This document shows positions 1 through 64,000 of a stretch of 64,000 nt of DNA, one piece after another. The notes below the pieces were generated by a model, which was given only the letters and a program-made list of their open reading frames with translations, was not told where the DNA came from and did no database searches. How positions within the stretch are numbered: position 1 is the stretch's first letter; the number at the start of each line of letters is the position of its first letter. Both the position numbers and the translations under genes were made by a program. The DNA comes from Armatimonadota bacterium (GTDB lineage Bacteria > Armatimonadota > Hebobacteria > CAIYQO01): assembly GCA_020060775.1 (NCBI GenBank), contig JAGUZN010000211.1, positions 6,224 through 70,223 of the forward strand. The letters are read 5' to 3'.

Positions 1-1438
1 ATGGGATGAGATCTCCCGCAGTCACGCCCAGCCATTCCGCATAGCCAAGGCGATTCAGGCAATCAACTGCCGGGGCATCGATGATCGCTCCGCGCTGCAG
101 GGTGGCGAGCACTTCGTCACGCGTCATGCTGGCCGGCAGTTCGCCGACAAGCAGTGCGGGCATCTCGTCGGTGAAGTGGTAAGCAAATCCCAGAATATTG
201 GCGAGCATATCAGGCATTTCATCCTGTGCCTGATCGATAATGTTCGTCACTGCGTCGATATGGGTTACCCGCCGTTGATAGGCCCGATTGCGCAGCGGTA
301 CACCGCGCATCGTGGTATCGCGCATCGTCAAATCGGCAACCGTACGGAAGTAGGGATCGCTCTCGCGCAGCATATCAAGGTACGCTCGTTCCCAATCCAT
401 GATGCGTTCGCTATCACCGAAGGTGATTGCCGCCCCGCCCATGCCAAGGGCCAGGGCATTGAGGATGGCAAAGCGTGTGGTTTTTGGTGAGCGGACGAAT
501 TCGTGGTGATTATGCGGAGTATTTTCAATCTCGACTTCGTGCTCAGACGCCGACGGGGCGGTGCGCTTTGCCGCCAACCCGGATCCGGGGACCATCTCGT
601 GCGGTAATCCATGGTAGTCGTGGGTGCGCAGTAGCGGACGATGCTGACCGGACACGATGGCGATGGCTTGTTGCAGGAAATCTTCACCGAATCCGCGGAT
701 GAAGTTCTGCACTGGCATCAGCCCCAGGCGGATCTCCGGGTCGACCTCATGCACGACGCGTTCAATACGCGCCAGGCACTCGAGGAAGTTGTGTTTCCAC
801 AGCGTTATCCAATCCTGCGAAACGGCGGTGGGCTGGAGCTGGGTCAGGGTGTCGATCAGCGCGTCACGAGTCAGATGGTGACCATACTGATCGTGCATGG
901 CCTGCAGGTGGTGGTCACAGAAGCAACCCCACTCGCCGGGATACGGTGCGCCATGATTGCCGAGGCGGAAGTCGTCATCAATATAGATGGCAGAGGGTCG
1001 CGCGCTTGCGAGCGCTCGGAAATAATCCTCAAGCCAATGGAGATATCGCTGACCGAGGGGACAGGCAATGCCCACCAGAGGCTTCCCATCCGCGCCGGTC
1101 CACCAGTCGAGATCCATCAGGCGTTCGGCGCCCTGCATCCAGCCGCCATGCCCGATCGTCGCGCCGGAGTTAATACCGGCGGCAATGCCTTCCTCACGTA
1201 ACTGGGCGATGCGCCGACGCAGGACTGGCACACGTTCGGCCAGCGTCTCGGGCGCGAGTTGGAAGTTGTCCATATAGCCATTGTCAAACAGATAGACACG
1301 ATCCGCGTTTATGCTGCGCAAATCTTCAACCACATGGGCGAAGTCTGTATCGTTAAGGAGGCGCGTAAACCAGATACGCAGGGCGATGGGATTGGTGTGC
1401 CGGCGGTTGAGCGGGGGGACGTTGGATGACTGGGTCAT
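1..1438 (-). CDS. Hypothetical protein, 3'-truncated by the window edge. Start MTQSSNVPPLNRRHTNPIALRIWF... A possible TIM-barrel or glycoside-hydrolase-like enzyme; the function is unknown.
   Basis: I reverse-complemented and translated 1438 down to 1 by hand and found no stop codon. Three segments were checked base by base (1201-1440, 601-660), giving ...RSINADRVYLFDNGYMDNFQLAPETLAERVPVLRRRIAQLREEGIAAGINSGATIGHGGWMQ...GEWGCFCDHH... The ATG is at 1436-1438, preceded by GAGG with a 7-nt spacer. It is absent from the ORF track because it has no in-window stop. The plus-strand ORFs 176-490, 475-702 and 641-1201 are its antisense shadows. Confidence 0.5.
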   Translation of the reverse strand, partial: MTQSSNVPPLNRRHTNPIALRIWFTRLLNDTDFAHVVEDLRSINADRVYLFDNGYMDNFQLAPETLAERVPVLRRRIAQLREEGIAAGINSGATIGHGGWMQGAERLMDLDWWTGADGKPLVGIACPLGQRYLHWLEDYFRALASARPSAIYIDDDFRLGNHGAPYPGEWGCFCDHHLQAMHDQYGHHLTRDALIDTLTQLQPTAVSQDWITLWKHNFLECLARIERVVHEVDPEIRLGLMPVQNFIRGFGEDFLQQAIAIVSGQHRPLLRTHDYHGLPHEMVPGSGLAAKRTAPSASEHEVEIENTPHNHHEFVRSPKTTRFAILNALALGMGGAAITFGDSERIMDWERAYLDMLRESDPYFRTVADLTMRDTTMRGVPLRNRAYQRRVTHIDAVTNIIDQAQDEMPDMLANILGFAYHFTDEMPALLVGELPASMTRDEVLATLQRGAIIDAPAVDCLNRLGYAEWLGVTAGDLIP

Positions 1439-1582
1439 GATAAACCTCATACGGTGGACTGTTCACGGGCTATCACCGCATCGCGTGCGATGCCTTTCTC
1501 ACGTTTCTCCGGCGTGCGGTGTATTCCTGCTGGTGGCACAGAGGTGATGTACTGATATTTCGCAACTCGGGGGCAACGCGCT

Positions 1583-1604
1583 GGGCCAGGCAGGCGCCTG
1601 GCCC
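1583..1604 (-). terminator. GC-rich hairpin (GGGCCAGGC-aggc-GCCTGGCCC) downstream of cheX. A candidate terminator, although it lacks a clear U-tract.
   Basis: A perfect 9-bp inverted repeat with a 4-nt loop lies 20 bp past the cheX stop, in the 185-bp gap before the next gene start. Confidence 0.3.
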
Positions 1605-1624
1605 GATCGAGCGAAAAGGGGAAG

Positions 1625-2083
1625 CTACCCTTCAGTGAGGGCGACATTCACCTCAAACTTGCCGCAGGGGGTATTAATGGGGATGACCAGGGCGGGGACG
1701 GCGGTGGCCAGTTCCACGTTCACTCCGCGCACGATGGCGGGCGGGGTAATATCACATTCATAGCCCTGGGAGGCCAGCAGACTCAGGGCATTGCCGGAGA
1801 TAATGTTGCCGAGTTCATTGATGGCGCTGATGGCCATCTCATCGAATTCGACCTGTGGCGTGCCCATCATGGCCGAGGCAATCTTTATGGCAGTCACCTG
1901 GGACATACCGTAGATGACCTGGCCGCGCACTGAGCCGGATACGCCGACGACAATGGAGATTTGCTGCGACGTAAACACCGCTGTGCGAATGGCCAGTTGG
2001 CCCTGCTCGACTTCGCCGCTCACGAATTGCCCGAGCACTTCTACACCGGCATTGATGAAGGGATTGATAAACTCGACTTTCAC
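1625..2083 (-). CDS. cheX: Chemotaxis phosphatase CheX (CheC/CheX family), 152 aa.
   Basis: The size and sequence are typical of CheX (MKVEFINPFINAGVEVLGQ...GNIISGNALS...). It is the last gene of the che operon. Confidence 0.8.
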   Translation of the reverse strand: MKVEFINPFINAGVEVLGQFVSGEVEQGQLAIRTAVFTSQQISIVVGVSGSVRGQVIYGMSQVTAIKIASAMMGTPQVEFDEMAISAINELGNIISGNALSLLASQGYECDITPPAIVRGVNVELATAVPALVIPINTPCGKFEVNVALTEG

Positions 2084-2156
2084 GGAGACCTCCTGACCGA
2101 CCTTGCCCTGGACGGGCTACCAGTAACCACTCTTTCCTTCCACAACCCACCGGGTT

Positions 2157-2969
2157 TTACGCCGGCTTATGATAGAAAAACGGCCGTGTGGAGACAAAAC
2201 CGATCTCTCGGGCATTGGAGATGCGTTCGGTACTGCCGACGAGGAGATAGCCGCCCGGCCGCAATGCCGCATAATACCGCTCGTAGAGCCGTTGTTTGGT
2301 CTCTTCATTGAAATAGATGACGACATTGCGACAGAGGATGAGATCGACGTTGTGTGGGAAGGGGTCGCGCAGGAGGTCATGGCGTTGAAAGTCAATGCCG
2401 TCACGCAAGAATGCCTTCACCTCATAGCCGTTGGCGGTGGCGATGAAATAGCGTTCACGCAGTATATCGGAGATATTACGCAAATCATCAGGCAGAAACC
2501 GTCCCTGTCGCGCGCGCTCCAGTACGCCGGTATCGATATCCGAGGCGAAGATACGATGTCGGATGCCGGGGTTCACCTGGTGCAGGAGGATGCGGAGCGT
2601 ATAGGGCTCGGCACCGTAGGAGCACCCGGCGCTCCAGATGAGCAGACGCGAATGCTTGCGCAACAATTCCGGGAACACGAGGGTGCGAAGTTCTTCGAAC
2701 TTTTCTGGATTGCGAAAGAACTCGGAGACGTTGATCGTCACTTTATCCATGAAGATGCGCAAATCCTCGGGATTACGGGAGAGGTGTTGCCAGTACTCCA
2801 TCAGCGTACCGATGCCGTGCCTGTCGGCCATGGCGCGCACACGGCGTTCCATTTGCTGGCGTTTATACGCCTCCAGGTCGAGGCCGGTGCGTGAGCGCAC
2901 CATGCGGCAGAATCCGAAGTAATCGGCATCATTGGCCATGGGTTGTGGGGTGAGTATAGAATCCGGCAT
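2157..2969 (-). CDS. cheR: Chemotaxis protein methyltransferase CheR.
   Basis: Carries a CheR N-terminal helical domain plus a SAM-dependent methyltransferase (…LLIWSAGCSYGAEPYTLRILL…). Confidence 0.9.
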   Translation of the reverse strand: MPDSILTPQPMANDADYFGFCRMVRSRTGLDLEAYKRQQMERRVRAMADRHGIGTLMEYWQHLSRNPEDLRIFMDKVTINVSEFFRNPEKFEELRTLVFPELLRKHSRLLIWSAGCSYGAEPYTLRILLHQVNPGIRHRIFASDIDTGVLERARQGRFLPDDLRNISDILRERYFIATANGYEVKAFLRDGIDFQRHDLLRDPFPHNVDLILCRNVVIYFNEETKQRLYERYYAALRPGGYLLVGSTERISNAREIGFVSTRPFFYHKPA

Positions 2970-3013
2970 TGTATTGCTCCTTCCATGTTATCAAAGGTCA
3001 TTCGTCCCATCGA

Positions 3014-5077
3014 TCACACGGTGGCTGCCGCGTGTCCCACGCCTACAGCAGCGCCTTCCTGCAGATAGCCGCCGTCAAACAGTTTAGCAACATCGAGAAT
3101 GAGTGCGACGCGGCCGTTGCCCAGGATGGTGGCGCCGGCGAGGCCCGGGATATCGCCGAGGTAGGTGCCCAGCGACTTGACGACAATTTCCTGGTGGTTG
3201 ATGATTTGATCGACCACCACGCCGGCAATCCGGCGCTCGTAGCGCATGACAATCACGTGCAGTTCTTTTCCCTGCGCACTTTCACCACATCCATGCAGGG
3301 CTTCGGACAGGCGTACCACGGGAATGACCGTGCCGCGCCAGGTGAGCAAGCCGCGGCCGTGCACCGTGCGAATGGCCTCGTATGGCACATCCAGCGCCTC
3401 TTCGATATGGGAGAGCGGAATAGCCATGATTACTTTGCCGATGCGCACGATGAGCGCGCGGAGAATGGCCAGGGTGAGCGGGATTTTCAGGGAGATCGTG
3501 GTGCCGAACTCCAACTCGCTCTCCACGACAATCACGCCGCCGATCGATTCGACATTACGCTTGACCACATCCATCCCCACCCCACGGCCGGAGACATCGC
3601 TGACCGCTTTTGCGGTGGACAGGCCCGAGGAGAAAATCAGACCATAGGCCTCCTGGTTGGACATGGCACTGGCCTGTTCGGCAGTGAGCAAACCGGCGGC
3701 GACCGCTTTCTCTTTCAAACGGTCGGCATTTATGCCGGGCCCGTCATCCTGAATTTGAATGAGGACGTGGCTCTCCTCGCGGCGGGCGAGCAATTTCACC
3801 GTGCCCTGTTGCGGTTTCCCTTTGGCCAGGCGATCTGCCGGCGTTTCCATGCCGTGATCCATGGCATTGCGCAGAATATGGGTGAGCGGATCGATGAGCT
3901 TTTCGATGACGGAACGATCGAGTTGTTCGTTCTCACCTTCGATGACAAAGTCCACTTCTTTGTGCAGGTTGTGACTGAGGTCGCGTATCAGGCGCGGGAA
4001 GCGATTGAAGAGTTGACTCACGGGTAGCATGCGCGTCTGCAGCACCTGTTCATGGAGATCATCAACGATCGAGCCAAGATGGTGGGTAACGACATCAAGG
4101 TCGCGCAAGAATTCTTCGTCTTCGGGGTGTTCCTGACTCAACTCATCTTTGAGTTGAGCGACCCGCGTGCGGTCCAGCACCAGTTCGCCGACCAGATTCA
4201 TGATGCGATCGAGCGTATCCACGTTCACGCGCACGGTTTGCTGTACCTGGACCGCCGAGGTTTTTGTCGCTGCGTGTACCGGAGTCTCCGGTTCGAGGCT
4301 TTCGTCGGCAGCCTTTTCGCGGGAAGGCATATCCAGGCGCATGCCGGCAGCCGCCGCCCCGCGTCCCAGGCGCACCCATTCGACCTCGGGGACGTTTTGC
4401 ACGGCGATGCGCAGCGTATCTTCTTCGCGGTCTGTCTGGATGATCAGCAAGAGGCGCTGGCCGATTTTCCCTTCATCGATTTCTTCCTGCGCAGGTTGCA
4501 TCTCCAGGATGCTGCCGAGTTTTTCCACGGCGCGGGTGATCATGAAGGTGCGGATGCCGGGCATCTGGCAGTCGGCGTTGAACTGTACGAGTAGGGCGGT
4601 ATGGTCGTCAGGCAAGGCATCGAGGGGCTTGGCCGTGGGCGCGGCATCAACAACGGCCGTCACCACTTCGCCGCGCGCAAGCGCGCGCAGATGGTTGGCA
4701 ACGGTGGCTGCGGTACCGTCATCGGCATCGCCGCGCCCCTCTTCCACCCCCTGCTCCAGGCCGCGCAAGGTATCCAGCCCGCGCAGTAGCGCGTCAGCGA
4801 TCCCGGCGTTCACCACCAGGGTGTTATTGCGGACGCGATCCAGTACATCCTCCATGGCATGGGTCAGGTCGGCAATGCCGCGAAATCCCATCGCCCCTGC
4901 CGAGCCTTTGAGCGTGTGTGCCGCACGGAAGATGCCCTGCACCAACTCGCTGTTATCCGGCTCACGCTCAAGACGCACGAACCCCTGATCGAGCGTGTCG
5001 ATTTGTTCGCGCGCTTCATCAAGGAAGATGGAGAGCAGTTCATTATCCTGGGCCTGGTACATCTCATTGGTGGTCAT
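3014..5077 (-). CDS. cheA: Chemotaxis histidine kinase CheA (Hpt-dimerisation-HATPase-CheW-like domains).
   Basis: An N-terminal Hpt domain (RAAHTLKGSAGAMGF), a kinase core (HGMETPADRLAKGKP...GRGVGMDVV) and a C-terminal CheW-like domain. Length 687 aa. Confidence 0.93.
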   Translation of the reverse strand: MTTNEMYQAQDNELLSIFLDEAREQIDTLDQGFVRLEREPDNSELVQGIFRAAHTLKGSAGAMGFRGIADLTHAMEDVLDRVRNNTLVVNAGIADALLRGLDTLRGLEQGVEEGRGDADDGTAATVANHLRALARGEVVTAVVDAAPTAKPLDALPDDHTALLVQFNADCQMPGIRTFMITRAVEKLGSILEMQPAQEEIDEGKIGQRLLLIIQTDREEDTLRIAVQNVPEVEWVRLGRGAAAAGMRLDMPSREKAADESLEPETPVHAATKTSAVQVQQTVRVNVDTLDRIMNLVGELVLDRTRVAQLKDELSQEHPEDEEFLRDLDVVTHHLGSIVDDLHEQVLQTRMLPVSQLFNRFPRLIRDLSHNLHKEVDFVIEGENEQLDRSVIEKLIDPLTHILRNAMDHGMETPADRLAKGKPQQGTVKLLARREESHVLIQIQDDGPGINADRLKEKAVAAGLLTAEQASAMSNQEAYGLIFSSGLSTAKAVSDVSGRGVGMDVVKRNVESIGGVIVVESELEFGTTISLKIPLTLAILRALIVRIGKVIMAIPLSHIEEALDVPYEAIRTVHGRGLLTWRGTVIPVVRLSEALHGCGESAQGKELHVIVMRYERRIAGVVVDQIINHQEIVVKSLGTYLGDIPGLAGATILGNGRVALILDVAKLFDGGYLQEGAAVGVGHAAATV

Positions 5078-5235
5078 GGCAATCCTCTATCTGGGCAAAT
5101 CACGTGGCGACGTTGCGGTTGGCCTGGCAGTGCCAATACACTCATACGAGTTATCGGCAGATTCACCGCCAATATTTAGCCCTCTTTCAATAATCTGATA
5201 GCCTCCGTCTCTTTCGTGTTCCGGCATCCGGCCGC

Positions 5236-5766
5236 TTACGCCGGCACGGCTTCCTTGCTCCCGGCAGCAGCGCCCATCGTCTGCAATATCCCCTGCTCTT
5301 CAATAGTGAGGATGCGGTCGAGCGAGAGCAGGATGATCAGACGATCGCCAAGCTTGCCCACGCCACGTAAATACTGAGTGTCGATGGATACGACCAACGC
5401 GGAGAGGGGCTCGATATTCTCTGCCGGCAAGCGCAATGTTTCAGTCACGGCATCAACGATCATGCCGACCAGCATGCCCTGCTGTTCAACCACCACGACG
5501 CGCGTCGATTTCGTAGCATCCGTCACTGGCAGTTCAAAGCGCCGTCGCAGATCGATGACCGGAACGATTGCCCCGCGCAGGTTAATAACGCCCTCCACAA
5601 AGGCGGGCGTTTGCGGCACATGGGTGATGTCGGGCAGTCGGATGATCGTATTCACGACCTCGATATCGACGCCATAGGATTCCTCGCCCAGGGTAAAGAC
5701 CACGAGTTGCTCTTCAGGATCAGTCACGAATTGGTGTTCTTGCGACTCCATACTGTCCTCCTTCAT
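5236..5766 (-). CDS. cheW: Coupling protein CheW (copy 1).
   Basis: Contains a CheW domain (VVFTLGEESYGVDIEVVNTIIRLP...VINLRGAIVPVIDLR...). The ORF track extends it to 5964, but that 66-aa N-terminal extension overlaps the MCP gene. The internal ATG at 5764-5766 (MKEDSMESQEHQ) starts after the MCP stop. Confidence 0.85.
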   Translation of the reverse strand: MKEDSMESQEHQFVTDPEEQLVVFTLGEESYGVDIEVVNTIIRLPDITHVPQTPAFVEGVINLRGAIVPVIDLRRRFELPVTDATKSTRVVVVEQQGMLVGMIVDAVTETLRLPAENIEPLSALVVSIDTQYLRGVGKLGDRLIILLSLDRILTIEEQGILQTMGAAAGSKEAVPA

Positions 5767-5830
5767 CGAAAAAATCACACGGGTACTGCCTGCGGAGGGG
5801 GAAATGCTCCCCCTCCGCAGGGCGCACGAC

Positions 5831-7945
5831 TTACACGCCGAGGGTCGCTTTCGGCGCATAGCGGCCGGAGGTTGAGGATTTACCATTCCCACGGCCGTTG
5901 CCTCCATATCCGGCCTCGGCGCTGACCTTGAACTGTGCGAGGCGATCTTTCGCTTCGACGGCAAGATCGGCCAATTCCTTACTGGCGGCGGTCATTTCCT
6001 CGACCGAGGCATTCTGTTCCTCGGCGGCTGCCGACAACTCTTCGGCAATGGAGGACGATTGTTCGATCACCGTCACCACATGCTCCATGGAGGAGGATAC
6101 TTCCGAGCTGGACGCCGCCATCTCCTCGGTGGCGGCATTGGCCTGCTCGGTAGCACTGGAGACGTTTTCGGCAGCGCGGAGCACTTCCTCAGCACTGCCC
6201 TGAATCTGCTGGCACAAGCTGGCAGCATCGGTGACCTGGATCACCACGCGGTCCACCGCGCCCAGGATATTTTCCAGCGCACTGCCGGCTTTGTTGGCCA
6301 GAACCACGCCGTTTTCGATCTCGGTCGAGCCTTCGGCAATGGAACTCACCGCAGCCTGAATGCCATCCTGAATGCCGCGAATGAGCGTAGCAATCTCTTT
6401 GGTTTGTCCGGCCGAGCGCTCGGCCAGTTTGCGCACTTCATCGGCCACCACGGCGAAGCCTTTGCCGTGCTCGCCAGCGCGGGCGGCCTCGATGGCGGCG
6501 TTCAGTGCAAGGAGGTTCGTCTGTTCGGCGATATCGTTAATCGCCTCAACAATCTCGCCGATCTTGTTGCTGGCGTCGCCGAGCGCGTTGACTTTCTCGG
6601 CAGAGAGCGTCGAGGCCGCACGCACGCGATCCATGCCGGCGACGGTTTGCTGTACGATTTCTGCGCCGGAGCGAGCGACTTCACCGGCATTCTGCACATC
6701 GTTACGGGTGGACTCGGTGGCTTTCACAATGCGCGTCACCGCTTCCACCGCCTGCTGGGCAGCGGTGGCAGCCTGTTCGGAACCGTTGGCGGCCACCTGC
6801 ACGCCGCGCGCCACTTCATCGATCGCCCGCTGCAGTTGTTCCATGTTATTGGCGGAACTGGTGGCGGAGAGGGATTGGGATTGCGACCCTTCGGCCACCT
6901 GCTGGGCGCCGCCCGCCACTTCCTGGCTGGCCTTGCCGACGTTTTCAGCGGCCATGGACACCTGCTCGGCGGACTGCGTCACCTGCTCAGTAATGAGCAA
7001 GACCGCTTTTACCGTATTTTCCAAGGATTCGCATGCCTGGTTGAGGTTGTTCTTGATGCGCGCGTGATCGCCCTGGTAATCGCCGACCACGCGGGTGGTA
7101 AGGTCATACTGCGCCAGGCGTTCCAACACTTGCGCCGCTTCATTCACCGGTTCGATCACGGCATCGAGCACGTTATTCATCCCCAACACAATGGGCCTAA
7201 ACTCAAAGCTGACGGATGTGGCATCGGCTCGCGTCGACAGTGCCCCGGCTACGGCGGCTTCTGTCAAATGTTGTGTCTCGTTTGTTAACGCTTGCAGCGT
7301 TCTGGTGATATCCTTGACGATGGCCCCAGCAAACAGCGCGGAAATCACCAGGCCGGAGATGATGACGATCATCATCCACAGCATCGCATTACTGGCAGTT
7401 TTTGTATTGGTATCGCTCTTGTCTTTCGCCTGCGTGACTTTACTCTCGACCAGCGAATCCAATCCATCGTTCACGGCTTTATTCAACTCAGCCCCTTTGC
7501 CCCTCATGAGGGTGAGGGCCTCCGTCTGTTTGCCCGATAGTGCGAGTTGCACCATGTCGTTGCGAATTTTATTGTACTCGCGTATATCGGATTCCAGCCC
7601 ATCGAACTTCTGGCGAATGTCAGGCGATGCAATTGTCTCACTAAACTCGGTGAGGTTTTTCTCCATGATCACGTCAAGTTCTTCGATCGTCTCCACATTT
7701 TTGTTTGCATCATTAACATCGTTTGCCAGAATCACATCACGTAGATTCACTCGAGAACGATGGAAGGCGACTGCTGCCAGAGCAATATTGCCAAGCGGAG
7801 CGGTGTTCGCCTTATAAAGGTCGGTATCCAATTCATCGATCTTACGAATGTTGATCGAGCCGATCACCCCCACGACGATGGTGATCACCAGGACGAGGAG
7901 TATTGCGACGATCAGTTTCGTCGCTGTTTTCATACGAGACAACAT
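5831..7945 (-). CDS. Methyl-accepting chemotaxis protein (copy 1). It has an N-terminal TM segment, a four-helix-bundle-type periplasmic sensor, a second TM, HAMP and an MCP signalling domain.
   Basis: Carries the highly conserved MCP signalling motif [40 protein letters not shown]. The GGGAGG RBS sits 7 nt before the ATG at 7945. It is paralogous to the CDS at 35217-37337. Confidence 0.9.
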
Positions 7946-7977
7946 GTGATTTCCTCCCAGTGTATTTGATATATTTT

Positions 7978-8011
7978 TAGCGATTGCGATATATTGAACA
8001 GGGTATTTCCC
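7978..8011 (-). promoter_or_regulatory. AT-rich putative promoter upstream of the MCP-che operon. On the minus strand it reads TTCAAT-(19 nt)-TATATC. It also contains a direct repeat GATATATT spaced 17 bp apart.
   Basis: Position 7946-8120 is the only strongly AT-rich intergenic stretch in this part of the window. The -35 and -10 assignments are by eye and the spacer is long. Confidence 0.3.
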
Positions 8012-8120
8012 TGGACAGTCCTAGCTGCTGCTCTCGGTCAGTGATACGGAATTAGCTTATCTCTCTGTCACTGATGGCCTGTGATTCGCCACCTATTGAC
8101 TGGATTACCAATGGCATTTT

Positions 8121-9917
8121 TCATTCGTCATCCGTAAAGGTGAAGCGTCCTTCGCGCAGCAGGGCGCTGCAGGCGCGCACGGCATCCGGGTCCAGTTGAT
8201 GACCGGCGGATTCTTCGATGACCTCCAGGGCGTACGGGATGCCGAGCGCGGGACGATACGGCCGGTGGGAGGAGATCGCTTCCACCATGTCGGCGACACA
8301 GAGCACGCGCGCTGACACGAGCAAATTGTCCGGAGTCACGTCTTCGGGATACCCCGAACCATCCAAACGGCTGTGATGCTGGAGCACCATCTCGGCGACC
8401 GGCCAGGGGAATTCAATGCCGCGAAGGATCTCAAAGCCTACGCGCGGATGTTCTTTGATCAGACAAAATTCATATTCGTTCAGCCGTCCGGGCTTGCTGA
8501 GGATTTCAATGGGTATGGCGATTTTCCCGATGTCGTGCAACAACCCGGCCACGTGGAGGCCCTCGCACTCCTCTGCTGCCATACCCATCTCAACGGCAAT
8601 GGCGACGGCTAAACGTGCCACGCGCTGTTGGTGCCCGGCGGTGTAGGGGTCGCGACGGGCGGAGGTGGTGGAGAGGGCGAGTACGGTGCCGTTCAACGTC
8701 TGTTGCAACTTTTCGAGGCTGTGCTGCAGTTCATGCGCCGCCTGTTCGCGCTGTGTGATATCTTCGCCCAGACAGGTTACGCCCTCGCGATCACCGTGAT
8801 TATCATATAATGGAGTGCAATTCCACTGGACAAGGCGGTGCTCGCCACTCCGCGTCAGTACGCCGGCGATATGCGGAACTTGCACCGTACCCTGTATGAG
8901 GAGGGCATGGAAAGCGTTGTGGAGTTCCTGGCGGGCTTCGGGTACGATCAGCGTATCAAAAAACGACTTGCCGATCACTTCACCTGCCGACCATCCGGTC
9001 AGCGCGAGAAAGAACTCATTGCAAAACGTCAGCATGCCGCGGCGGTCCAGCATGATGGCGCAGAGCTGAGCATTGGTGATGACATCGTGAAAACGGCGTT
9101 CGACTTCGCGCAAGCGCAGCACAGCTTGCCGTTCAGCGGTGATGTCGTAAATCACGCCTTCGAGCGTGCCATGAGCCGCATGGACGCGCGCGGAAAAGCG
9201 TGCGATAAATTCAACGCCGTCCTGGCGGCGGAAGGTAATTTCCAGGCTATCCACCATGCCGTTATGCGCACAGCTGCCTCGCACGTAGGCGGCATCATCG
9301 CGGTTGACGAACGCTTCACACCAGCGGAAGTGTTGCCGCGCCTCATCACGATGCTGATAGCCGAACAGTTGCAGGAACCCCTCATTGCACGCACAGAGAT
9401 GGCCATCGCACTGTCGAACGACAAAATAGCCGAGGGGAAGGCGCTGAACGAGTTGTGCGGCACTGACCAGATCCAACTCATCGTTGGCCTGCGATACCGG
9501 AGAGGTGAGCCGATGAAACGTAAGCAGGACACGGCCAGCCTCGGGAGAAACGATGGTCACATCCAGATCGTGCGATGCCGTGGGGAACGCGGCGATAACG
9601 CGTTGTGGCGCAGCAGTGAGCACCACTTGCATGAAGCGGTCAAGATACGGCGGTATCGCCATCTCGAACACGATGCTGGCGGCACGTCCGATCGCCTGCT
9701 GTGCGTCGATTCCCAACAACGCGGCCCCCGCAGGGTTGATCCGGCGGAAGATGTAATCCATAGGTTTTGCATGTTCATCGAGGATTAGTTCACAAAGCGC
9801 CACCCCCTCCCGCATGGTATCTAACAGAAGGGCAGTCGCATGATCGTGCGGACATGCGATGCATTCCCCGATGAGTTCGTGCTCGGCGCCTGTAGCCAGA
9901 GCGCTGACCGTATTCAT
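8121..9917 (-). CDS. Multi-PAS sensor with a C-terminal HD-GYP domain; a putative c-di-GMP phosphodiesterase.
   Basis: The C-terminus carries HD...GYP signatures (GLLHDIGKIAIP ... HHSRLDGSGYPED). The N-terminus has PAS repeats. Confidence 0.85.
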   Translation of the reverse strand: MNTVSALATGAEHELIGECIACPHDHATALLLDTMREGVALCELILDEHAKPMDYIFRRINPAGAALLGIDAQQAIGRAASIVFEMAIPPYLDRFMQVVLTAAPQRVIAAFPTASHDLDVTIVSPEAGRVLLTFHRLTSPVSQANDELDLVSAAQLVQRLPLGYFVVRQCDGHLCACNEGFLQLFGYQHRDEARQHFRWCEAFVNRDDAAYVRGSCAHNGMVDSLEITFRRQDGVEFIARFSARVHAAHGTLEGVIYDITAERQAVLRLREVERRFHDVITNAQLCAIMLDRRGMLTFCNEFFLALTGWSAGEVIGKSFFDTLIVPEARQELHNAFHALLIQGTVQVPHIAGVLTRSGEHRLVQWNCTPLYDNHGDREGVTCLGEDITQREQAAHELQHSLEKLQQTLNGTVLALSTTSARRDPYTAGHQQRVARLAVAIAVEMGMAAEECEGLHVAGLLHDIGKIAIPIEILSKPGRLNEYEFCLIKEHPRVGFEILRGIEFPWPVAEMVLQHHSRLDGSGYPEDVTPDNLLVSARVLCVADMVEAISSHRPYRPALGIPYALEVIEESAGHQLDPDAVRACSALLREGRFTFTDDE

Positions 9918-10241
9918 CCTTGACGCTCCCCTCTGTGCTGATCGAGTATGTGCGGTGGTGCTCGCACATACTCGCGAGAGTTTCGCGATCTTGACCCAAG
10001 TGTGCCAGGCAGTTGCGAGGACTGATACAGCGGATGCCTGCCGGACTACTGGCTGGCTCAGGTGGGGTATTCCACGCTAAATCCTCTGATAAGGACATGG
10101 TAAAACATGCGCGATATCAGGGATTACCCTGAATTGTCGGTAGGAATTTCCCCGATACCGTCTGCGTGTCCAGCGCATTGATCGTGGAGCGGCGTGACAT
10201 GAGGTGCAGTGCAGGCAATCCTGGAGGATACTGTGCGGAGA

Positions 10242-10904
10242 CTACGCACGGTGTTGGAGGGTCGTCAGGCCTTCGCGAATGGCGTATTTCGTCAGGGCGG
10301 CGATGCTATGCAGATCGAGTTTTTCCATGATACTCTGCCGGTGGGCTTCAATGGTTTTCACGCTGAGGTGCATCTTGAGGGCGATCTCTTTTGACATGTA
10401 GCCTTCAGCAAGGAGTTGCAAGACTTCACGCTCACGGGGGGAGAGCGGCGAACAGGCACGATACTCGACATCGGAGATTTGCTGCACAAACTCCTGCACC
10501 ACCATGGCGTTGATGGCCGGGCTGAGGTAGACCTGCCCTTGCATGACGCGCAGGATCGCTTCGGCCAGGTCATCAAACGCTGAATCCTTCAACAGGTAGC
10601 CAGTGGCGCCGGCTTTGAGGGAGGCGAGGATGAATTGCCGCTCTTCATGCATGGAGAGGGAAATGACTTTGACGCCGGGGCAGGCTGCGACGATGCGCCT
10701 GGTGGCCTCAATGCCGTTGAGTTCGGGCATGGCGACATCGATAATCACCAGTTGCGGTTGGAATCGTTCCGCAAGTTCCACTGCCTGCCGGCCGTTTTCC
10801 GCTTCGGCGACGACACGAATTCCCGGCGATTGTACCAGCAGCGAACGTAGTCCTTCGCGGAGGATGCGGTGATCATCAGCAATGAGTACGGTGATCTGCG
10901 CCAT
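10242..10904 (-). CDS. NarL/LuxR-family response regulator (REC + HTH), copy 1.
   Basis: The REC domain starts VLIADDH...VIIDVAMPELNGIEA. The C-terminal LuxR HTH is LSPREREVLQLLAEGYMSKEIALKMHLSVKTIEAHRQSIMEKL. It is paralogous to 34293-34955. Confidence 0.9.
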   Translation of the reverse strand: MAQITVLIADDHRILREGLRSLLVQSPGIRVVAEAENGRQAVELAERFQPQLVIIDVAMPELNGIEATRRIVAACPGVKVISLSMHEERQFILASLKAGATGYLLKDSAFDDLAEAILRVMQGQVYLSPAINAMVVQEFVQQISDVEYRACSPLSPREREVLQLLAEGYMSKEIALKMHLSVKTIEAHRQSIMEKLDLHSIAALTKYAIREGLTTLQHRA

Positions 10905-10913
10905 AGCTCCTCC

Positions 10914-12101
10914 TCACGGTGTCCATAGTGGTGTCTCGGCCCCTTGTACTACATCATCCGGTTGATTCGTCTGCAGGTCAATGGGCACGGCGACGGTCAC
11001 ACGGGTGCCGCCGAGCGGCGATTCATCGATGCGCATGTGGCCTCCCAGGCCGAAGATGCGTTCACCAATGCTGAATAATCCGTAGCTTAAGCCGGCGGCG
11101 GGAGTGGCGATAAAGCCGACGCCGTCATCCTCCACGACAATGCGCGTCTGCTGTTCCCGGTAAGCGATCGTGATGTGTGCGGTGGTCGCTTGTGCGTGTT
11201 TGATGATATTCATGACCAACTCGCGCACCGCACGATAGAGGAAGGCGGAAATCTCGTCAGGCAGTGAACACGGCTCGCCGTGCACGGTGACGGTGATGGC
11301 GAGATGATGCTGTTCAAGCATGCGATCGGCCAACCAGCGGATCGCTTCCTCCAGCCCTAACTCGTAGAGCAGCGGGGGGCTGATTTCTGCAATCAGCGAA
11401 CGCACGCAGGCGATGGCTTCCTCGAGGTAGCCGCGCAAGACGCCGAGTTTCGTCACCGTGGCCACATCGGTGACCGTGGCTTGTAATTCCGCCACTTTCA
11501 TTTTACTGACGGCCAGCAGGGTCCCCAGGCTGTCATGCAGGTCCTGTGAGATGCGCCGGCGTTCTCGTTCTTCCGCACGCGAGAGCTCAGCGGTGAGGGA
11601 ACGAAGTTTGTGTTTGTACGTGCGCAGCCGGTTCTCTACCCGCTTACGCTCGATCGCATAACGGATAGCGCGCTGCAGGAGGTCCTGATGCAGGGCCTGC
11701 TTCCGCAGACAGTCTTGCGCCCCCGCCTGGACGACAGTCAGCGCAAAGGACTCATCATCGCCGCCAATGAGCACGAGGATCGGTACATCTTCGTTGCGAG
11801 CGTGGACAGCGTGGAACGCAGACACGGCCTCAGCGTCAGCGGGATCGAGGGAGAACAGCACGAGGTCGGCCACATGATCGTGCAAAAAGGCACACCCCTC
11901 GGCAACCGTCGCCACCTGTTGACTGCAAAACCGGGCGCCCGGCACCTGGTCGAGCGCCGTGCGAATCAGATATGCATCGACCGGGTTGGGCTCAATGAGT
12001 AAGACGTGCGTGGCGTGCGTATCCATCCTGATGTGCGCCTGGTCGTGGTCGTTTGCATGTACTTCGCTCATCGCCACGCTCCTGTCGTACCCGTGCGGCA
12101 T
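10914..12101 (-). CDS. Hybrid sensor kinase: an N-terminal receiver (REC) domain, then HisKA_3 and HATPase. There is no membrane sensor domain.
   Basis: A REC-like N-terminus (HVLLIEPNPVDAYL...DLVLFSLD...), then the HisKA_3 H-box (ERRRISQDLHDSLG) and an ATPase domain (VMNIIKHAQA...VEDDGVGF). It lies immediately upstream of the NarL RR, with a 9-bp gap. Confidence 0.85.
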   Translation of the reverse strand: MPHGYDRSVAMSEVHANDHDQAHIRMDTHATHVLLIEPNPVDAYLIRTALDQVPGARFCSQQVATVAEGCAFLHDHVADLVLFSLDPADAEAVSAFHAVHARNEDVPILVLIGGDDESFALTVVQAGAQDCLRKQALHQDLLQRAIRYAIERKRVENRLRTYKHKLRSLTAELSRAEERERRRISQDLHDSLGTLLAVSKMKVAELQATVTDVATVTKLGVLRGYLEEAIACVRSLIAEISPPLLYELGLEEAIRWLADRMLEQHHLAITVTVHGEPCSLPDEISAFLYRAVRELVMNIIKHAQATTAHITIAYREQQTRIVVEDDGVGFIATPAAGLSYGLFSIGERIFGLGGHMRIDESPLGGTRVTVAVPIDLQTNQPDDVVQGAETPLWTP

Positions 12102-12362
12102 ATAGGGCGTTGCCTATGAAAGCATTACAACTCCATTAGACAAGCGGTAATCACTGGCGGGATTGTGCGGTTTGGTCACGCGAGTGCCTGCGTAAGTCTT
12201 GTATGCCATCAACACGAATCACCCGTGTTCAGTGGTATGGGCAAGCGAGTGACACCATCATAATTATTAATATCGGCATTCCTGGATTCGGACTTAAGCG
12301 TTCCTGCTCGAGTAACCTGCAAGAATCAGGAAGCCCATACTTCTGCGGCCTGATGAGCGGCG

Positions 12363-13505
12363 CTATATCCGGTGAGCGTACGCAACAATCGCATCACTAA
12401 TCTCTTCCACCCCTTCGAGCGGCATATGCGAGTACATGGGCAAGGCCAGGCCGCGGGCGGCGAGTTGTTCGGCGACGGGCAGGCGGCCTGCACAGCCGGG
12501 TTCGATATCGCGAAACAGCACCTGGCTATGCAACGCGGGATAGAAGTAGCGCTTTGTCTCGATGCCTTCTTCCTTCAAGTATGCGTAGAGCGCGTCTCTG
12601 GTGAACGGCGCTTCGTGGGGATCGATCTGAATCACTACGTAGTTACGCGTGGAAGTCGCATGGGCTGGGATCATCTGGAAACTGATGCCCGGTATCTCGG
12701 CAAGGCGTGCCTTGTACATCTCCATGATACGCGTGCGATTGGCCGCCCAGATGTCCAGACGGGCGAACGACCAGCGTGCGATGAGGGCGTTGACCTCTTC
12801 GATACGCGCCGAAAGCCCCAGCCAATGCATTTCCTGACCATCAGGCCCCTTGCCATAATCTCGCATGCGCCGTAGTAGCGCCGCCAGTTCATCGTCATTG
12901 GTGGTGATCAGGCCGCCCTCCATGGCAGTGACGACCTTTGTCGGGCTCATACTGAAGGCTTCGCCGCGCCCAAAGTTACCCACGGCGGTGCCGCGATAGG
13001 TGCTGCCAATACCCTGGGCGCTATCGAAGAGTAGGGCCAAGCCATACTGCTCTGCCAGCCGCTGATACGCCTCCATCTCGCCCGGTACGCCAAAGATGCA
13101 CACTGGGAAGATGGCCGAGGTGCGCCGGGTGATGAGTGCTTCCGCTTGGGCGGCATCGAGGGTGAACGTCTCGGGGTCGCTATCGCAAAAGACGGGCGCC
13201 AGATCGTTCCACAGCAAGGCCTGCGCGGTGGCGGCAAAGGTAAAGCTGGGCGTGATGACTTCGCTACCGCGCGGCAATTCCAAGGCCTTTAATAGCAACA
13301 TTAACCCAGCAGTGCCGCATGAGACGGCAATGGTATGTCGGACGCCTAGGCGGGCACATACTTCCTCTTCCAGTAAACTTACTTGCTGCCCAACCGTGAC
13401 GCGTCCACCGGCCAGAATGGCGGCAAACTCTTCGTGGATCTCCGCGGGGTGCGGCAATGTGGGACAGACAATGGGATACCGAACCGGGGCGACAGCGATG
13501 GCCAT
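12363..13505 (-). CDS. DegT/DnrJ/EryC1/StrS-family PLP-dependent sugar aminotransferase (PglE-like).
   Basis: Has a family-typical fold-type I aminotransferase sequence (…SMSPTKVVTAMEGGLITTND…). It is followed on the minus strand by acetyltransferase and PglC-like genes. Confidence 0.9.
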   Translation of the reverse strand: MAIAVAPVRYPIVCPTLPHPAEIHEEFAAILAGGRVTVGQQVSLLEEEVCARLGVRHTIAVSCGTAGLMLLLKALELPRGSEVITPSFTFAATAQALLWNDLAPVFCDSDPETFTLDAAQAEALITRRTSAIFPVCIFGVPGEMEAYQRLAEQYGLALLFDSAQGIGSTYRGTAVGNFGRGEAFSMSPTKVVTAMEGGLITTNDDELAALLRRMRDYGKGPDGQEMHWLGLSARIEEVNALIARWSFARLDIWAANRTRIMEMYKARLAEIPGISFQMIPAHATSTRNYVVIQIDPHEAPFTRDALYAYLKEEGIETKRYFYPALHSQVLFRDIEPGCAGRLPVAEQLAARGLALPMYSHMPLEGVEEISDAIVAYAHRI

Positions 13506-13620
13506 GATGAGACTCCTGATCTGCGCAAACTACCGGGATTATTATAGTACGCTTTCTCGATCCTGCCTAGCACAAACGCCAGAACAGCAAATGCCTGGTA
13601 CGAGGCCTGTGAGGCGGCCT

Positions 13621-14232
13621 TCAGCGCCGAAGCCGAGCGGGATTGCCAAACACAACGGCATTATCGACAATATTACTCACGACGACACTGCCCGCGCCGA
13701 TGGTACAGTCATGTCCGATCATTATGCCCGGTTTCACACAAGCGCCAATACCCATCAGGGTCTCGGCGCCAATATGGACCTGGCCTGCCAGACGTACCCC
13801 GGGCGCGAGGTGCACGGCATCGCCGATGACGCAGTCGTGATCAACTGAGCAGGCGGTATTCAAAATGACGGCACGGCCGACCTGTGTTCGCGCGTTGACG
13901 ACAGCCTGTGCCATGACGACCGTCCCTGCACCGAGCACAGCACTGGGGGAGACGACCGCACTCGGGTGAATGAGCACCGGCAGCTCCCACCCACACTCTC
14001 CAGCACGATGCAGCAGGTGCTCACGTACGGGATTGCTCCCGATTGCCAGTGCAACGCAAGCATGCGGTGGAACTGCCGTCAACGGACCCAACACCGGATA
14101 GCCGAGAACGTGTTGCGTATGCATAGCGGGATTATCATCATAGAAGCCGGCAATCGGCCACGAGAGCGCTTCTACGATCTCCGCGACGACGGCAGCATGT
14201 CCGCCTGCTCCGATAATGTGGAGTTCACGCAT
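13621..14232 (-). CDS. Hexapeptide-repeat sugar N-acetyltransferase (PglD/NeuD family).
   Basis: An N-terminal Rossmann-like segment (MRELHIIGAGGHAAVVAEIVE) is followed by left-handed beta-helix repeats. It lies between the PglC-like and PglE-like genes. Confidence 0.8.
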   Translation of the reverse strand: MRELHIIGAGGHAAVVAEIVEALSWPIAGFYDDNPAMHTQHVLGYPVLGPLTAVPPHACVALAIGSNPVREHLLHRAGECGWELPVLIHPSAVVSPSAVLGAGTVVMAQAVVNARTQVGRAVILNTACSVDHDCVIGDAVHLAPGVRLAGQVHIGAETLMGIGACVKPGIMIGHDCTIGAGSVVVSNIVDNAVVFGNPARLRR

Positions 14233-14243
14233 ATCACAGCCTC

Positions 14244-14867
14244 TTACTTATGCAAGGAAGCCTCAGGCAAATTTACACTGCCTTGAAAAGGCTCCATGGT
14301 CACATGCCCCTGTTGGGAAATGCCATCGCGTCGGAACACTTTGCCAAGGGTGGCAAACAGAATCTTCACATCCAGCAAGAACGTCTGGTGTTCGACGTAC
14401 CAGGCATCCAGTTCAAACCGCTCCTCCCAGCATAAGGCGTTGCGCCCATTGATCTGCGCCCATCCCGTGATGCCGGGTTTCACCGCCAACCGCGTCGCTT
14501 GCCGCGGACTATAGCGATCGTTGTACTCAAGCAATAGCGGGCGTGGTCCCACCAAGCTCATCTCCCCGCGGAGCACGTTGAACAACTGGGGCAACTCATC
14601 CATGCTGGTTGAGCGGATGAATGCACCGACCGGGGTCATACGCTCATGATCGGGTAGCAACTGGCCTTCAGCATCTCGAGCATCGGACATCGTGCGGAAT
14701 TTGAAGAGCGTAAATGGATGACCATGCCGTCCTGCCCGCGATTGACGAAATAGGACGGGGCTGCCCATGCTCCGCCAGATGCACAGGGCTACAACAGCCA
14801 TGACCGGCGATAGTACGGTGAGCATGACCAGTGCAACGATAATGTCAACGAGACGCTTCATCCACAT
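14244..14867 (-). CDS. Small monotopic phosphoglycosyltransferase (PglC/WbaP C-terminal-domain family); initiates a glycan on undecaprenyl phosphate.
   Basis: Contains the conserved core ...FKFRTM...DELPQLFNVLRGEMSLVGPRP... It is ~200 aa with a single N-terminal hydrophobic helix. Confidence 0.88.
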   Translation of the reverse strand: MWMKRLVDIIVALVMLTVLSPVMAVVALCIWRSMGSPVLFRQSRAGRHGHPFTLFKFRTMSDARDAEGQLLPDHERMTPVGAFIRSTSMDELPQLFNVLRGEMSLVGPRPLLLEYNDRYSPRQATRLAVKPGITGWAQINGRNALCWEERFELDAWYVEHQTFLLDVKILFATLGKVFRRDGISQQGHVTMEPFQGSVNLPEASLHK

Positions 14868-14897
14868 ACTCCAGGCGGCAACGACGTGTACGGAAAG

Positions 14898-16163
14898 TTA
14901 CCCGACCCTCTCTATCGTGACAGGATCCTTCATGCCGGAAGGTTCGGTTGCCCCGAGCAACTCGAGCAAATGGTTCTCCAGCTTGAGCGCTAACCGGCGC
15001 ATATCGTGATGTTCGATGACCCACGCCCGCCCGCGTTCTCCCATCGCCACACGCTCCGCTTCCGTGAGATCGCGCAGTTGGAGGATTGCCTGGGCGAGAG
15101 CATGCGGATCTTCGGGAGGGATGGAAATGCCGGACTGTGCCTCCTCGACCGGATTATTCAAACTGCGACAGGCAAAAATCGTGGGGCGCCCGGCATAGAG
15201 ATAATCAAAAAGCTTATTGGCGCTCACCCCGTAGCGAGCGAGTACCGGCATATCGCGCAGGATGAAAATGAAGGCGTGGCTCTGGGAGAAATGTCTCGTC
15301 AACTCCGTCTTGGCGACCGGGGGATGGAAGGCCACATTCTGCAGACCGGCCGCTTCCGCCGACTGCTGGAGCATCACTTTCTGCGGACCATCACCGACCA
15401 GGCGCACCTCGATGCCGGCCCCCTGCGGATGGGCCTGCAATAGTTTAGCCGCCTCAATCACCGTACCAAGCCCGTTCGCCGGACCATGGGATCCGAGGAA
15501 TGACACGACAAAGCGATTCGCTGCGGGGGGCGGCGAATCGATGGCGGCGTAGAGTGTGGTGTCGATGCCATTCGGGATCTGCCAGATATGTTCACGCGGG
15601 ATGCCATGTTGCTCCAGGTAGCCCACCATACCCGGAAAGAGTGCGATCACCCTGTCCGCATGTCGGTAGAGATTGCGTTCGATGTGGCGCAAGTACCAGT
15701 ATATGGGGTGGCGCGTGGACAACGCGCCGACATCGACCAGCGACTCCGGCCAGACGTCGCGTACTTCAAAGACGAACGGGACGCCGAAGCAGCGGGCAAG
15801 TCGCAGCCCGGCATCGGCCGCATGCAGGTGCACACAGGAGCCGATGATCACCTCAGGCGCAGGAAGGTCAGCAGTGGCTCGGCACACACTCTGCCGGTAA
15901 CTCAGCATATTCACGAATCGCTGCACCGTGTTTCGGTACGGCGTGGTGCGCACGAAGCGAAAGCGCACGCCCTCGTACATACGATCGACGTACAAGTCTC
16001 CATCCGGAAGGTCAAAAGCCCGTGCCTGCCCATGGGGCGTTGCGGAGGCGAAGATCGTCACCTCATGCCCGCGCTGCTGCAGATAGCGCGCCAGCGTGGC
16101 ATGACGTGTCCCACCGGCGCCGTCAAGCGGAACAGCGTAGTGATTTAAGATCCAAATGCGCAT
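14898..16163 (-). CDS. Glycosyltransferase family 4 (GT-B fold).
   Basis: Has GT4 architecture. The start MRIWILNHYAVP is chosen at 16163, 18 nt inside the track ORF start. Confidence 0.85.
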   Translation of the reverse strand: MRIWILNHYAVPLDGAGGTRHATLARYLQQRGHEVTIFASATPHGQARAFDLPDGDLYVDRMYEGVRFRFVRTTPYRNTVQRFVNMLSYRQSVCRATADLPAPEVIIGSCVHLHAADAGLRLARCFGVPFVFEVRDVWPESLVDVGALSTRHPIYWYLRHIERNLYRHADRVIALFPGMVGYLEQHGIPREHIWQIPNGIDTTLYAAIDSPPPAANRFVVSFLGSHGPANGLGTVIEAAKLLQAHPQGAGIEVRLVGDGPQKVMLQQSAEAAGLQNVAFHPPVAKTELTRHFSQSHAFIFILRDMPVLARYGVSANKLFDYLYAGRPTIFACRSLNNPVEEAQSGISIPPEDPHALAQAILQLRDLTEAERVAMGERGRAWVIEHHDMRRLALKLENHLLELLGATEPSGMKDPVTIERVG

Positions 16164-16201
16164 GCAGAACTTCTCCAGCACTCATGACTTCGTGTGCACG
16201 T

Positions 16202-17287
16202 TCACGGGGTAAGTGTATGGACGATATGCGTCGAGGCATGCCCTTCACCGTAATACGGACCGGGGTCCGGCAAGGCGGGCGGATGATCAATCAACCGCTC
16301 GATCGCGTGAGCCAAACGGTCGGCATCCGCGCCGACAAGCTGATTCGCCCCGGCCTCGACCGTTTCCACCCATTCAGTTTCATCGCGCAGGGTGACGCAG
16401 GGCACACGGTAGAAGAACGCTTCCTTTTGCACCCCCCCAGAATCCGTTGTGATCGCGAAGGCCGATTCTTCCAACGCCACCATCTCAAGATAGCCGACAG
16501 GGTCGATCAACGTCAACCGTGAGAGGTATTGCTCCGTCAGCCCCTGACCTTCTATGATATGGCGCGTGCGCGGATGCAGGGGCAGCACGACGGGCATATG
16601 CTCGGCCACGCGCTGCAACCCGGTGAATATTTCGCGCAGCCGGTGCGGGTCATCGGTGTTTTCCGCGCGGTGGACGGTGGCAAGCACGTACGACTGTGGC
16701 GTCAGCCCGAGCCTGGCCAGGATGTGCGTCTGTTGCCGCGCCTTCTCACGGTAAAAGAGCGAGGCATCGTACATCACATCCCCCACCAGGTGGATGCGTG
16801 CTTCGGGAATGCCCTCGCGGCGCAGGTGCGCACTGGCCACCTCGGTCGGCGTGAAAAGGAGATCGGACACCTGGTCGGTGAGCACGCGATTGATCTCCTC
16901 TGGCATGCGCCGGTTGAAGGAACGCAGCCCGGCCTCGACATGCGCCACCGGGATATGCAGCTTCACTGCGGCCAATGCCCCCGCCAGCGTCGAGTTCGTA
17001 TCGCCGTAGACGAGCACCCAGTCCGGCTGGCGTTCGAGCACGACCTGCTCAATGCCTTCAAGCATGCGTCCGGTTTGCGCGCCGTGGCTGGCCGAGCCGA
17101 TGCCCAGGTGATAATCCGGACGCGGGATCTCCAACTCGTCGAAAAAGACATCCGACATGTTGGCATCGTAATGCTGCCCGGTATGCACCAGGATTTCGTC
17201 CATCCCGTCACTTGCGCGCAGAACGCGCGAGACGGCAGCCGCCTTGATGAACTGCGGCCGTGCGCCGATGATGGTCACGATCTTCAT
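16202..17287 (-). CDS. wecB: UDP-N-acetylglucosamine 2-epimerase (non-hydrolysing), WecB-like.
   Basis: Begins MKIVTIIGARPQFIKAAAV...HTGQHYD...GDTNSTLAGALAA and carries the WecB signature along the full length. Confidence 0.92.
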   Translation of the reverse strand: MKIVTIIGARPQFIKAAAVSRVLRASDGMDEILVHTGQHYDANMSDVFFDELEIPRPDYHLGIGSASHGAQTGRMLEGIEQVVLERQPDWVLVYGDTNSTLAGALAAVKLHIPVAHVEAGLRSFNRRMPEEINRVLTDQVSDLLFTPTEVASAHLRREGIPEARIHLVGDVMYDASLFYREKARQQTHILARLGLTPQSYVLATVHRAENTDDPHRLREIFTGLQRVAEHMPVVLPLHPRTRHIIEGQGLTEQYLSRLTLIDPVGYLEMVALEESAFAITTDSGGVQKEAFFYRVPCVTLRDETEWVETVEAGANQLVGADADRLAHAIERLIDHPPALPDPGPYYGEGHASTHIVHTLTP

Positions 17288-18402
17288 CCTAACAACTCCT
17301 CGTACACGCTCAATAACTTCCGGCTCTCGCGATCCCAGTTATAGTGTTCTCGCACCGCCTGTCTGCCGCGTTCCCCCATCGCCTCGGCTTCTGCCGGATG
17401 CTCGAGGATCCACTGCATGGCGTCGGCGATCGCCCCTGCATCTTGCGGATCGACCAGTAGCCCGCACTGATGCGTCTCGACAATTGCTCGCCATCGTGGA
17501 AAATCGGAGGCGATCACCGGCAACCCGGCAGCCATATATTCAAACAGCTTATTCGGCTGCGCATCAGTATGATTGGGCACCGGATGGAAGGTGACGATGC
17601 CGGCACGGGCGGCGTCTGCCAGGTGCAACATGGCTTCCCGCGTAATCCACCCGTGAAATCGCACCCGTTTCCATCCGGTTTGTTCGCGCAGTTCCTGCTC
17701 CAAGCTGTCAGGACGAATCACCCCTGCCAGGTCGAGACTCGCATCAAGCACGGCGGGAAATTGGGCCAGGGCATCGACGATTTCAGTAATGCCGCGCAGG
17801 CGAGTAATCCCTCCTGCATACCAAAACCGAGGTGGGCGTTGCGCGTAAAGCGTGCCGGCGACGAATTCGATCTCCTCGGCCAGTGGGAAATTGGATACCA
17901 CGACAGTTTTTACGGGAGGCAGATGCTCAGCGATGGCCGGGGTGGCCGCCACCACGCGCTGAAACAGCGCTGTTCCCACCACTTCAGCAACTCCTGCCAG
18001 CCGACCGACCGCTCTACGCAGCGACTTTGGAATCCATCCCTTGGTCAGGATTTGCCGTGCGACGTCTTCATGGACATCATAGATGACGCGCTTGCCGCAC
18101 AAGCGGAGCAGAATGCCAACCGGGATGAGTTCGGGGTCATGGAAATGGTAGAGATCCGCTTTGAGTCGCAGCGCAGCCGTGAACACCTGCCGGGTAGTGG
18201 CCACCATCCGCTGGCGACGCCCTGCAGGTTTGGGCACAGCACGGAGGGTCACGTCATGCATGTGCCCCTCACCCTCGTGCGGCGCCACGAGCGTCACCTC
18301 GTAACCGGCACGCGAAAGCGACCGACATTCTTTATGGTAGATGCGTACATCGTCAGGGCGGTGTACGGTGGTTAGATGGCAAATACGTCGTGAGTCGGTC
18401 AT
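17284..18402 (-). CDS. Glycosyltransferase family 4.
   Basis: A GT4 sequence (…FHGWITREAM… EX7E-like C-terminal region). It overlaps the wecB start by 4 bp. Confidence 0.85.
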   Translation of the reverse strand: MTDSRRICHLTTVHRPDDVRIYHKECRSLSRAGYEVTLVAPHEGEGHMHDVTLRAVPKPAGRRQRMVATTRQVFTAALRLKADLYHFHDPELIPVGILLRLCGKRVIYDVHEDVARQILTKGWIPKSLRRAVGRLAGVAEVVGTALFQRVVAATPAIAEHLPPVKTVVVSNFPLAEEIEFVAGTLYAQRPPRFWYAGGITRLRGITEIVDALAQFPAVLDASLDLAGVIRPDSLEQELREQTGWKRVRFHGWITREAMLHLADAARAGIVTFHPVPNHTDAQPNKLFEYMAAGLPVIASDFPRWRAIVETHQCGLLVDPQDAGAIADAMQWILEHPAEAEAMGERGRQAVREHYNWDRESRKLLSVYEELLG

Positions 18403-19334
18403 GCGGATGCCGGCACCTCTCTACGATAGCGAATTTTATGCAGCAGGGCGTTAATGCGCTTACATGCTGAATGATAATACCCATCCCACTGCCGATGGCA
18501 TGCGCGCAGCGGTTCGCTGTTATGGACTGCTGCCAGAAAAGCGAGTTGGGTCACATGCAAGCGGTGATAGGCGACCGTTGCCGGATTACGCCGTCCTCGT
18601 GGGCTCACATGCAGATCGTAGGCCGACCAATAGCCGAGATCCCAGCGCGACCAGCAGGATTCGAGCGTCCGAATATAGTGCGACAGCCCTGCGTGTTCAG
18701 CTGCCGACGCATCCACGGTACTGAGATCTGTCAGGCCAATGAGCGCATAAAAAAAGCCATTGAGTGTATGCGCAGGCGTGGTTGATGGGTACTCTTCGAG
18801 GAAGGGCATGGTCCCCTCTATCATTGAACGCACCCCGCCTGCGCCGATGTCGAGTGTCATTGGCGCAGTAGCACGGCGTGCCTGTGCGAGGTAGCGTTCA
18901 TCCTCTGTCATTCGATAAGCGCGCACCAACATGCTGATGCCCTCACCCTGCGACATGCACGATATCCAGGGGGCTTTCAAGTCGTCCCAGTCAAACTCGT
19001 AGCGCCAGCAAGCATCATCCGCACGCATGAACCAGTCAGCCATCTGCAAGAAAAACGTGCGGCTCCTGTCATCCTGGCGAGTGATCCAGCGGTTATAGTG
19101 CGCCAAGCCGTATGCCGCAATGCGCGTGGGATTATACTGTCGCCCTACGGACCGGTATTGCCGCACCGGGACCCCGTGTTCATCCTTTGGGTGATAATAT
19201 GTAGATTCCTGCTCAAGGGTAAACTCCAGATCAAGAGGGTAGGCATGACTGGTGAGTGCCTGAGGGTGCAGCCCAAAGTCTGTGCTGCCGGTCAGGGCGC
19301 TCAGAATATCGCGTAATATCTTATGAACCGGCAT
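18399..19334 (-). CDS. D-glucuronyl C5-epimerase C-terminal-domain-like protein (putative uronic-acid epimerase).
   Basis: The motif ...WISCMSQGEGISMLVRAY... resembles the Glce C-terminal domain. It is about 310 aa and sits in glycan-locus context. Confidence 0.5.
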   Translation of the reverse strand: MPVHKILRDILSALTGSTDFGLHPQALTSHAYPLDLEFTLEQESTYYHPKDEHGVPVRQYRSVGRQYNPTRIAAYGLAHYNRWITRQDDRSRTFFLQMADWFMRADDACWRYEFDWDDLKAPWISCMSQGEGISMLVRAYRMTEDERYLAQARRATAPMTLDIGAGGVRSMIEGTMPFLEEYPSTTPAHTLNGFFYALIGLTDLSTVDASAAEHAGLSHYIRTLESCWSRWDLGYWSAYDLHVSPRGRRNPATVAYHRLHVTQLAFLAAVHNSEPLRACHRQWDGYYHSACKRINALLHKIRYRREVPASA

Positions 19335-20682
19335 GGCACCCCTCCGGAGTTGAGCGTGTCGTGGTAGGCGGGAAGAACCGCGTAATCATCTGTCGTAAGG
19401 GCAAACGATTCAGGACAACCAGAAGAAGCGGGAGTGACAGTAACCCTCTTCCAAGGAGAACAGAATATAAATTGGACATAAAAATATACATGAGTGCAAC
19501 TGATATCGTAGCGCGCACGGCGATACCGACCGCATCGGTGTTCCAGCGATCAAAAAATATCTGTAACCAGATAAGACAAGCACAGACGGCTAGTGTGCCC
19601 AAAAAGACACCTGGCATACCCCAATCTGCGTAAAAGGTGGCAAAGTATGAGGCGTTGACCAAGCCGCCGGGAATAGTTGCATTGTAATAGTTATCATAAA
19701 TGAAAGAAGCGACGTTGATATAATCTGTCCCAACGACGAGAGAGACAAAGCGATTTGATGCGCCACACAAGTGTGGAAAATAGTTTGTAAAGGCGTCGAA
19801 GTACACTGCGCTTGTTTGTGAGGGAACCCAGGTGACTCGGCGGATCAAGTTTTCGAATGCAGATTGTACGGCAGCAGAACCGTGCAAGCCGAATAGTAGC
19901 GGGTAGATGAATGCTGGAACTAACATACCCCCAACACCGAGCACTATAACCGGCGTAGATAACTTACCTCGGTTGCTCATGTAGAAAGATAATCCGGCGC
20001 ACAGGAGAATGACGGCTAACGGTGCTTTGGCTGCAGTAAACAGCGAGAAGAGCGCTCCAGCTAGTATGACAGCCAAATAGTGAGAAACAGAAATGCGTTT
20101 TCTAACCAGCAAAGTTGTAATAAATGCAATATATACCGGGTAACCTAGTGCACGGTTGTAAGCATAGGCAACCGAAAGAATTGGATTTATATTACTAGTG
20201 AGTCCCCCAATGCGAAGAAACATCGTTTCTGTTGACTGCCCTGGGTTGTCAATAAGGAAAAAGAATGCGATCCCAGAAGCCCCTTTATCGAAGACAAAGA
20301 CAAAAGGTAGCAGCACAAACAATACCGATAATAATGGTGTAATATTTGTGAATACCACATCGCGATATGTCATACTAACTTTACCAAAACTACACTCGAT
20401 ATCACGAAATGAGTGCCCCAACACAGGGAGACCAAAACCGACAACAAATAGTACAATATAAGGGATACAAATTACTGATATAATGTAATGGACATTGCGT
20501 ATTTCGTGCTGGTATATCGAGAATGCCTGTAAGTAAATCAACACGATATACCCAACCATAAATATGGTCGGAAAAGAAAGTTTTTTGTATGGACCAAAGA
20601 GCAAGCGCGTCAACCAGAGCATAATGACAGGGTTGACGATGTAATACAAGAAAGCCAATATATCTTGGATGCTCATTGACAT
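19321..20682 (-). CDS. Polytopic membrane protein; a putative Wzy-type repeat-unit polymerase. It lies in the AT-rich segment.
   Basis: There are more than 10 predicted hydrophobic helices and no other homology. Its position between the GT genes and wzx is typical for wzy. The start is set at the internal ATG (20682) after the upstream gene stop; the track start 20775 overlaps capK by 86 bp. Confidence 0.5.
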   Translation of the reverse strand: MSMSIQDILAFLYYIVNPVIMLWLTRLLFGPYKKLSFPTIFMVGYIVLIYLQAFSIYQHEIRNVHYIISVICIPYIVLFVVGFGLPVLGHSFRDIECSFGKVSMTYRDVVFTNITPLLSVLFVLLPFVFVFDKGASGIAFFFLIDNPGQSTETMFLRIGGLTSNINPILSVAYAYNRALGYPVYIAFITTLLVRKRISVSHYLAVILAGALFSLFTAAKAPLAVILLCAGLSFYMSNRGKLSTPVIVLGVGGMLVPAFIYPLLFGLHGSAAVQSAFENLIRRVTWVPSQTSAVYFDAFTNYFPHLCGASNRFVSLVVGTDYINVASFIYDNYYNATIPGGLVNASYFATFYADWGMPGVFLGTLAVCACLIWLQIFFDRWNTDAVGIAVRATISVALMYIFMSNLYSVLLGRGLLSLPLLLVVLNRLPLRQMITRFFPPTTTRSTPEGCHAGS

Positions 20683-20689
20683 TCTTTCT

Positions 20690-22057
20690 TCACACGACAG
20701 CTTCCCTTGGTAAACGTGAGATAACTGTTCTGCGCTTACCGGATTCCCCTCTGTCAATACCTTCGACATACTCAAACGCGATCTGTATGTCAGATCCGAT
20801 CATACGAACGATACAGTCACGTAAGTAGTCTTCGTCGTCTGAGGAATACTTCGGACACTTGACAATATTAACTGTCAAGTGTTTCCAGTCATGCTGAACG
20901 ATTTGGTATTCTTTCACGGTGGGACGATCGCTAAAGACAATGGTGAACGCTGGAGCTGTCACTATCATTCCTTCAGGGGTACGTATACAGTCATCCACAC
21001 GGCCTTCAAGCGAGGCAATTCTTGGTAAATGACGCCCGCAAGGGCAAGAGGTACCTTCATCAGCAAAAGTACCGATATCGCCAATTTCGTAGCGAATGAA
21101 CGGAAAAGCATAATTATGCAAATCCGTAACGACTATGCGCCCGGTCACCCCTGGTGGGCACGGACGCCCTTGATCATCGAGAATTTCGATATATACGCAA
21201 TCAGCATTTATGTGCATGCCTCGATGCACTTCACACTCTGCCGCAATACTCATTTCACGACTACCATAGGCATCAAACACCTTGCAGGAGAATACTTCCT
21301 CTATAATTGCTCTTTGCTGTGGAAATAGAGTATCTGACGAAGTCATAATCGTGTTGACATTGGCTGAAATATTATTATCTTTCATTAGATGTGCAAATTG
21401 CGAAATAGCGGACGCGTAGCCACAAAGTGCCACAGGTTTAAATGTGTGTAGTTCGTGCAGAAAATTTTTTAGAGTTTCTGGGGATAACTGATAGGCAGAT
21501 ACCCAACGAAACCTTAAAAGACGACTGGTGATTCTTGATACGAGTCTCTGCATAAGAAAATAGTCGAAATGGGATCCACTAACCTTAATATACTTCTCTC
21601 CGATGTGTAATCCTGCCCAAGCACTGTTCCGAATCACTGCAGCCCTGATGTAGTCTAGTGCAGCAGTATTATGAAAAAAACGCGTTGGGACGCCTGTCGA
21701 ACCACCTGTTCTCCCTGCGACGAGTTGCTCTATTGGAAAAGCTGTGGAGATCATTCTATCAAAGTTTTCATTGATCCTCGCTTTTGTAAGAATTGGGAGC
21801 TGTTGAAGATCCTTCAACGAGGTGAGCGCTTTCGGATTAAGGCCAGACTGTTGTAGGGTTGTCGTATAGTACGGGACGGTGGCAGCAGCATGCTGAAGCA
21901 ACGCCTGTAGGCGGTCGAGTTGGTATGATGCAATTTGTTCTGCAGACCACCATTGTTGCTCATCGAGTTCTGCGATCCGCCGACTCAAGTTACGTCCACG
22001 CAAGCGGTCGAAGCAGGGGTAAAGCACACGCTTTGCTAATACAGGATACCAGTCCAT
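20690..22057 (-). CDS. CapK / coenzyme F390 synthetase / phenylacetate-CoA-ligase-like adenylate-forming enzyme.
   Basis: Has the PaaK-like fold signature (…GGSTGVPTRFFH… …YGSREMS…). Homologues are recurrent in capsule loci (CapK). Confidence 0.75.
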   Translation of the reverse strand: MDWYPVLAKRVLYPCFDRLRGRNLSRRIAELDEQQWWSAEQIASYQLDRLQALLQHAAATVPYYTTTLQQSGLNPKALTSLKDLQQLPILTKARINENFDRMISTAFPIEQLVAGRTGGSTGVPTRFFHNTAALDYIRAAVIRNSAWAGLHIGEKYIKVSGSHFDYFLMQRLVSRITSRLLRFRWVSAYQLSPETLKNFLHELHTFKPVALCGYASAISQFAHLMKDNNISANVNTIMTSSDTLFPQQRAIIEEVFSCKVFDAYGSREMSIAAECEVHRGMHINADCVYIEILDDQGRPCPPGVTGRIVVTDLHNYAFPFIRYEIGDIGTFADEGTSCPCGRHLPRIASLEGRVDDCIRTPEGMIVTAPAFTIVFSDRPTVKEYQIVQHDWKHLTVNIVKCPKYSSDDEDYLRDCIVRMIGSDIQIAFEYVEGIDRGESGKRRTVISRLPREAVV

Positions 22058-23392
22058 CTATCTATTACCTTTAGCGACTAGATGCAGAATTGTAATGGCC
22101 ATTACGACATTAATCAAGATGCCTGCCAAGCTGTATAGACCAATACCCAACAGAGCATCATTCATGAACAACGCTATTGCAATAACGCTTGCACGAAGAG
22201 AGAAACCGAAGACTTCGATGACCGTCAGCCAACGCTGTGCACCGATTACCTGAAACACGACTGAAGTAGGCTGTACAGCCAGTACCACTAACAGCCACGG
22301 CAAAATAAAACGTGCATACTCACCGGAAACACGGTAGTTCTCGCCAAAGACAACGGCAAATAGATCAGGTGAGTACACAAAGAGTATAACCGCAGGGATC
22401 AGAGCTAGCCCTATCAAGGAGGCATATACCATGAGCACTAACTTTTTCAGGCTATTACCGGCATGATGATAAGTACACGCCTTCTGATAAAACACGGTAG
22501 TAAAGGACTGACTGACTAATGTAATTGGGATGGCCAATACGCGAAACGCCAGAAAGTAGTGCCCGGCGACTGCCGTACCGAAGGCAATGGGAAATAACAG
22601 CCCGGGCAGGTGCATGGCGGCTCCACCGAGCAGGGCATTCACGGTGGAGAACCGGGGAAAGTCGCGAAACGTTCGAGCGACCGTGCGCATTCGCGGGAGA
22701 CTGATGCCGCTAAAGGCCGCTCGGTTATCCCGCCATGCGCCACGCGCAAGCGAGAACACTCCCCCACTGCGACCGATAATATCTCCACACAACAACCCGA
22801 ATGCCCCTGCGTGCAACAGGCCAAGTCCGACTTGGGATAGCACCATGCCGATGCCCTGGGTAATTTTCGTCGTTGAGATCCGAGCGTACGATTGTTGCCG
22901 GATAGCGAGAAAATTGAACGCTTGATACCCCCCGGACCCCAGCAGGCCCAGGGGAATAAGGAATATAAACTTGCCGATGGATGGGTCGCCGATCAGTTGT
23001 GCAATGCGTCCACCGAATAACAACGTGACCACCAGTGTCGCCAGAGACATCATTAGCAGTAGCGCGATCGAGAGCGCAAGCAGATTCGATGCTTGTCGAT
23101 CACGCTTGGCCACCGGGATTGCCTGTTCGTAGCGCCACGACCCCAGGATAACCAATACGGAAACGACGGCCGTGAAGAACGAGAGCACCCCAAAGTCTTT
23201 CGGGTCATACAAGCGGCTAAGAATAGGAGATGACGCCGCGGCGACGACTTGAGCAATGGCTGTCCCTCCGGCAACCATTGTGACATTCCACCCGAAGCGT
23301 CCGCGGCCAAATACTGATCTCAATAGCGAAGGGACCGCAGAAATGGAAAACGGCCTTCCCGTTACCGTACTGACGGGGAGCGTATCAGGCAT
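22058..23392 (-). CDS. Wzx-type polysaccharide flippase (MOP/PST family).
   Basis: 12-TM topology, and the N-terminal region (…VTMVAGGTAIAQVVAAASSPILSRLY…) is typical of this family. The start is chosen at MPDTLPVS (23392), just after the Wzz stop. The track start 23605 would overlap Wzz by 220 bp. Confidence 0.8.
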   Translation of the reverse strand: MPDTLPVSTVTGRPFSISAVPSLLRSVFGRGRFGWNVTMVAGGTAIAQVVAAASSPILSRLYDPKDFGVLSFFTAVVSVLVILGSWRYEQAIPVAKRDRQASNLLALSIALLLMMSLATLVVTLLFGGRIAQLIGDPSIGKFIFLIPLGLLGSGGYQAFNFLAIRQQSYARISTTKITQGIGMVLSQVGLGLLHAGAFGLLCGDIIGRSGGVFSLARGAWRDNRAAFSGISLPRMRTVARTFRDFPRFSTVNALLGGAAMHLPGLLFPIAFGTAVAGHYFLAFRVLAIPITLVSQSFTTVFYQKACTYHHAGNSLKKLVLMVYASLIGLALIPAVILFVYSPDLFAVVFGENYRVSGEYARFILPWLLVVLAVQPTSVVFQVIGAQRWLTVIEVFGFSLRASVIAIALFMNDALLGIGLYSLAGILINVVMAITILHLVAKGNR

Positions 23393-24826
23393 GGGTTCCC
23401 TCGTGAAGCTGTTGAGCATCCAACACCACCTGGGTGCGGAACCATTCACGATACGGCAGGAGCGTGGCGAACGCCAAACCGAGCAAGGCCAGGAGCACAA
23501 TGATACGTACTCGACCAGCGCTATCCGGTTGCTCGGGCAACTCGGCGTGGTCCAGCAACACGAAATTCGGTCCTCGTGACTGCTCGACAATGCGCGCTTT
23601 TTCAAGTTCCTGGCGCAGCAACTTCACGGTAGCGACGTTTGCCTCTAACTCTGCCTGCAATCGGGCATACGCCGCTTGCTGCTTGGGTAACCTTTCAACG
23701 GTTGTTTGCATCTTGCGTAAAGCGGCATCCAGCCCCTCGGCACGCGCATGGCTGGCTGCCGCCTGGATCACTGCGGGGTACAATACCGGGGATCCACCTT
23801 GATCGAGTGCAGAGAGTTGACGATCAATTTCTGCATTGAGGACCTTCTGGGCACGCTGCAATTCGGCTTGTTTGGCCTGTACATCCGGGTGGTGAGCGGT
23901 CAATTTCTCTGACAGCAGCGCCAACTCAGTCTCGATTTTCGTGACCTGTTGGTAAAGCTGTGCAAGCGTATTACCTACTGCCGGGTTTGGATCAATGCAC
24001 GCTTCAACCATCTTGCCGGCCACGTCGGTCATCACGCGCACCTGTCGCATGGCTGTGGAGGCCTCGAGATCTGCCGCAGTTTTGTCGCTTTGCATCTTGG
24101 CATACTGTTCGGCCAATGCTCTCGCCTGGTCAGGCATGGATACAATATGGTTGGCCCGTTGAAAATCCAACATGGCCGACGTCGCAACCCGGAGTTTGCG
24201 ATCAGCCTCCTGCACTTGCTGTTCCAGAAAAGCAACACTCTGTTCAGCAGGATTGATGCCGAGTTCTTTGGAGAGTACCTGGAGTTCATGCACCAGTGCT
24301 GACGCAACCCTGTAGGCGGTCTGCGGCTGACGGTCACGGAAGCCAACATATAACTCGCCCTGCTTACCGACCTTAATCTCCATATTCTCGCGGAGCTTCT
24401 CCAGTGTTTCGCGATCGTCCAGCTTCCACGCGTTCGCCAAGTCAAGGGGGTCATTCGCATCGTGATGCAATTGATGCAGTACCTCGCGCAACGATCGGTT
24501 GCTCTCAAGAATCAGGCTGGCCGTGACAGCACTGGTGCCAGGTTGGGGAACCATTAAGGCCCCTTCCAGTAAGGGCAGACTGGGTAGGTCACCGCTTCCA
24601 CCACCACCGAGTAAGCTCATTCGGGAGGCGGGGGCGGAAGGGAAGAGCAGGGTCGCTGTTGATGTATAGGTCGTTGGACGCAGTACGGCAATGACGATGC
24701 CCAGGAGAAGACCGATAGCCATACCGACTAACAGCGTTTTCCGGTACTTCCACACAATGGACAGGAAGCGGGGAGGCATAGGCACTGTTGGGCATTCCGC
24801 AAGGTGATCGATTTGCTGTGTCATGG
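23385..24826 (-). CDS. Wzz/GumC/ExoP-family polysaccharide co-polymerase (chain-length determinant). There is no C-terminal kinase domain.
   Basis: Two terminal TM helices flank a long coiled-coil periplasmic region. The start is MTQQIDHL (24826) with an AGGA upstream. Confidence 0.7.
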
Positions 24827-25353
24827 TCAGTCCTGCAGCTTCAGTTCGGTCGATTCGGCGACTTTCGGGGGAAGGTCGCCAGGGAATGTTCTCCTGATGG
24901 ATGTCATCGAGTAGGGGCCGCCCGAAAATCGGGCAACGCATTTCCCCATCAGTTCACTTCAACAATAGTGGCAAGACGAGTGCCCGATTTACCTGGGGGG
25001 TGTGCACTATATCTCTCGCCTATCAGGGTACCGCGCGTTGACGTGCCGCAAACCTGCGACCTGCGTTCCGCCCGGAATAACTGACAGTCCGATACCGGGG
25101 CGTGCGCAAAGCCGCTGTCAGTCCTGCGCCCTGTGTTCGACAACACCGGTAAGCACCAGTACTTCTCTCGTGACTGCTGGCTATTGTACCCGCTTTGGAC
25201 AAGCGTTTCAAGCCATCCCCCAAGGTGCCTGCTCTTCTCTGCCATGCTGCCAGGCAGTTCCACGTGATGCGTGATCTGTCCACGCATACCCTTTGACATG
25301 TCGCATACCTCCTACCCCGTACCGGCTTGATCGGCGTGCTCGCATGATTGAGT

Positions 25354-25385
25354 CAGGGTGCAGGTTGGGTGAAAGCTGCACCCTG
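25354..25385 (+). promoter_or_regulatory. Strong hairpin in the 5' leader of the divergent aminotransferase gene (CAGGGTGCAG-12 nt-CTGCACCCTG). A second hairpin, CGTGCAC-tct-GTGCACG, lies at ~25437-25453.
   Basis: A perfect 10-bp inverted repeat sits in a 715-bp divergent intergenic region between wzz and degT2. Confidence 0.35.
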
Positions 25386-25541
25386 TGGTTCCCGTTTATC
25401 GGGACTCCTGCACTCCCCGTCACCATGGGTGTACAACCGTGCACTCTGTGCACGAACCTTGTCGCGACTTCGGCGATTACCGATCCATGGGCGGTCTACA
25501 CTGGAGATAACGCGGGTTCCAGGGGAAGGATGTGGCGGACC

Positions 25542-26702
25542 ATGAGGGTCAAGTCGTTTTTACCGTTTGCGCCGCCGGCGATCGGCGAGGAAGAGATCGA
25601 AGAGGTGGTGGACAGTCTGCACTCGGACTGGATCACCACCGGGCCGAAAGTGCAGCAGTTCCAGCAGGCGTTCGCGGAGTATCTGGGGTCACCAGGGGCG
25701 CTGGCGTTGAATTCCTGCACGGCGGGGCTGCACACGGCGCTGGCGACGCTGGGCATCGGGCACGGCGACGAGGTGATCACCACGCCGATGACCTTTGCGG
25801 CATCGGTGAATGTGATCGAGCATGTGGGGGCAACGCCGGTGCTGGCGGACGTGGAGCCGGATACGCTGAACATCGACCCGGCGCGAGTGGAACCGGCGAT
25901 CACGCCGCGCACGCGCGCCCTGCTCATCGTGCATTACAGCGGGCACCCGGCGAACCTGGCGGCACTGCGCGACCTGGCTTACCGTCACGGCCTGGCCATG
26001 GTCGAAGATGCCGCCCATGCGTTGCCGGCACGCTACCGCGGCGAACTGATCGGCGCTTCATCCACCCCGACCGCCTTCAGCTTTTACGCCACCAAGAATA
26101 TGACGACCGCCGAGGGAGGCATGCTCACCGGCGATCCGGAGTTCATCGAGCGCGCGCGCATGATCAGCCTGCATGGGATGAACCGCGATGCCTGGAAGCG
26201 CTATGGCCAGGGCGGCAACTGGTTCTACGAGGTGGTGTTCCCCGGATTCAAATATAACATGACGGATATCCAGGCGGCCATGGGCATTCACCAGTTGCAG
26301 AAGCTGGAGCAGTTTCAACGGCGCCGGCAGCAGATCGTGCAGGCGTACACCGCCGCCTTCGCCGGAGAGGATACACTGGAGACGCCCACCGTGCGTCCGG
26401 ATGTCGAGCATGCCTGGCATCTGTACGTGCTGCGGCTGCGCCATGCAGCGCTCACCATCTCGCGTGAACAGTTCATCGAGGAGTTGGGACAGCGGAATAT
26501 CGGTACTTCGGTGCATTTCATCCCGATTCACCTGCACCCCTATTACCGCGACAAATACGGGTACCGCCCGGGCGATTTCCCGGTCGCCTACGAACACTAT
26601 CAGCGCATGCTTAGCCTGCCGCTGCACCCGCGTATGTCGGAAGAAGATGTGGCGGATGTGATCGACGCGGTGCTGGATGTGACGAGGCACTACCACCGAT
26701 GA
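25542..26702 (+). CDS. DegT/ArnB/PglE-family sugar aminotransferase (copy 2).
   Basis: Begins MRVKSFLPFAPPAIGEEEIEEVVDSLHSDWITTGPKV... and contains ...SFYATKNMTTAEGGM... GGAAGGA lies 12 nt upstream of this ATG. The track start 25293 adds an 83-aa GC-rich extension. Confidence 0.9.
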   Translation: MRVKSFLPFAPPAIGEEEIEEVVDSLHSDWITTGPKVQQFQQAFAEYLGSPGALALNSCTAGLHTALATLGIGHGDEVITTPMTFAASVNVIEHVGATPVLADVEPDTLNIDPARVEPAITPRTRALLIVHYSGHPANLAALRDLAYRHGLAMVEDAAHALPARYRGELIGASSTPTAFSFYATKNMTTAEGGMLTGDPEFIERARMISLHGMNRDAWKRYGQGGNWFYEVVFPGFKYNMTDIQAAMGIHQLQKLEQFQRRRQQIVQAYTAAFAGEDTLETPTVRPDVEHAWHLYVLRLRHAALTISREQFIEELGQRNIGTSVHFIPIHLHPYYRDKYGYRPGDFPVAYEHYQRMLSLPLHPRMSEEDVADVIDAVLDVTRHYHR

Positions 26703-27295
26703 CCATGGCGAAACGGTGCTTCGATCTCTGGTGGACGGTGCTGGGGCTCGTGCTGCTCTGCCCGTTGTTCCTGCTCATCGCGCTGGTGATCTGGCTGGAC
26801 GACCGCGGCCCGGTCTTTTACCGGCAGGTGCGCGTGGGACGGAACGGCATGCCGTTCCGCATCTGGAAGTTTCGCACCATGACGGTCAACGCCGACCGCA
26901 TCGGCGCGGCACTGACGGTAGGGCGCGACCCGCGCATCACGCGCATTGGCCACTGGCTGCGCGCATCCAAGCTGGACGAGTTGCCGCAACTCTTCAACGT
27001 GCTCACCGGCGAAATGAGCCTGGTGGGTCCGCGCCCGGAGGTGCCGGATTACGTGGCGCACTACACCACCGAACAACAGCCCGTGTTGGTCCTCATACCC
27101 GGCATCACCGATCCGGCCTCAATCACCTATCGCGATGAGAGCGAGGTGCTGGGGGCTGCGGAGGATCCACAACGCCTCTATCTGCAGGAGATCATGCCGG
27201 CGAAAATCCGCCTGAACCTCGACTATGCCGAACGCGCGAACGTATTCACCGATTTCACAGTGATCCTGCACACCTTCGCCAGGATCGTCCGCTAA
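26699..27295 (+). CDS. Small monotopic phosphoglycosyltransferase (PglC-like, copy 2).
   Basis: Shares the …FRIWKFRTM…LDELPQLFNVLTGEMSLVGPRPE… core. It overlaps the aminotransferase stop by 4 bp. Confidence 0.88.
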   Translation: MTMAKRCFDLWWTVLGLVLLCPLFLLIALVIWLDDRGPVFYRQVRVGRNGMPFRIWKFRTMTVNADRIGAALTVGRDPRITRIGHWLRASKLDELPQLFNVLTGEMSLVGPRPEVPDYVAHYTTEQQPVLVLIPGITDPASITYRDESEVLGAAEDPQRLYLQEIMPAKIRLNLDYAERANVFTDFTVILHTFARIVR

Positions 27296-27464
27296 CTCCC
27301 CTACCCTGCCCATCATAAATAATTTCATGGTGGTCTGCAACTGTGTTTCCCGGCGCGCGTATGAATGGGTGTAGGACGCCACAGCCCCCAGCGCGATCCG
27401 CCCATCCTGTTTGAGTTCGGGCGCACGGCCCCCCGACGCCCACGTTGCCGAAAGGAGGCACACC

Positions 27465-28568
27465 ATGTTCATCCGAACTCTGCTGATCGCGGGCCTCACC
27501 CTCGCCCTGGGGATCAGCGCGGTCATCCCCGCTCTGGCAGACCGCGACGAAGACCGTGGCAATGACCGCGGACAACGGCGCGGCCCTAAAGTGACCGTAC
27601 GAGTCAATAACGCCGTTGACCCGGCCGAGACGCGCGCCTTTCACCAGTGGTACGGCACCCAGGCGCAGCGCTACAACGACTTCGACTCCGAGCTTGGCGC
27701 GCGCACCGGCGATTTCCTGCTGCTGGTGACGGACGTGACGCCGGGACGCATCATGGTGCTCGACCGGCAAAATGTGCGCAAGGCCGTCTTCGTGACCGAC
27801 AAGACGCGCGTCACGTTTGCCAAACCTGGTGATCGCCGCAGCCCGGAGAAACGCTCCCCCTATGGCAGCACTCCGATGCCCTTCTACCCGGGCGACCTGG
27901 TGGTGGTGCAGGGCATCCTGCGCGCCGAAGGGGGCGTGCTGGCGACGCGGGTGTCGATCGTGGGCCATTCGTATGGCTGGGGTGATGATTACTCTCCCTA
28001 TCCTGAGTATCATGGTTATCGCGCGTGGGGTGAGATTCGCTATGTCGATGCCCGACGCCAGCGACTGGAAGTGAGTGCCAATACCGGGCGCAAGATCCTG
28101 TTGCTTGATGAGGATACGCGCATCCTGGCGAACGGCCAGCACGAGTCGTTCCGCTACCTGCGCCCCGGACAGCGCGTGGTGTTCTATTACACGGACGAAG
28201 GATACTCTTCGGTGCGGGTCACACGCCTGGTAGTGCTACGCCCCGGCGATACCTACCCGCAGGGTGATCGCCCGCACTGGGCAGACCCGGACTACTCTTC
28301 AGATGGCTGGGAACGTGACGACCACGTGCCCGGCATCTCCGTGGAGGGACGGTTGGAGTATATATCGAGCGGACTGATCTTCAATCGCCTGGTCATCAGG
28401 ACGGACCATCGGAAAGAAGTCCAGGTCATGGCCTTCAAGGGATTGCAGGCGGTGGAGCGCAATGGGACACGCATCCCGCTGGCCGATTTGCGCGCCGGTG
28501 AAGAACTGCGCATTACCTATACCAACCTGGGTGATCTGCTGCTGGCTGATCGGATTGAGATCCGCTAA
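27465..28568 (+). CDS. Exported hypothetical protein of 367 aa (signal peptide MFIRTLLIAGLTLALGISAVIPALA).
   Basis: It has the best SD in the window (AAAGGAGG-7 nt-ATG). The track ORF starts at an upstream TTG. There is no recognisable catalytic motif, and the sequence is beta-rich. Confidence 0.6.
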   Translation: MFIRTLLIAGLTLALGISAVIPALADRDEDRGNDRGQRRGPKVTVRVNNAVDPAETRAFHQWYGTQAQRYNDFDSELGARTGDFLLLVTDVTPGRIMVLDRQNVRKAVFVTDKTRVTFAKPGDRRSPEKRSPYGSTPMPFYPGDLVVVQGILRAEGGVLATRVSIVGHSYGWGDDYSPYPEYHGYRAWGEIRYVDARRQRLEVSANTGRKILLLDEDTRILANGQHESFRYLRPGQRVVFYYTDEGYSSVRVTRLVVLRPGDTYPQGDRPHWADPDYSSDGWERDDHVPGISVEGRLEYISSGLIFNRLVIRTDHRKEVQVMAFKGLQAVERNGTRIPLADLRAGEELRITYTNLGDLLLADRIEIR

Positions 28569-28628
28569 CAGCATGTATCCCGGGTACACCGCTCTCCGCG
28601 ATCAGCGTCGCGGGGAGCGGTGTTGCGC

Positions 28629-30965
28629 TCAGGTGGCCGACAGTTGTCCATGTTGCACGACGAGCAGTTTCTCGATATCCGTGGCAGGGAGGGGCCGGCC
28701 CAACAGGAATCCCTGCACTTCCTCGCACTGGCGGTCGGCGAGGAACGATAACTGTTCTTCGGTCTCCACGCCTTCGGCGATGACGCGCAGGCGGAGATTG
28801 TGCGCAAGCGAGATAATGACATCCACGATTTCCGCGGCGTCGGCACTCTGCAGGCTATCGCGCACGAAGGAACGATCGACTTTCAAGGCATGGACGGGGA
28901 ACTTGCTCAAGTAGCCGAGCGAGGAGTAGCCGGTGCCGAAGTCATCGATGGAGATGAAAATGCCGCGCTCGTACAATTTATGCAGGATGGCCAGACAGTG
29001 CTCGACGCCGGTCATCGCGGTGCTTTCGGTGATCTCCAGCTCCAGATAACGGGGATCAAGCCCGATCTCCTGCAGCGATTCCAAAACCCGATCGACAAGG
29101 TTTGCCTCGTTGAACTGTCGCGCGGAGAGGTTGACCGCCATGCGGAGTTTTGGTAGACCGGCATCTTGCCAGCGTTTCAACTGCGTGCAGGCATTACGGA
29201 GCACCCACTCGCCGATGGGCACAATGAGGCCGGTCTCTTCGGCCAGTGGAATGAATTCACCGGGCGAGACCAGGCCATGGTCAGGCGTCTGCCAGCGCAC
29301 CAGCGCTTCCATCCCGGTCAGTGCTCGCGTATGCACATCGAAGCGCGGTTGATAGTGAATAACGAATTCTTCGCGTTCCAGGGCCCGCCGCAGCCGGTTT
29401 TCCAGTGTCAGGCGCTCAACCGCACGTTCGTTCATCATGGGGGTGAACATGCAGAAGGTATTGCGCCCCTGTTCCTTCGCCCGGTAGAGTGCCGTGTCGG
29501 CGTGACGGATGAGCGTATCGCTATCCTCGCCATCGCTCGGATAGACACTGATGCCGATGCTGGGCGTAACGAACAGTTCGTGGCCCTGGATATGGAAGGG
29601 CTGTGCGAAAACCTCCAACAGTTTCTCCGCCACTTTGGCGGCGTCTTCATCTTGCGTGACGGTGGGCAGCAGTACGAGAAACTCATCGCCGCCCATGCGC
29701 GCCACCGTGTCTTCGCCGCGAATCACGCCACTCAAGCGTGATGCCACCCCCTGGAGAAGCTGATCGCCGACGAAATGCCCCAGCGTATCGTTGATGGTTT
29801 TGAAGCGATCGAGATCCATGAACATGATAGCCAGGTGGTTGCCGTAGCGTCTGGCGTGGGCCAGCGCAGAATGTAGGCGATCATTGAGCAGGAAGCGATT
29901 CGGCAGGCCGGTCAGCGCATCGTGGTCAGCCTGATACTTTAACGCTTCTTCGCTACGCTTGAGATCAGAGATATCGTGGAACACGGCGATGAAATGCGTG
30001 GTATGCTCCTGCTCGTCGCGAATATTCGAGATGGTGAGCCACTGCGGGTACGCCTCACCGTTTTTCCGGCGGTTCCAGATTTCCCCCTGCCAGCGCCCCG
30101 CGGTGAGCAAGTCCTGCCACATCGCGCGGTAGAACTCTTCGTCATGTCGGTCGGACTTGAGAATGCGCGGGTTGTGTCCAATGGCTTCTTTGGCGGTATA
30201 GCCGGTGATCAGGGAGAAGGCCGGGTTCACATTCTCGATGAGGCCCTCGGGGTCGGTCACAATAACGCCTTCAATGGTGTTATTGATGACCTTCTCTGAC
30301 AGGCGCAAACGATCGACGGCCTGCACGTGTTCGGTAATATCATCAAGCACCACCATGGACTGCGCACCATCCGCCTCGCCGACCAGCGGCGAAAGCGTCA
30401 TCCGCACCCAGATCAGACGATCGTCACAAGGCTGCAGGCGAATCTCAAACTGGCATGCCGCCGTCATACCGGCGAGGGCTGTATCGAGCGGGCTGACAAT
30501 CTGTGCGAGATCGTCTGGATGAATAACCTCTTGAAGGCGCTTTGAGCGCAGTTGATCGGGTGTGCAGCCGAGCAGGAGCTGCATGGCGCTATTCGCCATG
30601 AGTAAATGGCCCTGGTTATCAAGCATCCCCATGCCCAAAGTGGTGGCTTCGAACAGCGTATCACAAGTGGTTTCGCTGCGCCGCAAGGCTGCCATGAGCC
30701 GGCGCACCATGGCTGAATGGCGCCGAAAATGGAAGTAGAGCACACCCAGCAGGAGCACCAGCCAGATGGAATCCAGCAGGAGGTGCTTGGCGGGAGATAA
30801 TGTGCGACCTGATGCTTGCAGCACTATCTGCACCGTCGCTTCGAGGACGAACACGCCTGCCACCATGATCAGGCTGGTGTAGATGAATTCTTGCCAGATG
30901 GCGCGCTGGTCGGCATGAGCTGTTGTGTGTTGATCGTTCACCGGCATTCCTTGGGAATAGTGCAT
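28629..30965 (-). CDS. Membrane-anchored PAS-GGDEF-EAL protein (diguanylate cyclase/phosphodiesterase).
   Basis: The GGDEF domain contains [11 protein letters not shown]; the EAL domain contains EALVRW...ELEITEST...[10 protein letters not shown]. The start is approximate (MHYSQGMPV). The track ORF begins at an upstream TTG. Confidence 0.9.
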
Positions 30966-31407
30966 GATGCCGACATGTCGGCTCTCCGACCGGCATCGAG
31001 TCGCGGGAGACAAGCGCTGTCGTCATCCCCCATTCGCCCTATTGTTCCATATATTAGCGCAAACCGCACGATACCCCCTATTGATTCGAAGGTGAGCAGT
31101 GCTTCTCCTACGTCACGATGCCATCGCATCCTATTCACGCCCCTTTAACCAATGCTTCATCATTTCACGGATGGTACAGTAGGACTTTATTGATGTTGTA
31201 TGGAAATAGAATGCCAGGAGATGGGCATGGCCTTTGATACCGCACTGTTCAGCGTACCCGCCCCTGTGCCGAACCCCCGTGCATATCAACCTGCACGTCT
31301 CGCTTGTACTCCGATGATGCCAATCCTGCCGGGTGCAGGTGTTGACTCGGATATTGGCTGATTCGCGCTGTCATGGAATGACCGTGTGTAAGTAGTCCGA
31401 TCATGCT

Positions 31408-34296
31408 ATGACATTATTGCCGTACAGTCCCGCATGCCGTGGCTGGTGGTTCGCCTCGTTATGCGTAGCCAGCCTTTATCTTGTGATCGCCGAATTGACC
31501 CTCCGCGTATTCGCGCCGGGTGACGGCATCCCCCTGATCTGGTTGCCTGCAGGCATCGCCTTTGCGGCGATGCTGGCGTGCGGCTGGCGTACATTGGCCG
31601 GTGTACTCCTCGGTGCGTTCATAAATCCCATGCTGCACGGCGCATCGGTGATGACCTGTCTCACCGAGAGCCTGGCGCTCACGGTAGCTGTTACGGCAGG
31701 AGCCCTGCTCGCACGACGGGTGCTCTTCCCCCAGCGTATCGACTTTCGTGTGTCATCCATCCTGGGGATCATGGTGATCGCCCTGCTGATCAGCGCGTTC
31801 ATCGATGCCCCGCTCAATCTCTGCACTGTCGGGTTCTTCGGGACGGTGGACACTGCGCAGTTGATGCAGTTCTGGCAGTTTCACACGTTGCGTGATACGG
31901 TTGGTATCATGGTGGCGGCACCGGCCGTCCTCGCCTGGCTGCAGTTCCCCTGTCCGCACTGGTCTCCGGCAAAAGCGGTCGAGGTGACTGCCATCATCAT
32001 ACTGCTCATCCTGTTCGGCGTCGCCCTTCATGACTGGACAGCCACGATCTCGTTGAAGCTGCTCTTACTGGCATACGGTTATTACCCATTGTTAATGTGG
32101 ACCGCACTGCGTTTTAGCATACGCGGCGCCGCTACGCTGTTGATGACGTGCGTGCTGCTCACCCTGTGGACACTCGACAATATCCTGGGATCGGCATCCG
32201 ATCCCACGCTGATGGACAATGCCTTCGAGATGCAAATCTTCCTGGCGCTGGCCACGCTGGGCACGCTGCCCCTGTCGGCAGCCATGACCGAGCGTAACCA
32301 CTCACAAGCGCAACTCCAGCAGGCGCACGATGCGTTGGAGCAGCGCGTGGCGAACCGAACGGCCGAACTGGTGGAAGCAAATCAGCAATTATCCCGGGAG
32401 ATTGTTGAACGCACCCGAGTGGAGGAGAACTTATACCGGGTGCAGCATGAGCGGGAAGTGGCGCTGGCCGGGCTCCGTGACGTGATCATCCAGTATCTCG
32501 ACACGCAGTTGCGCGTGGTATGGACCAATTACGGTGACCCCGCGGCACGACGGGACGGAGTACATTGTTACGAGATGCTGTGGCAGCGCCAGGAGCCCTG
32601 CCCGGATTGCCAGGTGCAGTTGGCTTTTTCCACGGAGCAAAATCAGGAGAAGGAAGCGACTCACCAAGACAAGTATTTTCTATCGCGTTGCGTCCTCGTG
32701 CGCGATGACCACGATCAAATCACGGGTGCAATCGTCATCGGCGTTGATATCACCCGGCAGAAACGCACCGAGGCGGCCTTGCAGGCCTCCATGACGGAAC
32801 TCTCGACGCTGTTCCAGGCATTGAGCGAACTCGTGCTTGTGGTCGATGCCGAGGGCACGATACTCCAGGTGCCGCAGACAGGATACCAGTTTTCCCTGAT
32901 CACCCCAAACGCGTTACTCGGGAAGAAAGTCTCTCATATTTTTCCCGAGTTGAGTGCCGAGTGGGCGCACGAAGTTGCACAGTCAGTGCGGAACACGGGG
33001 AAGGCTGCGTCATACGAGCTCCCTATCAGCATGCATGGAGTCACGCGTTGGTTTTCGACCAATATCGCCCCGCTTCCTGATGACCGTTTCCTGGTAGTGG
33101 CGCGCGATATCACCCAACGCAAAGAGGCCGAGGAAGCATTGCGGGTGAGCGAGGAGCGCTACGCGATGGTGATGCATGGCGCCGGTGTCGGCATCTGGGA
33201 TATCGACATGCGCACCAACGATGTGTATCTCTCTCCCCGCTGGGATGCCATTGTCGGCTACGCTAGGGGCGAGTCTCCCCGTACCGTATCGGCATGGAAA
33301 GCACTTGTGCATCCTGATGATGTCGACCGCGTGCAGACGGAACTGCTCGCTGTCAATAGCGGAAAAACAACCTCTCTCGATATTGAGTACCGCATTCGCC
33401 ATCGCGACGGCGCCTATCGTTGGGTGCAGTCGCAGGGTATCGCCGTATACGACGATGATGGCCAGCCATATCGCATGGCCGGTTCGCTCATCGATATCAC
33501 CGAGCGAAAAGCGGCTGAAGCGCAGATCGCCCAATACCAACAGCAACTGCGCAGGCTCGCCGCCGAACTGGTTATGGCCGAGGAGCAGGAACGACGGAGA
33601 ATCGCGCAGGGATTGCATGATGATATTGGACAGGTGCTCGCCCTGGCACAACTTCAACTCGGCGCGCTGCAACGTCACGTGGAGTCTCCCGATGCTGCGG
33701 AGGTGCTCGCCAGCGTGCACCAGTTAGTCAAGGACGTCTTACAGACCACGCGCATGCTCACCTTTGATCTTAGTCCACCTGTACTGTACGAACTGGGGTT
33801 GGAGGCCGGACTGGAGTGGCTGCTCCACCACCTGCGCGGACGGCATGGACTCCTCACCGGTCTTCGCGTAGTAGGCGCACTCCCGCCGTTGTCGGAGGAG
33901 ATGAATGTGCTAACATTCCAGGCAGTGCGTGAACTCGTCATGAATGTGGTGAGGCATGCCCATGCCCGCTCTGCACAAGTGGTGTTGCGCCCGGAGCGCA
34001 ACGGCATTCACATCACCGTCGACGACGATGGCGAGGGGTTTGATGTGGCGCGACTCCAGGCACACACAGCGGATTCGCGGCACTTCGGGTTGTTCAGTAT
34101 CCGTGAACGCCTGCGGCATATTGGCGGGTATCTGCTGATCGACTCGCGCCCGGGGGCTGGGGCGCGGATCACGCTCTATATTCCCGGCATCAACGGCGAG
34201 AGTGAGGTAGAACAGCCCGATCTGTATGATTGTTCGGCTTCACCCATTGTTGCTGGACCAGGCGGTAGCATCCAGGATATCAGGTATAATTCATGA
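31408..34296 (+). CDS. Sensor histidine kinase (962 aa): an N-terminal multi-TM MASE1-like domain, PAS repeats, HisKA_3 and HATPase.
   Basis: The H-box is ERRRIAQGLHDDIGQ and the ATPase core is VMNVVRHAHA...VDDDGEGF. The kinase core is paralogous to 10914-12101. Confidence 0.88.
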   Translation: MTLLPYSPACRGWWFASLCVASLYLVIAELTLRVFAPGDGIPLIWLPAGIAFAAMLACGWRTLAGVLLGAFINPMLHGASVMTCLTESLALTVAVTAGALLARRVLFPQRIDFRVSSILGIMVIALLISAFIDAPLNLCTVGFFGTVDTAQLMQFWQFHTLRDTVGIMVAAPAVLAWLQFPCPHWSPAKAVEVTAIIILLILFGVALHDWTATISLKLLLLAYGYYPLLMWTALRFSIRGAATLLMTCVLLTLWTLDNILGSASDPTLMDNAFEMQIFLALATLGTLPLSAAMTERNHSQAQLQQAHDALEQRVANRTAELVEANQQLSREIVERTRVEENLYRVQHEREVALAGLRDVIIQYLDTQLRVVWTNYGDPAARRDGVHCYEMLWQRQEPCPDCQVQLAFSTEQNQEKEATHQDKYFLSRCVLVRDDHDQITGAIVIGVDITRQKRTEAALQASMTELSTLFQALSELVLVVDAEGTILQVPQTGYQFSLITPNALLGKKVSHIFPELSAEWAHEVAQSVRNTGKAASYELPISMHGVTRWFSTNIAPLPDDRFLVVARDITQRKEAEEALRVSEERYAMVMHGAGVGIWDIDMRTNDVYLSPRWDAIVGYARGESPRTVSAWKALVHPDDVDRVQTELLAVNSGKTTSLDIEYRIRHRDGAYRWVQSQGIAVYDDDGQPYRMAGSLIDITERKAAEAQIAQYQQQLRRLAAELVMAEEQERRRIAQGLHDDIGQVLALAQLQLGALQRHVESPDAAEVLASVHQLVKDVLQTTRMLTFDLSPPVLYELGLEAGLEWLLHHLRGRHGLLTGLRVVGALPPLSEEMNVLTFQAVRELVMNVVRHAHARSAQVVLRPERNGIHITVDDDGEGFDVARLQAHTADSRHFGLFSIRERLRHIGGYLLIDSRPGAGARITLYIPGINGESEVEQPDLYDCSASPIVAGPGGSIQDIRYNS

Positions 34297-34955
34297 GTAT
34301 CACGATTGTTATTGTTGATGACCATAAAATCCTGCGTGAAGGTCTACGCACGCTGCTCGATCAGGCGCCGGGCATTCGTGTGGTCGGTGAGGCGAGTGAT
34401 GGCCGGACTGCCGTGCGACTGGTGCGGGAGTTGGCGCCGGATGTCGTGGTGATGGATATCGGCATGCCGGAACTGAATGGCATTGAGGCGACCCGCCAGA
34501 TTGTGCGCGAAATGCCGTTGATCAAAGTTATTGGCCTGACCATGCACACGGACCGACGCTATGTTCTGGCCATGTTTAAAGCGGGAGCCTCCAGTTTCGT
34601 GCCTAAACACGCGGCGTTTGATGAGCTCGCCAGAGCCATCACCGTCACGGCAGCCGGCAAGGCGTACATCAGCCCTGAGATTGCCGACATCATGCTCCAG
34701 GAGTACCTCACAAATGTCCCGAACGCCTCTCCGTATAGTTGCACAGCATTAACGTCGCGTGAGCGTGAAGTGCTGCAACTGCTCGCGGAAGGGCACACGA
34801 CCAAGGAGATTGCCGAGTCGCTCTGCATCAGTGCATCTACCACCGAGACCTACCGCCGGCAAATCATGGAGAAGTTGAACCTGCACAACATCGCCCAACT
34901 CACACGCTATGCCATTCAGGAAGGACTGGTGCCGTTGGAGCGGTACGTTGAGTAA
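34293..34955 (+). CDS. NarL/LuxR-family response regulator (copy 2).
   Basis: MSITIVIVDDHKILREGL...MDIGMPELNGIEATRQIV...LTSREREVLQLLAEGHTTKEIAESL. It overlaps the kinase stop by 4 bp (ATGA), consistent with translational coupling. Confidence 0.9.
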   Translation: MSITIVIVDDHKILREGLRTLLDQAPGIRVVGEASDGRTAVRLVRELAPDVVVMDIGMPELNGIEATRQIVREMPLIKVIGLTMHTDRRYVLAMFKAGASSFVPKHAAFDELARAITVTAAGKAYISPEIADIMLQEYLTNVPNASPYSCTALTSREREVLQLLAEGHTTKEIAESLCISASTTETYRRQIMEKLNLHNIAQLTRYAIQEGLVPLERYVE

Positions 34956-35085
34956 GCCTACGATACCCCTTCTCCCCCGCATGCGTACCCGGATTTATGG
35001 TTAAAATCCCCCGGTTTTTTCCGACAAATCCCCTGGTTATCCACCATAAACTCGCCACATCGCCGATCCGATATCCTCATATGAC

Positions 35086-35118
35086 AACGCGCCCCCGCAC
35101 GGCGCGCGGGGGCGCTCC
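35086..35118 (+). terminator. GC hairpin GCGCCCCCGC-acggcgc-GCGGGGGCGC downstream of the HK-RR pair. It has no U-tract.
   Basis: A perfect 10-bp inverted repeat lies 130 bp after the RR stop and 100 bp before the MCP2 start. Confidence 0.4.
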
Positions 35119-35216
35119 TGTGTCCACACGGTCGCGCCGCAACACACTACGACTGCGACGGCAAGATAGGTCCATAGGCTGCCGTCATCACGAGGTACGC
35201 GAAAAGGGGGAATGAC

Positions 35217-37337
35217 ATGACCTGGTTTTATCACATGAAAATCGGCACCAAACTCACGCTGGCCTTCCTCATCCTGGCCATCGTCGCCGTCATTGTCGGC
35301 CTGGTCGGGGCTACCAATATGCGGCATATCGATGAGGAGTATTCCGCAGTATACCAGACCAATATCGAACCGCTCGCACTCATCGGAGACTCACGCACGC
35401 TGAATCAGCGGAAACGCGTAAACATCCGTGACATTGTCCTCTTCGCGAAAGACCCGAAGATAGTGGCTGAGTCTCGGAAGCGACTTGTGGAAATCAATGA
35501 TCAGCTCAATAACAATATCGAGGCGTACGCACCGATCATCGTCACGGAGAAAGAACAACGCACATATGATGAATACGTACAGTTGCACAAAGAGTATCTG
35601 GCACACGAGGAGACATTCAACGCATTAATTGATCAGGGCAATGTTGAAAGAGCTTTGTCCGTTCTGCAAGGAGAGTGGCGGAACGTCGCACAAGAGCTGG
35701 AAAAGCGGCTTGATGACCTGGCCAAAGACAATCTCGAACAAGCGAAAGCTACCTCCGAGCAGAATTCTCGACAGGCGCAGGGCGCCATTGCCCTGACCTA
35801 TACTGTGCTGGTCATCGCATTGCTGCTCACCATCGGGTTGGCGATCCTCTTTATCCGCAATATCAACAGCATCATCCGGAGCCTGGTGGTCGAGGCGGAA
35901 CACCTGGCGCACTCAGCGGTCGCCGGGCAGCTAGCGGTGCGCGGGAATGCCGAGAAGATCGTGCCGGAGTTCCGCGGTATCGTGCAAGGCTTCAATACTG
36001 CGCTCGACGCCTTGCTGGAGCCAGTAAATGAAGCGGCGGCCGCGCTCGAACGCATGGCGCACAACGACCTGACAGTGCGTGTGACCGGCAACTATCAGGG
36101 CGACCATGCGAAGATCAAGGACCACCTCAACCGGGCATGCGAGTCGCTGGAGACGACGATCATCGCCATCCTGGATATCACCCAGCAAGTGGAGGAGTCA
36201 TCACGCCAGGTGGCGGACGCCGCCGAGAATGTGGGCAAGGCCAGTCAGGACGTTGCTAATGGCGCACAACAGGTCGCCGAAGGCTCCACCGAACAGACCA
36301 AGTCCTCCTCAGATGCTGCAGAAAACATGCTGCAGTTGCATCGCGCCATCGACGAAGTGGCCCGCGGCGTGCAGATCAGCGCGAATGGCGCGGAAGCCTC
36401 CGCCTCGGCAGCGCAGACGGCGGTGGACGCCATTCGGCAAATCGTGAGTGCGGCGCAAAGCGCCGGGGAGAATGCGCAGAACGCCGGCCAGGTCGCAAAA
36501 AGCGGTGCCGTGATCGTACAGGAAACCGTGAATGGCATGAACCGCGTACAGGCCTCCTCGACGCTCTCCTCACAAAAGGTGAACGCACTGGGCGATGCAA
36601 GCCAGAAGATCGGAGAAATTGTGGAGGCGATTAACGATATCGCCGAACAGACGAATTTGCTGGCATTGAACGCTGCCATCGAGGCGGCCCGCGCCGGCGA
36701 ACACGGCAAAGGCTTTGCGGTGGTGGCTGATGAGGTGCGCAAGCTAGCCGAGCGCTCATCTGGCCAAACGAAAGAGATCGCCACGCTCATTCGCGGCATT
36801 CAGGATGGCATCAGCGATGCGGTGAATGCCATCACGCAAGGCGCACAAGAAATCGATGCCGGCGTCTCCAAGGCCAACGAGGCGGGCACGGCGTTGAATG
36901 AAATCCTTGCTGCTGTCGATACAGTGGCCGACCAGGTAAAATCCATGGCGAAGACCGCGCAGCATGTTGAGCGCAACGCGGAAGAGGTCTTGCGCGCGGC
37001 AGAGAATGTCTCCAGTGCCAGCGAACAGGCGAATGCCGCTACCGAAGAGATGGCAGCCTCGAGCAGCGAAGTCTCGCGTGCGGTCGAGCACGTGGTGACG
37101 ATCATCGAGCAGTCATCGGCCGTGGCCGAAGAATTGTCAGCGTCCGCAGAAGAGCAGAACGCGTCAGTCGAAGAGATGACCGCGTCATCAGAGGAACTGT
37201 CTAAGTTGGCACAGAGCGCCAATGAATTGCTCGCACAGTTCACTGTGAACGGTAAAGTCGGGTCTGGCTCACACCGCACCCTCCCCATTTCCGGCGGCAA
37301 CGGCAAGCATGCGTCACGCATGCCGGTCGGGGTATAG
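35217..37337 (+). CDS. Methyl-accepting chemotaxis protein (copy 2), with the same architecture as 5831-7945.
   Basis: The signalling domain is nearly identical ([40 protein letters not shown]). The sensor domain has diverged. Confidence 0.9.
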
Positions 37338-37376
37338 CGTGTTCATGCCTCGCCTGTGTCTGGAAAGGAGTCAACA

Positions 37377-37898
37377 ATGAACAGTATGCCGCTCGCACAA
37401 ACGACTGCTGATCACGAAGAACAACTTGTGATCTTCACGCTGGGCGCCGAATCATACGGCGTCAGCATTGAGGCGGTGAACACGATCATCCGCTTTCCGA
37501 CGATCACGCGCGTCCCGAATAGCGCGATGGCGATCCTGGGCGTGATCAATCTTCGCGGACGCATTATTCCCGTGGTAGACTTGCGTACACGCTTCGGCCT
37601 GCAGGCGACCGAAGCCAGCAAGGCAACCCGCGTGGTGGTGGTCGAACATCAGGACCTGTTAGTAGGTCTGCTGGTCGATGCCGTCACCGAAACCCTCCGC
37701 CTGTCCACCAGTGCCATCGAACCACTCTCGAGCCTCGTGGTATCGGTGGATGCCCGCTACCTGAGGGGCGTGGGAAAGGTGAAGGATCGTCTCATTATCC
37801 TGCTTGATCTTTGTGCGATCCTCAAACCTGACGAGATTGCCGAACTCGTTAGCCTGACCCACAGTACCCCTAACACCTTCACGCAGACCGACGAGTAG
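37377..37898 (+). CDS. cheW: CheW (copy 2).
   Basis: EEQLVIFTLGAESYGVSIEAVNTIIRFP...VINLRGRIIPVVDLR. AAGGAG lies 7 nt before the ATG at 37377. Confidence 0.88.
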   Translation: MNSMPLAQTTADHEEQLVIFTLGAESYGVSIEAVNTIIRFPTITRVPNSAMAILGVINLRGRIIPVVDLRTRFGLQATEASKATRVVVVEHQDLLVGLLVDAVTETLRLSTSAIEPLSSLVVSVDARYLRGVGKVKDRLIILLDLCAILKPDEIAELVSLTHSTPNTFTQTDE

Positions 37899-37910
37899 GC
37901 AGGATGCCCA

Positions 37911-37947
37911 CCACCCCGCCCGTATCAAGGAGCGATACGGGCGGGGT
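37911..37947. terminator. Bidirectional hairpin CCCCGCCCGTATC-aaggagcg-GATACGGGCGGGG between the convergent cheW2 and rlmD genes.
   Basis: A perfect 13-bp inverted repeat. Confidence 0.5.
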
Positions 37948-37971
37948 GATAACTTGTATCGGGCACAATCG

Positions 37972-39318
37972 CTATTCCTCCCGCACGGCGAGAGCAATCG
38001 TTTCCACGTGCCAGGTTTGCGGGAACATGTCCACCGGCTGCACGGTCTCCAGGCGGTAGCCCAGTGCGGCGAGGTCGCCGGCATCGCGCGCGAAGGTGGC
38101 GGGGTCACAGGAGACGAGCACGACGCGCTCCACCCCGAGGCCGCGCAGGCCTTCCAGCACCACGCGCCCCGCCCCTTTGCGCGGGGGGTCGAGCACGACC
38201 ACATCGGCATGCCGTCCCTTGCGCAGCAGGCGGGTGACCATCACCTCGACACGGGCTTCGTAAAGTTTCACATCATGGATGGCGTAGTGCGCCAGGTTGC
38301 GTGCGGCATCCTTCAGGGCAACGGGGTGTTCCTCAATGCCGAAGGCGCGCAACGCCTGGACAGCACAAGGGATGAGGAAGGTACCGACGCCGCAGTAGGC
38401 ATCGGCGAAGATCGCCTCCCGCAGATTGCCGGCAAAACGTACGGCGAGTTCCACCAGCCGCTCGGCCTGCTCTGAATTCACCTGGAAGAACGACTCGGCA
38501 GAGACGTGGTACTGCCATTTCCCGAGGTGCTGGGTGAGTGCGCTGACGCCGTCTAGCAGTTCGGCGAGTGTGCGGCGCACCACCGAGCGCCCCCGTACGC
38601 GAGACCAGAGCACGCCGGCCAGCGCGGGTAGGCGCTCGCGCAGTACGCGCGCCACCTCGGGCAGACGCTCATGCCATTCCCAGCAGACGAGAATGGCCAG
38701 CGCGGCGCCCTCGCTGGGGCTGATGCGCGTGATGAGCTGCGCCAGCGGCAGGTCATACTGGGTGGCCAGTTCTTCCACCGCGTGTAAAATTTCCAGGCTC
38801 AACGGGTGTTGCAGCGGGCAGTCTTCCAGTGCGGTAAAGATCGTGCCGTCCTCGCCGTGATACCCGAGTCGAATGCCGTCATCCTGGCGTTGGGCGATGA
38901 ACTCGCCTTTGTTGCGGTAGCGCCAGGGCTCGGCCATGCCGATGGTGGGCAGCACCTCGACATGGCTCAAGCGGCCGATATGCTGCAGGTTATCGCGCAC
39001 AAACATCGCCTTGGCCTGCAGTTGCGCCTCGTAGCGCAGATGCTGGAGCTGGCAGCCCGGACACCCGGTGGCCAACGGGCATGGCGTCGGCACTCGATCG
39101 GGGCCGGGGGTGATCAGCCGCACGATGCGCGCGCGGGCATAATGCTTGGCCACGCGTACGACCTCGACCTCGACGACATCACCCGGAGCGGCATAGGGGA
39201 TGAACACAGTGAATCCTGACGCGCGCGCCACCCCATCGCCGCCGCTCGCCAGTGTTTCCACCGTCACAGTGTATTGTTCGCCCACCTGTAGTGGGCCATC
39301 GGTTGGTGTTGCTTGCAT
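37972..39318 (-). CDS. rlmD: 23S rRNA (uracil-C5)-methyltransferase, RlmD/RumA type (TRAM domain, Fe-S Cys cluster, SAM-dependent MTase).
   Basis: The TRAM N-terminus is followed by CPLATGCPGCQLQH and a methyltransferase core (AYCGVGTF..., LVSCDPATFARD). The start is chosen at MQATPTDGP (39318). Confidence 0.85.
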   Translation of the reverse strand: MQATPTDGPLQVGEQYTVTVETLASGGDGVARASGFTVFIPYAAPGDVVEVEVVRVAKHYARARIVRLITPGPDRVPTPCPLATGCPGCQLQHLRYEAQLQAKAMFVRDNLQHIGRLSHVEVLPTIGMAEPWRYRNKGEFIAQRQDDGIRLGYHGEDGTIFTALEDCPLQHPLSLEILHAVEELATQYDLPLAQLITRISPSEGAALAILVCWEWHERLPEVARVLRERLPALAGVLWSRVRGRSVVRRTLAELLDGVSALTQHLGKWQYHVSAESFFQVNSEQAERLVELAVRFAGNLREAIFADAYCGVGTFLIPCAVQALRAFGIEEHPVALKDAARNLAHYAIHDVKLYEARVEVMVTRLLRKGRHADVVVLDPPRKGAGRVVLEGLRGLGVERVVLVSCDPATFARDAGDLAALGYRLETVQPVDMFPQTWHVETIALAVREE

Positions 39319-39549
39319 TGTGCTTCCCTGAATTCGCGTTCCGGGCTCGTTTCCCTGCCCGTAGCAACCGCGAGCATGCAAAAATGGGCGTATTCGTCGT
39401 AAATTCATGCCACTGCCTCATCAAACATGCGCAGACGCGAATCGCCATGGGAGCGGGGATGTCAGGCGGGGCGTGCAAAAGATGCGAAAATCGGGTAGGA
39501 TATGTTCGCGTAAATCTCGTCATGCACACGTCCGGGGGCGCGTTTCACT

Positions 39550-41898
39550 ATGAAAGTGCTGGCCTACCAACAACAGGGATCACACCGGCGGCGGCGCTGG
39601 TTCCGCTTTTTCCGTGCCATTACCATCCTCATGCTCATTGGCGCGTCGCTCGGGATGGGGCTGCTGGCGGGGTTGTTTGCGTCAGTCTCAGCATTACTGC
39701 CCACGGGTGATGAACTGTCAGATATCCGTCCGCCCGCGCCGACCCGCATACTGGCGAGCGACGGCACGCTGCTGGCCAAAGTCTTCTCCGAAAACCGCGA
39801 GAATGTGCCGATCGATCGGATGAAGCATATTATACCGGCGACTCTTGCCATCGAAGATGTCCGTTTCTATTCCCACCCGGGCATTGACCCGCGCGGCATC
39901 ATGCGGGCGCTGATCACTAACATCGCGGCCGGCGACACCAAGGAGGGAGCCAGCACTATCACACAGCAACTTGCGCGCAACCTCTACCTGACGCGTCAGA
40001 AGATCATCACGCGCAAACTGCAAGAGATGGTGCTCGCGTTGGAAATCGAACGCCGCTATGCGAAAAATGAAATTCTGGAAGCCTACCTCAACCAGGCGTA
40101 TTACGGCGCCAACCGCCATGGCGTGCAGTCCTGGGGGTGCCAGGTTGCATCGCAGAACTATTTCAACAAAGATGTCGAGGACCTGACCATCGCCGAGGCG
40201 GCGTTGCTCGCCGGCTTGCCGAAGAACCCGCGTGACTACAATCCGTATCGCTATCCGGAGGCGGCGATAAAGCGCCGCAACACCGTGCTGCGCATCATGC
40301 TGAATAGTGCCTTCATCAGCCGCGCACAGTACGATGAGGCGATCGACACGCCCATTTCGCTGGCGCCCGAGCGTAAACTGAAAGAAACGGCAGATTTCCA
40401 CGCGCCCTACTTCGTTGACTTTATTCTGCCGCATGAGCTGAAACGCGTCTTCGGGCAGGACTGGCTCGACCTCGTCTACCGTTATGGCATCAATGTACAC
40501 ACCAGCCTGGATCCGCGCATGCAGAAGGTGGCGGAAGATGTGGTGACGCGTAAAGTGAAGGAGAATAAGTTCCGACGCATCGATGACGGCGCGCTGGTGT
40601 GCATCGACTTCCGCACCGGATTGATCAAGGCCATGGTGGGCGGCACCAACTTCCGCAAAGACCAGTATAACATCGTCACGCAGGGGCGGCGCCAGCCAGG
40701 TTCGTCATTCAAACCGTTCGTGTACACGACGGCCCTGCTGCGCGGTTATACGCCGAAGACCATTATTCACGACAGCCCGGGGCGATACCCGAGCGGCACA
40801 GATCAGATCTGGTCGCCGAAGAACTCGGACGGGCGTTTCCTGGGTCCCTTGCCGCTGGAAAAAGCATTATGGCTCTCGCGCAATGCCGCAGCCGCCGCTG
40901 TCGCGAATGATGTGGGCATCAAGCCGATCATCGACATTGCCTACCGCATGGGGATCAAGCATCCGCTCGAGCCGTACCTGTCCACCTCGCTGGGGGCGTC
41001 GGTCGTCGCACCATTGGAAATCTGTTCGGCGTACGGCACGCTGGCCAACGCCGGCGTCCACCACCCGCCAACGGCGATCACGCGGATCACCACGGCCGAC
41101 GGCGATTTGCTGTATGAATATCGCCCACTGGCGAAACGTGCCCTGCCGGCCGACATCGCCAACACCATGCGCAAGATTATGCGCGGGGCGGTTGAGCGGG
41201 GCACGGGGCGCGCCGCGCGCTGTCCCTTCCCGGTCTCCGGGAAAACCGGCACAACGAACTCCTACCGCGATGCCTGGTTCATCGGCTACACTGATGATCT
41301 GGTGACAGCGGTATGGGTGGGCAACCGACAGAACCAGCCGATGAACCGCACCTACGGCGGCACGGTGCCCGCGCCCATCTGGCGCGAATTTATGATGGTC
41401 GCCCACCCCATCATGGCGGCTGAGCACAAAACGCAGGAGGAGTATCTGGTGCGCATTAACAGCTTGCCGGATGCAACCAATATTGACCGTACACCAACGG
41501 AATATGTATTGAAAATGCGCGGCAAGCGGGCGGAGGATACACCGGAAGAGTCCCCGGTCGAAGAGACGGTGAACGCCAGCGAAACCTATCAGGTGACGAT
41601 CTGCATGGAAACGGGCGACCGGGCGACGCCGTGGTGCCCGGAAACGATGGTGGTGACCTATATGAAAGGCCGGCAGCCCTCGCCGCCATCAAGACGCTGC
41701 TCTGCCCATACCAACGCGGCAGGGGTGCCCACCGCCAACGGCCAGGAAGGTGGGGGCACATCGGAACAAGGTGGCGTGTTGATCAGCGTCTGCGCGGAAA
41801 CGGGCAAGATCGCCAGTGATCGTTGCCCACGTGTGCTGCTGCGGCGCTTCACCGATGATCCGCCTACCGAGACCTGCCCCTTGCATGGCACACATTAA
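39550..41898 (+). CDS. Class A penicillin-binding protein (transglycosylase + transpeptidase, PBP1A-like) with an unusual Cys-rich C-terminal tail.
   Basis: GT51 motifs (EDVRFYSHPGID, ITQQLARNLY) and TPase motifs (SSFKPF, SRN, KTGT). Confidence 0.9.
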   Translation: MKVLAYQQQGSHRRRRWFRFFRAITILMLIGASLGMGLLAGLFASVSALLPTGDELSDIRPPAPTRILASDGTLLAKVFSENRENVPIDRMKHIIPATLAIEDVRFYSHPGIDPRGIMRALITNIAAGDTKEGASTITQQLARNLYLTRQKIITRKLQEMVLALEIERRYAKNEILEAYLNQAYYGANRHGVQSWGCQVASQNYFNKDVEDLTIAEAALLAGLPKNPRDYNPYRYPEAAIKRRNTVLRIMLNSAFISRAQYDEAIDTPISLAPERKLKETADFHAPYFVDFILPHELKRVFGQDWLDLVYRYGINVHTSLDPRMQKVAEDVVTRKVKENKFRRIDDGALVCIDFRTGLIKAMVGGTNFRKDQYNIVTQGRRQPGSSFKPFVYTTALLRGYTPKTIIHDSPGRYPSGTDQIWSPKNSDGRFLGPLPLEKALWLSRNAAAAAVANDVGIKPIIDIAYRMGIKHPLEPYLSTSLGASVVAPLEICSAYGTLANAGVHHPPTAITRITTADGDLLYEYRPLAKRALPADIANTMRKIMRGAVERGTGRAARCPFPVSGKTGTTNSYRDAWFIGYTDDLVTAVWVGNRQNQPMNRTYGGTVPAPIWREFMMVAHPIMAAEHKTQEEYLVRINSLPDATNIDRTPTEYVLKMRGKRAEDTPEESPVEETVNASETYQVTICMETGDRATPWCPETMVVTYMKGRQPSPPSRRCSAHTNAAGVPTANGQEGGGTSEQGGVLISVCAETGKIASDRCPRVLLRRFTDDPPTETCPLHGTH

Positions 41899-42064
41899 TT
41901 GGGGGCGGAGCGCGAAGACGATTGGGGGCCGCAACGCGGCCCCTTTTCGGTTGCGGATGGCTGTGATCACTTGCCGTGAGACGAGCATCTGCGCGGCAGC
42001 GCCGTATCGAATCCATGCACGGTCGCAAGGACGACGTGCCAGCGGCGCCGGCATGCGACAGCCG

Positions 42065-42265
42065 TCAACGCCGTTCAATTTCTCCCCGCTCGGTCGAGCG
42101 CCAGAGCATGCCCTCGGCAACATTCAGCAGGTGTCGCCCGGCTTCAACAATGTGTCGGCGCCACTGCGGGCGGATGTGCAGCACGTAAGCAACACCGGCG
42201 GCTACCGTTCCGGCGAGCACGGCAGCGCCGATGGCCATCGTCATTTTACGCTGGTCGTTGGTCAT
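42065..42265 (-). CDS. Small hypothetical protein of 66 aa with one predicted TM helix.
   Basis: GAGGAA lies 6 nt upstream of the ATG. It has a hydrophobic core (AIGAAVLAGTVAAGVAYVL). This is a weak call. Confidence 0.3.
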   Translation of the reverse strand: MTNDQRKMTMAIGAAVLAGTVAAGVAYVLHIRPQWRRHIVEAGRHLLNVAEGMLWRSTERGEIERR

Positions 42266-42773
42266 GCAGATTCCTCACAAGTCATGAGTCAAACACCCGC
42301 CGTCCACTTGCAGGCGCCACGGGCCTTTTCTCTACTTTAGTCTGTACACGCGTTTCTCCTGCTGTCAAGAGGAAGCGATCATCAAGAAGGCGAAGGAATG
42401 TTAATGGCGCCATCATTCGCCATGATTGCACTCCGGGATGACCTCATGTGTATTGCCGTGCGATGCGGTGATCCGCCATCCGGGTATACCATGTGATGAT
42501 GTTCGGAGCAAACTGGTCAAATGTCATCGAGTTATTGGGTGCACTGCTGGTGTTGCTCGCCTTCTGGGCGAATGCGCGCGGCAAGTGGGGTCGCGATACG
42601 CCGGTATACCTGTTGGTGAATCTGGCCGGAGCGGTCTTTTTGGGCGTTGTGGCGTTGGCACTGCGTCGCTGGGGATTTGTCCTGTTGGAAATTGCCTGGG
42701 CCGGCGTCAGTCTTGCCGGTCTGTTGCGCGCGACGCGGCGCGGTTTCCCCCAACCCACCATTGAGGATATACG

Positions 42774-43320
42774 TGTGACTGACGATCGTACTCGACTGCG
42801 TGAACTGATGCATGCGCTCGCATTGCAGCGCGGGCACTTTGTGCTGGCTTCCGGCAAAGAGAGCCGCTATTACCTGGATGGCCGCATGGTCACCCTGTCC
42901 CCCGAGGGTGCCTACCTCACCGGCAAGCTCATGCACGCCGTGCTGCAACCGCTGGGGGTCGAGGCCGTGGGCGGGCTGACAATGGGGGCTGACCCGGTGG
43001 CCACCGCCGTGGCGGTGTACAGCTTTCAGCAAGGCGAACCCATGCCCGCGTTTCTCGTGCGCAAAGAGACGAAGGCGCACGGCATGCAAAAGCAGGTGGA
43101 GGGTCCGGTGCGTCCGGGCATGCGCGTAGCCATCGTCGAAGACACGGTGACCACCGGCGAGTCCTCCCTGCGCGCCATCGAAGCGGTGGAGGCCATGGGC
43201 TGCACCGTGGTAACCGTGCTGGCGCTCATCGACCGCCTGGAAGGTGCGCGTGAACGGCTTGAGGCCGCGGGGTACGAGTTCCGCGCGCTCTTCACCATCC
43301 GCGATCTCGACCTCGACTGA
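42774..43320 (+). CDS. pyrE: Orotate phosphoribosyltransferase (PyrE).
   Basis: Has the PRTase motif VAIVEDTVTTGESSL and a PyrE-like N-terminus (...ALALQRGHFVLASGKESRYYLD). A GTG start with GAGGA 5 nt upstream is proposed. The open frame continues upstream to 42493 through a hydrophobic segment (see findings). Confidence 0.7.
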
Positions 43321-43842
43321 TCATTTTCCGCCGCGTTGACGTGACTTCACCGCGAAATAGGCGAAGCAGCCGAGGAACACCGCACCGGCAACAATGCCCT
43401 TCACCGCTGTTCGCACGCCGCGTCCGGCGGCGCGGGCGCTACCGGCGAAGACTTCATGCAGGGCGGAGCGCACGATTCCCATGTCGGCCTCGACCTGCGC
43501 GTTGGTGAGATTGGCGGCGGCAAGGATGGCCTCGCGACGTTCGGTCGGCAGGGCATCCAGCGTACGGCGAATCGCCCAGAGCATGACAAGCAAATCGTCG
43601 AGTTGCCCGATAACGGGGATGAAGCCGGGAATCAAATCGACCGGCGAAATCTGATATCCGACGGCAACAAGCAGCGCCGTGCGTTGCCCGGCGGTAATAT
43701 GGGGATCGGTGACCAACCCGTAGACCAAACGACCGTAAGACGGCAATCGGCGGATAATGGGCACCACATGCTCACGCATACGGCGTCCCAACGATGCTAA
43801 TGCGCCCTCCAGGGCAGGAGATTGCTCCTCGGCCATGCGCAC
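43321..43842 (-). CDS. DUF1232 (YkvA-like) membrane protein.
   Basis: Carries the characteristic …DLIPGFIPVIGQLDDLLV… motif. Confidence 0.65.
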   Translation of the reverse strand: MRMAEEQSPALEGALASLGRRMREHVVPIIRRLPSYGRLVYGLVTDPHITAGQRTALLVAVGYQISPVDLIPGFIPVIGQLDDLLVMLWAIRRTLDALPTERREAILAAANLTNAQVEADMGIVRSALHEVFAGSARAAGRGVRTAVKGIVAGAVFLGCFAYFAVKSRQRGGK

Positions 43843-43916
43843 CTCCAGATAACTATTGTACCCGCGAGGTCTTCAGCACGGCAAGGGCAAAAGGACGAAC
43901 GGACAACGTTTATACT

Positions 43917-45380
43917 TCAGGCATCGCCATTGGCTTGTCGGTCCTGTTTGTGGAAGCTAAGCCAGCTTAACGGCAACCCAGCGGCAATGCGGGGATCGCG
44001 GCCGTGCTTGGCGCGGTACATCAAACCGTCGGCTTGCGAGAGCACCATCTCCATGGCATGCTGGAAATATTCATGTGGCGAGCGCAGGCGGGCGTATCCC
44101 TTGGGGTCACCCTCATCCTGGTGGATGCCCCCGACCCCGATGCTGATGGCCAGCGGAATTTCCGCTCCGCCGGCGATCACTTTATGCGAGGCGACGGAGG
44201 AGTACAGGCGCTGGGCTACCTCCATGCCGCCATTGATGGGCGTGTTCGGCAAGACGGCAATAAATTCGTCGCCCCCGTAACGTCCAAGGATGTCGGTATC
44301 GCGGATGGCGTTGTGCAGCAGCATGCCGATGTCACGCAATACGCGGTCGCCTACCAGATGGCCGTAGGTATCATTCACCTGCTTAAAGCGATCAAGGTCC
44401 ATCATCAGCACGGTCAGATCCTGGCCGGTACGCGAGGAGGATTTGATCGCCTGGTATAGCCGCTTAAGGATGAAACTCCGCGTGAACATGCGCGTGGTGG
44501 TATCGATAGCCGCGAGGTCGAACAGCGTCACATTCTCCAGCACCACTGCAGCATGGCTGATTATGACTTTCAGGGCATCAGGCACGCCGGCGGCGCAGGG
44601 CATCCCGTGCAGGAACAGCACACCGAGCGTTCGGTCGTTGCGGATGAGCGGGAAAACGACATAGCGTTCGCCACCCTGAATTGTGCGCTGTTCCGCCGCA
44701 AGCATAGCATCGGCTTGCAGGGCACCGGGCAACTGACCCTGACGATATCCGGCCAGTTCTCCCTGGCTGGCAACGACCGTCAACTCGCCCTCATCATTCA
44801 TGAGCAACAACGCCCCGCTGAAAGGCGCGCCATCATAAGAATCGCACGTCCGCGCAACGACGCATAACGCGGTAGACAGGATAGACTCCACCGCCTCATC
44901 GGTAGTTCGTTCGACATTCAACTGGTCGGTCAACGCCACCAGGTCACGCTCGCATTGCCGGCGGACGGCCGCCGATTTACGCGCCATCGCCACCTCGCGC
45001 GCCGCGCGCACCCACCCCAACAGGGCAAACGGAGGATCTTGCGGGGAGAGATGGGCGACTAACAGGCGCTCGCGCCAATGCTCAGGCACCTCGACCGGAG
45101 CGGAGAGGGCAAGCACAATGGCCAGGTCAGGGTTGGCCCCCATGAGGGTGACCAGAGTGGTCTCCAGTTCGGGCGTGATCTCCTCTGCCGGCACAACGGC
45201 GATCGTAGTGGAACAGGAAGCGGCTACGTTGGCGGCGGCATCGGCGGCCGTCGAAGCAGTCTCAACGGCAAAGCCGTCCTCGCGACAGCAGGCTTGCCAG
45301 GCGTCAGGGATGGGAGCGAGGTCATTATCGATGAACAGGACCTGGGGTAGTGTATCCTGTACGGGCGATTGCTGCAGCAT
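43917..45380 (-). CDS. Diguanylate cyclase: an N-terminal degenerate receiver-like domain, GAF and GGDEF.
   Basis: The GGDEF domain contains RYGGDEFIAV with an RxxD I-site region. The start is chosen at MLQQSPVQD (45380). Confidence 0.85.
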   Translation of the reverse strand: MLQQSPVQDTLPQVLFIDNDLAPIPDAWQACCREDGFAVETASTAADAAANVAASCSTTIAVVPAEEITPELETTLVTLMGANPDLAIVLALSAPVEVPEHWRERLLVAHLSPQDPPFALLGWVRAAREVAMARKSAAVRRQCERDLVALTDQLNVERTTDEAVESILSTALCVVARTCDSYDGAPFSGALLLMNDEGELTVVASQGELAGYRQGQLPGALQADAMLAAEQRTIQGGERYVVFPLIRNDRTLGVLFLHGMPCAAGVPDALKVIISHAAVVLENVTLFDLAAIDTTTRMFTRSFILKRLYQAIKSSSRTGQDLTVLMMDLDRFKQVNDTYGHLVGDRVLRDIGMLLHNAIRDTDILGRYGGDEFIAVLPNTPINGGMEVAQRLYSSVASHKVIAGGAEIPLAISIGVGGIHQDEGDPKGYARLRSPHEYFQHAMEMVLSQADGLMYRAKHGRDPRIAAGLPLSWLSFHKQDRQANGDA

Positions 45381-45664
45381 GCCGGCCGATCCTTTCGTTC
45401 TTTTGGGGCTCGGTATCATCCTGAATACGTGCAGGCACACCTCACTGTTGCCCTACCCCGAACACCATGCCGGATGACGGCCTGCGCGCGAAGCAATTCA
45501 TCTGGGGAACGCTGAAAGTGTGCCGATAAGATACGATCAAAGCGTCGCCCAACATCCAGGCGAGGCGACTGTTCGAGTTGGTTATTCCACACTTCACCGT
45601 AAAATCCCTCATGTTCCCTGAGTAGATTATGCAAATATATGTTTCCAAGCATTTCAGCGATCAG

Positions 45665-45693
45665 TTGACCCTCTCTCTCGTCACAGCTATAAT
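45665..45693 (+). promoter_or_regulatory. Sigma70-like promoter for hisG: TTGACC-17 nt-TATAAT.
   Basis: Near-consensus hexamers with a 17-bp spacer lie 48 bp upstream of the hisG ATG. A GGAGG RBS is at 45732. Confidence 0.5.
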
Positions 45694-45740
45694 ACCGCAG
45701 GCACGGGGCAACGTGTCCCGGCCGTGAAATTGGAGGCAGC

Positions 45741-46619
45741 ATGACGACCCAGCCAGTGAAAATCGCCTTGCCGAAAGGCAGTTTGCAAGAGTCGACCTAC
45801 GCGTTGTTCGCGCGGGCCGGATGGAAAATTTCGGCATCCTCGCGATCCTATTTCCCGCGCATCGATGACCCCGAGTTGTCCGGCGTGCTCATCCGCGCGC
45901 AGGAAATTGCGCGCTATGTGCAGGATGGCGTGATGGATTGCGGCCTCACCGGTCGTGACTGGGTGGCGGAAAATGACGCCGATGTGGTGGAAGTCGCAGC
46001 ACTGGTCTACGCCAAGCAGGAGGCGCGTCCCGTGCGCTGGGTGGTGGCGGTGCCGAACGACTCCGACATGCAGACCGTGCAGGATCTCCAGGGCAAGCGC
46101 ATCGCCACGGAGTTGGTCAATACCACCAAGCGATTCCTGGAAGAACATGGCGTGGAGGCCCACGTCGAATTCTCCTGGGGGGCAACCGAGGCTAAGGTAC
46201 CGAGCCTGGTCGATGCCATTGTGGACGTGACGGAGACCGGCAGTTCGCTGAAGGCGAATAATCTGCGCATCATGACCACGGTCATCGAATCGGTCACCGT
46301 ACTCATCGCCAACAAAGCGGCTTGGGCAGATCCGGCAAAACGACGGAAAATTGAACAGATCGCTTTGCTGCTAAAGGGTGCGCTGGCCGCCGACGGCAAG
46401 GTGGGTCTCAAGATGAACGTGCCCGAAGGGAATGTCCAGCGCGTGGTGAGCCTGCTGCCCGCCATGAAAGGTCCCACTATCTCCAAGCTGGCCGATGGCG
46501 AGTGGGTCGCGGTTGAAACCGTCCTTGAAGAAAAAACCGTGCGCGAGATCATCCCGCAGCTCAAAGCCGCCGGCGCACAGGACATCATTGAGTACCCGCT
46601 CAACAAAATCATCCCGTAA
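45741..46619 (+). CDS. hisG: ATP phosphoribosyltransferase (long form, HisG).
   Basis: Full-length similarity, including the C-terminal regulatory domain. Confidence 0.93.
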
Positions 46620-46644
46620 GGGGTGGTATGCAAAGTGCAAATAC

Positions 46645-46672
46645 AGCAGGGGGGCCGTCGCGACCCCCTGCT
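46645..46672. terminator. Bidirectional terminator hairpin AGCAGGGGG-gccgtcgcga-CCCCCTGCT followed by TTTCTGTCTCC.
   Basis: A perfect 9-bp stem between the convergent hisG and SDR genes, with a T-rich tail on the plus strand. Confidence 0.5.
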
Positions 46673-46687
46673 TTCTGTCTCCTGTCC

Positions 46688-47464
46688 CTACGGGTTCATC
46701 ACCTGGCCGCCGGTGACGTTCAGCGCCTGGCCGGTCATGTAGCTGCTCGCGTCGCTGGCGAGGAACACCACCAGGTTGGTGATATCATCGTAGGAGCAGC
46801 CGCGCCCGAGCGGCACCTGGCCCTCATAGAACTTGCGCACTTCCTCGAGGGACATGCCGCGATTCTTCGCATACTGCTCAAAGAGGCTGTCCTGCCATAG
46901 CGGACTATCGAGCAGGTTGCCCGGGCAGATGGCATTGGCGCGCGCGCCGTGCGGCGCGAGTTCAAGCGCCACCGATTGGATGAGCCCGATCGCCCCGAAC
47001 TTGGAAGCGGCGTACGCGCTGTTGCGGAACGAGCCGCGCTTGCCGGACTTCGAGTTAATCGCCACAATGGCGCCGGACTGCTGCTTGATGAACTCACGCG
47101 CAGCGTATTTGCAACAGAGCATATTGCCGACGAGATTGACATCGAGCACCTTGCGCCATTTGTTGACATCGGCGTCCTCGATCGGTTCGGCGATGAGGAT
47201 GCCGGCATTGGGCACCATGATGTCCAGACGGCCGAAGGTCTCCACGGTGGCCTGCACCATGGCGGCGACCTGCTCCTCATTCGTGACGTCAACGGCATAG
47301 CCCAGCCCATTGGGCAGCGACGCCGCCACGCGCTTCGCGTTCTCGCCATTCAAATCGGCCACAGTGACGCGGCAACCTTCATCGGACAATCGGCGAGCGA
47401 TCGCCTCGCCCAACCCCTGCCCGGCGCCAGTGACGATGGCCACTTTATTCTGCAAATCGATCAT
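46688..47464 (-). CDS. Short-chain dehydrogenase/reductase (sorbitol-6-phosphate / polyol dehydrogenase-like).
   Basis: TGAGQGLGEAIA Rossmann motif. YxxxK is embedded in NSAYAASKFG. The C-terminus resembles SrlD-type enzymes. Confidence 0.85.
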   Translation of the reverse strand: MIDLQNKVAIVTGAGQGLGEAIARRLSDEGCRVTVADLNGENAKRVAASLPNGLGYAVDVTNEEQVAAMVQATVETFGRLDIMVPNAGILIAEPIEDADVNKWRKVLDVNLVGNMLCCKYAAREFIKQQSGAIVAINSKSGKRGSFRNSAYAASKFGAIGLIQSVALELAPHGARANAICPGNLLDSPLWQDSLFEQYAKNRGMSLEEVRKFYEGQVPLGRGCSYDDITNLVVFLASDASSYMTGQALNVTGGQVMNP

Positions 47465-47489
47465 GACATTCTCCTCCGTGTCTCATCAC

Positions 47490-49253
47490 TTACCCGACCT
47501 GCGCCGGCGCCTCCAGCGACAGCTTCAGGCGCAACAGCTCGGCTTCCGCCTCATTGGTCCAGTACTTGCCGTCGCGCAACCTGGCGGCGACGGTGGGCAG
47601 CACATCTTTGAGATCCGAGAGGCGGGTCACCGGCAAGTCGGCGATCTGCGGATAGATGATGATCTTGCCCGGCACCGTCTGTTCCTTCACCAGGCGCATC
47701 CCTTCGGCCGCGGCATTCATGCCGCCGATGGCTGCCGCGGCATTGGCGGTGAGGAGTTCGCCGGTTTCCGCCAGGCGCAGTGTCTCCACCATGTCGGAGA
47801 TCTTCGAGCCTGAACTGCCGATCCAGCGCATATTGCGCAGATAGATATCTTCCAGGGTCAGCGAGCACTTGGTGCCGCGCGCCAGGCCGGCGAAGATGTT
47901 GAGCAATCCGTCGGGTGCGGTGTATGCCGCCGCCTGTTCGACCAGGGCGGGCACGGGTACCAATGCCACCACATCGTCGAAACCACGGCCACCGCTAATT
48001 TCGCGCAGTTTGGCCTCAAAGGCCTCCGGGGTGAACTCGGTGGGGTTGAGCACCAGCAAGGTGCGCCCATGTGCCTCTGCAGCGGGGATAAAGCGCTCGC
48101 GCAATTCGTCGAGTCGCGTCGGGTCGATGTCGGTGGCGACAATCAGCGACGGGCCATTGGGCATTTCGCAGGCGCGCTGTACGTGCATCTGCCCCATCGG
48201 CCCACCCGCGCCGAGGAACCAGGCGGTGCCGCCGGGCTTCAATTCAGTGGGGGTGCGATGGCAGCCATAAGACGCGCTGATGTCGGGGCCGGGATTGCCG
48301 GTGTAATACCAGTACTCGTAGTGCACGCGCCCCACATCGACCGCAACCTGCTGGCCGACCGGCTCGGAGCAGACGATGTTGAGCACGCCGAACTTGGCCA
48401 GCTTGGTGCTGACCGCTTCCAGGCAGGCCGGACTCAACTTTCCGCAAACGATGATGTCGTCAAATCCGATGCCAGCGGTGTGCGCGTCAACGATGGCATC
48501 CAGGCCGCCGCACTGGCCATTGCAGGCGATCTCCACCACTTCCGCGCCGGTCGCCTTCACCCTGTCCAGCAACGCAGCGGGGAGATTGGCGGCCACGATG
48601 CGTGCGGGTTTGCCCTCGGCAAAGGTCTTACCGAGCACCAGTTGCTCCGCGCCTTCCCCGCCGACCATCAGACAGGCGCCGCCGTCTTTCACGCCCTGGC
48701 GATAGTTGAGCCGGTAGGAGTGCACCACGCAGGCCCACGGCTCGGTGAGCGCCGCCTCGGCGTAGCCGGTACTGTCGGCGATAGGGATGAGGTAACAGCC
48801 ATCATCACCATCGAGGATCTTTTCATCGATCGCCTGATACTGGGTGAGACCGCCCGGCAAGGCATACCCGAAGGCGAGATTGACGCCCTGGTAGAACAAC
48901 TCAGCCTGCACGACAAAGCGCTGGCCGACGGCGAATTTGTCTTTCCACTCTTCGCCCACGCCGACGATGGTCACCACCGCCTCGTGGCCGGTCACCACGG
49001 GGTACATGCGCAGGTCACGCCGGATGCGCGTGTGTTCGCCCCCCTGGTTGAGTACCTTGACATCGCTGAAGCACAGGCCGGTCGCATCGCAGCGGATCAG
49101 CACCTGATCGGGCGCGTAACCGGGAACTTTGTGCTCGACAGGTTTACCATCAACCCCCAGATTCTCCAACCCGGCGCCATAGAGGAACCAGGTGTGTTGC
49201 CGCTTCGGCAGTTGATACTCGACCTCGCGGTATTGCTGTAACACGTCAGACAT
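47490..49253 (-). CDS. Zinc-type medium-chain dehydrogenase family protein (587 aa) with an extra nucleotide-binding domain.
   Basis: GroES-like ADH N-terminus (CDATGLCFSDVKV) plus two Rossmann-like segments (CLMVGGEGAE..., WFLGAGGPMGQMHVQ...). Confidence 0.65.
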   Translation of the reverse strand: MSDVLQQYREVEYQLPKRQHTWFLYGAGLENLGVDGKPVEHKVPGYAPDQVLIRCDATGLCFSDVKVLNQGGEHTRIRRDLRMYPVVTGHEAVVTIVGVGEEWKDKFAVGQRFVVQAELFYQGVNLAFGYALPGGLTQYQAIDEKILDGDDGCYLIPIADSTGYAEAALTEPWACVVHSYRLNYRQGVKDGGACLMVGGEGAEQLVLGKTFAEGKPARIVAANLPAALLDRVKATGAEVVEIACNGQCGGLDAIVDAHTAGIGFDDIIVCGKLSPACLEAVSTKLAKFGVLNIVCSEPVGQQVAVDVGRVHYEYWYYTGNPGPDISASYGCHRTPTELKPGGTAWFLGAGGPMGQMHVQRACEMPNGPSLIVATDIDPTRLDELRERFIPAAEAHGRTLLVLNPTEFTPEAFEAKLREISGGRGFDDVVALVPVPALVEQAAAYTAPDGLLNIFAGLARGTKCSLTLEDIYLRNMRWIGSSGSKISDMVETLRLAETGELLTANAAAAIGGMNAAAEGMRLVKEQTVPGKIIIYPQIADLPVTRLSDLKDVLPTVAARLRDGKYWTNEAEAELLRLKLSLEAPAQVG

Positions 49254-49456
49254 TCAATTATCCTTTCCAGTGCCATGTGAGCACACGCGCGCCCACAGTT
49301 GCGAGCGAAGTGTTTGCAACGAGGAATGACTGGGAGCCAAAGCAATGGCGCGGTTGCTACCGCGCCCCGCCCAGGACATTTGTCTCGTCGTTACTGGTAT
49401 AGTTCGCGCTCACAGCAGCCTCTTCCTCCTTCCGGTACGGACAACTCGCTCATGTT

Positions 49457-49493
49457 TGCATAACATGCCCGGACCTGCCGCTGGCTGCACGGC
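49457..49493 (-). terminator. Hairpin GCCCGGACCTGCCG-ctggctgca-CGGCAGGTCCGGGC downstream of the OmpW-like gene.
   Basis: A perfect 14-bp inverted repeat lies 78 bp past the stop at 49571. Confidence 0.4.
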
Positions 49494-49570
49494 AGGTCCG
49501 GGCTGGTACACGCGTGAGGCTGCTGTCGTTTCCCTCAACGCCCGTAGCTGATGACCGTCTTTCGCTTCAC

Positions 49571-50218
49571 CTAAAAGTTGATGTCGACCTGCAAACCGAG
49601 CGCATTCGACGCATTGTCCGCATTGGGCATGGTGTACTGCAGAATCAATCCGACGTTTTCGGCGACCGGATGGCCGACGCCGAGGTTGAACGATCCAAGC
49701 GCGCTGTCACCGCTGATATAATCGGCGGCGAGCCACCAGGGGCCGGTCGTGTATTCCACACCAGCGAAAAAGCCGTCCTCATCGGGGGTCAGCACGTCAT
49801 CGTCGCCCGTGAAGGCGCCGGCGGTGAAGCGCGCAGCTTCGGCGAACTTTACGCTGCCGACGGCATAGATCACGTTGACGCTGTTATCGCTGCTCGGATT
49901 AACGCCAAAGATGCCGACGGCCGCGCCGAACGGCGAGTCTTCGCTCGGAGCGAGCAACTGATACTTGGCATTCGCGTTTAATGGGTACGCGCTGTTGAAG
50001 GCGTCAATGCCGGCCTCCAGCCGAGGAGTCACGCCGTATTCCAACCCCACGAGCGCGGTCGTGGTCTGGGCGGCATCGGTGGTGGTGATCGTATCCACAT
50101 CGAGGTGAAGGACGCCCTGGGACACCACATCGGTGCTGGGAATCGCCACCAGGCCGGTGTACGTGGCGAACGCGGGAACGCACGCCAGAAAGAGAAGTGT
50201 TGTGAGAATGGTTCGCAT
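49571..50218 (-). CDS. Putative small outer-membrane beta-barrel protein (OmpW-like). It has a signal peptide and a C-terminal Phe.
   Basis: MRTILTTLLFLACVPAFA signal peptide. The mature part is rich in alternating hydrophobic residues and Gly. The C-terminal pentapeptide ends QVDINF. Confidence 0.45.
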   Translation of the reverse strand: MRTILTTLLFLACVPAFATYTGLVAIPSTDVVSQGVLHLDVDTITTTDAAQTTTALVGLEYGVTPRLEAGIDAFNSAYPLNANAKYQLLAPSEDSPFGAAVGIFGVNPSSDNSVNVIYAVGSVKFAEAARFTAGAFTGDDDVLTPDEDGFFAGVEYTTGPWWLAADYISGDSALGSFNLGVGHPVAENVGLILQYTMPNADNASNALGLQVDINF

Positions 50219-50310
50219 TGGCGACCTCCTGAACGTAAGGTAGCCTATTATGCGCAAGCGACGATTACCGTAATATTGCGGTGTGTAAACAACATGTTAC
50301 CGGTTTTCTG

Positions 50311-50341
50311 GTGCAGAAAAAGAGGCCGCCGAAGCGGCCCC
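50311..50341 (-). terminator. Canonical intrinsic terminator after ruvB: GGCCGC-ttcg-GCGGCC, then CTCTTTTTCTG.
   Basis: Seen on the minus strand 33 bp after the ruvB stop. Confidence 0.6.
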
Positions 50342-50373
50342 TGGATGGCAAATCGATCGCCAATGTGCGATAT

Positions 50374-51417
50374 TCAGGCATCGAAGAGGCACCCCACCCC
50401 ATTGCCCATGGTCTGCTGGCCGGGAATCAACCCGAAGTGCTGATAGGCGAGCGGGGTGGCTTTGCGCCCGCTGGGCGTGCGGCTTAAGAAGCCGATCTTC
50501 AGCAAGAACGGCTCGACCATATCCACCAGCGTGTCGCTCTCCTCGTTGAGGGTGGCGGCCAACGCCTCGACGCCCACCGGACCGCCCTGGTAGAAATCAA
50601 TGATGGTGCGCAGCAATTTGCGGTCAAGTTCATCCAGACCAATGCGGTCAACCCCCAGCGAGCACAGCGCCTGATCTGCAATCTCGCGGGTGATGCGGCC
50701 ATCCGCTTTGACGTCGGCGTAATCGCGCACGCGGCGCAACAGGCGGTTGGCAATGCGCGGGGTGCCGCGGGAGCGCCGGCCGATCTCCTCTGCACCCTCC
50801 GGCTCGATGGGCACGTTGAGAATACCCGCCGAACGATTGATGATCTTCACGAGTTCGGGCACCGGATAGAAATCCAGATGGTAAAAGAGACCGAAACGCT
50901 CGCGCAACGGGGCGGTGAGCTTGCCGGCACGCGTGGTGGCCCCCACCAGCGTAAAGCGCGCCACCGGCAATTTGATGCTCTTGGCGAATGCCCCCTTATC
51001 GATCATGAAGTCGACCGAGTAATCTTCCATCGCCGAGTAGAGATATTCCTCCACGACGCGCGGGAGACGGTGGATCTCGTCAATGAAGAAGACCGCGCCC
51101 GGCTTCAAATTAGTCAACAGCCCGACCAGATCGCCGGCGCGTTCCAGCGCCGGGCCGGACGAGGTGACAATTTCGGCATCCATTTCATTGGCAATGATAT
51201 GGGCGAGCGTCGTTTTGCCCAATCCCGGCGGACCATAGAGCAGCACGTGGTCGAGTGCCTCTTCGCGACGCCGTGCTGCGGCAATGGAGGTCTCGAGGTT
51301 CTCCTTCAACTGCGGCTGGCCGATGTAATCCCCCAGGCGCTGCGGGCGCAACGTGGTGGTGACCGCCAGGTCTTCCGGCGTCTCGCTCGGCGTAATCAAT
51401 CGTTCGTGCATCGACAT
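50374..51417 (-). CDS. ruvB: Holliday junction branch-migration helicase RuvB.
   Basis: Walker [15 protein letters not shown], the sensor motifs and the C-terminal winged helix. No ruvA is adjacent. Confidence 0.95.
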
Positions 51418-51546
51418 CGCGTAGTACCTCACTCCAAATACTCAAGAAATACGTTATCCCAGCTCGTCATGTAGGATGGCCATTGCCGGCAGGCTCATCC
51501 TCCTCTCGTTCGAATAACCTGCAACCAGTAATTTGCCATACTCCTC

Positions 51547-52530
51547 TTACTCAGCCTGGATGGCGCTCAGCACCACCATGCCGACGATACGCAGGCTCTC
51601 GCGGCTGCACTTTGCCGGGGTGTCGGCGAGTGTATGCCAATACGGATAGTCGAAATCGATGAGATCAACCGTCGGGATGCCGACCTCATTGAGCGGCACA
51701 TGATCGTCGGTAATCATGTAGGCACCCGGCGCATCGACAAACCCGGGCATGCCGGCAGTCCGCAGGTAGCCCAACCGGCGTGCGGCGGCAAAGACGCGGT
51801 CATTGACCGCTTTCGCGTGTTGCTCGGAATAGGGTTCGCGCGGGATGGCCAGGTCGGTATCGCCGATCATATCGAGCAAGATGCCCCAATCGGGCTTCTG
51901 CTCAGGCAAATTCCGGGCGTAGTGCGCCGACCCCAAGAGCATATCCTCCAGGCCGGGGCCATAATCCTCACCGTCAAAGAGGACGACTTGCACATCGCGG
52001 GAGATGGGATGCGCCTGCAGTTGGCGGGCGATTTCCAGCAGCACGGCCACGCCGGAGGCGCCGTCATTCGCGCCGGGAATCGGCTGATCGCGCTTCGCGG
52101 GATCAGGGTCCTTATCCGCGGTGGGACGGGTATCCCAGTGGGCGGCGAGCAGCACGCGTTCACGCGGGGCGGGACCATGGCCCGGGATCTCGGCGATGAT
52201 ATTCCACATCTGCACCGTGCTGCCGCCCAGTTCGTGACTGAACGGTTGCAGCATCACGGTAGCGCCGGTGGCGCGTAATTGATCGGCCAGCCAGTCGCGT
52301 ACCTCGCGATGTGTCGGTGTGCCGGGCACGCGAAAGCCCATCGCCACCTGCGTCTCCAGGTCAGCCCAGGCGCGCGCTGCATCAAACACGACGGCAGGTT
52401 CGGCCGCGCGCGGTGTGCGCTCAGAACAGCCGGCGCCCACCGCGAACGCCAGCATCGCCATCGCCAGCATCAACACCAGTACGCGTTGCCACCTCGTCAT
52501 TGCCATACGCCCTATGCTAATCCTTTTCAC
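51547..52530 (-). CDS. M28-family zinc peptidase; a probable lipoprotein.
   Basis: HWDTRP...DGASGVAVLLEIAR...DGEDYG metal-binding motifs. Lipobox-like sequence AVGAGC. Confidence 0.8.
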   Translation of the reverse strand: MKRISIGRMAMTRWQRVLVLMLAMAMLAFAVGAGCSERTPRAAEPAVVFDAARAWADLETQVAMGFRVPGTPTHREVRDWLADQLRATGATVMLQPFSHELGGSTVQMWNIIAEIPGHGPAPRERVLLAAHWDTRPTADKDPDPAKRDQPIPGANDGASGVAVLLEIARQLQAHPISRDVQVVLFDGEDYGPGLEDMLLGSAHYARNLPEQKPDWGILLDMIGDTDLAIPREPYSEQHAKAVNDRVFAAARRLGYLRTAGMPGFVDAPGAYMITDDHVPLNEVGIPTVDLIDFDYPYWHTLADTPAKCSRESLRIVGMVVLSAIQAE

Positions 52531-52721
52531 CCCCCGGCGTCAAGGAAAAGCAAACTTTGGTTCTTACCAATCCACCAACTGCCTGTCGCAGAGAAATGTT
52601 ACCCTCAAGCCCTTCCTGACAGAAGGAATCAGTGCACCATCGTTGAAGATTCTGGAGGAGATCATTCCATGCGCATTCAGGCGTGGTTTTACTCTTACCT
52701 CTTGATGAAAGGGACTACCCC

Positions 52722-53777
52722 ATGGCGAAACGTTTACGGTACGGGTTGATCGGCTGTGGCGGCTGCGGCGTTGGCAAGCATCTGGCCTCCTACGCGCTCT
52801 ACCCCGACGAAGTGGAGTTGTGCGCGGTGTACGACTTCGATGCGGCCAAGGCGAAAGCCGCTGCCGAGCAGTATCGTGTGCCGCAGGTTTATGCGACCTA
52901 CGAAGAGATGTTGGCCGACCCGCGCATCGACTTCGTGTCGGTGGCAACCCCGAATGCCTTCCATGCCCCCATCACTATTGCCGCGCTGGAAGCGGGCAAG
53001 CACGTGCATGTGGAGAAGCCGATCTCCATGAATGCCGAAGAGGCGGAGGCGATCGTCGAAGCGAAAAACCGCAACGGCAAATTGGTGATGGTCGGCTTGA
53101 ACAATCGCTTCACTGAACTCTCACAGTTCACCAAGCAATATGTCGATGAGGGGCACCTGGGCGAGGTGTACCATATCCGCTGCGGATGGCGGCGGCGGCG
53201 GGGCATCCCGAGCTGGGGCGGCTGGTTCACCCAGAAAGCGTTGGCTGGCGGCGGCCCGTTGATCGACCTGGGCGTACACTTCATCGACCTTTCACTGCAT
53301 TTCATCGGCTTCCCCGAGCCCGTTTCCGTATCCGGCGCCACGTACAGCAAGTTCACCGGCAAACCGGCCAAAGGCAAAGATGCCCCGCCCCCCATGGACG
53401 TCGAAGATCTGGCGGTAGGATTCGTGCGCTTTGCGAATGGCTGCACGATGTCCATTGAGTACAGCTGGGCGTCCAATGTGGAGCGCGAGGAAAACTTCTC
53501 TGAGCTGATGGGCACCAAAGGCGGGCTGCGCCTGCTGAACGGCGAACTGACGCTCCTCGGCGAATCGTGCGGTGTGCCGACGAATATCGTCCCGCAGATC
53601 AAGAACACCTCGAGCTGGGGAGAGAACGAAGCCAAGCACTTCATCGAGTGCATGCGCCGCCGTCGCGAGCCGCTGGCCAAGCCCGAAGAAGCGGTGCGTA
53701 TTATGCGCATCATCGATGGGCTGTACGCTTCGGCGGAGAGCGGGCGCGAAGTGCTGGTGTCGCCGGTCGCCGTGTAG
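52722..53777 (+). CDS. Gfo/Idh/MocA-family NAD(P)-dependent oxidoreductase.
   Basis: N-terminus YGLIGCGGCGV followed by an EKP motif. Confidence 0.85.
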   Translation: MAKRLRYGLIGCGGCGVGKHLASYALYPDEVELCAVYDFDAAKAKAAAEQYRVPQVYATYEEMLADPRIDFVSVATPNAFHAPITIAALEAGKHVHVEKPISMNAEEAEAIVEAKNRNGKLVMVGLNNRFTELSQFTKQYVDEGHLGEVYHIRCGWRRRRGIPSWGGWFTQKALAGGGPLIDLGVHFIDLSLHFIGFPEPVSVSGATYSKFTGKPAKGKDAPPPMDVEDLAVGFVRFANGCTMSIEYSWASNVEREENFSELMGTKGGLRLLNGELTLLGESCGVPTNIVPQIKNTSSWGENEAKHFIECMRRRREPLAKPEEAVRIMRIIDGLYASAESGREVLVSPVAV

Positions 53778-53923
53778 CGGACGGCACATCCTGACCGGAT
53801 TCCTGCGGGTTCGGGAAGGGAAGACCATCGTTGGGCGCGAAATAGTATCAGGTTGAACGGTATGGCTAAGGGGCTGACGTATCACGCGGACAGCCCCTTG
53901 CTTTCGCACAGAGGAAGCGATGG

Positions 53924-55189
53924 ATGACCCCGACGAAACGACGCGCTCGATGGCTGGCCTACCTTGTAGTGCTCGGGCCAGGGCTGTTGGCGGCCAGCGC
54001 CGGCAATGATGCCGGCGGCATTGCCACCTATGCCCAGGCCGGCGCGGCGTATCGCTATGACCTCCTCTGGCTATTACTGCTGATTACCGTGCCGCTGGTG
54101 ATCGTCTTTGAAATGTGCGCGCGCATGGGTGCGGTCACCGGCAAAGGGCTGTCCGATCTCATCCGCGAGAACTTCGGCGTGCGCTGGACGATCTTCGCCA
54201 TGTTCGCCATGTTCATCGCCAATTTCCTGGTGGCAGCGGCGAACATCGCTGGCGCAGCTTTGGCGCTAGATCTCTTATTCGGGCTGGATAAATTCATTTC
54301 CATTCCCCTGCTCGCCATTGCCGTATGGCTGTTGCTGGTGCGCGGCAATTACAACCTGGTCGAGCGCGGGCTGCTCATCCTCGCCGGCCTCTTCCTCGCC
54401 TACCCTATCGCCGCCTTCACCGTGCAGCCGGACTGGGGGCAGGTCTTCCAGCGCATGCTGGTACCCTCACACGAGTGGCTGGGGCAGTTCAACGTGAATT
54501 ACCTGCACCTCGGCATCGGCCTCATCGGCACGACCATTGCGCCGTGGATGACCTTCTTCCTGCAGTCTTCAGTGGTGGATAAAGGCGAGCGTAAACAGGA
54601 CCTGCCCATCCGCCGTTTCGATGTGATCAGCGGGGCGATCTCGGCCAATGCTATTGCCTTCTTCATCATCATCACCTCCGCTGTACTGTATACGGGGTTC
54701 GGCGAACGGCAACTGGGCAGTGCCGGCGAGGCGGCCATGGCCCTGCGCAGTCTGGTCGGGGGCGCGGCTCCCTTCCTGTTTGGCGCGGGGCTGTTTGGCG
54801 CCAGTGTGCTGGGTGCGGCGGCCGTGCCATTGACTACCTGCTACGCGGTGACAGAAGCCTTTGGCTGGGAGCGCGGGCTCGACCACCGTTTCCGACAGGC
54901 ACCGGCCTTTTTCGGGTTGCTTACCGCTATCATTGTCCTCGGCTCGGCGGTGGTGCTCTTCACGCCGCAGGACCGCCTCTTTTCGCTCATCCTTTTTTCA
55001 CAGGTGATCAATGGCGTGCTGGTGCCGATCATCCTCGTCTTCATCTTGCTGCTGGCGAATAATCGCCGGTTGATGGGTGATTACGCCAACAGCAAGCCGT
55101 TCAACTTCATCGCCTGGATCTCGGTAGTCTTCATCGTATTGATGAGTCTGGTATACTTCGGGATCGGAGCTTTCGGGAGGGGATCGTGA
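53924..55189 (+). CDS. mntH: NRAMP-family divalent metal transporter (MntH-like).
   Basis: Conserved NRAMP TM1/TM6 motifs (AGNDAGGIATYAQAGAAY, ...GTTIAPWMTFF...). Confidence 0.9.
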   Translation: MTPTKRRARWLAYLVVLGPGLLAASAGNDAGGIATYAQAGAAYRYDLLWLLLLITVPLVIVFEMCARMGAVTGKGLSDLIRENFGVRWTIFAMFAMFIANFLVAAANIAGAALALDLLFGLDKFISIPLLAIAVWLLLVRGNYNLVERGLLILAGLFLAYPIAAFTVQPDWGQVFQRMLVPSHEWLGQFNVNYLHLGIGLIGTTIAPWMTFFLQSSVVDKGERKQDLPIRRFDVISGAISANAIAFFIIITSAVLYTGFGERQLGSAGEAAMALRSLVGGAAPFLFGAGLFGASVLGAAAVPLTTCYAVTEAFGWERGLDHRFRQAPAFFGLLTAIIVLGSAVVLFTPQDRLFSLILFSQVINGVLVPIILVFILLLANNRRLMGDYANSKPFNFIAWISVVFIVLMSLVYFGIGAFGRGS

Positions 55190-55497
55190 CCGTACAGGAA
55201 TTTCAACGTCTCATCGAACGCCTTTACTTTGAAAAGGATCAGGGGCGGGGCTGGCAGGAGACGTTCATCTGGTTCGTAGAGGAAGTGGGCGAATTGGGGC
55301 GTGCCTTGCGCTCGGAGGGGCGGAAAGAGGTTGAAGCGGAATTCGCCGATGTCTTCGCCTGGCTCGTCACGTTGGCCAGCATCTTCGAGGTGGACCTGGA
55401 AGCGGTGGCACAGGCAAAATACGGAGCCGGCTGTCCTAAATGCGCAAAGATCCCCTGCGTGTGCGGAGAACGGCGAGAGCCGAAAGACGAGGCGTAA
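55186..55497 (+). CDS. MazG-like nucleotide pyrophosphohydrolase domain protein (103 aa) with a C-terminal Cys cluster.
   Basis: EEVGELGRAL...EFADVFAWL is a MazG/all-alpha NTP-PPase signature. The GTG start overlaps the mntH stop (GTGA). The tail is CPKCAKIPCVCGE. Confidence 0.65.
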   Translation: MTVQEFQRLIERLYFEKDQGRGWQETFIWFVEEVGELGRALRSEGRKEVEAEFADVFAWLVTLASIFEVDLEAVAQAKYGAGCPKCAKIPCVCGERREPKDEA

Positions 55498-55548
55498 GCC
55501 GTACCCGCATGGCATGACTCGCCCGTTTTCGGGAATACTGAGGCCACC

Positions 55549-56871
55549 ATGTGCATTTCCACTCGTATGCCATCATACACCCGCGTCGGGTTGTATGCGA
55601 TCTTCCTGTTCCTGCTACCGCTAACCGGGGCGCAGGGACAACACCTGCCGCGCTCATTGCGCATCGGCCTGCAGACCGAAAAGCCCGAAATCCGTCTGCA
55701 GGGCACGACGCCCGTGCAACTGGAGGGCGCAAGCGGCGAAGCGCTGACTTTTCCCGCCGAGCAGGTGCTGGTCTTCCGCCCGCACCAGGGCGGGGTGGCC
55801 GTGCTGGATACCGATAGTCAACCGCTGGCCCACGCGCCCGGTACGGTACGTCTGACGCCCGCACCGGAAGGTGAAGATGCCGATGCCCCCACCCCGCTCA
55901 TCCGCGTGCTCGGTCCCAGCCGCCATTATGACGGCAAGCCGAACCGTCCCTACCGCGGCGTCATGGAGATCATGCCGCGCGAGGACGGGCTGACGCTGGT
56001 GAATATCGTTGATGTCGAGCAATACCTATGGGGCGTCGTCTCCTCGGAGATGAGCCCACGCTACCCGCTGGAGGCATTGAAAGCGCAGGCGGTGGCGGCG
56101 CGCACCTACGCGCTAAAACATATCGGCCGTCTCGCTGCCCAGGGCTTCGATCTGGACGACACCGCACGCTGCCAGGTGTATGGTGGCTACTTCAACGAAG
56201 ACCCGCGCACCACCCGAGCAGTGAACGAGACGGCGCACATGGTGATGCTGTACGAGGGTGAGTTGATCGATGCCCTCTACTCGTCAACCTGTGGCGGATT
56301 CACGGAATCGGCGAAAGCGGCATCGGGGCGTGATGTGCCGTATCTGCAGAGCGTGAGCGATTTTGGCGCGGATATTCCCAACTGTCCCGAGCACCCCGAC
56401 GATGAAGAAGGTTGGGCCGCCTTCCTGAAAACCGCCCGCCCACTGCATTGCCTGCAGCCCAAGTATGCACGCCCTGAAGTGTTTCGCTGGGTGACATTGA
56501 TCCCGCGTCGAGACCTGGAAGCTTCGCTCGCGTCGTATCAGGTGGGCACGGTGCAGGACATCACGCCGCTGCGCCGTGGCCTCTCCGGACGCATCACCGC
56601 AGTACGCGTCGAAGGCAGCACGCGCACGGTGACTATCGAAAAAGAACTGAATATCCGTCGCGCGTTCGGCGGCCTGCGCTCCTCCGCCTTCACCGTGGAT
56701 ATCTACCGGGACGATGCCGGCACACCGGTAGTCTTCGCCTTCTGGGGTGCGGGCTGGGGCCATGGCCTGGGCATGTGCCAGGTGGGGGCCGTCGGCCTCG
56801 CGGAAGAGGGATGGGCGTACGATCGCATCCTCACCCACTATTACCGGGGCACGACCGTCGAACGACGGTAG
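55549..56871 (+). CDS. SpoIID/LytB-domain protein (peptidoglycan lytic transglycosylase-like), secreted.
   Basis: Has a signal peptide. The core …VNIVDVEQYLWGVVSSEMSP…AARTYAL… is SpoIID-like. Confidence 0.85.
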   Translation: MCISTRMPSYTRVGLYAIFLFLLPLTGAQGQHLPRSLRIGLQTEKPEIRLQGTTPVQLEGASGEALTFPAEQVLVFRPHQGGVAVLDTDSQPLAHAPGTVRLTPAPEGEDADAPTPLIRVLGPSRHYDGKPNRPYRGVMEIMPREDGLTLVNIVDVEQYLWGVVSSEMSPRYPLEALKAQAVAARTYALKHIGRLAAQGFDLDDTARCQVYGGYFNEDPRTTRAVNETAHMVMLYEGELIDALYSSTCGGFTESAKAASGRDVPYLQSVSDFGADIPNCPEHPDDEEGWAAFLKTARPLHCLQPKYARPEVFRWVTLIPRRDLEASLASYQVGTVQDITPLRRGLSGRITAVRVEGSTRTVTIEKELNIRRAFGGLRSSAFTVDIYRDDAGTPVVFAFWGAGWGHGLGMCQVGAVGLAEEGWAYDRILTHYYRGTTVERR

Positions 56872-56968
56872 GCGCTGAAACGCCATGCTGGAATGCCCGG
56901 ATACGCAACAACCCTCCCCCAACGCATGCTGGGGGAGGGTTTCTTACGGCATCTTGCTCACCACCTGT

Positions 56969-58975
56969 TTATTCCAGATGCAGTTCGGCGACGGCGGCGA
57001 TGGTGTCGCCGGGCACGTCGAAGCTGATGCCGCTGCCATCCTTGCTGAAGGGGATGGGGGTGATCTCGCCATCCAGCGATTGCAGGGTGACCGCCTGCAC
57101 GCGGTCGAGATCGGCGGTGCAGACCTGCACCTGCTCAGGATGCAGCGTGCGCCCGCCGGCGCGTGGTTCATTCCCCACGACACTGGCGATCAACGAACCA
57201 CTCGGCGTGCGGAAGATGCCACCCTGGAAGCCGGTGGGCAGGTGCAGCGGCTCGGGATCGAAGATCCATTTCCGCCGGAACATGCGCGTGAGCAGCGGCA
57301 GGTAGCGATCGTAGAGGTCTTTGGACGGCAGCGCCTGCGGGTAGCTGGTGAAGCCCGCCGCGTAAATGAGACAGCGCTGGAACATCAGCTCGATATCGCG
57401 ATCGCTCTTGTCGTACATCAGGAAGAACATCGGCTTGGCCAGCCCGTAGTACTGCATGAGGTCGCAGAGCCAGCCGGACCCTTCCGCCATGTAGGCGTCG
57501 ACGTACTTCATGATGCTGACGCAGTATGGCCCGTTGGCGATGATTGACCGGTTCGGGTGCAGCAGTCGAGAAAGATGTTCGAGGTGGGGGTCATAGTTGA
57601 ACCCCGTCATATACACCGGCCGGTTGTCGATGGCGGTGATGCCGTCGTCATGAGCCGTATCGATCCAGTTGTAGCAGGCCTGGTCGAGGAAGACGCCGTC
57701 AATGCTCGGATAGCGGGTCATCATGCCGTCGATCTGCCGGGTGATGTCCTTGCCGAAGGTGAGCGAGGGGTCGGAGTTGAGCTGCACGGTGTCGTAATAC
57801 TCCGAATAGATCGGATTGCCGTAGCGATCCTTCACCATTGACTCGTACATCGCGGGGTCGAGGAGCTTTGCGTCGCCATCGCCGGAAATCTGGATGTACG
57901 GCAGGGCGGCGATCTGCTCGGCGTGCAGCGTGTCAATCGTGCGCTGGATCATCTCTACGGAGATCATCGTTTCCCATTTGCGCGCGTGTCCGCTGCGCCA
58001 CGCGGCAATGCCTTCGGGATGATAGTTGCCGTAGGCGGGGAAGTGCTCGTGCACCTCATGCCAGGTCATGCCGAGCTGCCGCATGGTATGCGCTTTCTCC
58101 GGCGCGACATCGCACCCTCCGGAGATATGCCCGCCCCACAGGTCGTGGATCGTTGCGGAGCGCGGTTCGAAATACTCGTTGAAACGCTCGTACAGCCACC
58201 CCAGCGCCGGACGCCAATGGCCGCCGGTGCCGTGCAGCAGCAGGCTGGTGCGCGCGGGTTTGCCGGGCGCCAGCGCCAGCCAGTCGAACTCGGCGAGCAG
58301 ATCGAGGTCGCGGTAGCTGCTGGAGATGGTAAAGTGCGGCGAGCGGAAATCGAAGGGCATGGCCACCAGCAGGCCGGCGTTCTTATCCGCACGGTACGAA
58401 CACAGCACAGGCATGAGCATGCCGCTGGTGATCTCGCCGTATTCCAGCTTGAGGCCGGTAAAGCGATTCGGCGCGGAGGGCATGCCATCCTTCGCTGTCC
58501 AGAACTCGGTGGAGTAGAGCAACTGCGGCCAGGGAATGGCGTAGCTAATGCAGCAGGAGCGGAAATCGCCCTCGTCCAACGTCACGTCCGCCTGCCAGTG
58601 AATGGCATCGCCATCGACCGCATAGCGCTCGGTGAGCAGCCAGGGCGCACCGCGGAAGGTCTTATAGACGGTGAGCACATCCTTCTCAAAGTCGAACCAA
58701 ACCTTAGTCACATCGCGTTGATCGAAGGTGTGCCGCAACAGGTCGTCGCGCACGGTCACCTGCCCGGGATGTTCACTCCAGACGAAATCTGCTTCGCTGG
58801 CCGTCACCTGCGAGGCGACAACGCCAAAGGCGGTGGCGCCGGCGCGCGCGCCCAGCGCGTCTTTGCGCCCGCTGATCACCAGTTGCGCCAGGCTGCCGGT
58901 CTGCTTGTCGATCGTCAGCACGAGACTGCCGGCGTCAATGCGCCAGCCCTGCGGGGTGTGTTCAATGCTGCCCAT
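56969..58975 (-). CDS. Hypothetical cytoplasmic protein of 668 aa. A possible glycoside-hydrolase-like enzyme.
   Basis: No signal peptide and no confident motif. It sits in a cluster with a GH95-like gene. Confidence 0.45.
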   Translation of the reverse strand: MGSIEHTPQGWRIDAGSLVLTIDKQTGSLAQLVISGRKDALGARAGATAFGVVASQVTASEADFVWSEHPGQVTVRDDLLRHTFDQRDVTKVWFDFEKDVLTVYKTFRGAPWLLTERYAVDGDAIHWQADVTLDEGDFRSCCISYAIPWPQLLYSTEFWTAKDGMPSAPNRFTGLKLEYGEITSGMLMPVLCSYRADKNAGLLVAMPFDFRSPHFTISSSYRDLDLLAEFDWLALAPGKPARTSLLLHGTGGHWRPALGWLYERFNEYFEPRSATIHDLWGGHISGGCDVAPEKAHTMRQLGMTWHEVHEHFPAYGNYHPEGIAAWRSGHARKWETMISVEMIQRTIDTLHAEQIAALPYIQISGDGDAKLLDPAMYESMVKDRYGNPIYSEYYDTVQLNSDPSLTFGKDITRQIDGMMTRYPSIDGVFLDQACYNWIDTAHDDGITAIDNRPVYMTGFNYDPHLEHLSRLLHPNRSIIANGPYCVSIMKYVDAYMAEGSGWLCDLMQYYGLAKPMFFLMYDKSDRDIELMFQRCLIYAAGFTSYPQALPSKDLYDRYLPLLTRMFRRKWIFDPEPLHLPTGFQGGIFRTPSGSLIASVVGNEPRAGGRTLHPEQVQVCTADLDRVQAVTLQSLDGEITPIPFSKDGSGISFDVPGDTIAAVAELHLE

Positions 58976-59015
58976 GAGATGCTCCCTTTTGGATGTTGAG
59001 GACGTGTCCTCATTG

Positions 59016-61712
59016 CTATGGTTTCTTATGCTTTACGAGACGATACGCGGCTCGCTGCATGTCTTCGCTGTAGAAATCAGGCTTTCCTAACCAGATAATC
59101 GTGCCGTCCCGCAGTTGCAGCACATTGGGACCGGCAGGCCGTTCGGCGCCGATTTCTATCTCCTGCACCCGACGATAGGCCTGTTCACGCCGATAGAACG
59201 TGTATTGCTCACCGGGTTGCGTGGTCAGGCAAATTTCCTCCCCAGCAAGAGACAGCACATCCCCCGCCGCGGTAAGGCAAGTGACGGTTTTCTCCGGCCA
59301 GGGGTTACGCAGGCGCATCTCACCGCCGACGGTGCTTTCGATGACCACGCACTGCGTTGTGCCCTTGCTCATCCAAGCGGAGACGAGAAACGCGCCCTCT
59401 GTGCGGAAACGATCAAAGCCGCCGGTGAACCTGCGCGGCACAGCGGGAAAGATGCGAATGAGACCGCCGTAGCTCTGCAGTAGCGTCTCATTGATGAACG
59501 TCATGTAGGCCGAACTCATCTCCAGTACCGGGAAGACGGTCTCGCGAGCTGTCCAGTTCGGTGTGGCTTCGCTGGTGCTGTTGGCGTGCATCGGTTCCGC
59601 GAGCGGCATCACTTCATCGCCATCCATGATTTCGGCAGAGGGAATCGCCGTGAGATTCGCCTCGGTCTGCGCCGGGTCGGCCACCAGGAAAGCGTTATGC
59701 ACAAATAAACCGTTCGGCTTCAACAAACAACGGAGCGGTTGTTCCCAGAACAGGTCCCACGCCTCACGCTTCCACCCCATGCGCAATGCCATCATATCGG
59801 CAAAGAACCAGGACCAGCCGTTGAAGAAATGGTTACGTCCCAGGGTATCGGCATACGAGCGCATGGTAAACCGGGTGGCAAAGGAGTCGTACGTGCTCCG
59901 CACCAATGCGTGAATCTCCGGCGGGCTGTCGACCCCGTACTCGCCACAGGGGAAAACCGAGTAGAGGCCACCATACTGGGACGCGTGATGGTTCCAGGGC
60001 GCTCCCTCGCCTTCCAGGATGATGCCGTGCTCCACCGGGTAGTCGGGATACTTCGCCAGGATGTCCCGCCAGCGCGCCGCCAACTCGTGGTCGACATCCA
60101 GCAGCTCTGCCGCTTCCATAGCCTGCTGCATGCACACCTTGAGCAGCGAGAGCGTGTGCGGGGGATTGGCGATATCCAGGTCCATGATTTCCGGCGGGAT
60201 ACTGGGCCAGAGCCGGTAACGGTCGCGTGCTGCATCGAAGGTCATATAATCGGCGAAGAAGGCGCAGACCTCGCGCAAAAAGGGATAGATATCGCGTTGC
60301 AGCCGCGTGCGGTCCTGAGAGAAGCGATAGCCCCAGGCATAAATCAACCCCTGGTAGGGGCCGCCGCACTGGATGTACCGGTAGATGCCGGGCATCAAGT
60401 CGCTCCCCCGGGGTTCGCAACCACACGGAAAGAAGATGCCGTCCATGTCGTATATCCCCTTAGTGTGCGTCTGCAACGCGGGGATCATCGCATTGAAGGT
60501 CTGATAAAAACTCTCCACCAACTCCAGGTGGTTGGCGGCGAACAGCGGCATCGGCGGCATTTCACTGTTCTGGTCATTGGTATACGTCCCTCCCCAGGGA
60601 ACATGTTGCGAAGGCTCATCATCCGGGCCGTACCATAAACCGTACAGACCAGGCACGGGCGCCACACCGTAACAACTCGCCAGCTGGTACAGCGAAAAAT
60701 ACCAGAGTTGCTCGAGGAACGGTTGATCAAGTTTCAGCAACGACTGCCGCCAGAATGCCGCCCACCACTGCCGGTGCGCGGCATACAGGCTCTCGTAACC
60801 GTCAGCCGCGGCCTCTTCCGCCAGTGTAGTCGCTGCCGCCAGGGGATCATCGGCTTCCAGGCTGGTCACCACCGCCAGGTACACCTCGAAATCGCCGCCC
60901 GTACCGGCGATCGCCATGTTGCCCTGCACTGATGTGCGGACAGTCTCTGGCAGTGTCGCCCAGTGCTGTGGGCGGTAATGCGTCTCCATCCACGCTTTCC
61001 AGGCATCGCCCCCGGTGAGCACGACTTTCGCCACCATCACATAGCGCAAGCCGTCAGGGAGGGTTTGGTCGAGGATGAGCCGATCATCCTCTGCGCTGAG
61101 CTTTGGTGGTTCGAGTTCGGCATCGGGATGCCACAGCAGTTCGACACGGTTGTGGAATGAAGAAATCCAGGAAACATCGCAAACCCGCACCACCAGCACA
61201 TTCTTGCCGCGCGGGATACAACTCGTAATGCGCGGGTGCGACATGTGCTTGTCCAGATGAGTATGCAAACAAGCATCGTGCAGCGAAAGTCGCTGGCTGA
61301 TCAGGTGGCCGCCCGTCCAGGTGCTGTCATTGCCGAACTTAATGCGCAGAATGCCGCAGGTCTTCGGGGTGACCTTCTGCGTCGACGTGGGCGTTTCCAT
61401 ATGCTCCAGATCGAATGCGGTGCCGCCCGCCGCCATCAAGTCGAGCACCTCCTGGTGGGTGAGGCGACGTCGTGGGGGAGTCCGGTAATCGTACACATCG
61501 TTTTTATTAATCACGAACTCGGGGTGAAACGGCGCGTACGCCAGCGCACCCAGTGCGCCGTTGCCCAGCGGCAACCCGTCGCGCCAGGTATCGCCGGCCC
61601 GCTCGTACACCAGATCGTGCTGCGCGAGGAATTCTTCCCAATTCACGTTGAGCATTGTTGCGGCCTTTATGTTGGAGTAGATAACCGTTGATGGTACTTC
61701 AATACTGTCCAT
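59016..61712 (-). CDS. Glycoside hydrolase family 95-like protein (alpha-L-fucosidase-like), ~880-900 aa.
   Basis: The size and the region VPWGGTYTNDQNSE resemble the GH95 W-x-G-x-Y-T-x-N-x-N-x-(E/Q) motif. The alternative start MLNVNWEEF at 61655 would avoid a 14-bp overlap with the upstream gene. Confidence 0.6.
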   Translation of the reverse strand: MDSIEVPSTVIYSNIKAATMLNVNWEEFLAQHDLVYERAGDTWRDGLPLGNGALGALAYAPFHPEFVINKNDVYDYRTPPRRRLTHQEVLDLMAAGGTAFDLEHMETPTSTQKVTPKTCGILRIKFGNDSTWTGGHLISQRLSLHDACLHTHLDKHMSHPRITSCIPRGKNVLVVRVCDVSWISSFHNRVELLWHPDAELEPPKLSAEDDRLILDQTLPDGLRYVMVAKVVLTGGDAWKAWMETHYRPQHWATLPETVRTSVQGNMAIAGTGGDFEVYLAVVTSLEADDPLAAATTLAEEAAADGYESLYAAHRQWWAAFWRQSLLKLDQPFLEQLWYFSLYQLASCYGVAPVPGLYGLWYGPDDEPSQHVPWGGTYTNDQNSEMPPMPLFAANHLELVESFYQTFNAMIPALQTHTKGIYDMDGIFFPCGCEPRGSDLMPGIYRYIQCGGPYQGLIYAWGYRFSQDRTRLQRDIYPFLREVCAFFADYMTFDAARDRYRLWPSIPPEIMDLDIANPPHTLSLLKVCMQQAMEAAELLDVDHELAARWRDILAKYPDYPVEHGIILEGEGAPWNHHASQYGGLYSVFPCGEYGVDSPPEIHALVRSTYDSFATRFTMRSYADTLGRNHFFNGWSWFFADMMALRMGWKREAWDLFWEQPLRCLLKPNGLFVHNAFLVADPAQTEANLTAIPSAEIMDGDEVMPLAEPMHANSTSEATPNWTARETVFPVLEMSSAYMTFINETLLQSYGGLIRIFPAVPRRFTGGFDRFRTEGAFLVSAWMSKGTTQCVVIESTVGGEMRLRNPWPEKTVTCLTAAGDVLSLAGEEICLTTQPGEQYTFYRREQAYRRVQEIEIGAERPAGPNVLQLRDGTIIWLGKPDFYSEDMQRAAYRLVKHKKP

Positions 61713-62754
61713 ACTCGTTCACGAGATTGATCGCATAGTTATGGTCGTCAAAGGAGATGGTGGGCGGAATGGAGTGATCGATGTAGTAGACATATCCGCC
61801 GTGCTCCTTGGCCACCGGGACCTTGGATGAGATCTCCTCTTTGATCGCCGCGCGGTCGCCACTTGCAAGGATATCGGCATTGATGTTGCCGACCAGCGTG
61901 ATCTTATCGCCGTAGCGCGGCTTCAACTGCCGCACGTCATTGCCGGCACGCGCCTCCAACGGGTGGATCCAGTCGAACCCCGTCTCAATGAAGAGAGGCA
62001 TGAGTGCATCGAGATTGCCGTCGCAGTGCAGCAGCATGTACTTCTCGTGTTTGGTACACCATTCGCGCAGGCGCGTGTACCCCGGCATGATGACTTCGCG
62101 GTAGGTGCTTGGCGAGAACATCGGCCCGCTGTGGTAGGCCATGTCGGTGAAGAACCAGACGGCGTCAAACTGAATATCGCGTGCCGCGGTGCGGTCGAGC
62201 ATGCCGATGAGGAAGTCGAGGTAATCGTCGTAGATCTCACGCATCTCCTCCGGCTCGGAGGCCAACCAGCAGCAGAGGTTCTCCATGCCGAGCATTTTAA
62301 AACTCATCCAGAAGTGGTCATCGGTGGTGATGTAGGCGAAGCGGTCAGGCGCCGGTTGCCACGACTCGACATAGAAGCGCGCATCGTTGACATCGAAACG
62401 CTCGCGGTGCCGCCGCCAGTCCTCCATGGTCTGGATGCGGTGCTCCAGCTCGATATGCCCAGCGGAACTGCCCCCGTGTTTTTTCCACTTGGACACCGTG
62501 CCCCACCAGTTCTGGTCGATGCAGTACTCCTCGGTCTCCTCATAAATCTCGTGGGGGAAGAAGTCATTCCGAAAGGGGTAACAGCTATCCACGATGTCAA
62601 AGCCGTAATATTCTTCGACCGACACGCCTGTCGGCATCCCTTCGCGCTGCCAGCGTTCTACCGTTTCCGGCCAGGCGCCTCCGGCGTAGATCGGAATGCG
62701 GTCCAGCGTACGGTGCTGCAGCGTAGCTAAAAAGCGTTCTCGCGATGTTACCAT
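61699..62754 (-). CDS. Uroporphyrinogen-decarboxylase (URO-D) superfamily protein of unknown function.
   Basis: Has a URO-D-like TIM-barrel sequence. The start is chosen at MVTSRERFL (62754). It sits in a glycan-degradation cluster rather than a heme cluster. Confidence 0.6.
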   Translation of the reverse strand: MVTSRERFLATLQHRTLDRIPIYAGGAWPETVERWQREGMPTGVSVEEYYGFDIVDSCYPFRNDFFPHEIYEETEEYCIDQNWWGTVSKWKKHGGSSAGHIELEHRIQTMEDWRRHRERFDVNDARFYVESWQPAPDRFAYITTDDHFWMSFKMLGMENLCCWLASEPEEMREIYDDYLDFLIGMLDRTAARDIQFDAVWFFTDMAYHSGPMFSPSTYREVIMPGYTRLREWCTKHEKYMLLHCDGNLDALMPLFIETGFDWIHPLEARAGNDVRQLKPRYGDKITLVGNINADILASGDRAAIKEEISSKVPVAKEHGGYVYYIDHSIPPTISFDDHNYAINLVNEYGQY

Positions 62755-62846
62755 GTGACTATCCCTCGCTAAAGAGTATTGCTTGTTTGCTTCTCTTATG
62801 AGCACACAACGGGAGCGGAGTGCGGAGGCACCCCGCTCCCGGGTTA

Positions 62847-64000
62847 CTACTCGCCCTTGTACACGATCGTCTTTTCAGGCGACAGCAAGAAGGGAATCAC
62901 TGCTCCCGTGAAGTTGGAGAAGGGCAACACCTCCTCATGGATGCGAATGCCCAGCGTGTCGATCATGAAGCGGCGGCGCGCCTGCACGCGCGCCCACATC
63001 TGCGGATAGCGGGCGGCGAGTTCATCGCGCAGGGCCTGGTCGGCAATGGCCACGCCGTCCTCGGCAAAAGCGCCGAAGTGGGCATTCGGTGCGCCGGGGA
63101 AGAAGTCGGCCTGCCAGTACATGCCGCTGACCACGGTAAGCTGGGAGCCTTCCCAGACCGGGCTACTCGTCCACTCGTCTTCGCCAATGAGGTGCCCGCA
63201 ATTAAGCCCGAGGGTGAACCCCAGCGGCAGCAGGCGATCAGCCACCGCGTGGTGCAGTTCATCGCCGGTGGCCCCCAGACGCAGCGTTTCGTACCAGGTG
63301 GCCAGTGCCTCGAAATACGGGTAGGCGGTGCCGTCCAGGTAATCTTTCACCGGTTCGGGGGCGTCTTCCGGACCATGTGCCACCCAGCCGAAGCGGCAGG
63401 TATTCGCCCCCTGGTAGGCATAGGTGAGAAACATCGGATCGCCAAACTCGACGACGGTGGAGCGCGAACTGGCCATCAGGTATTTACGCAGATTCTCTCC
63501 TGATGTGCAGACCGGGCTGCAGCAAAAGGCCATGCCGTAGTATGGGATACTGCCGAAGATCTCGTGCTCGCTGCGTCCTGGCTTGATCTCGTGCAACCCC
63601 TCGAGCACGTTTTGCGAGTTATTAGTGGACACCCATTCGAAATCGGCCAACTGCTCGGGCCCATTGATGTTGCGCATTCCATCCTGCGGATGCATGAACA
63701 TCGCCGTTTCATTGGTCACGCGCGCCTGCGACGCCGCGCGCCGGATGGACATGGCGATGTATTCGGGGATTTCCAGCACTTCCTCCGCGTTGGGAAACTC
63801 ATCCTCACTGAAATACTTCCAGCCGGCCACCCCCACGCGACGGCAGCGGTCCAGCCCGTCGTTTCGCAGCATGTCGTACAGCGGCTGCACCTGGCCGCGC
63901 GGCTGGTCGAGCAGACTCAATGACTGGTACAGCCGGCGCTCGACCTCAAGCACGGCGATATTTGAGTACCCCATTCCCTCGTTGCCGACATAAAGAATCG
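62847..64000 (-). CDS. Creatinase/prolidase (M24)-like metallopeptidase-fold protein. The 5' end is probably beyond the window.
   Basis: GLNCGHLIGEDEW resembles the HGxGHxLG metal-site region of the family. The reading frame remains open upstream of the M at 63974 through to position 64000. Confidence 0.5.
   Translation of the reverse strand, partial: ILYVGNEGMGYSNIAVLEVERRLYQSLSLLDQPRGQVQPLYDMLRNDGLDRCRRVGVAGWKYFSEDEFPNAEEVLEIPEYIAMSIRRAASQARVTNETAMFMHPQDGMRNINGPEQLADFEWVSTNNSQNVLEGLHEIKPGRSEHEIFGSIPYYGMAFCCSPVCTSGENLRKYLMASSRSTVVEFGDPMFLTYAYQGANTCRFGWVAHGPEDAPEPVKDYLDGTAYPYFEALATWYETLRLGATGDELHHAVADRLLPLGFTLGLNCGHLIGEDEWTSSPVWEGSQLTVVSGMYWQADFFPGAPNAHFGAFAEDGVAIADQALRDELAARYPQMWARVQARRRFMIDTLGIRIHEEVLPFSNFTGAVIPFLLSPEKTIVYKGE

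What the first reader, a model, noticed from the sequence alone, without database searches (positions are those of the whole stretch)
12363..27295. Glycan locus with a bacillosamine-type module (PglE-PglD-PglC order) and a second divergent aminotransferase + PglC-like pair: two initiating transferases in one locus
On the minus strand the locus ends with sugar transferase, hexapeptide acetyltransferase, DegT aminotransferase (14867 down to 12363). This is the pglC-pglD-pglE order used for UDP-diNAcBac synthesis and transfer in protein-glycosylation and O-antigen systems. No 4,6-dehydratase (PglF-like) is in the window. At the other end, divergently transcribed from wzz, is a second DegT-family aminotransferase translationally coupled (4-bp overlap) to a second small monotopic phosphoglycosyltransferase (25542-27295). 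Two PglC-class initiating enzymes plus Wzx/Wzy/Wzz, two GT4s, WecB, a C5-epimerase-like protein and a CapK-like ligase suggest one of two things. Either two different glycans are initiated here, or a single amino-/uronic-sugar heteropolymer has alternative priming sugars.
Basis: partly seen in the sequence, partly recalled or inferred. Interest (0 to 1): 0.6.

Follow-up and report, generated by a model that had tools for sequence, protein, structure and literature searches.

The report
Surface-sugar locus with two starter cassettes
This is a fairly ordinary bacterial gene cluster for a surface polysaccharide, unusual only in carrying two different, individually well-known "starter" enzyme cassettes (one predicted for di-N-acetylbacillosamine, one for the free-amine sugar FucNAc4N/AATGal) that both depend on a dehydratase encoded outside the window.

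Summary
The 4-bp overlap at 26699-26702 is real, and no PglF-type 4,6-dehydratase or remnant lies anywhere in the 64 kb.

Both transferases are intact small monotopic phosphoglycosyl transferases with the Asp-Glu dyad, but they belong to different subfamilies.

- **PGT1 (14244-14867):** PglC/EpsL type. It carries all published UDP-diNAcBac signatures and sits beside a PglD/PglB-type acetyltransferase and a DesI-like aminotransferase.
- **PGT2 (26699-27295) with its coupled aminotransferase:** a WbgY/WbgX (WcfS/WcfR) type cassette, predicted to prime with FucNAc4N (AATGal).

Both branches need UDP-4-keto-6-deoxy-GlcNAc from an unlinked dehydratase. That is not unusual: B. fragilis PSA lacks the gene in its operon, as do 18 of 40 related loci examined.

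Two initiating-transferase genes in one locus also has a precedent (Acinetobacter KL9). A second small transferase occurred in 3 of 36 related loci, though none paired a PglC type with a FucNAc4N type. Whether both cassettes are used, for one polymer or two, cannot be decided from sequence.

Verdict: a mosaic Wzx/Wzy locus, a new member of a known kind, of modest interest.

The parts
12363..13505 (-). AT1: DegT-family sugar aminotransferase, last gene of the minus-strand operon. Predicted to form an equatorial 4-amine (bacillosamine branch).
   Evidence: PF01041 at 329 bits. Best solved relative is DesI at 192 bits. The PLP-binding lysine is kept in 'SPTKVV'. Only 28% identical to WbgX. Closest relatives, at 60-70% identity, are mostly Armatimonadota MAGs. 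A promoter-like site of its own lies at 13569-13541.
13621..14232 (-). AcT: PglD/PglB-type N-acetyltransferase (PglD_N domain plus left-handed beta-helix).
   Evidence: PF17836 and PF00132. TIGR03570 at 233.7 bits against a cut-off of 160.8. Best solved relative is 4m98 ('Pilin glycosylation protein') at 157.6 bits, then PerB at 136 and C. jejuni PglD at 114.6. The 'VDHDC' histidine motif is conserved in the printed alignment to 4m98.
14244..14867 (-). PGT1: small monotopic phosphoglycosyl transferase of the PglC/EpsL type. Predicted reaction: UDP-diNAcBac plus Und-P gives Und-PP-diNAcBac.
   Evidence: PF02397 at 223 bits. Gapless 214-bit alignment to C. concisus PglC 8g1n. Has D90-E91, GQLLP at 68-72, aromatic box Y115/Y119/W147/F151/F194 and the C-terminal extension. 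Has one N-terminal hydrophobic segment.
14898..16181 (-). GT4a: GT4-family glycosyltransferase beside WecB.
   Evidence: Glyco_trans_4_4, Glyco_transf_4 and Glycos_transf_1. 44% identical to the GT4 that lies between WecB and the AT-PGT-dehydratase cassette in Brockia (L002).
16202..17287 (-). WecB: non-hydrolysing UDP-GlcNAc 2-epimerase (ManNAc supply).
   Evidence: PF02350 at 392.9 bits. TIGR00236 at 361.7 bits against a cut-off of 210. Orthologues at 58-66% identity lie in three PGT2-type loci, L002, L004 and L036.
17284..18402 (-). GT4b: second GT4-family glycosyltransferase.
   Evidence: Glycos_transf_1 and Glyco_trans_1_4. Overlaps both neighbours by 4 bp.
18399..19334 (-). Soluble protein with a D-glucuronyl C5-epimerase C-terminal domain. 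Candidate uronic-acid or sugar epimerase; substrate unknown.
   Evidence: PF06662 at 156.8 bits. No NCBIfam match. No similarity to S. sonnei WbgV. No hydrophobic segment.
19321..20775 (-). Wzy-like polytopic membrane protein, the probable repeat-unit polymerase. The true start is probably downstream of the listed TTG.
   Evidence: TIGR04370 at 37.4 bits, just under its cut-off of 40. Nine hydrophobic segments. GC 0.445 and GC3 0.46 against about 0.59 and 0.70 for the surroundings.
20690..22057 (-). Adenylate-forming enzyme of the PaaK/F390-synthetase/CapK kind. Role unknown; it may modify a sugar.
   Evidence: AMP-binding at 29.5 bits against a gathering score of 29.9. DVU_1553-family, FlxY and PaaK models all match below their cut-offs. 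28% identical to a protein with a weak CapK_C hit in L121. GC3 0.43.
22058..23605 (-). Wzx flippase (MOP family). The true start is probably internal, because the ORF overlaps wzz by 221 bp.
   Evidence: PF13440 at 63.8 bits, with the match beginning at residue 128. Nine hydrophobic segments, all after residue 135.
23385..24941 (-). Wzz/PCP-type chain-length determinant, first gene of the minus-strand operon.
   Evidence: PF02706 at 31.5 bits and a weak GNVR match. TIGR03007 and TIGR03017 match below cut-off. Two hydrophobic segments, one at each end.
24942..25541 (.). 600-bp divergent intergenic region between wzz and AT2.
   Evidence: Gap of 600 bp. Promoter-like site on the minus strand at 25211-25183, 10 of 12 matches. 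No Rfam family match.
25542..26702 (+). AT2: WbgX/WcfR/ArnB-like sugar 4-aminotransferase. Predicted reaction: UDP-4-keto-6-deoxy-GlcNAc gives UDP-FucNAc4N (axial amine).
   Evidence: PF01041 at 427 bits. 48% identical over its full length to S. sonnei WbgX. Best solved relatives are ArnB at 320 bits and Spr1654 (6ewj) at 262, against PglE (1o61) at 119. The lysine is kept in 'YATKNM'. GC3 0.81.
26699..27295 (+). PGT2: small monotopic phosphoglycosyl transferase of the WbgY/WcfS type, translationally coupled to AT2. Predicted reaction: UDP-FucNAc4N plus Und-P gives Und-PP-FucNAc4N.
   Evidence: PF02397 at 197.8 bits. Has D93-E94 and P111-R112-P113. Shares the subfamily marks PRPEV, PGITDxAS, a 16-residue insertion and a short C-terminus with WbgY and the Fusobacterium and Parabacteroides homologues. 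Identity is 48.8-54.7% to those. Only 37% identical to PGT1. GC3 0.84.
27411..28568 (+). ORF of unknown function with an N-terminal signal or anchor segment. It occupies the position where many relatives carry the dehydratase. Whether it belongs to the locus is doubtful.
   Evidence: No Pfam or NCBIfam match. No homologue in any fetched locus. One N-terminal hydrophobic segment. No similarity to PglF-type dehydratases.

Best explanation
The region is a mosaic Wzx/Wzy-dependent surface-polysaccharide locus (O-antigen or EPS type). Each end carries a different amino-sugar starter cassette.

**Cassette 1** is the last three genes of the minus-strand operon wzz-wzx-ligase-wzy-epimerase-GT4-wecB-GT4-PGT1-AcT-AT1.
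1. AT1 aminates UDP-4-keto-6-deoxy-GlcNAc to UDP-bacillosamine.
2. The PglD/PglB-type acetyltransferase makes UDP-diNAcBac.
3. The PglC/EpsL-type PGT1 transfers diNAcBac-1-P to undecaprenyl phosphate.
4. The two GT4 enzymes extend this primer, one probably with ManNAc supplied by WecB.
5. Wzx flips the unit, Wzy polymerises it and Wzz sets chain length.

**Cassette 2** is a separate two-gene operon transcribed divergently from wzz.
1. The WbgX/WcfR-like AT2 makes UDP-FucNAc4N (AATGal) from the same keto-sugar.
2. The WbgY/WcfS-like PGT2, translationally coupled to AT2, puts it on undecaprenyl phosphate.

Both branches depend on a PglF/WbpM/UngD2-type 4,6-dehydratase that is not in the window and must be encoded elsewhere.

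**Shown:** gene order, domain content, catalytic residues, subfamily signatures, and absence of the dehydratase from the window.

**Inferred:** the sugar substrates, the C4 stereochemistry of each aminotransferase, the operon boundaries, and the existence of the unlinked dehydratase.

**My guess for the unresolved step:** PGT1 is the operon-coupled primer. PGT2 offers a second, separately regulated primer that enters the same assembly line (about 0.3). The alternatives, a separate glycan or a silent cassette, are nearly as likely.
For: **PGT1**
- 214-bit gapless alignment to C. concisus PglC.
- The GLLLP loop, the five aromatic-box residues and the C-terminal extension that define UDP-diNAcBac enzymes in PMC10186338 are all present.

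**AcT**
- Passes TIGR03570.
- Best solved relative is 4m98 ('Pilin glycosylation protein'), with the 'VDHDC' histidine motif conserved in the alignment.

**AT1**
- Best solved relative is DesI. DesI forms an equatorial 4-amine; that point is my own knowledge, not checked here.

**PGT2 and AT2**
- 48.8% and 48% identical to WbgY and WbgX of the S. sonnei FucNAc4N O-antigen cluster.
- PGT2 is 50% identical to a Fusobacterium and 54.7% to a Parabacteroides homologue. It shares their subfamily-specific insertion and motifs.
- F. nucleatum and B. fragilis WcfS enzymes of this kind are assigned UDP-FucNAc4N in PMC11626204. The F. nucleatum and S. pneumoniae enzymes were shown to use it in the substrate screen.
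- AT2 is much closer to ArnB and to Spr1654 (6ewj), the predicted AATGal aminotransferase of S. pneumoniae, than to PglE.

**Cassette conservation**
- An aminotransferase lies within 400 bp of PGT2-type genes in 37 of 55 informative loci. The 4-bp overlap recurs in several phyla.
- PGT-AcT-AT order recurs for PGT1 orthologues.

**Unlinked dehydratase is normal**
- 18 of 40 related loci lack it.
- B. fragilis PSA lacks it in the operon.
- Relatives named Armatimonadota lack it within 10 kb.

**Operon structure and mosaicism**
- Gaps of -221 to +30 bp run from wzz through AcT, with 115 bp before AT1 and 600 bp between wzz and AT2.
- GC3 is 0.43-0.46 for wzy and the ligase, 0.81-0.84 for AT2 and PGT2, and about 0.70 for the flanks.
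Against: - No enzyme activity or glycan structure is available, so all substrates are predictions from similarity.
- AT1 is only 32-33% identical to the aminotransferases in the PGT1-type modules L032-L035. Its orthologues in genomes named Armatimonadota can occur without any transferase nearby.
- The AcT is also close to perosamine N-acetyltransferase PerB, at 136 bits.
- The salt-bridge lysine of PglC (K196) is a proline in PGT1.
- The exact landmark sequences (WcfS Q93QV6, F. nucleatum D5RFH4) were not available. PGT2 was compared with close stand-ins.
- The required dehydratase was not found, and the source genome could not be retrieved.
- No outer-membrane exporter, ligase or oligosaccharyltransferase lies in the window, so the final destination of the glycan is unknown.
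Confidence: 0.65

Rival explanations
1. Redundant or relic cassette. Only one transferase is used, most likely PGT1 because it sits in the assembly operon. The AT2-PGT2 pair is a leftover of module exchange. It once belonged to an AT-PGT-dehydratase trio, lost its dehydratase, and is now silent or useless.
For: - In the closest cross-phylum relatives the cassette is a trio with a 613-654-aa PglF-type dehydratase directly downstream.
- In the window that position holds an unrelated ORF.
- AT2 and PGT2 have a GC3 of 0.81-0.84, unlike their neighbours. The middle of the locus has a GC3 of 0.43-0.46, so the locus has been rebuilt by horizontal transfer.
- Acinetobacter KL9 carries itrB2 and itrA3 together, and ItrB2 is reported non-functional.
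Against: - Both ORFs are full length (386 and 198 aa, like their relatives) with every catalytic and nearly every invariant residue kept.
- The 4-bp translational coupling is intact.
- Dehydratase-less AT-PGT cassettes that do work exist, in B. fragilis PSA. They are also common among relatives: 18 of 40 loci, plus L040 and L124.
- PGT1 needs the same unlinked dehydratase, so losing the linked copy does not single out cassette 2.
Confidence: 0.25
2. Two separate glycans. PGT1 primes the Wzx/Wzy polymer of its own operon. PGT2 primes a different glycoconjugate whose glycosyltransferases, flippase and ligase or oligosaccharyltransferase lie elsewhere in the genome.
For: - The two transferases lie in different, divergently transcribed units separated by 600 bp.
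- They belong to different specificity subfamilies.
- In genomes named Armatimonadota, AT1 and AT2 orthologues are conserved neighbours irrespective of nearby glycan genes. This suggests roles beyond one variable locus.
Against: - Polysaccharide loci are usually self-contained, and no glycosyltransferase accompanies PGT2.
- WecB orthologues (58-66%) sit beside PGT2-type cassettes in three loci, and a GT4a orthologue (44%) does so in Brockia. The window's GT4a and WecB may therefore well act on the PGT2 product.
Confidence: 0.2
3. The AcT-AT1 pair does not make UDP-diNAcBac. It makes another N-acetylated 4-amino-6-deoxy sugar, such as dTDP-Qui4NAc (VioA/VioB-like) or GDP-PerNAc (Per/PerB-like), used as a donor sugar. 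PGT1 then uses some other substrate.
For: - AT1's best solved relatives are DesI at 192 bits and perosamine synthases at about 170.
- AcT scores 136 bits to PerB and 95 to VioB.
- AT1 is only 32-36% identical to the aminotransferases of other PGT1-type modules.
Against: - PGT1 carries the full diNAcBac signature.
- PGT-AcT-AT is the recurring order of that module.
- AcT's best solved relative (4m98) outscores PerB and VioB. The scan named no rml, gmd or man genes in the window.
Confidence: 0.1
4. A pgl-type protein glycosylation system in the Campylobacter or Neisseria style, rather than a polymerised polysaccharide.
For: diNAcBac-priming PglC-PglD-PglE modules are the hallmark of those systems.
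Against: - No Wzy_C (PglL/WaaL-type ligase) or oligosaccharyltransferase match was reported for any scanned ORF in the window.
- The operon has a Wzy-like polymerase candidate and a Wzz chain-length protein, which point to a polymer.
- The same module also serves exopolysaccharide synthesis (B. subtilis EpsL; the nearest hits are named EpsL by JGI; PMC10653937 is listed).
Confidence: 0.08

Closest known systems
Campylobacter PglC-PglD-PglE, Neisseria PglB/PglC and B. subtilis EpsL-EpsM-EpsN modules for UDP-diNAcBac synthesis and transfer
   Same: - Gene order is PGT, acetyltransferase, aminotransferase.
- PGT1 is about 50% identical to C. concisus PglC, with the dyad, GxLLP loop, aromatic box and C-terminal extension.
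- The acetyltransferase has the PglD_N plus beta-helix architecture. Its best solved relative is 4m98 ('Pilin glycosylation protein'), with C. jejuni PglD third.
   Different: - The aminotransferase is DesI-like rather than PglE-like. PglE is not among its solved relatives at E below 1e-30.
- No PglF-type dehydratase or oligosaccharyltransferase is nearby.
- The module sits in a Wzx/Wzy/Wzz polymer operon.
S. sonnei / P. shigelloides O17 wbgX-wbgY-wbgZ and B. fragilis PSA wcfR-wcfS (FucNAc4N/AATGal initiation cassettes)
   Same: - An aminotransferase lies directly upstream of a roughly 195-aa monotopic PGT at the end of a Wzx/Wzy locus.
- Identity is 48% to WbgX and 48.8% to WbgY.
- The subfamily insertion and motifs are shared.
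- As in B. fragilis, the dehydratase is not in the locus.
   Different: - In S. sonnei the dehydratase WbgZ follows directly.
- In the window the cassette is transcribed divergently from the rest of the locus, and a second PglC-type cassette is also present.
Acinetobacter baumannii K loci with exchangeable or duplicated initiating-transferase modules (KL9 itrB2 + itrA3; KL70 versus KL9)
   Same: - One Wzx/Wzy locus carries two initiating-transferase genes.
- Module swapping changes only the first sugar while Wzy and the other transferases stay the same.
- One of the two can be non-functional.
   Different: - In KL9 the two enzymes come from different superfamilies (polytopic ItrB and monotopic ItrA) and lie side by side.
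- Here both are monotopic, sit at opposite ends of the locus, and each has its own sugar-modifying enzyme.

Membership tests
Small monotopic phosphoglycosyl transferases (Bac_transf, PF02397) | Pfam Bac_transf domain above the gathering score, in a protein of about 200 aa | tested here: met
   PGT1 scores 223 bits and PGT2 197.8 bits against a cut-off of 27. Lengths are 207 and 198 aa.
Small monotopic phosphoglycosyl transferases (Bac_transf, PF02397) | Catalytic Asp-Glu dyad (D93-E94 of C. concisus PglC) and the PRP nucleotide-binding motif | tested here: met
   PGT1 has D90-E91 and P108-R109-P110. PGT2 has D93-E94 and P111-R112-P113. These columns are invariant in the alignment.
Small monotopic phosphoglycosyl transferases (Bac_transf, PF02397) | Single N-terminal re-entrant membrane helix with a conserved proline break | tested here: met
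   Each protein has one N-terminal hydrophobic segment. The proline (P21 in PGT1, P22 in PGT2) is invariant in the alignment. Re-entrant topology itself was not modelled.
UDP-diNAcBac-specific PglC subfamily (Anderson et al. 2023, PMC10186338) | Aromatic box (Y118, Y122, W150, F154, F197 of C. concisus PglC) | tested here: met
   PGT1 has Y115, Y119, W147, F151 and F194 (gapless alignment; motif). PGT2 lacks W150, F154 and F197 and has an insertion there, so PGT2 does not meet this feature.
UDP-diNAcBac-specific PglC subfamily (Anderson et al. 2023, PMC10186338) | GLLLP mobile-loop motif and the roughly 14-residue C-terminal extension | tested here: met
   PGT1 has GQLLP at 68-72 and an extension ending ...GHVTMEPFQG.... 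PGT2 has 'GAALTVGRDP' instead and ends right after the last helix, so it does not meet this feature. The K196 salt-bridge partner is a proline in PGT1.
UDP-diNAcBac-specific PglC subfamily (Anderson et al. 2023, PMC10186338) | Score of at least 200 on the authors' subfamily HMM; activity with UDP-diNAcBac | not testable with these tools
   The authors' HMM is not available. The nearest proxy is 214 bits to C. concisus PglC itself for PGT1, against 84 bits for PGT2.
UDP-FucNAc4N (AATGal) small PGTs: WcfS/WbgY kind, SSN clusters 10 and 6 of PMC11626204 | Close similarity to landmark enzymes of the cluster, with shared subfamily-specific sequence features | tested here: met
   PGT2 is 48.8% identical to S. 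sonnei WbgY, 50% to a Fusobacterium vincentii homologue and 54.7% to a Parabacteroides distasonis homologue. Shared features are PRPEV, PGITDxAS, a 16-residue insertion and a short C-terminus. The exact landmark sequences (Q93QV6, D5RFH4) were not at hand, so SSN cluster membership was not computed.
UDP-FucNAc4N (AATGal) small PGTs: WcfS/WbgY kind, SSN clusters 10 and 6 of PMC11626204 | Adjacent WcfR/WbgX-type 4-aminotransferase | tested here: met
   AT2 overlaps PGT2 by 4 bp and is 48% identical to WbgX. It scores 320 bits to ArnB and 262 to Spr1654, against 119 to PglE.
UDP-FucNAc4N (AATGal) small PGTs: WcfS/WbgY kind, SSN clusters 10 and 6 of PMC11626204 | A UDP-GlcNAc 4,6-dehydratase (PglF/WbgZ/UngD2) available in the cell | not testable with these tools
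   Absent from the window. The rest of the genome could not be retrieved.
PglD/PglB-ATD/WeeI UDP-bacillosamine N-acetyltransferases (NeuD/PglB/VioB family) | PglD_N Rossmann-like domain plus left-handed beta-helix, family HMM above cut-off, catalytic histidine | tested here: met
   PF17836 at 58.9 bits and PF00132. TIGR03570 at 233.7 bits against a cut-off of 160.8. 'VDHDC' aligns with 4m98. Substrate was not tested, and PerB scores nearly as well.
Wzx/Wzy-dependent polysaccharide assembly | Wzx flippase, Wzy polymerase and a PCP (Wzz) in the locus | tested here: inconclusive
   Wzx (63.8 bits) and Wzz (31.5 bits) pass their Pfam cut-offs. The Wzy candidate scores 37.4 against a cut-off of 40 on TIGR04370, but has 9 hydrophobic segments and the usual low GC. 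No Wza-type exporter or WaaL lies in the window.
pgl-type protein glycosylation systems | An oligosaccharyltransferase (PglB/STT3 or PglL/PglO with a Wzy_C domain) with the locus | tested here: not met
   No STT3 or Wzy_C match appeared in any scanned ORF of the window. The rest of the genome was not searchable.

The most novel reading that the evidence does not exclude
Both cassettes are active and feed the same assembly line. One Wzx/Wzy locus can then start its repeat unit either with neutral diNAcBac (operon-coupled) or with the free-amine sugar FucNAc4N (separately transcribed from the divergent promoter). Both come from a single unlinked dehydratase. That would be a built-in switch that changes the charge of the polymer, towards a zwitterionic form like B. 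fragilis PSA, without changing the rest of the machinery.
Probability: 0.15. Interest if true: 0.6.

Novelty: new member of a known kind. Interest (0 to 1): 0.3.

Why it matters
If both cassettes work, the locus would be a natural example of one polysaccharide assembly line accepting two different priming sugars that differ in C4 stereochemistry and charge. That bears on how O-antigen and capsule diversity arises by module exchange, and on how tolerant Wzy and the first glycosyltransferase are of the reducing-end sugar. It would also give two easily testable enzymes for checking the published sequence rules for PGT specificity in a poorly studied lineage, probably Armatimonadota. If only one works, the locus is a snapshot of an intermediate in module replacement, which is expected and already documented in Acinetobacter.

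Tried and rejected
1. **Recovering the source genome** to look for the dehydratase and an oligosaccharyltransferase.
   - Exact-protein look-ups found nothing on record.
   - The genome-collection scan returned only relatives at 65% identity or less.
   - The cluster look-up showed only that the source is a 77,040-bp contig held by NCBI and JGI.
2. **A decayed dehydratase** after PGT2 or after AT1. tblastn with three dehydratases found none.
3. **The C5-epimerase-domain protein as a WbgV homologue** (S. sonnei 'UDP-GalNAcA C5 epimerase'). No similarity.
4. **A regulatory RNA in the 600-bp divergent region.** No Rfam match at E up to 1.
5. **Promoter and terminator scans.** Counts were at or below the shuffle expectation, so they served only as weak hints.
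6. **Repeats.** The one long inverted repeat (14523-14615 against 26960-27052, 74% complementary) is just the conserved catalytic core of the two transferase genes on opposite strands.
7. **The same double arrangement elsewhere.** Among 68 PGT2-type loci, three had a second small transferase, and none was PglC type. Loci around PGT1 and AT1 relatives did not show it either.
8. **Structure prediction and fold search** were not run. Sequence-level evidence was already decisive for family and subfamily.

Full report
**1. What is in the sequence**

The region 12.3-27.3 kb has two transcription units that face away from each other across a 600-bp gap (24942-25541).

The minus-strand unit runs from 24941 down to 12363. 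From wzz through the acetyltransferase the genes overlap or lie up to 30 bp apart. One 115-bp gap precedes the last gene. Its genes, in order:

| Coordinates | Gene | Key evidence |
|---|---|---|
| 23385-24941 | Wzz-type protein | PF02706, 31.5 bits |
| 22058-23605 | Wzx | PF13440, 63.8 bits |
| 20690-22057 | PaaK/CapK-like adenylate-forming enzyme | all family matches below cut-off |
| 19321-20775 | Wzy-like membrane protein | TIGR04370 37.4 against cut-off 40; nine hydrophobic segments |
| 18399-19334 | C5-epim_C protein | 156.8 bits |
| 17284-18402 | GT4b | |
| 16202-17287 | WecB | TIGR00236 361.7 against cut-off 210 |
| 14898-16181 | GT4a | |
| 14244-14867 | PGT1, Bac_transf | 223 bits |
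| 13621-14232 | AcT, PglD_N plus hexapeptide | TIGR03570 233.7 against cut-off 160.8 |
| 12363-13505 | AT1, DegT | 329 bits |

The plus-strand unit is a DegT aminotransferase (AT2, 25542-26702, 427 bits) and a Bac_transf protein (PGT2, 26699-27295, 197.8 bits). They overlap by 4 bp.

**2. The missing dehydratase**

No large ORF in the 64 kb has a Polysacc_synt_2 domain. tblastn with three PglF-type dehydratases from related loci found nothing except the known PglD_N-domain similarity at 14068-14244.

The ORF after PGT2 (27411-28568) has a signal-like N-terminus and no family match. It has no homologue in any fetched locus.

**3. The two transferases are both real but not of the same kind**

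They are 37% identical to each other.

*PGT1* is PglC/EpsL type.
- It aligns without a gap to C. concisus PglC (8g1n) at 214 bits.
- Anderson et al. (PMC10186338) define UDP-diNAcBac enzymes by three features. These are an aromatic box (Y118, Y122, W150, F154, F197), a GLLLP loop and a C-terminal extension of about 14 residues.
- PGT1 has Y115, Y119, W147, F151 and F194, GQLLP at 68-72, the extension, and the dyad D90-E91.
- The only departure is a proline where PglC has the salt-bridge lysine K196.
- Its nearest database relatives, at 60-70% identity across many phyla, are called EpsL by JGI.

*PGT2* is WbgY/WcfS type.
- It has the dyad (D93-E94) and the PRP motif but lacks the aromatic box, the GLLLP loop and the extension.
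- Instead it carries PRPEV, PGITDPAS and a 16-residue insertion. It shares these with S. sonnei WbgY and with Fusobacterium and Parabacteroides homologues.
- Identity to those three is 48.8%, 50% and 54.7% respectively.
- Small PGTs of this kind from F. nucleatum, B. fragilis (WcfS), C. botulinum and S. pneumoniae are assigned to UDP-FucNAc4N in PMC11626204. The F. nucleatum and S. pneumoniae enzymes were shown to use it, with some UDP-Bac as well.

**4. The partner enzymes fit the same split**

- AT2 is 48% identical over its full length to WbgX.
- AT2's best solved relatives are ArnB (320 bits) and Spr1654 (6ewj, 262 bits). Spr1654 is the S. pneumoniae aminotransferase predicted to form AATGal. 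C. jejuni PglE scores only 119.
- AT1 is 28% identical to WbgX. Its best solved relative is DesI at 192 bits.
- From my own knowledge, not tested here, ArnB-type enzymes give an axial (galacto-like) 4-amine and DesI gives an equatorial (gluco) one. On that basis AT2 would make FucNAc4N and AT1 bacillosamine.
- The acetyltransferase's best solved relative is 4m98/4m99, named 'Pilin glycosylation protein', at 157.6 bits. From memory, this is the Neisseria PglB acetyltransferase domain. PerB follows at 136, C. jejuni PglD at 114.6 and VioB at 95. The 'VDHDC' histidine motif is kept.

**5. Context in other genomes**

*PGT2-type genes.*
- They are highly conserved (about 65% identity) across phyla.
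- They usually follow an AT2-type aminotransferase, often with the same 4-bp overlap.
- In the best-matching loci a 613-654-aa PglF-type dehydratase follows them. S. sonnei has wbgX-wbgY-wbgZ. Fusobacterium has the same three genes in the order dehydratase-PGT-aminotransferase.
- I examined 68 non-redundant PGT2-type loci:
  - An aminotransferase lay within 400 bp in 37 of 55 informative cases.
  - A dehydratase was present in 22 of 40 loci with at least 6 kb of flank.
- An absent dehydratase is therefore common. It is documented for B. fragilis PSA, where UngD2 is encoded outside the operon (PMC13063421). It is also seen in Parabacteroides and in a MAG named Armatimonadota (L124).

*PGT1-type genes.* They recur in the order PGT-AcT-aminotransferase, with or without a nearby dehydratase.

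*Second transferases.* A second small transferase gene within about 10 kb occurred in 3 of 36 PGT2-type loci. None was PglC type: they were 35-40% identical to PGT1, against 64-68% for true orthologues. The particular pairing seen here was not found elsewhere.

**6. Signs of mosaic origin**

- GC3 values differ sharply across the locus.

  | Genes | GC3 |
  |---|---|
  | wzy and the ligase | 0.43-0.46 |
  | wzz, wzx, the epimerase-domain gene, GT4b, AcT, PGT1 | 0.59-0.65 |
  | AT1, GT4a, WecB and the flanking signalling genes | 0.69-0.76 |
  | AT2 and PGT2 | 0.81-0.84 |

- WecB orthologues (58-66%) sit in three PGT2-type loci. A GT4a orthologue (44%) lies directly between WecB and the AT-PGT-dehydratase cassette in Brockia.
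- The window's WecB-GT4a pair is thus found elsewhere with the FucNAc4N cassette, whereas here it abuts the diNAcBac cassette. This looks like module exchange. It is the main hint that the PGT2 product could enter the same assembly line.
- AT1's closest relatives are mostly MAGs named Armatimonadota. In two such genomes an AT1 orthologue (69%) and an AT2 orthologue (71%) lie 2-3 kb apart.
  - No PGT2 lies next to the AT2 orthologue in either genome.
  - No dehydratase lies within 10 kb.
- The two aminotransferases may therefore be conserved landmarks of the lineage, with the variable glycan genes placed between or beside them.

**7. Most likely mechanism**

1. An unlinked dehydratase makes UDP-4-keto-6-deoxy-GlcNAc.
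2. AT1, AcT and PGT1 turn it into Und-PP-diNAcBac.
3. AT2 and PGT2 turn it into Und-PP-FucNAc4N.
4. The two GT4 enzymes extend the primer, with WecB supplying ManNAc.
5. The epimerase-domain protein and the adenylate-forming enzyme possibly modify a sugar.
6. Wzx, Wzy and Wzz flip, polymerise and size the product.

The cassette identities are well supported by similarity (confidence about 0.65). The fate of the PGT2 product is open. My guess is a second primer for the same line (about 0.3). A silent leftover (about 0.25) and a separate glycan (about 0.2) come next.

**8. Comparison with what is known, and novelty**

Each cassette is a known kind. Loci with two initiating-transferase genes are also known. 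Acinetobacter KL9 has itrB2 and itrA3, and ItrB2 is reported non-functional. K70 and K9 differ only in the first sugar while sharing Wzy.

What may be new is the specific pairing of a diNAcBac cassette and a FucNAc4N cassette around one Wzx/Wzy set. I rate it a new member of a known kind, with interest 0.3.

The most novel reading still open is a charge-switching dual primer. I give it probability about 0.15 and interest 0.6 if true.

Noticed in passing
window 12363-13505 and 25542-26702; L121 10001-11146 and 14075-15253; L123 10001-11146 and 13267-14436: In two genomes named Armatimonadota, orthologues of AT1 (69%) and AT2 (71%) are near neighbours, 2-3 kb apart on the same strand with an Ig-like-domain gene between them. 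No PGT2 and no dehydratase lie nearby. In one of them (L123) there are no glycan genes at all. The two aminotransferases may be conserved landmarks that bracket a variable glycan locus, and the source organism is probably from this phylum.
   Followed up: partly
window 3014-12101 (minus strand) and 31408-37898 (plus strand): The glycan locus lies between two paralogous signalling modules arranged as mirror images: histidine kinase, LuxR-type response regulator, MCP and CheW. Amino-acid identity is 53% for the MCPs, 53% for the regulators and 64% for CheW. A 679-nt inverted match at 75.6% links 5988-6658 with 37183-36513. This is an old inverted duplication, and its relation to the glycan genes is unknown.
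   Followed up: partly
window 19321-22057: The Wzy-like gene and the adenylate-forming enzyme gene form a low-GC island (GC 0.445-0.461, GC3 0.43-0.46) in a window that is otherwise 59% GC. This is typical of horizontally acquired serotype-specific genes.
   Followed up: partly
window 14523-14615 and 26960-27052: A 93-nt inverted repeat, 74% complementary, is formed by the conserved catalytic cores of the two transferase genes on opposite strands, 12.3 kb apart. It is probably too divergent for homologous recombination, but it would bracket the whole locus.
   Followed up: no
window 27411-28568: A 385-codon ORF has a signal-like N-terminus, no family match and no homologue in any related locus. 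It sits where many relatives have the dehydratase.
   Followed up: partly
window 18399-19334: A soluble 311-aa protein has a strong match (156.8 bits) to the C-terminal domain of D-glucuronyl C5-epimerase, yet the window has no uronic-acid dehydrogenase. It is unrelated to S. sonnei WbgV, and its substrate is unknown.
   Followed up: partly
L121 / L122 5232-11146: In a MAG named Armatimonadota, the AT1 orthologue ends a module of Aminotran_1_2, 2-hydroxyacid dehydrogenase, a 245-aa Bac_transf protein, a GNAT and an ATP-grasp enzyme. This suggests a 4-amino sugar N-acylated with something other than acetate. It recalls the ATP-grasp UDP-yelosamine route mentioned for B. cereus in PMC11626204.
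   Followed up: no
window 56969-58975 (minus) versus 56885-57547 and 57923-58999 (plus): Long overlapping ORFs lie on both strands and none has a Pfam match, so it is unclear which strand is coding.
   Followed up: no

Follow-up and report, generated by a model that had tools for sequence, protein, structure and literature searches.

Open reading frame analysis and profile searches of the window, i.e., the whole 64-kb stretch of DNA analyzed here, revealed an operon on the minus strand (24941-12363) in which genes for Wzx, Wzy and Wzz proteins are combined with two tailoring genes, one for a uronyl C5-epimerase-like protein and one for an adenylate-forming ligase (Table 1). Taken as a whole, the operon is best explained as a Wzx/Wzy/Wzz-dependent, O-antigen-like surface-polysaccharide cluster. 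Both tailoring genes are intact, and the order of the genes agrees with the earlier note in placing the ligase between wzy and wzx.

Table 1. Genes of the polysaccharide operon, given in window coordinates.
Feature	Coordinates	Strand	Basis
Wzz/PCP chain-length determinant	23385..24941	-	Pfam Wzz and GNVR; two terminal TM segments
Wzx flippase, probable start 23392 (start analysis)	22058..23605	-	Pfam Polysacc_synt_3, E 2e-17
CapK/VpsH-like PaaK-family adenylate-forming ligase, 455 aa, predicted soluble	20690..22057	-	PDB, fold, motifs, BLASTP
Wzy-like repeat-unit polymerase, probable start 20682	19321..20775	-	TIGR04370, E 1.5e-9, just under cutoff; many hydrophobic segments
GlcE-type (PF06662) uronyl C5-epimerase, 311 aa, helical catalytic domain only, predicted soluble	18399..19334	-	Pfam, PDB, AF2, Foldseek
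GT4 glycosyltransferase GT4a, always adjoining the epimerase in the conserved cassette	17284..18402	-	Pfam GT4 domains
WbpI-type UDP-2,3-diacetamido-2,3-dideoxy-glucuronic acid 2-epimerase (product UDP-ManNAc3NAcA)	16202..17287	-	PDB 8sxv, Pfam Epimerase_2
GT4 glycosyltransferase GT4b	14898..16181	-	Pfam and conserved cassette position
Small PglC-type phosphoglycosyltransferase (initiates on undecaprenyl phosphate)	14244..14867	-	Pfam Bac_transf
PglD/NeuD-family amino-sugar N-acetyltransferase	13621..14232	-	TIGR03570, 233.7 bits, above cutoff
DegT-family sugar aminotransferase (PglE-like position)	12363..13505	-	Pfam DegT, E 4e-98, PDB matches, cassette position

The genes are tightly packed: the ATG of the ligase gene abuts the stop codon of wzx, and the epimerase gene, which is preceded by a GGAGG ribosome-binding site 8 nt upstream, overlaps the stop of wzy and the start of the GT4a gene. 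The wzy product is 43-45% identical to that of the same-position gene in the related loci L001, L083 and L086, and the Wzx protein shares 39% identity with its L001 counterpart. The top PDB match of the phosphoglycosyltransferase is N,N'-diacetylbacillosaminyl-1-phosphate transferase (E 1e-62), while the PglD/NeuD-family protein matches the acetyltransferase domain of PglB as well as PglD itself. A second aminotransferase gene also lies within the window. Profile searches of the 64 kb retrieved neither an NDP-sugar dehydrogenase nor WbpB/D/E proteins, including the WbpD-type 3-N-acetyltransferase, nor a PglF-type dehydratase; the supply of sugar precursors would have to be encoded outside the window, which weighs against the pathway proposed below.

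The product of the epimerase gene matches Pfam PF06662 (C5-epim_C) with an E value of 6e-46 and 156.8 bits (cutoff 23.3) over profile positions 6-187 of 188, and no unrelated family competes for it, so that its previous description as C5-epimerase-like stands. In the PDB, zebrafish and human GlcE were matched at E 1e-27. Residues E181, Y182, N192, Y239 and Y256 align to human GlcE E499, Y500, N510, Y560 and Y578, which make up the catalytic set of that enzyme (PMC13308652); among 24 homologues four of the five are invariant and Y182 is nearly so. An AF2 model of high confidence (pLDDT 95.7) was submitted to Foldseek, and the top eight matches were all GlcE structures (E 5e-13, rmsd 1.8-2.6 Å, about 210 columns). 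It is only the helical domain of GlcE that aligns to the protein, and the animal three-domain architecture of β-hairpin, β-sandwich and helical domain is absent. No transmembrane segment or signal peptide is predicted. Judged by sequence and model, the protein is a genuine member of the PF06662/GlcE-type uronyl C5-epimerase family, for which C5 epimerization is predicted.

Information about the sugar on which such an enzyme might act came from its neighborhood. The neighboring gene at 16202-17287, a nominal 'WecB', encodes a protein with 69% identity over 329 columns to the UDP-GlcNAc3NAcA 2-epimerase of known structure (PDB 8sxv; 488 bits, E 1.7e-145), whereas Escherichia coli WecB (1f6d) is matched with 170 bits only. 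By this comparison it is a WbpI/WlbD-type UDP-GlcNAc3NAcA 2-epimerase, which suggests that the cluster uses diacetamido-mannuronic acid and provides independent evidence for the uronic-acid-containing polymer already proposed in the earlier note. The gene is part of a conserved cassette with the order epimerase, GT4a, 2-epimerase, GT4b, PglC-type phosphoglycosyltransferase, PglD and DegT aminotransferase that recurs in Vibrio cholerae (L163-165) and in many metagenome loci. The 308-aa epimerase of V. cholerae is 42% identical to the protein studied here and resides inside the same seven-gene cassette; the epimerase gene is followed by a GT4a orthologue (40-50% identity) in L001, L083-L086, L096, L100, L113 and L163, and WbpA/B/D/E-type genes stand beside the 2-epimerase gene in the related cassettes L083 and L085. 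Because the cluster appears to use diacetamido-mannuronic acid and the adjacency to a WbpI-type epimerase is conserved, the substrate of the C5-epimerase is probably D-ManNAc3NAcA, which would be converted to L-GulNAc3NAcA, rather than glucuronic acid. Such sugars have precedents: the O:2 polysaccharides of Vibrio anguillarum and Vibrio ordalii contain L-gulo-configured 2,3-diacetamido uronic acids (PMC3210612), and repeat units of Pseudomonas aeruginosa serogroup O2 contain guluronic- or mannuronic-acid residues (PMC4815439).

The ligase scores just under the gathering score of Pfam PF00501 (29.5 versus 29.9 bits). Matches to PaaK-type PDB chains (E 7e-29) and matches of its model to PaaK-type folds (E 9e-30) nevertheless assign it to the PaaK-like branch of the ANL superfamily, and the CapK_C domain (PF27533) is recorded in the precomputed annotation of an identical protein and of nearly all homologues. 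We searched for the core motifs of adenylation, i.e., the P-loop-like A3, A5, the A7 aspartate, the A8 hinge and the A10 lysine, and all are present: the P-loop-like TGGSTGVPT (117-125), YGSRE (264-268), YEIGD (323-327), GRVDD (352-356) and K441 in a C-terminal SGKRR. They align to the motifs of PaaK1 or BT_0428 and are invariant or nearly so across 29 homologues. Transmembrane segments and signal peptides are not predicted. In keeping with the earlier assignment as a PaaK/CapK-type enzyme, motifs and modeled fold indicate that the protein is an intact PaaK-like adenylate-forming enzyme. It matches PaaK/F390-synthetase-type NCBIfam models, every one far under its equivalog cutoff, and a role as PaaK orthologue was rejected (TIGR02155, 95.7 versus a cutoff of 646.3; NF041878, 105.9 versus 700). 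This failure to approach any of the CoA-ligase cutoffs also bears on the idea that the protein is an ordinary acyl-CoA ligase and provides the cluster's hexapeptide acyltransferase with an acyl-CoA other than acetyl-CoA. Its top-scoring characterized relatives are indeed phenylacetate- and 2-hydroxyisobutyryl-CoA ligases; however, the PglD-like protein has 38-47% identical orthologues in cassettes devoid of any ligase, and the cluster offers neither a carrier protein nor an extra acyltransferase. We consider this function quite improbable.

A different role is suggested by VpsH. In the V. cholerae biofilm polysaccharide VPS, this protein is required for the addition of glycine to L-GulNAcA on a lipid-linked disaccharide after C5 epimerization, as concluded from genetic evidence only (PMC13463779, July 2026). 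For comparison we used not V. cholerae VpsH itself but the open reading frame at the VpsH position in a vps-like cluster of Vibrio sp. THAF191d, where the order is VpsU-A-B-D-E-F-G-H-I-J-K and the VpsJ neighbor is annotated as such. BLASTP aligned the ligase with this protein over its full length (residues 5-446, E 5e-34, 25% identity), and on a profile of the ligase family the VpsH-position protein (231.5 bits) outscored every solved PaaK enzyme, BT_0428 reaching 165.6 and PaaK1 130.8 bits. The genetic environment of the seven nearest ligase homologues points in the same direction. All seven are encoded in polysaccharide clusters, and uronic-acid genes are present in five, the other two being short contigs; a PF06662 gene occurs in two and an NDP-sugar 6-dehydrogenase gene in three, two of which also contain WbpB/D/E. 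Given the full-length homology to a VpsH-position protein and the need for VpsH in glycine addition, amidation of a carboxylate is, by analogy, the best-supported role of the ligase. The carboxylate modification put forward in the earlier note is thereby favored in its amide version, although formation of the amide is something that we infer.

The polarity of the reaction could also be reversed, such that the ligase adenylates a free acid (amino, hydroxy or aryl) and transfers it to a sugar amino group, for instance N-3 of a 2,3-diamino uronic acid or N-4 of a bacillosamine-type sugar, to give an unusual N-acyl substituent. Small free acids are what enzymes of the PaaK family usually activate. 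AjiA1, NatL2 and ClxA, all of which are among the solved structural relatives of the ligase fold, condense their adenylates directly and do not make CoA thioesters. The lack of a WbpD-type 3-N-acetyltransferase in the window and the presence of the second aminotransferase would fit this picture, and N-acyl variants of such amino sugars are common (PMC3210612). On the other hand, a WbpD-like acetyltransferase is present in two of the ligase contexts (L166 and L170), a PglD-type acetyltransferase is on hand for N-4, and VpsH, the sole genetically studied member of the family, modifies a carboxylate (PMC13463779). We therefore regard transfer to an amino group as unlikely and retain amidation of the uronic acid as the working model.

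The earlier note had treated epimerase and ligase as a joint pair, and this does not hold in general. In two broad samples, none of 80 epimerase loci contained the ligase, the epimerase was present at just one of 80 loci of the broad ligase family, and close relatives of the ligase occur without it (L166, L168, L170 and the context of the homologue P0009). The two genes also differ in base composition. The epimerase gene (GC 0.56) is near the host value (0.59 for the window), while GC content is 0.46 for the ligase gene and 0.445 for wzy, and only between 19.4 and 22.5 kb does the GC content fall to 0.41-0.47. The ligase gene is accessory and lies within an island of low GC content. Since it differs from the epimerase gene in this respect, the target of the enzyme may be a different residue from the epimerized one. 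In the extreme case, the two would be unrelated neighbors, the epimerase belonging to a vertically conserved cassette and the ligase having arrived together with wzy and wzx to serve another residue or to be dispensable. The confined GC drop and the rare co-occurrence speak for this, but ligase, wzx, wzy and epimerase are kept together in two different gene arrangements in L001 and L167, two of the seven nearest contexts, and in the distant locus L072 the ligase gene lies immediately upstream of the epimerase gene. Complete independence of the two enzymes is in our view distinctly unlikely.

A pathway consistent with these findings would begin with the PglC-type transferase, which would place a 2,4-diacetamido-trideoxyhexose, made by the aminotransferase and the PglD-type acetyltransferase, on undecaprenyl phosphate as the first sugar of the repeat unit. 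The two GT4 enzymes would add further sugars, at least one of them 2,3-diacetamido-2,3-dideoxy-D-mannuronic acid derived from the WbpI-type 2-epimerase reaction. The GlcE-type enzyme would then remove and re-add H5 beside the carboxylate by means of its Glu/Tyr/Asn/Tyr/Tyr set and convert the D-manno residue to L-GulNAc3NAcA, most likely on the cytoplasmic lipid-linked oligosaccharide. To our knowledge, GlcE-type enzymes act on polymers and not on lipid-linked oligosaccharides, which counts against this stage. Finally, the CapK/VpsH-like ligase would use ATP to adenylate the carboxylate of a uronic acid in the lipid-linked unit and pass it to an amine, probably an amino acid, to give an amide, before the unit is flipped by Wzx and polymerized by Wzy. 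We give an even chance to this pathway as a whole, in which the epimerase makes the L-gulo form of a rare amino-uronic acid and the ligase amidates the uronate carboxylate; a two-enzyme tailoring route of this kind is believable and not unprecedented. More tentatively, and with less confidence, small cytoplasmic PF06662 proteins may generally make the L-gulo 2,3-diacetamido uronic acids of V. anguillarum and V. ordalii O:2 and their relatives on undecaprenyl-diphosphate-linked oligosaccharides and not on polymers, joined here by a VpsH-like ligase that yields the amino-acid amide. If true, the logic by which VpsJ and VpsH tailor the biofilm polysaccharide of cholera would have been re-invented here by non-orthologous means. 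In many O-antigens and biofilm polysaccharides, charge and antigenicity are shaped by amino-acid amides and by uronic acids of L-gulo or L-ido configuration. That the modification is rarely assigned to a specific enzyme, as previously noted, has become partly outdated since July 2026 through VpsH (PMC13463779), while enzymes for epimerization and amidation are still mostly unassigned, and the locus together with the conserved cassette provides concrete candidate genes for both steps. It is also a compact system in which to ask if the group adenylated by CapK-like ligases is the carboxylate of a sugar on a lipid-linked intermediate.

Among known systems, animal GlcE (PDB 4PW2, 6HZZ) resembles the epimerase in its PF06662 helical domain, in the five catalytic residues and in a superposition at about 2 Å, and the catalytic helical domain is likewise shared with a bacterial GlcE-type enzyme from Bermanella marisrubri (Raedts 2013, as cited in PMC13308652). 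In contrast to these, the 311-aa protein has no N-terminal β-hairpin and β-sandwich domains and no signal peptide, and its context predicts diacetamido-mannuronic acid on a lipid-linked oligosaccharide instead of glucuronic acid in a long polymer. Alike in size class (308-323 aa), family and kind of locus are the small C5-epimerase candidates that V. cholerae and E. coli O112ab encode in their O-antigen clusters (Raedts 2011, PMC3068255), among them a 323-aa PF06662 candidate for the L-iduronic acid-containing O-antigens of E. coli O112ab and Shigella boydii (PMC3068255). These clusters lack a CapK-like ligase, and in V. cholerae an asparagine-synthase-like amidotransferase is encoded upstream instead. 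The ligase, for its part, shares the ANL subfamily, the two-domain fold and the adenylation motifs with PaaK and the Bacteroides acyl-CoA ligase BT_0428, but it is just 22-24% identical to them and sits in a polysaccharide operon without genes for aromatic catabolism.

A further parallel is VPS, for which VpsJ is the proposed C5-epimerase (PMC13463779); in a vpsJ mutant an unamidated intermediate builds up. Both systems follow the Wzx/Wzy pathway. They would also have in common a manno-uronic acid that originates from a 2-epimerase and is C5-epimerized to the L-gulo form, as well as a soluble CapK/PaaK-like protein with a link to carboxylate amidation on a lipid-linked intermediate, these two features being proposals for the locus described here. 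There are differences, too. Identity between the ligase and the VpsH-like protein is as low as 25%. The epimerase is of the GlcE type, whereas VPS has a VpsJ-type protein, and when the profiles of the two were compared, a weak match (85% probability) extended over the N-terminal third only, the catalytic half being left unmatched. The sugar here would be a 2,3-diacetamido derivative, and the 2-epimerase, 31% identical to the VpsA-position protein, is of the WbpI and not the VpsA type. Initiating sugar and glycosyltransferases differ as well, with PglC-type and GT4 enzymes here and VpsL and GT26 in VPS. The locus suggests that the chemistry attributed to VpsJ and VpsH is more widespread and may employ a different, GlcE-type epimerase.

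The two genes picked out in the earlier note, one for a glucuronyl C5-epimerase-like protein and the other for a PaaK/CapK-type adenylate-forming enzyme (hereafter the epimerase and the ligase), are real: open reading frames and profile searches place both at the positions and in the context claimed, within a run of 11 closely packed genes on the minus strand, from 24941 to 12363 (see the table). A low-GC island (GC 0.41-0.47, compared with 0.59 for the window; GC3 0.43-0.46) comprises wzy, the ligase gene and the 3' part of wzx, which suggests that the serotype-specific middle of the cluster has been replaced laterally. The epimerase gene, in contrast, has a near-host GC content of 0.56, and the flanking cluster genes are likewise host-like. 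The ligase gene therefore looks like an accessory tailoring gene that was exchanged along with wzx and wzy.

Features of the window (cluster genes named by profile searches) and of comparison loci carrying homologues of the epimerase or the ligase
Feature	Source	Position	Strand	Remark
Wzz	window	23385-24941	-	
Wzx	window	22058-23605	-	probable start 23392
PaaK-like ligase	window	20690-22057	-	
Wzy-like polymerase	window	19321-20775	-	probable start 20682
PF06662 protein (epimerase)	window	18399-19334	-	
GT4	window	17284-18402	-	
Epimerase_2 protein	window	16202-17287	-	
Second GT4	window	14898-16181	-	
Small Bac_transf phosphoglycosyltransferase	window	14244-14867	-	
PglD/NeuD acetyltransferase	window	13621-14232	-	
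DegT aminotransferase	window	12363-13505	-	
Low-GC island	window	19400-22500		
Divergent trio	window	25293-28568	+	adjoins cluster
Signalling genes	window	8121-12101; 28629-34296		both sides of cluster
Methyl-accepting chemotaxis proteins	window	5831-7945; 35217-37337		opposite strands
Asparagine-synthase-like amidotransferase	L095	3176-5101		
Asparagine-synthase-like amidotransferase	L113	4354-6297		
Asparagine-synthase-like amidotransferase	L072	7950-9929		
Asparagine-synthase-like amidotransferase	L163	1-1604		
Near ligase homologue context	L001			wzx-ligase-wzy-epimerase-GT4, the window's order
Near ligase homologue context	L167			ligase, wzx, wzy, epimerase rearranged; adjoins PglC/PglD/DegT
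Near ligase homologue context	L168			cassette GT4s; without epimerase
Near ligase homologue context	L169			short contig; PglC/DegT/PglD cassette genes, ligase, wzx; without epimerase
Near ligase homologue context	L166			dehydrogenase, WbpB/D/E, Epimerase_2
Near ligase homologue context	L170			dehydrogenase, WbpB/D/E
Near ligase homologue context	P0009			dehydrogenase, Epimerase_2
Tandem ligase paralogues	L023, L026-L032, L038, L041, L049, L051, L070, L079	~10000-12750		
VpsJ-position protein	L171	14381-15547		vps-like cluster

The divergent trio is possibly part of a different glycan pathway. Besides a second DegT aminotransferase, whose real start is probably near ORF residue 87, it encodes another small PglC-type phosphoglycosyltransferase; the third member, a high-GC ORF of 385 aa, gave no Pfam or NCBIfam match. 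The signalling genes framing the cluster encode an HD-GYP/PAS protein, a response regulator of the LuxR type with a hybrid histidine kinase directly downstream, a PAS-GGDEF-EAL protein and, across the cluster, a MASE1-PAS histidine kinase, an arrangement which suggests that the polysaccharide is under c-di-GMP or two-component control. The two methyl-accepting chemotaxis proteins, encoded about 27 kb apart, share the architecture 4HB_MCP, HAMP_2, MCPsignal, are of near-equal length and are probably paralogues.

The assignment of the epimerase stands. The protein covers the whole PF06662 model (E 6e-46), matches the zebrafish and human heparan-sulfate glucuronyl C5-epimerases (GlcE) among PDB sequences at about E 1e-27, and its AlphaFold model (pLDDT 95.7) finds strong PDB matches among GlcE structures only (E ~5e-13, rmsd ~2 A). 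The catalytic residues listed for GlcE in PMC13308652, which cites Debarnot 2019, are E499, Y500, N510, Y560 and Y578; in pairwise alignments they map to E181, Y182, N192, Y239 and Y256 of the window protein, positions with little or no variation across 24 aligned homologues. The protein consists of the helical catalytic domain alone, and sequence analysis revealed neither a signal peptide nor a membrane segment. Small PF06662 proteins of O-antigen loci, including V. cholerae proteins of 308-311 aa, were listed as candidates in 2011 (PMC3068255), and only one bacterial member of the family has been characterised according to PMC13308652.

The uronic acid postulated in the earlier note at first appeared less secure, because profile searches found no NDP-sugar dehydrogenase, WbpB/D/E or PglF dehydratase gene within the 64-kb window. 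A GFO/IDH/MocA gene (52683-53777) was not counted, as it is distant and lies among unrelated genes, and the second aminotransferase (25293-26702) was dropped as a WbpE-like candidate since its top score is to ArnB/PseC-like proteins. The cluster ends (12101-12363 and 24941-25300) without genes that the conserved cassette has elsewhere, namely the PglF-type 4,6-dehydratase gene, normally right after the aminotransferase gene, and the WbpA/B/D/E genes, which precede wzx in L083, L085, L166 and L170. Support for the uronic acid came from the 'WecB' gene (16202-17287). Over 329 columns its product shares 69% identity (488 bits) with solved UDP-2,3-diacetamido-2,3-dideoxy-glucuronic acid 2-epimerases and reaches only 170 bits with E. 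coli WecB, a PDB comparison that rules out a plain UDP-GlcNAc 2-epimerase and indicates that the cluster uses UDP-ManNAc3NAcA, a uronic acid. PglC- and PglD-type proteins are the PDB matches of the initiating enzymes, which points to a diacetamido-trideoxyhexose as the first sugar.

The genetic environment of epimerase homologues was surveyed in 80 metagenome loci retrieved with the epimerase as seed, together with V. cholerae loci. The order epimerase-GT4-2-epimerase-GT4-PglC-PglD-DegT(-PglF) recurs, with cassette genes 40-66% identical to their window counterparts. Alongside the cassette, L083 and L085 both encode an NDP-N-acetylhexosamine dehydrogenase; the former additionally has a WbpB-like oxidoreductase and the latter a hexapeptide acetyltransferase and an aminotransferase, so that the predicted functions of the two gene sets together cover the full ManNAc3NAcA route. 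Inversion at C5 turns D-ManNAc3NAcA into L-GulNAc3NAcA. For the O:2 polysaccharides of V. anguillarum and V. ordalii, a review revises the configuration of the diacetamido hexuronic acid to gulo (PMC3210612), and repeat units of P. aeruginosa serogroup O2 contain guluronic- or mannuronic-acid residues (PMC4815439). Given such gulo-type residues in known polysaccharides and the adjacency of the epimerase and 2-epimerase genes, we think that the epimerase acts on a manno-uronic acid and not on glucuronic acid.

In related cassettes, the variable wzx/wzy region holds, in the place of the ligase, an asparagine-synthase-like amidotransferase, a type of enzyme associated with uronamide formation; carboxylate modification thus seems to recur as an option in polysaccharides of this type. 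The V. cholerae O-antigen/capsule region ahead of the cassette (L163-L165, 1-10000) encodes an asparagine synthase, a formyltransferase, a FemAB-like acyltransferase and a HisH/HisF-like pair. The O:2 structures of V. anguillarum and V. ordalii hold N-formyl-alanyl groups and uronamides, which would be a tentative match for this gene set.

The ligase, too, is what it had been taken for, a PaaK/CapK-type adenylate-forming enzyme. Although PF00501 remains marginally below its cutoff (29.5 versus 29.9 bits) and NCBIfam PaaK, F390-synthetase and related equivalogs score far under theirs, PaaK-type PDB chains were matched at E 7e-29, precomputed annotation of an identical protein lists PF27533 (CapK_C), and no adenylation motif is missing, nor is the C-terminal lysine; all of these vary little or not at all among 29 homologues. 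The same 29 sequences also keep two Cys/His motifs, ECxxH..H and CPCGR, without exception; C275, H278, H282, C338 and C340 may form a structural metal site. The AlphaFold model (pLDDT 90) superposes on BT_0428, PaaK1/2 and 2-hydroxyisobutyryl-CoA ligase, in keeping with the rival reading as a plain CoA ligase, and also on ClxA, NatL2 and AjiA1, PaaK-fold enzymes whose adenylates are condensed directly.

Functional independence of epimerase and ligase is a further alternative. At family level a general co-occurrence was indeed rejected: when the ligase served as seed, only one of 80 genome loci (L072) had a PF06662 gene, and when the epimerase did, none of the 80 metagenome loci had the ligase. 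Typical large exopolysaccharide loci, which encode asparagine synthases, deacetylases and FemAB-like proteins, surround the broad ligase family. Only in the nearest ligase subclade, represented by seven homologues of 43-51% identity, does the link appear; every one of their contexts broad enough for judgement contains uronic-acid genes. In many loci of Ignavibacteria and Zixibacteria, two and sometimes three CapK-like paralogues stand in tandem, which hints that one cluster may hold several carboxylate or amine specificities.

We propose that undecaprenyl phosphate would first receive a diNAcBac-type sugar, to which the GT4 enzymes would add ManNAc3NAcA; the cytoplasmic GlcE-type enzyme would then invert C5 to yield an L-gulo residue, the ligase would adenylate a uronate carboxylate and couple it to an amine, and Wzx, Wzy and Wzz would finish the polymer. 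The analysis establishes the enzyme families and the precursor of the uronic acid, while the stage of modification (on a lipid-linked unit or on a nucleotide sugar), which residue the ligase modifies, the formation of an amide and the amine are what we infer. Alternatively, the ligase would activate a free acid that N-acylates an amino sugar.

Precedent for carboxylate coupling comes from the V. cholerae biofilm polysaccharide, for which a study of July 2026 reported that VpsA/B/K install ManNAcA, that VpsJ is needed for its conversion to L-GulNAcA and that the PaaK/CapK-like VpsH is needed for glycine addition to L-GulNAcA on the lipid-linked disaccharide (PMC13463779); VC0924 (vpsH) is annotated as CapK (PMC12505965). 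Literature searches for PaaK-type enzymes credited with forming uronamides in O-antigens turned up nothing apart from that VPS paper. As a stand-in for V. cholerae VpsH we used a vps-like cluster on a 1.85-Mb Vibrio replicon, found by querying plasmid records with the ligase in tblastn, in which the ORFs around the match follow the order VpsU-A-B-D-E-F-G-H-I-J-K and homologues of the VpsJ-position ORF carry the name VpsJ in public records. Its VpsH-position protein is 25% identical to the window ligase (E 5e-34, residues 5-446), has the P-loop, CPCGR, hinge and lysine motifs in common with it and scores 231.5 bits on the ligase family profile, compared with 165.6 for BT_0428 and 130.8 for PaaK1; both Cys/His motifs are common to the ligase, the VpsH-like protein and BT_0428 but not PaaK1. 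The VpsJ-position protein aligns with the epimerase family (hhalign probability 85%, E 6e-6) over 101 N-terminal columns containing an ADW...W.Y.FDW motif, and profile-profile comparison of the catalytic halves alone gave no similarity. With the match confined to the N-terminal third, we treat VpsJ as an unproven remote PF06662 homologue, and Tyr/Asn spacings matched by eye were discounted. The earlier reading was largely reasonable and needs correction in the likely substrate and in how unusual the arrangement is. Both enzymes are of known kinds. The enzyme pair of the window parallels the newly described logic of VpsJ and VpsH, but with a different epimerase.

What the first reader, a model, noticed from the sequence alone, without database searches (positions are those of the whole stretch)
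19321..22600. AT-rich compositional island inside the glycan locus (wzy, capK-like, 5' part of wzx)
From about 19.4 to 22.6 kb the sequence is visibly AT-richer than the rest of the window. It has long runs such as aatataaattggacataaaaatatacatg and gaaaaagaatgcgatcc, and codon third positions shift to A/T. This segment covers the Wzy-like polymerase, the CapK-like ligase and the proximal half of the flippase. It is the classic signature of a laterally exchanged, serotype-determining cassette inside an otherwise native high-GC cluster.
Basis: seen in the sequence. Interest (0 to 1): 0.5.

Follow-up and report, generated by a model that had tools for sequence, protein, structure and literature searches.

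The report
Foreign low-GC patch in glycan operon
A 3.1-kb stretch in the middle of a surface-polysaccharide operon is much AT-richer than its neighbours and looks like DNA recombined in from a lower-GC bacterium, which is a well-known pattern in such operons.

Summary
A change-point fit puts the AT-rich segment at 19,383-22,526 (about ±80 bp), with GC 0.449 against 0.595 around it. All the genes involved lie on the minus strand.

Membrane-protein bias does not explain the dip:
- After conditioning on amino-acid content, GC3 is still 0.28-0.29 too low, which is 4.6-4.8 gene-level SD.
- The soluble CapK-like gene is as AT-rich as wzy.
- The dinucleotide signature deviates by 5.6 SD.
- Orthologous wzx, capK and wzy genes in other bacteria with 53-61% GC show no such dip.
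- The encoded proteins carry an AT-type amino-acid imprint.

The same gene order, wzx-capK-wzy-C5-epimerase-GT4, occurs in an unrelated metagenome contig with uniform 61% GC. So the patch brought no new kinds of gene. It most likely replaced the centre of an existing module, with junctions inside wzx and at the end of wzy.

A serotype-determining role and a native origin of the flanks cannot be tested, because no close relative of this genome was found. This is an ordinary member of a known kind, of low to moderate interest.

The parts
19383..22526 (.). AT-rich compositional segment. GC is 0.449 inside and 0.595 around it. Boundary support intervals are 19,301-19,464 and 22,518-22,600.
   Evidence: Change-point fit. 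Sliding GC and GC3. Karlin delta* of 99 against 41.5±10.2 for other windows of the same size.
22058..23392 (-). wzx flippase, 444 aa from the ATG at 23,392; JGI aa. It is compositionally chimeric: codons 1-289 have GC 0.576 and GC3 0.63, codons 290-444 have GC 0.447 and GC3 0.46.
   Evidence: Pfam Polysacc_synt_3, 63.8 bits against a cut-off of 23. About 11 hydrophobic segments. The intragenic shift has Fisher p=4e-4 on GC3 and 9e-6 on all positions, and is absent in three homologous wzx genes. The reading frame aligns end to end with homologs.
20690..22057 (-). CapK-like / PaaK-family adenylate-forming ligase, 455 aa, soluble, entirely inside the island (GC 0.46, GC3 0.425).
   Evidence: Precomputed Pfam CapK_C (PF27533) plus AMP-binding for the identical protein P0001; the best non-self hit is 51% identical. 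AMP-binding scores 29.5 bits against a cut-off of 29.9. NCBIfam PaaK, F390-synthetase and DVU1553 models all score below their cut-offs. PDB phenylacetate-CoA ligase 4r1l, E=7e-29. No TM-like segment.
19321..20682 (-). Wzy-like repeat-unit polymerase, 453 aa. Codons 1-431 have GC 0.436; the last 22 codons have GC 0.606 and overlap the next gene by 14 nt.
   Evidence: An identical 453-aa protein, P0310, is in the library. The family is rare: 19 representatives at E<1e-30 out of 1.84 billion, the best 47-48% identical. TIGR04370 scores 37.7 bits (cut-off 40) over model positions 5-383 of 396. No Pfam hit. About 10 hydrophobic segments. Tail GC.
18399..19334 (-). D-glucuronyl C5-epimerase C-terminal-domain protein. 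It is the first normal-GC gene downstream of the island and the start of the conserved backbone.
   Evidence: Pfam C5-epim_C, 156.8 bits. Best hits are 60% identical. It lies directly downstream of this Wzy family in L001, L084/L089 and L088, and about 2 kb downstream of it in L091.
17284..18402 (-). GT4-family glycosyltransferase ('GT4b'), part of the conserved backbone.
   Evidence: Pfam. 44-50% identity in L001, L084, L085, L087, L088, L091, L093, L094 and L095.
16202..17287 (-). Non-hydrolysing UDP-GlcNAc 2-epimerase (WecB type).
   Evidence: Pfam Epimerase_2, 392.9 bits. NCBIfam wecB, 361.7 bits against a cut-off of 210.
14898..16181 (-). GT4-family glycosyltransferase ('GT4a'), part of the conserved backbone.
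   Evidence: Pfam. 41-45% identity in L084/L089, L087, L088 and L091.
12363..14867 (-). Initiating sugar-phosphate transferase (Bac_transf, 14244-14867), PglD-like acetyltransferase (13621-14232) and DegT-type aminotransferase (12363-13505), at the 3' end of the operon.
   Evidence: Pfam.
23385..24941 (-). Wzz/PCP-type chain-length determinant, the first gene of the operon. Its stop overlaps the wzx start.
   Evidence: Pfam Wzz, 31.5 bits against a cut-off of 25.5; GNVR 23.1 bits, below its cut-off. NCBIfam chain-length-determinant models score below their cut-offs.

Best explanation
The 12.6-kb minus-strand operon (wzz, wzx, capK-like, wzy, C5-epimerase-like, GT4, wecB, GT4, Bac_transf, pglD-like, degT) is a Wzx/Wzy-dependent heteropolysaccharide locus.

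Its central 3.1 kb runs from codon ~290 of wzx, through the capK-like gene, to about 22 codons before the end of wzy. This stretch has a different ancestry from the DNA on either side. It spent a long time in a genome of roughly 44-47% GC and was then recombined into a ~60% GC operon.

Both junctions lie inside intact reading frames, and the same gene order exists elsewhere with uniform composition. The most likely event is therefore a homeologous, like-for-like replacement of the middle of an already existing wzx-capK-wzy module by the corresponding piece of a diverged copy. It is not an insertion of new genes by a mobile element.

Shown: the compositional break, its boundaries, the gene identities at family level, the synteny with other loci, and the absence of mobile-element marks.

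Inferred: the direction (this segment incoming rather than the flanks), the donor GC, the recombination mechanism, and the biochemical roles. The presumed roles are that Wzx flips the lipid-linked unit, the CapK-like enzyme ATP-activates a carboxylate to add a substituent, and Wzy polymerises.
For: - GC and GC3 dip, with amino-acid composition controlled.
- The soluble CapK-like gene is as AT-rich as the membrane-protein genes and has no TM-like segment.
- The base-composition-normalised dinucleotide signature is 5.6 SD from that of other 3.1-kb windows.
- Ortholog control, wzy: wzy minus backbone dGC is -0.153 here and -0.003 to -0.074 in four other loci that carry the module.
- Ortholog control, capK: -0.135 here and -0.022 in L001. 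capK orthologs have GC 0.56-0.57 in the 0.59-0.60 GC contigs L093 and L094.
- Protein-level imprint: FYMINK/GARP is 1.28 (Wzy), 0.95 (CapK) and 1.23 (Wzx C-part). It is 0.61 for the Wzx N-part and 0.48-0.65 for the backbone proteins. The L001 orthologs give 0.66 and 0.53.
- The sharp intragenic shift in wzx is absent from three homologs. The wzy tail returns to GC 0.61.
- L001 is collinear over five genes at 39-51% identity and has flat 61% GC.
- No tRNA, no flanking repeats and no Rfam element.
- Segments of differing GC in O-antigen clusters, with wzx and wzy the lowest, are documented and conventionally read as transfer from lower-GC donors (PMC3715488, section 'GC Content').
Against: - No donor or close relative was found. 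The best non-self hits are 51% (CapK), 47-48% (Wzy), 40% (Wzx) and 60% (C5-epimerase).
- Pairwise identities among module copies are star-like at 37-60%, for island and flank genes alike, so phylogenetic incongruence could not be shown.
- Smaller wzy-centred dips occur in some other loci (L088 -0.07; L095; L087), so part of the effect may be intrinsic to the gene.
- The flanking operon genes also sit somewhat below the window's GC3 norm, so 'resident' flanks are an assumption.
- The source contig may come from a metagenome assembly, and this could not be checked.
- The window has other short AT-richer patches, in the 5' ends of the two MCP genes at GC 0.45-0.55. Local heterogeneity is therefore not unique to the island.
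Confidence: 0.6

Rival explanations
1. The mosaic is older than this genome's possession of the locus. The wzx 3'-capK-wzy piece and the rest were joined in some earlier host, and the whole 12.6-kb operon, already mosaic, was later acquired or inherited. No exchange happened in this lineage.
For: The whole operon has mildly depressed GC3, with residuals of -0.04 to -0.13 for 13.6-14.9, 17.3-19.3 and 23.4-24.9 kb. Every locus gene queried lacks a hit above 60% identity, and those looked up by exact sequence are singleton 90% clusters. Parts of the module are reshuffled across very different hosts of 30-61% GC.
Against: The island's GC1 and GC3 look close to equilibrium for a ~44-46% GC genome. 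This is my estimate from the Lawrence-Ochman codon-position regressions, recalled from memory. It suggests little amelioration, hence a short residence at 60% GC. The flanks are nearly host-like.
Confidence: 0.2
2. Nothing foreign is present. Low GC in wzx, wzy and neighbouring genes is maintained by selection or by local mutation bias, for example rare codons that keep these proteins at a low level, or AT-rich DNA that is a target of silencing proteins.
For: [quoted passage not shown] Smaller dips over wzy-like genes occur in L088, L095 and L087.
Against: Orthologs in L001, L089, L091, L093 and L094 show no dip. The soluble CapK-like gene is equally affected. The shift starts abruptly in the middle of wzx and is absent in homologous wzx genes. 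Amino-acid content and dinucleotide signature are shifted too.
Confidence: 0.1
3. Assembly artefact. The contig is a chimera of two organisms that carry homologous modules, joined inside wzx and wzy.
For: The source is only known as a 77,040-bp contig held by NCBI and JGI. It was not found among 185,579 species-representative genomes, although it matches both search patterns. Both junctions lie in genes that have homologs in many community members.
Against: Both junctions keep intact full-length reading frames and the tight operon spacing. Copies at 45% and 60% GC would share few exact k-mers on which to mis-join. Two reciprocal mis-joins 3.1 kb apart are unlikely.
Confidence: 0.05

Closest known systems
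GC-mosaic O-antigen (rfb) gene clusters of Salmonella enterica and E. coli
   Same: A Wzx/Wzy-dependent cluster divided into segments of different GC content. wzx, wzy and the unit-specific genes are the lowest. This is read as transfer from lower-GC donors and assembly over time (PMC3715488).
   Different: The host here is ~60% GC and the patch ~45%. The upstream junction lies inside wzx, and the patch carries a CapK-like ligase. The same gene order exists elsewhere with uniform GC, which points to like-for-like replacement. No strain series is available to link the patch to a serotype.
Capsule-locus (cps) recombination and mosaic alleles in Streptococcus pneumoniae, Klebsiella and Acinetobacter K loci (established knowledge, not tested here)
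   Same: Homologous recombination replaces the central, type-specific part of a polysaccharide locus, using conserved sequence as crossover sites.
   Different: In those systems the crossovers are usually in conserved flanking genes and whole type-specific regions are swapped among close relatives. Here the crossovers appear to lie inside wzx and wzy themselves, and the partners would be very divergent.
PaaK / CapK-like adenylate-forming ligases (ANL superfamily; PDB 4r1l, 2y27)
   Same: Sequence family: CapK_C and AMP-binding domains, and E=7e-29 to a solved phenylacetate-CoA ligase.
   Different: It scores far below the PaaK equivalog cut-offs (95.7 against 646 bits). It sits in glycan loci, and its substrate is unknown.
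Asparagine-synthetase-like amidotransferases of O-antigen and EPS loci (for example WbpS of P. aeruginosa O6, from memory; the XrtA/PEP-CTERM amidotransferase model is a weak, far-sub-cut-off match)
   Same: In related loci L084/L089, L088 and L091, an AsnB-like or PP-loop enzyme sits in or near the position next to the flippase and this Wzy family that CapK holds here. Both kinds of enzyme ATP-activate a carboxylate.
   Different: They belong to a different protein superfamily. That the two are functionally equivalent in these loci is an inference only.
Classical integrative genomic islands
   Same: Atypical GC content and dinucleotide signature.
   Different: There is no tRNA, no integrase, no direct repeats and no insertion of extra genes. 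The patch begins and ends inside operon genes.

Membership tests
Wzx/Wzy-dependent polysaccharide gene cluster | Initiating polyprenyl-phosphate sugar-phosphate transferase | tested here: met
   Bac_transf, 223 bits, at 14244-14867.
Wzx/Wzy-dependent polysaccharide gene cluster | Wzx-type flippase (MOP superfamily) | tested here: met
   Polysacc_synt_3, 63.8 bits against a cut-off of 23. About 11 hydrophobic segments.
Wzx/Wzy-dependent polysaccharide gene cluster | Wzy-type repeat-unit polymerase | tested here: inconclusive
   No Pfam hit. TIGR04370 scores 37.7 bits, just under its cut-off of 40, but aligns over model positions 5-383 of 396. About 10 hydrophobic segments. Its position between the flippase and the glycosyltransferases is conserved.
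Wzx/Wzy-dependent polysaccharide gene cluster | Chain-length determinant (PCP/Wzz) | tested here: met
   Pfam Wzz, 31.5 bits against a cut-off of 25.5. GNVR is below its cut-off.
Horizontally acquired DNA segment (compositional criteria) | GC and GC3 deviate from the host beyond what amino-acid content explains | tested here: met
   Residual GC3 of -0.28 and -0.29, which is 4.6-4.8 gene-level SD. The ortholog-controlled dGC points the same way.
Horizontally acquired DNA segment (compositional criteria) | Deviant dinucleotide relative-abundance signature | tested here: met
   delta* x1000 is 99, against 41.5±10.2 (maximum 70) for 107 other windows.
Horizontally acquired DNA segment (phylogenetic criteria) | Gene trees or best hits of the segment are incongruent with those of the flanks | tested here: inconclusive
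   All module copies are about equally distant, at 37-60% identity. The best hits of island genes (47-51%) and flank genes (40-60%) are similar.
Serotype-determining variable cassette | Presence/absence or allelic polymorphism among strains of the species, tied to glycan structure | not testable with these tools
   No protein more than 60% identical to any locus gene queried was found. The source genome is not in the species-representative set. Only the cross-phylum comparison shows this part of the module to be the variable one.
Mobile genomic island | tRNA or integrase, flanking direct repeats, or IS elements | tested here: not met
   No tRNA in the 64 kb. Only short, chance-level repeats. 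All ORFs in the patch are operon genes.
PaaK/CapK-like ANL adenylate-forming enzymes | AMP-binding core plus CapK_C domain; homology to solved PaaK structures | tested here: met
   PF27533 and PF00501 are precomputed for the identical protein P0001. PF00501 scores 29.5 bits against a cut-off of 29.9 in my own scan. 4r1l, E=7e-29. The motif GGSTGxP is invariant in the 30-sequence alignment.
Phenylacetate-CoA ligase PaaK (equivalog) | Score above the NCBIfam equivalog cut-off | tested here: not met
   TIGR02155 scores 95.7 bits against a cut-off of 646. NF041878 scores 105.9 against 700.

The most novel reading that the evidence does not exclude
The comparison loci reveal a recurrent, phylum-crossing module: a rare Wzy family, a glucuronyl-C5-epimerase-like protein and two GT4 transferases. 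The position beside the flippase in this module is filled either by a CapK-like adenylating ligase (window, L001) or by an AsnB-like / PP-loop amidotransferase (L084/L089, L088, L091). In L093 and L094 a CapK-like ligase accompanies other parts of the set (a flippase and GT4b, with a different polymerase-like protein).

If the two enzyme types are alternative ways of derivatising the same uronic-acid carboxyl group, the uncharacterised CapK family would be uronate amide ligases. The AT-rich patch would then mark an exchange of the modification, flippase-specificity and polymerase unit of such a glycan.
Probability: 0.25. Interest if true: 0.45.

Novelty: new member of a known kind. Interest (0 to 1): 0.27.

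Why it matters
It adds one well-delimited example to a textbook pattern: the unit-processing genes of surface-glycan loci are compositionally foreign. Two details are useful beyond that.

- The crossover appears to lie inside wzx. This predicts a chimeric flippase whose C-terminal third co-travels with the polymerase and the modifying enzyme.
- Ortholog-controlled comparisons separate 'foreign ancestry' from 'wzx and wzy are always AT-rich' for this case. Reviews still call that general question unexplained.

The side observation that CapK-like and AsnB-like enzymes alternate in or near the same position offers a testable lead to the unknown function of CapK-family ligases.

Tried and rejected
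- **Exact-sequence look-ups.** Look-ups of window proteins, meant to find the source genome or sister strains, returned nothing. Cluster look-up showed only singleton clusters and no accession.
- **Species-representative genome scan.** A scan with a CapK alignment did not return the source genome. None of the 80 loci returned (CapK at most 43% identical) carries the module.
- **Test for a chimeric Wzx by best hits.** No hit exceeds 40% identity. The N- and C-parts are 41% and 35% identical to L001, which is not informative.
- **Test for phylogenetic incongruence.** The pairwise identity matrices are star-like.
- **Search for mobile-element marks.** Repeats, tRNA and Rfam all came back negative.
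- **Similarity of the GC-rich wzy tail to L001.** The only alignment there runs through a stop codon and is not convincing.
- **Literature search.** A search for CapK + phenylacetate-CoA ligase + polysaccharide found 0 papers.
- **Search for a uronic-acid precursor gene.** I looked for a UDP-sugar dehydrogenase in the window to support a uronic-acid substrate and found none. The only GFO/IDH/MocA oxidoreductase lies 30 kb away at 52,683-53,777.
- **Structure prediction** was not used, because family assignment was not the open question.


Full report
**1.

The window averages about 0.60 GC. In 1-kb windows only 20-22 kb falls to 0.42-0.46. In 300-bp windows the trough (0.36-0.50) runs from about 19.4 to 22.5 kb.

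A two-boundary likelihood segmentation of 12-28 kb places the segment at 19,383-22,526. GC is 0.449 inside and 0.595 outside, with a log-likelihood gain of 109. The support intervals are 19,301-19,464 and 22,518-22,600. No other window of the same length outside 19-23 kb goes below 0.556.

**2. What lies there**

All genes from 12.3 to 24.9 kb are on the minus strand and form one tightly packed operon. In transcription order they are:

- wzz/PCP (23385-24941)
- wzx (22058-23392)
- a CapK/PaaK-like ligase gene (20690-22057)
- a Wzy-like polymerase gene (19321-20682)
- a glucuronyl-C5-epimerase-like gene (18399-19334)
- GT4 (17284-18402)
- wecB (16202-17287)
- GT4 (14898-16181)
- Bac_transf (14244-14867)
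- a pglD-like acetyltransferase gene (13621-14232)
- degT (12363-13505)

The 453-aa Wzy call is confirmed by an identical library protein.

Because the operon is on the minus strand, the AT-rich part of wzx is its 3' third. Codons 1-289 have GC 0.576 and GC3 0.63. Codons 290-444 have GC 0.447 and GC3 0.46 (Fisher p=4e-4 on GC3 and 9e-6 on all positions).

At the other end, wzy is AT-rich except for its last 22 codons (GC 0.606), which overlap the epimerase gene.

**3. The dip is more than amino-acid bias or chance**

- *Amino-acid control.* With the codon usage of the other 44 long ORFs and each gene's own amino-acid sequence, expected GC3 is 0.74 for wzy and 0.71 for capK. Observed GC3 is 0.46 and 0.425. 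The residuals are 4.6-4.8 gene-level SD. Membrane-type amino-acid content explains only about a third of the total GC deficit of wzy.
- *Soluble gene.* The CapK-like protein has no hydrophobic segment, yet its gene is the most AT-rich at third positions.
- *Dinucleotide signature.* This measure is normalised for base composition. It differs from the rest of the window by delta*=99 (x1000), against 41.5±10.2 (maximum 70) for other 3.1-kb windows.

**4. Relatives elsewhere**

No close relative exists in the databases searched. The best non-self hits are 51% (CapK-like), 40% (Wzx), 47-48% (Wzy) and 60% (C5-epimerase-like).

The source genome is known only as a 77-kb NCBI/JGI contig. It is not among 185,579 species representatives. 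Strain-level presence/absence could therefore not be tested.

Distant relatives are nevertheless informative.

- **L001** (metagenome contig, 6.2 kb, flat GC 0.61) carries Wzx-CapK-Wzy-C5epi-GT4 in the same order. Identities are 39, 51, 42, 50 and 48%.
- **The Wzy family** is rare: 19 representatives at E<1e-30 among 1.84 billion. Wherever context was recovered, it is followed by the same C5-epimerase and GT4 genes, except in L090, where no backbone gene was detected, and the 2.2-kb fragment L092:
  - L084/L089 (GC 0.55-0.56)
  - L088 (GC 0.41)
  - L091 (GC 0.53; there a Wzy_C-domain gene lies between wzy and the epimerase gene)
- **The variable part.** Upstream of that backbone the flippase type varies, and so does an ATP-dependent carboxylate-activating enzyme:
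  - CapK-like in the window, L001, L093 and L094
  - asparagine-synthetase-like or PP-loop in L084/L089, L088 and L091
- **Loci with other processing genes.** L085/86 and L087 keep C5epi-GT4 but have unrelated wzx and wzy.

So the AT-rich patch coincides with the part of the module that varies between loci. Its gene content, however, is the same as in the compositionally uniform L001.

**5. Ortholog-controlled composition**

- *wzy.* Across four other module copies, wzy differs from its own backbone genes by -0.003 to -0.074 in GC. In the window the difference is -0.153.
- *capK.* It differs by -0.022 in L001 and -0.135 in the window. capK orthologs in two further ~0.60-GC contigs have GC 0.56-0.57.
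- *wzx.* Homologous wzx genes in L001, L091 and L095 show no N/C shift.
- *Proteins.* FYMINK/GARP is 1.28 for Wzy, 0.95 for CapK and 1.23 for the Wzx C-part. It is 0.61 for the Wzx N-part and 0.48-0.65 for the backbone proteins. The window's Wzy falls between its orthologs from 0.56-GC and 0.41-GC hosts, and far from the 0.61-GC ortholog at 0.66.

A shift at the amino-acid level requires long evolution in an AT-richer genome.

Using the Lawrence-Ochman codon-position regressions (recalled from memory, not recomputed here), capK's GC1 of 0.535 and GC3 of 0.425 both point to a source of about 43-44% GC. This suggests little amelioration.

**6. Mechanism**

There is no tRNA, integrase, IS element or flanking repeat. 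Both compositional junctions fall inside intact, full-length reading frames of genes that the presumed donor must also have had.

The best-supported reading is homeologous replacement of the centre of a pre-existing wzx-capK-wzy module by the equivalent piece of a diverged, lower-GC copy. This would produce a chimeric Wzx. Its C-terminal third would then share its origin with the ligase and the polymerase.

The following are inferences:

- the direction of the event
- whether it happened in this lineage or in an earlier host
- the biochemical roles

The identity matrices are star-like and cannot show incongruence.

**7. Rivals**

- *An older, pre-assembled mosaic* is the main rival. The rest of the operon is itself mildly below the window's GC3 norm.
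- *Selection-maintained low GC* is disfavoured by the ortholog controls, the soluble ligase and the mid-gene onset. Small wzy-centred dips elsewhere (L088, L095, L087) show that some gene-intrinsic tendency exists.
- *An assembly chimera* cannot be excluded without reads, but it would need two in-frame mis-joins.

**8. Comparison with what is known, and verdict**

[quoted passage not shown] They are conventionally attributed to lateral transfer (PMC3715488).

This is a new example of that kind in a ~60% GC organism. Its features are an intragenic junction in wzx, a CapK-like ligase within the patch, and evidence for like-for-like replacement rather than new gene content.

Its interpretation is partly supported: foreign, lower-GC ancestry is likely, while 'serotype-determining' and 'native flanks' remain untested and the wzx end was mis-stated. 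Interest is low to moderate.

Noticed in passing
window 25293-27295 (+): A second DegT-type aminotransferase and a second Bac_transf sugar transferase are transcribed divergently from the wzz operon. They have the highest GC3 in the neighbourhood (0.77-0.84). They are only 28% and 38% identical to the operon's own DegT and Bac_transf. The DegT ORF has an N-terminal extension of ~95 aa before the Pfam match, so its true start is probably further downstream.
   Followed up: partly
window 5831-7945 (-) and 35217-37337 (+): Two paralogous chemoreceptors (53% identical, both 4HB_MCP_1-HAMP_2-MCPsignal). In each, the 5' sensor-domain part is AT-richer (GC 0.45-0.55) than the rest of the gene (0.58-0.66). 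These are smaller intragenic GC shifts in apparently resident genes.
   Followed up: partly
window 10242-12101 (-) and 31408-34955 (+): Two LuxR-type response regulators (53% identical), each next to a HisKA_3 kinase, flank the glycan region on either side. With the HD-GYP-like protein (8121-9917) and a PAS-GGDEF-EAL protein (28629-31013), this suggests that c-di-GMP and two-component signalling control the polysaccharide locus.
   Followed up: no
L084 5256-6809; L088 928-2052; L091 6520-8445: In related loci the position next to the flippase and this Wzy family is taken by asparagine-synthetase-like or PP-loop ATP-pyrophosphatase enzymes instead of the CapK-like ligase. This hints that the two enzyme types are alternative carboxylate-modifying functions.
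   Followed up: partly
L087 7000-11500: A metagenome locus with the same C5epi-GT4-WecB-GT4 backbone has its own GC trough, 0.37-0.42 against 0.50-0.56 around it. The trough covers wzx, a Wzy_C-type polymerase gene, the epimerase gene and the first GT4. The boundaries of the low-GC part therefore differ between loci.
   Followed up: no
L091 11516-12775: A Wzy_C (O-antigen ligase/polymerase) domain gene is inserted between the Wzy-family gene and the C5-epimerase gene. This locus therefore has two polymerase/ligase-like membrane proteins.
   Followed up: no
window 12363-24941: The operon encodes a glucuronyl-C5-epimerase-like protein and a carboxylate-activating ligase, but no UDP-sugar 6-dehydrogenase. 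If a uronic acid is involved, its source must be encoded elsewhere.
   Followed up: partly
window 55549-56871 (+): A SpoIID-domain protein lies among housekeeping genes (ruvB, hisG, a class A PBP). It is a possible clue to the unnamed host's taxonomy.
   Followed up: no
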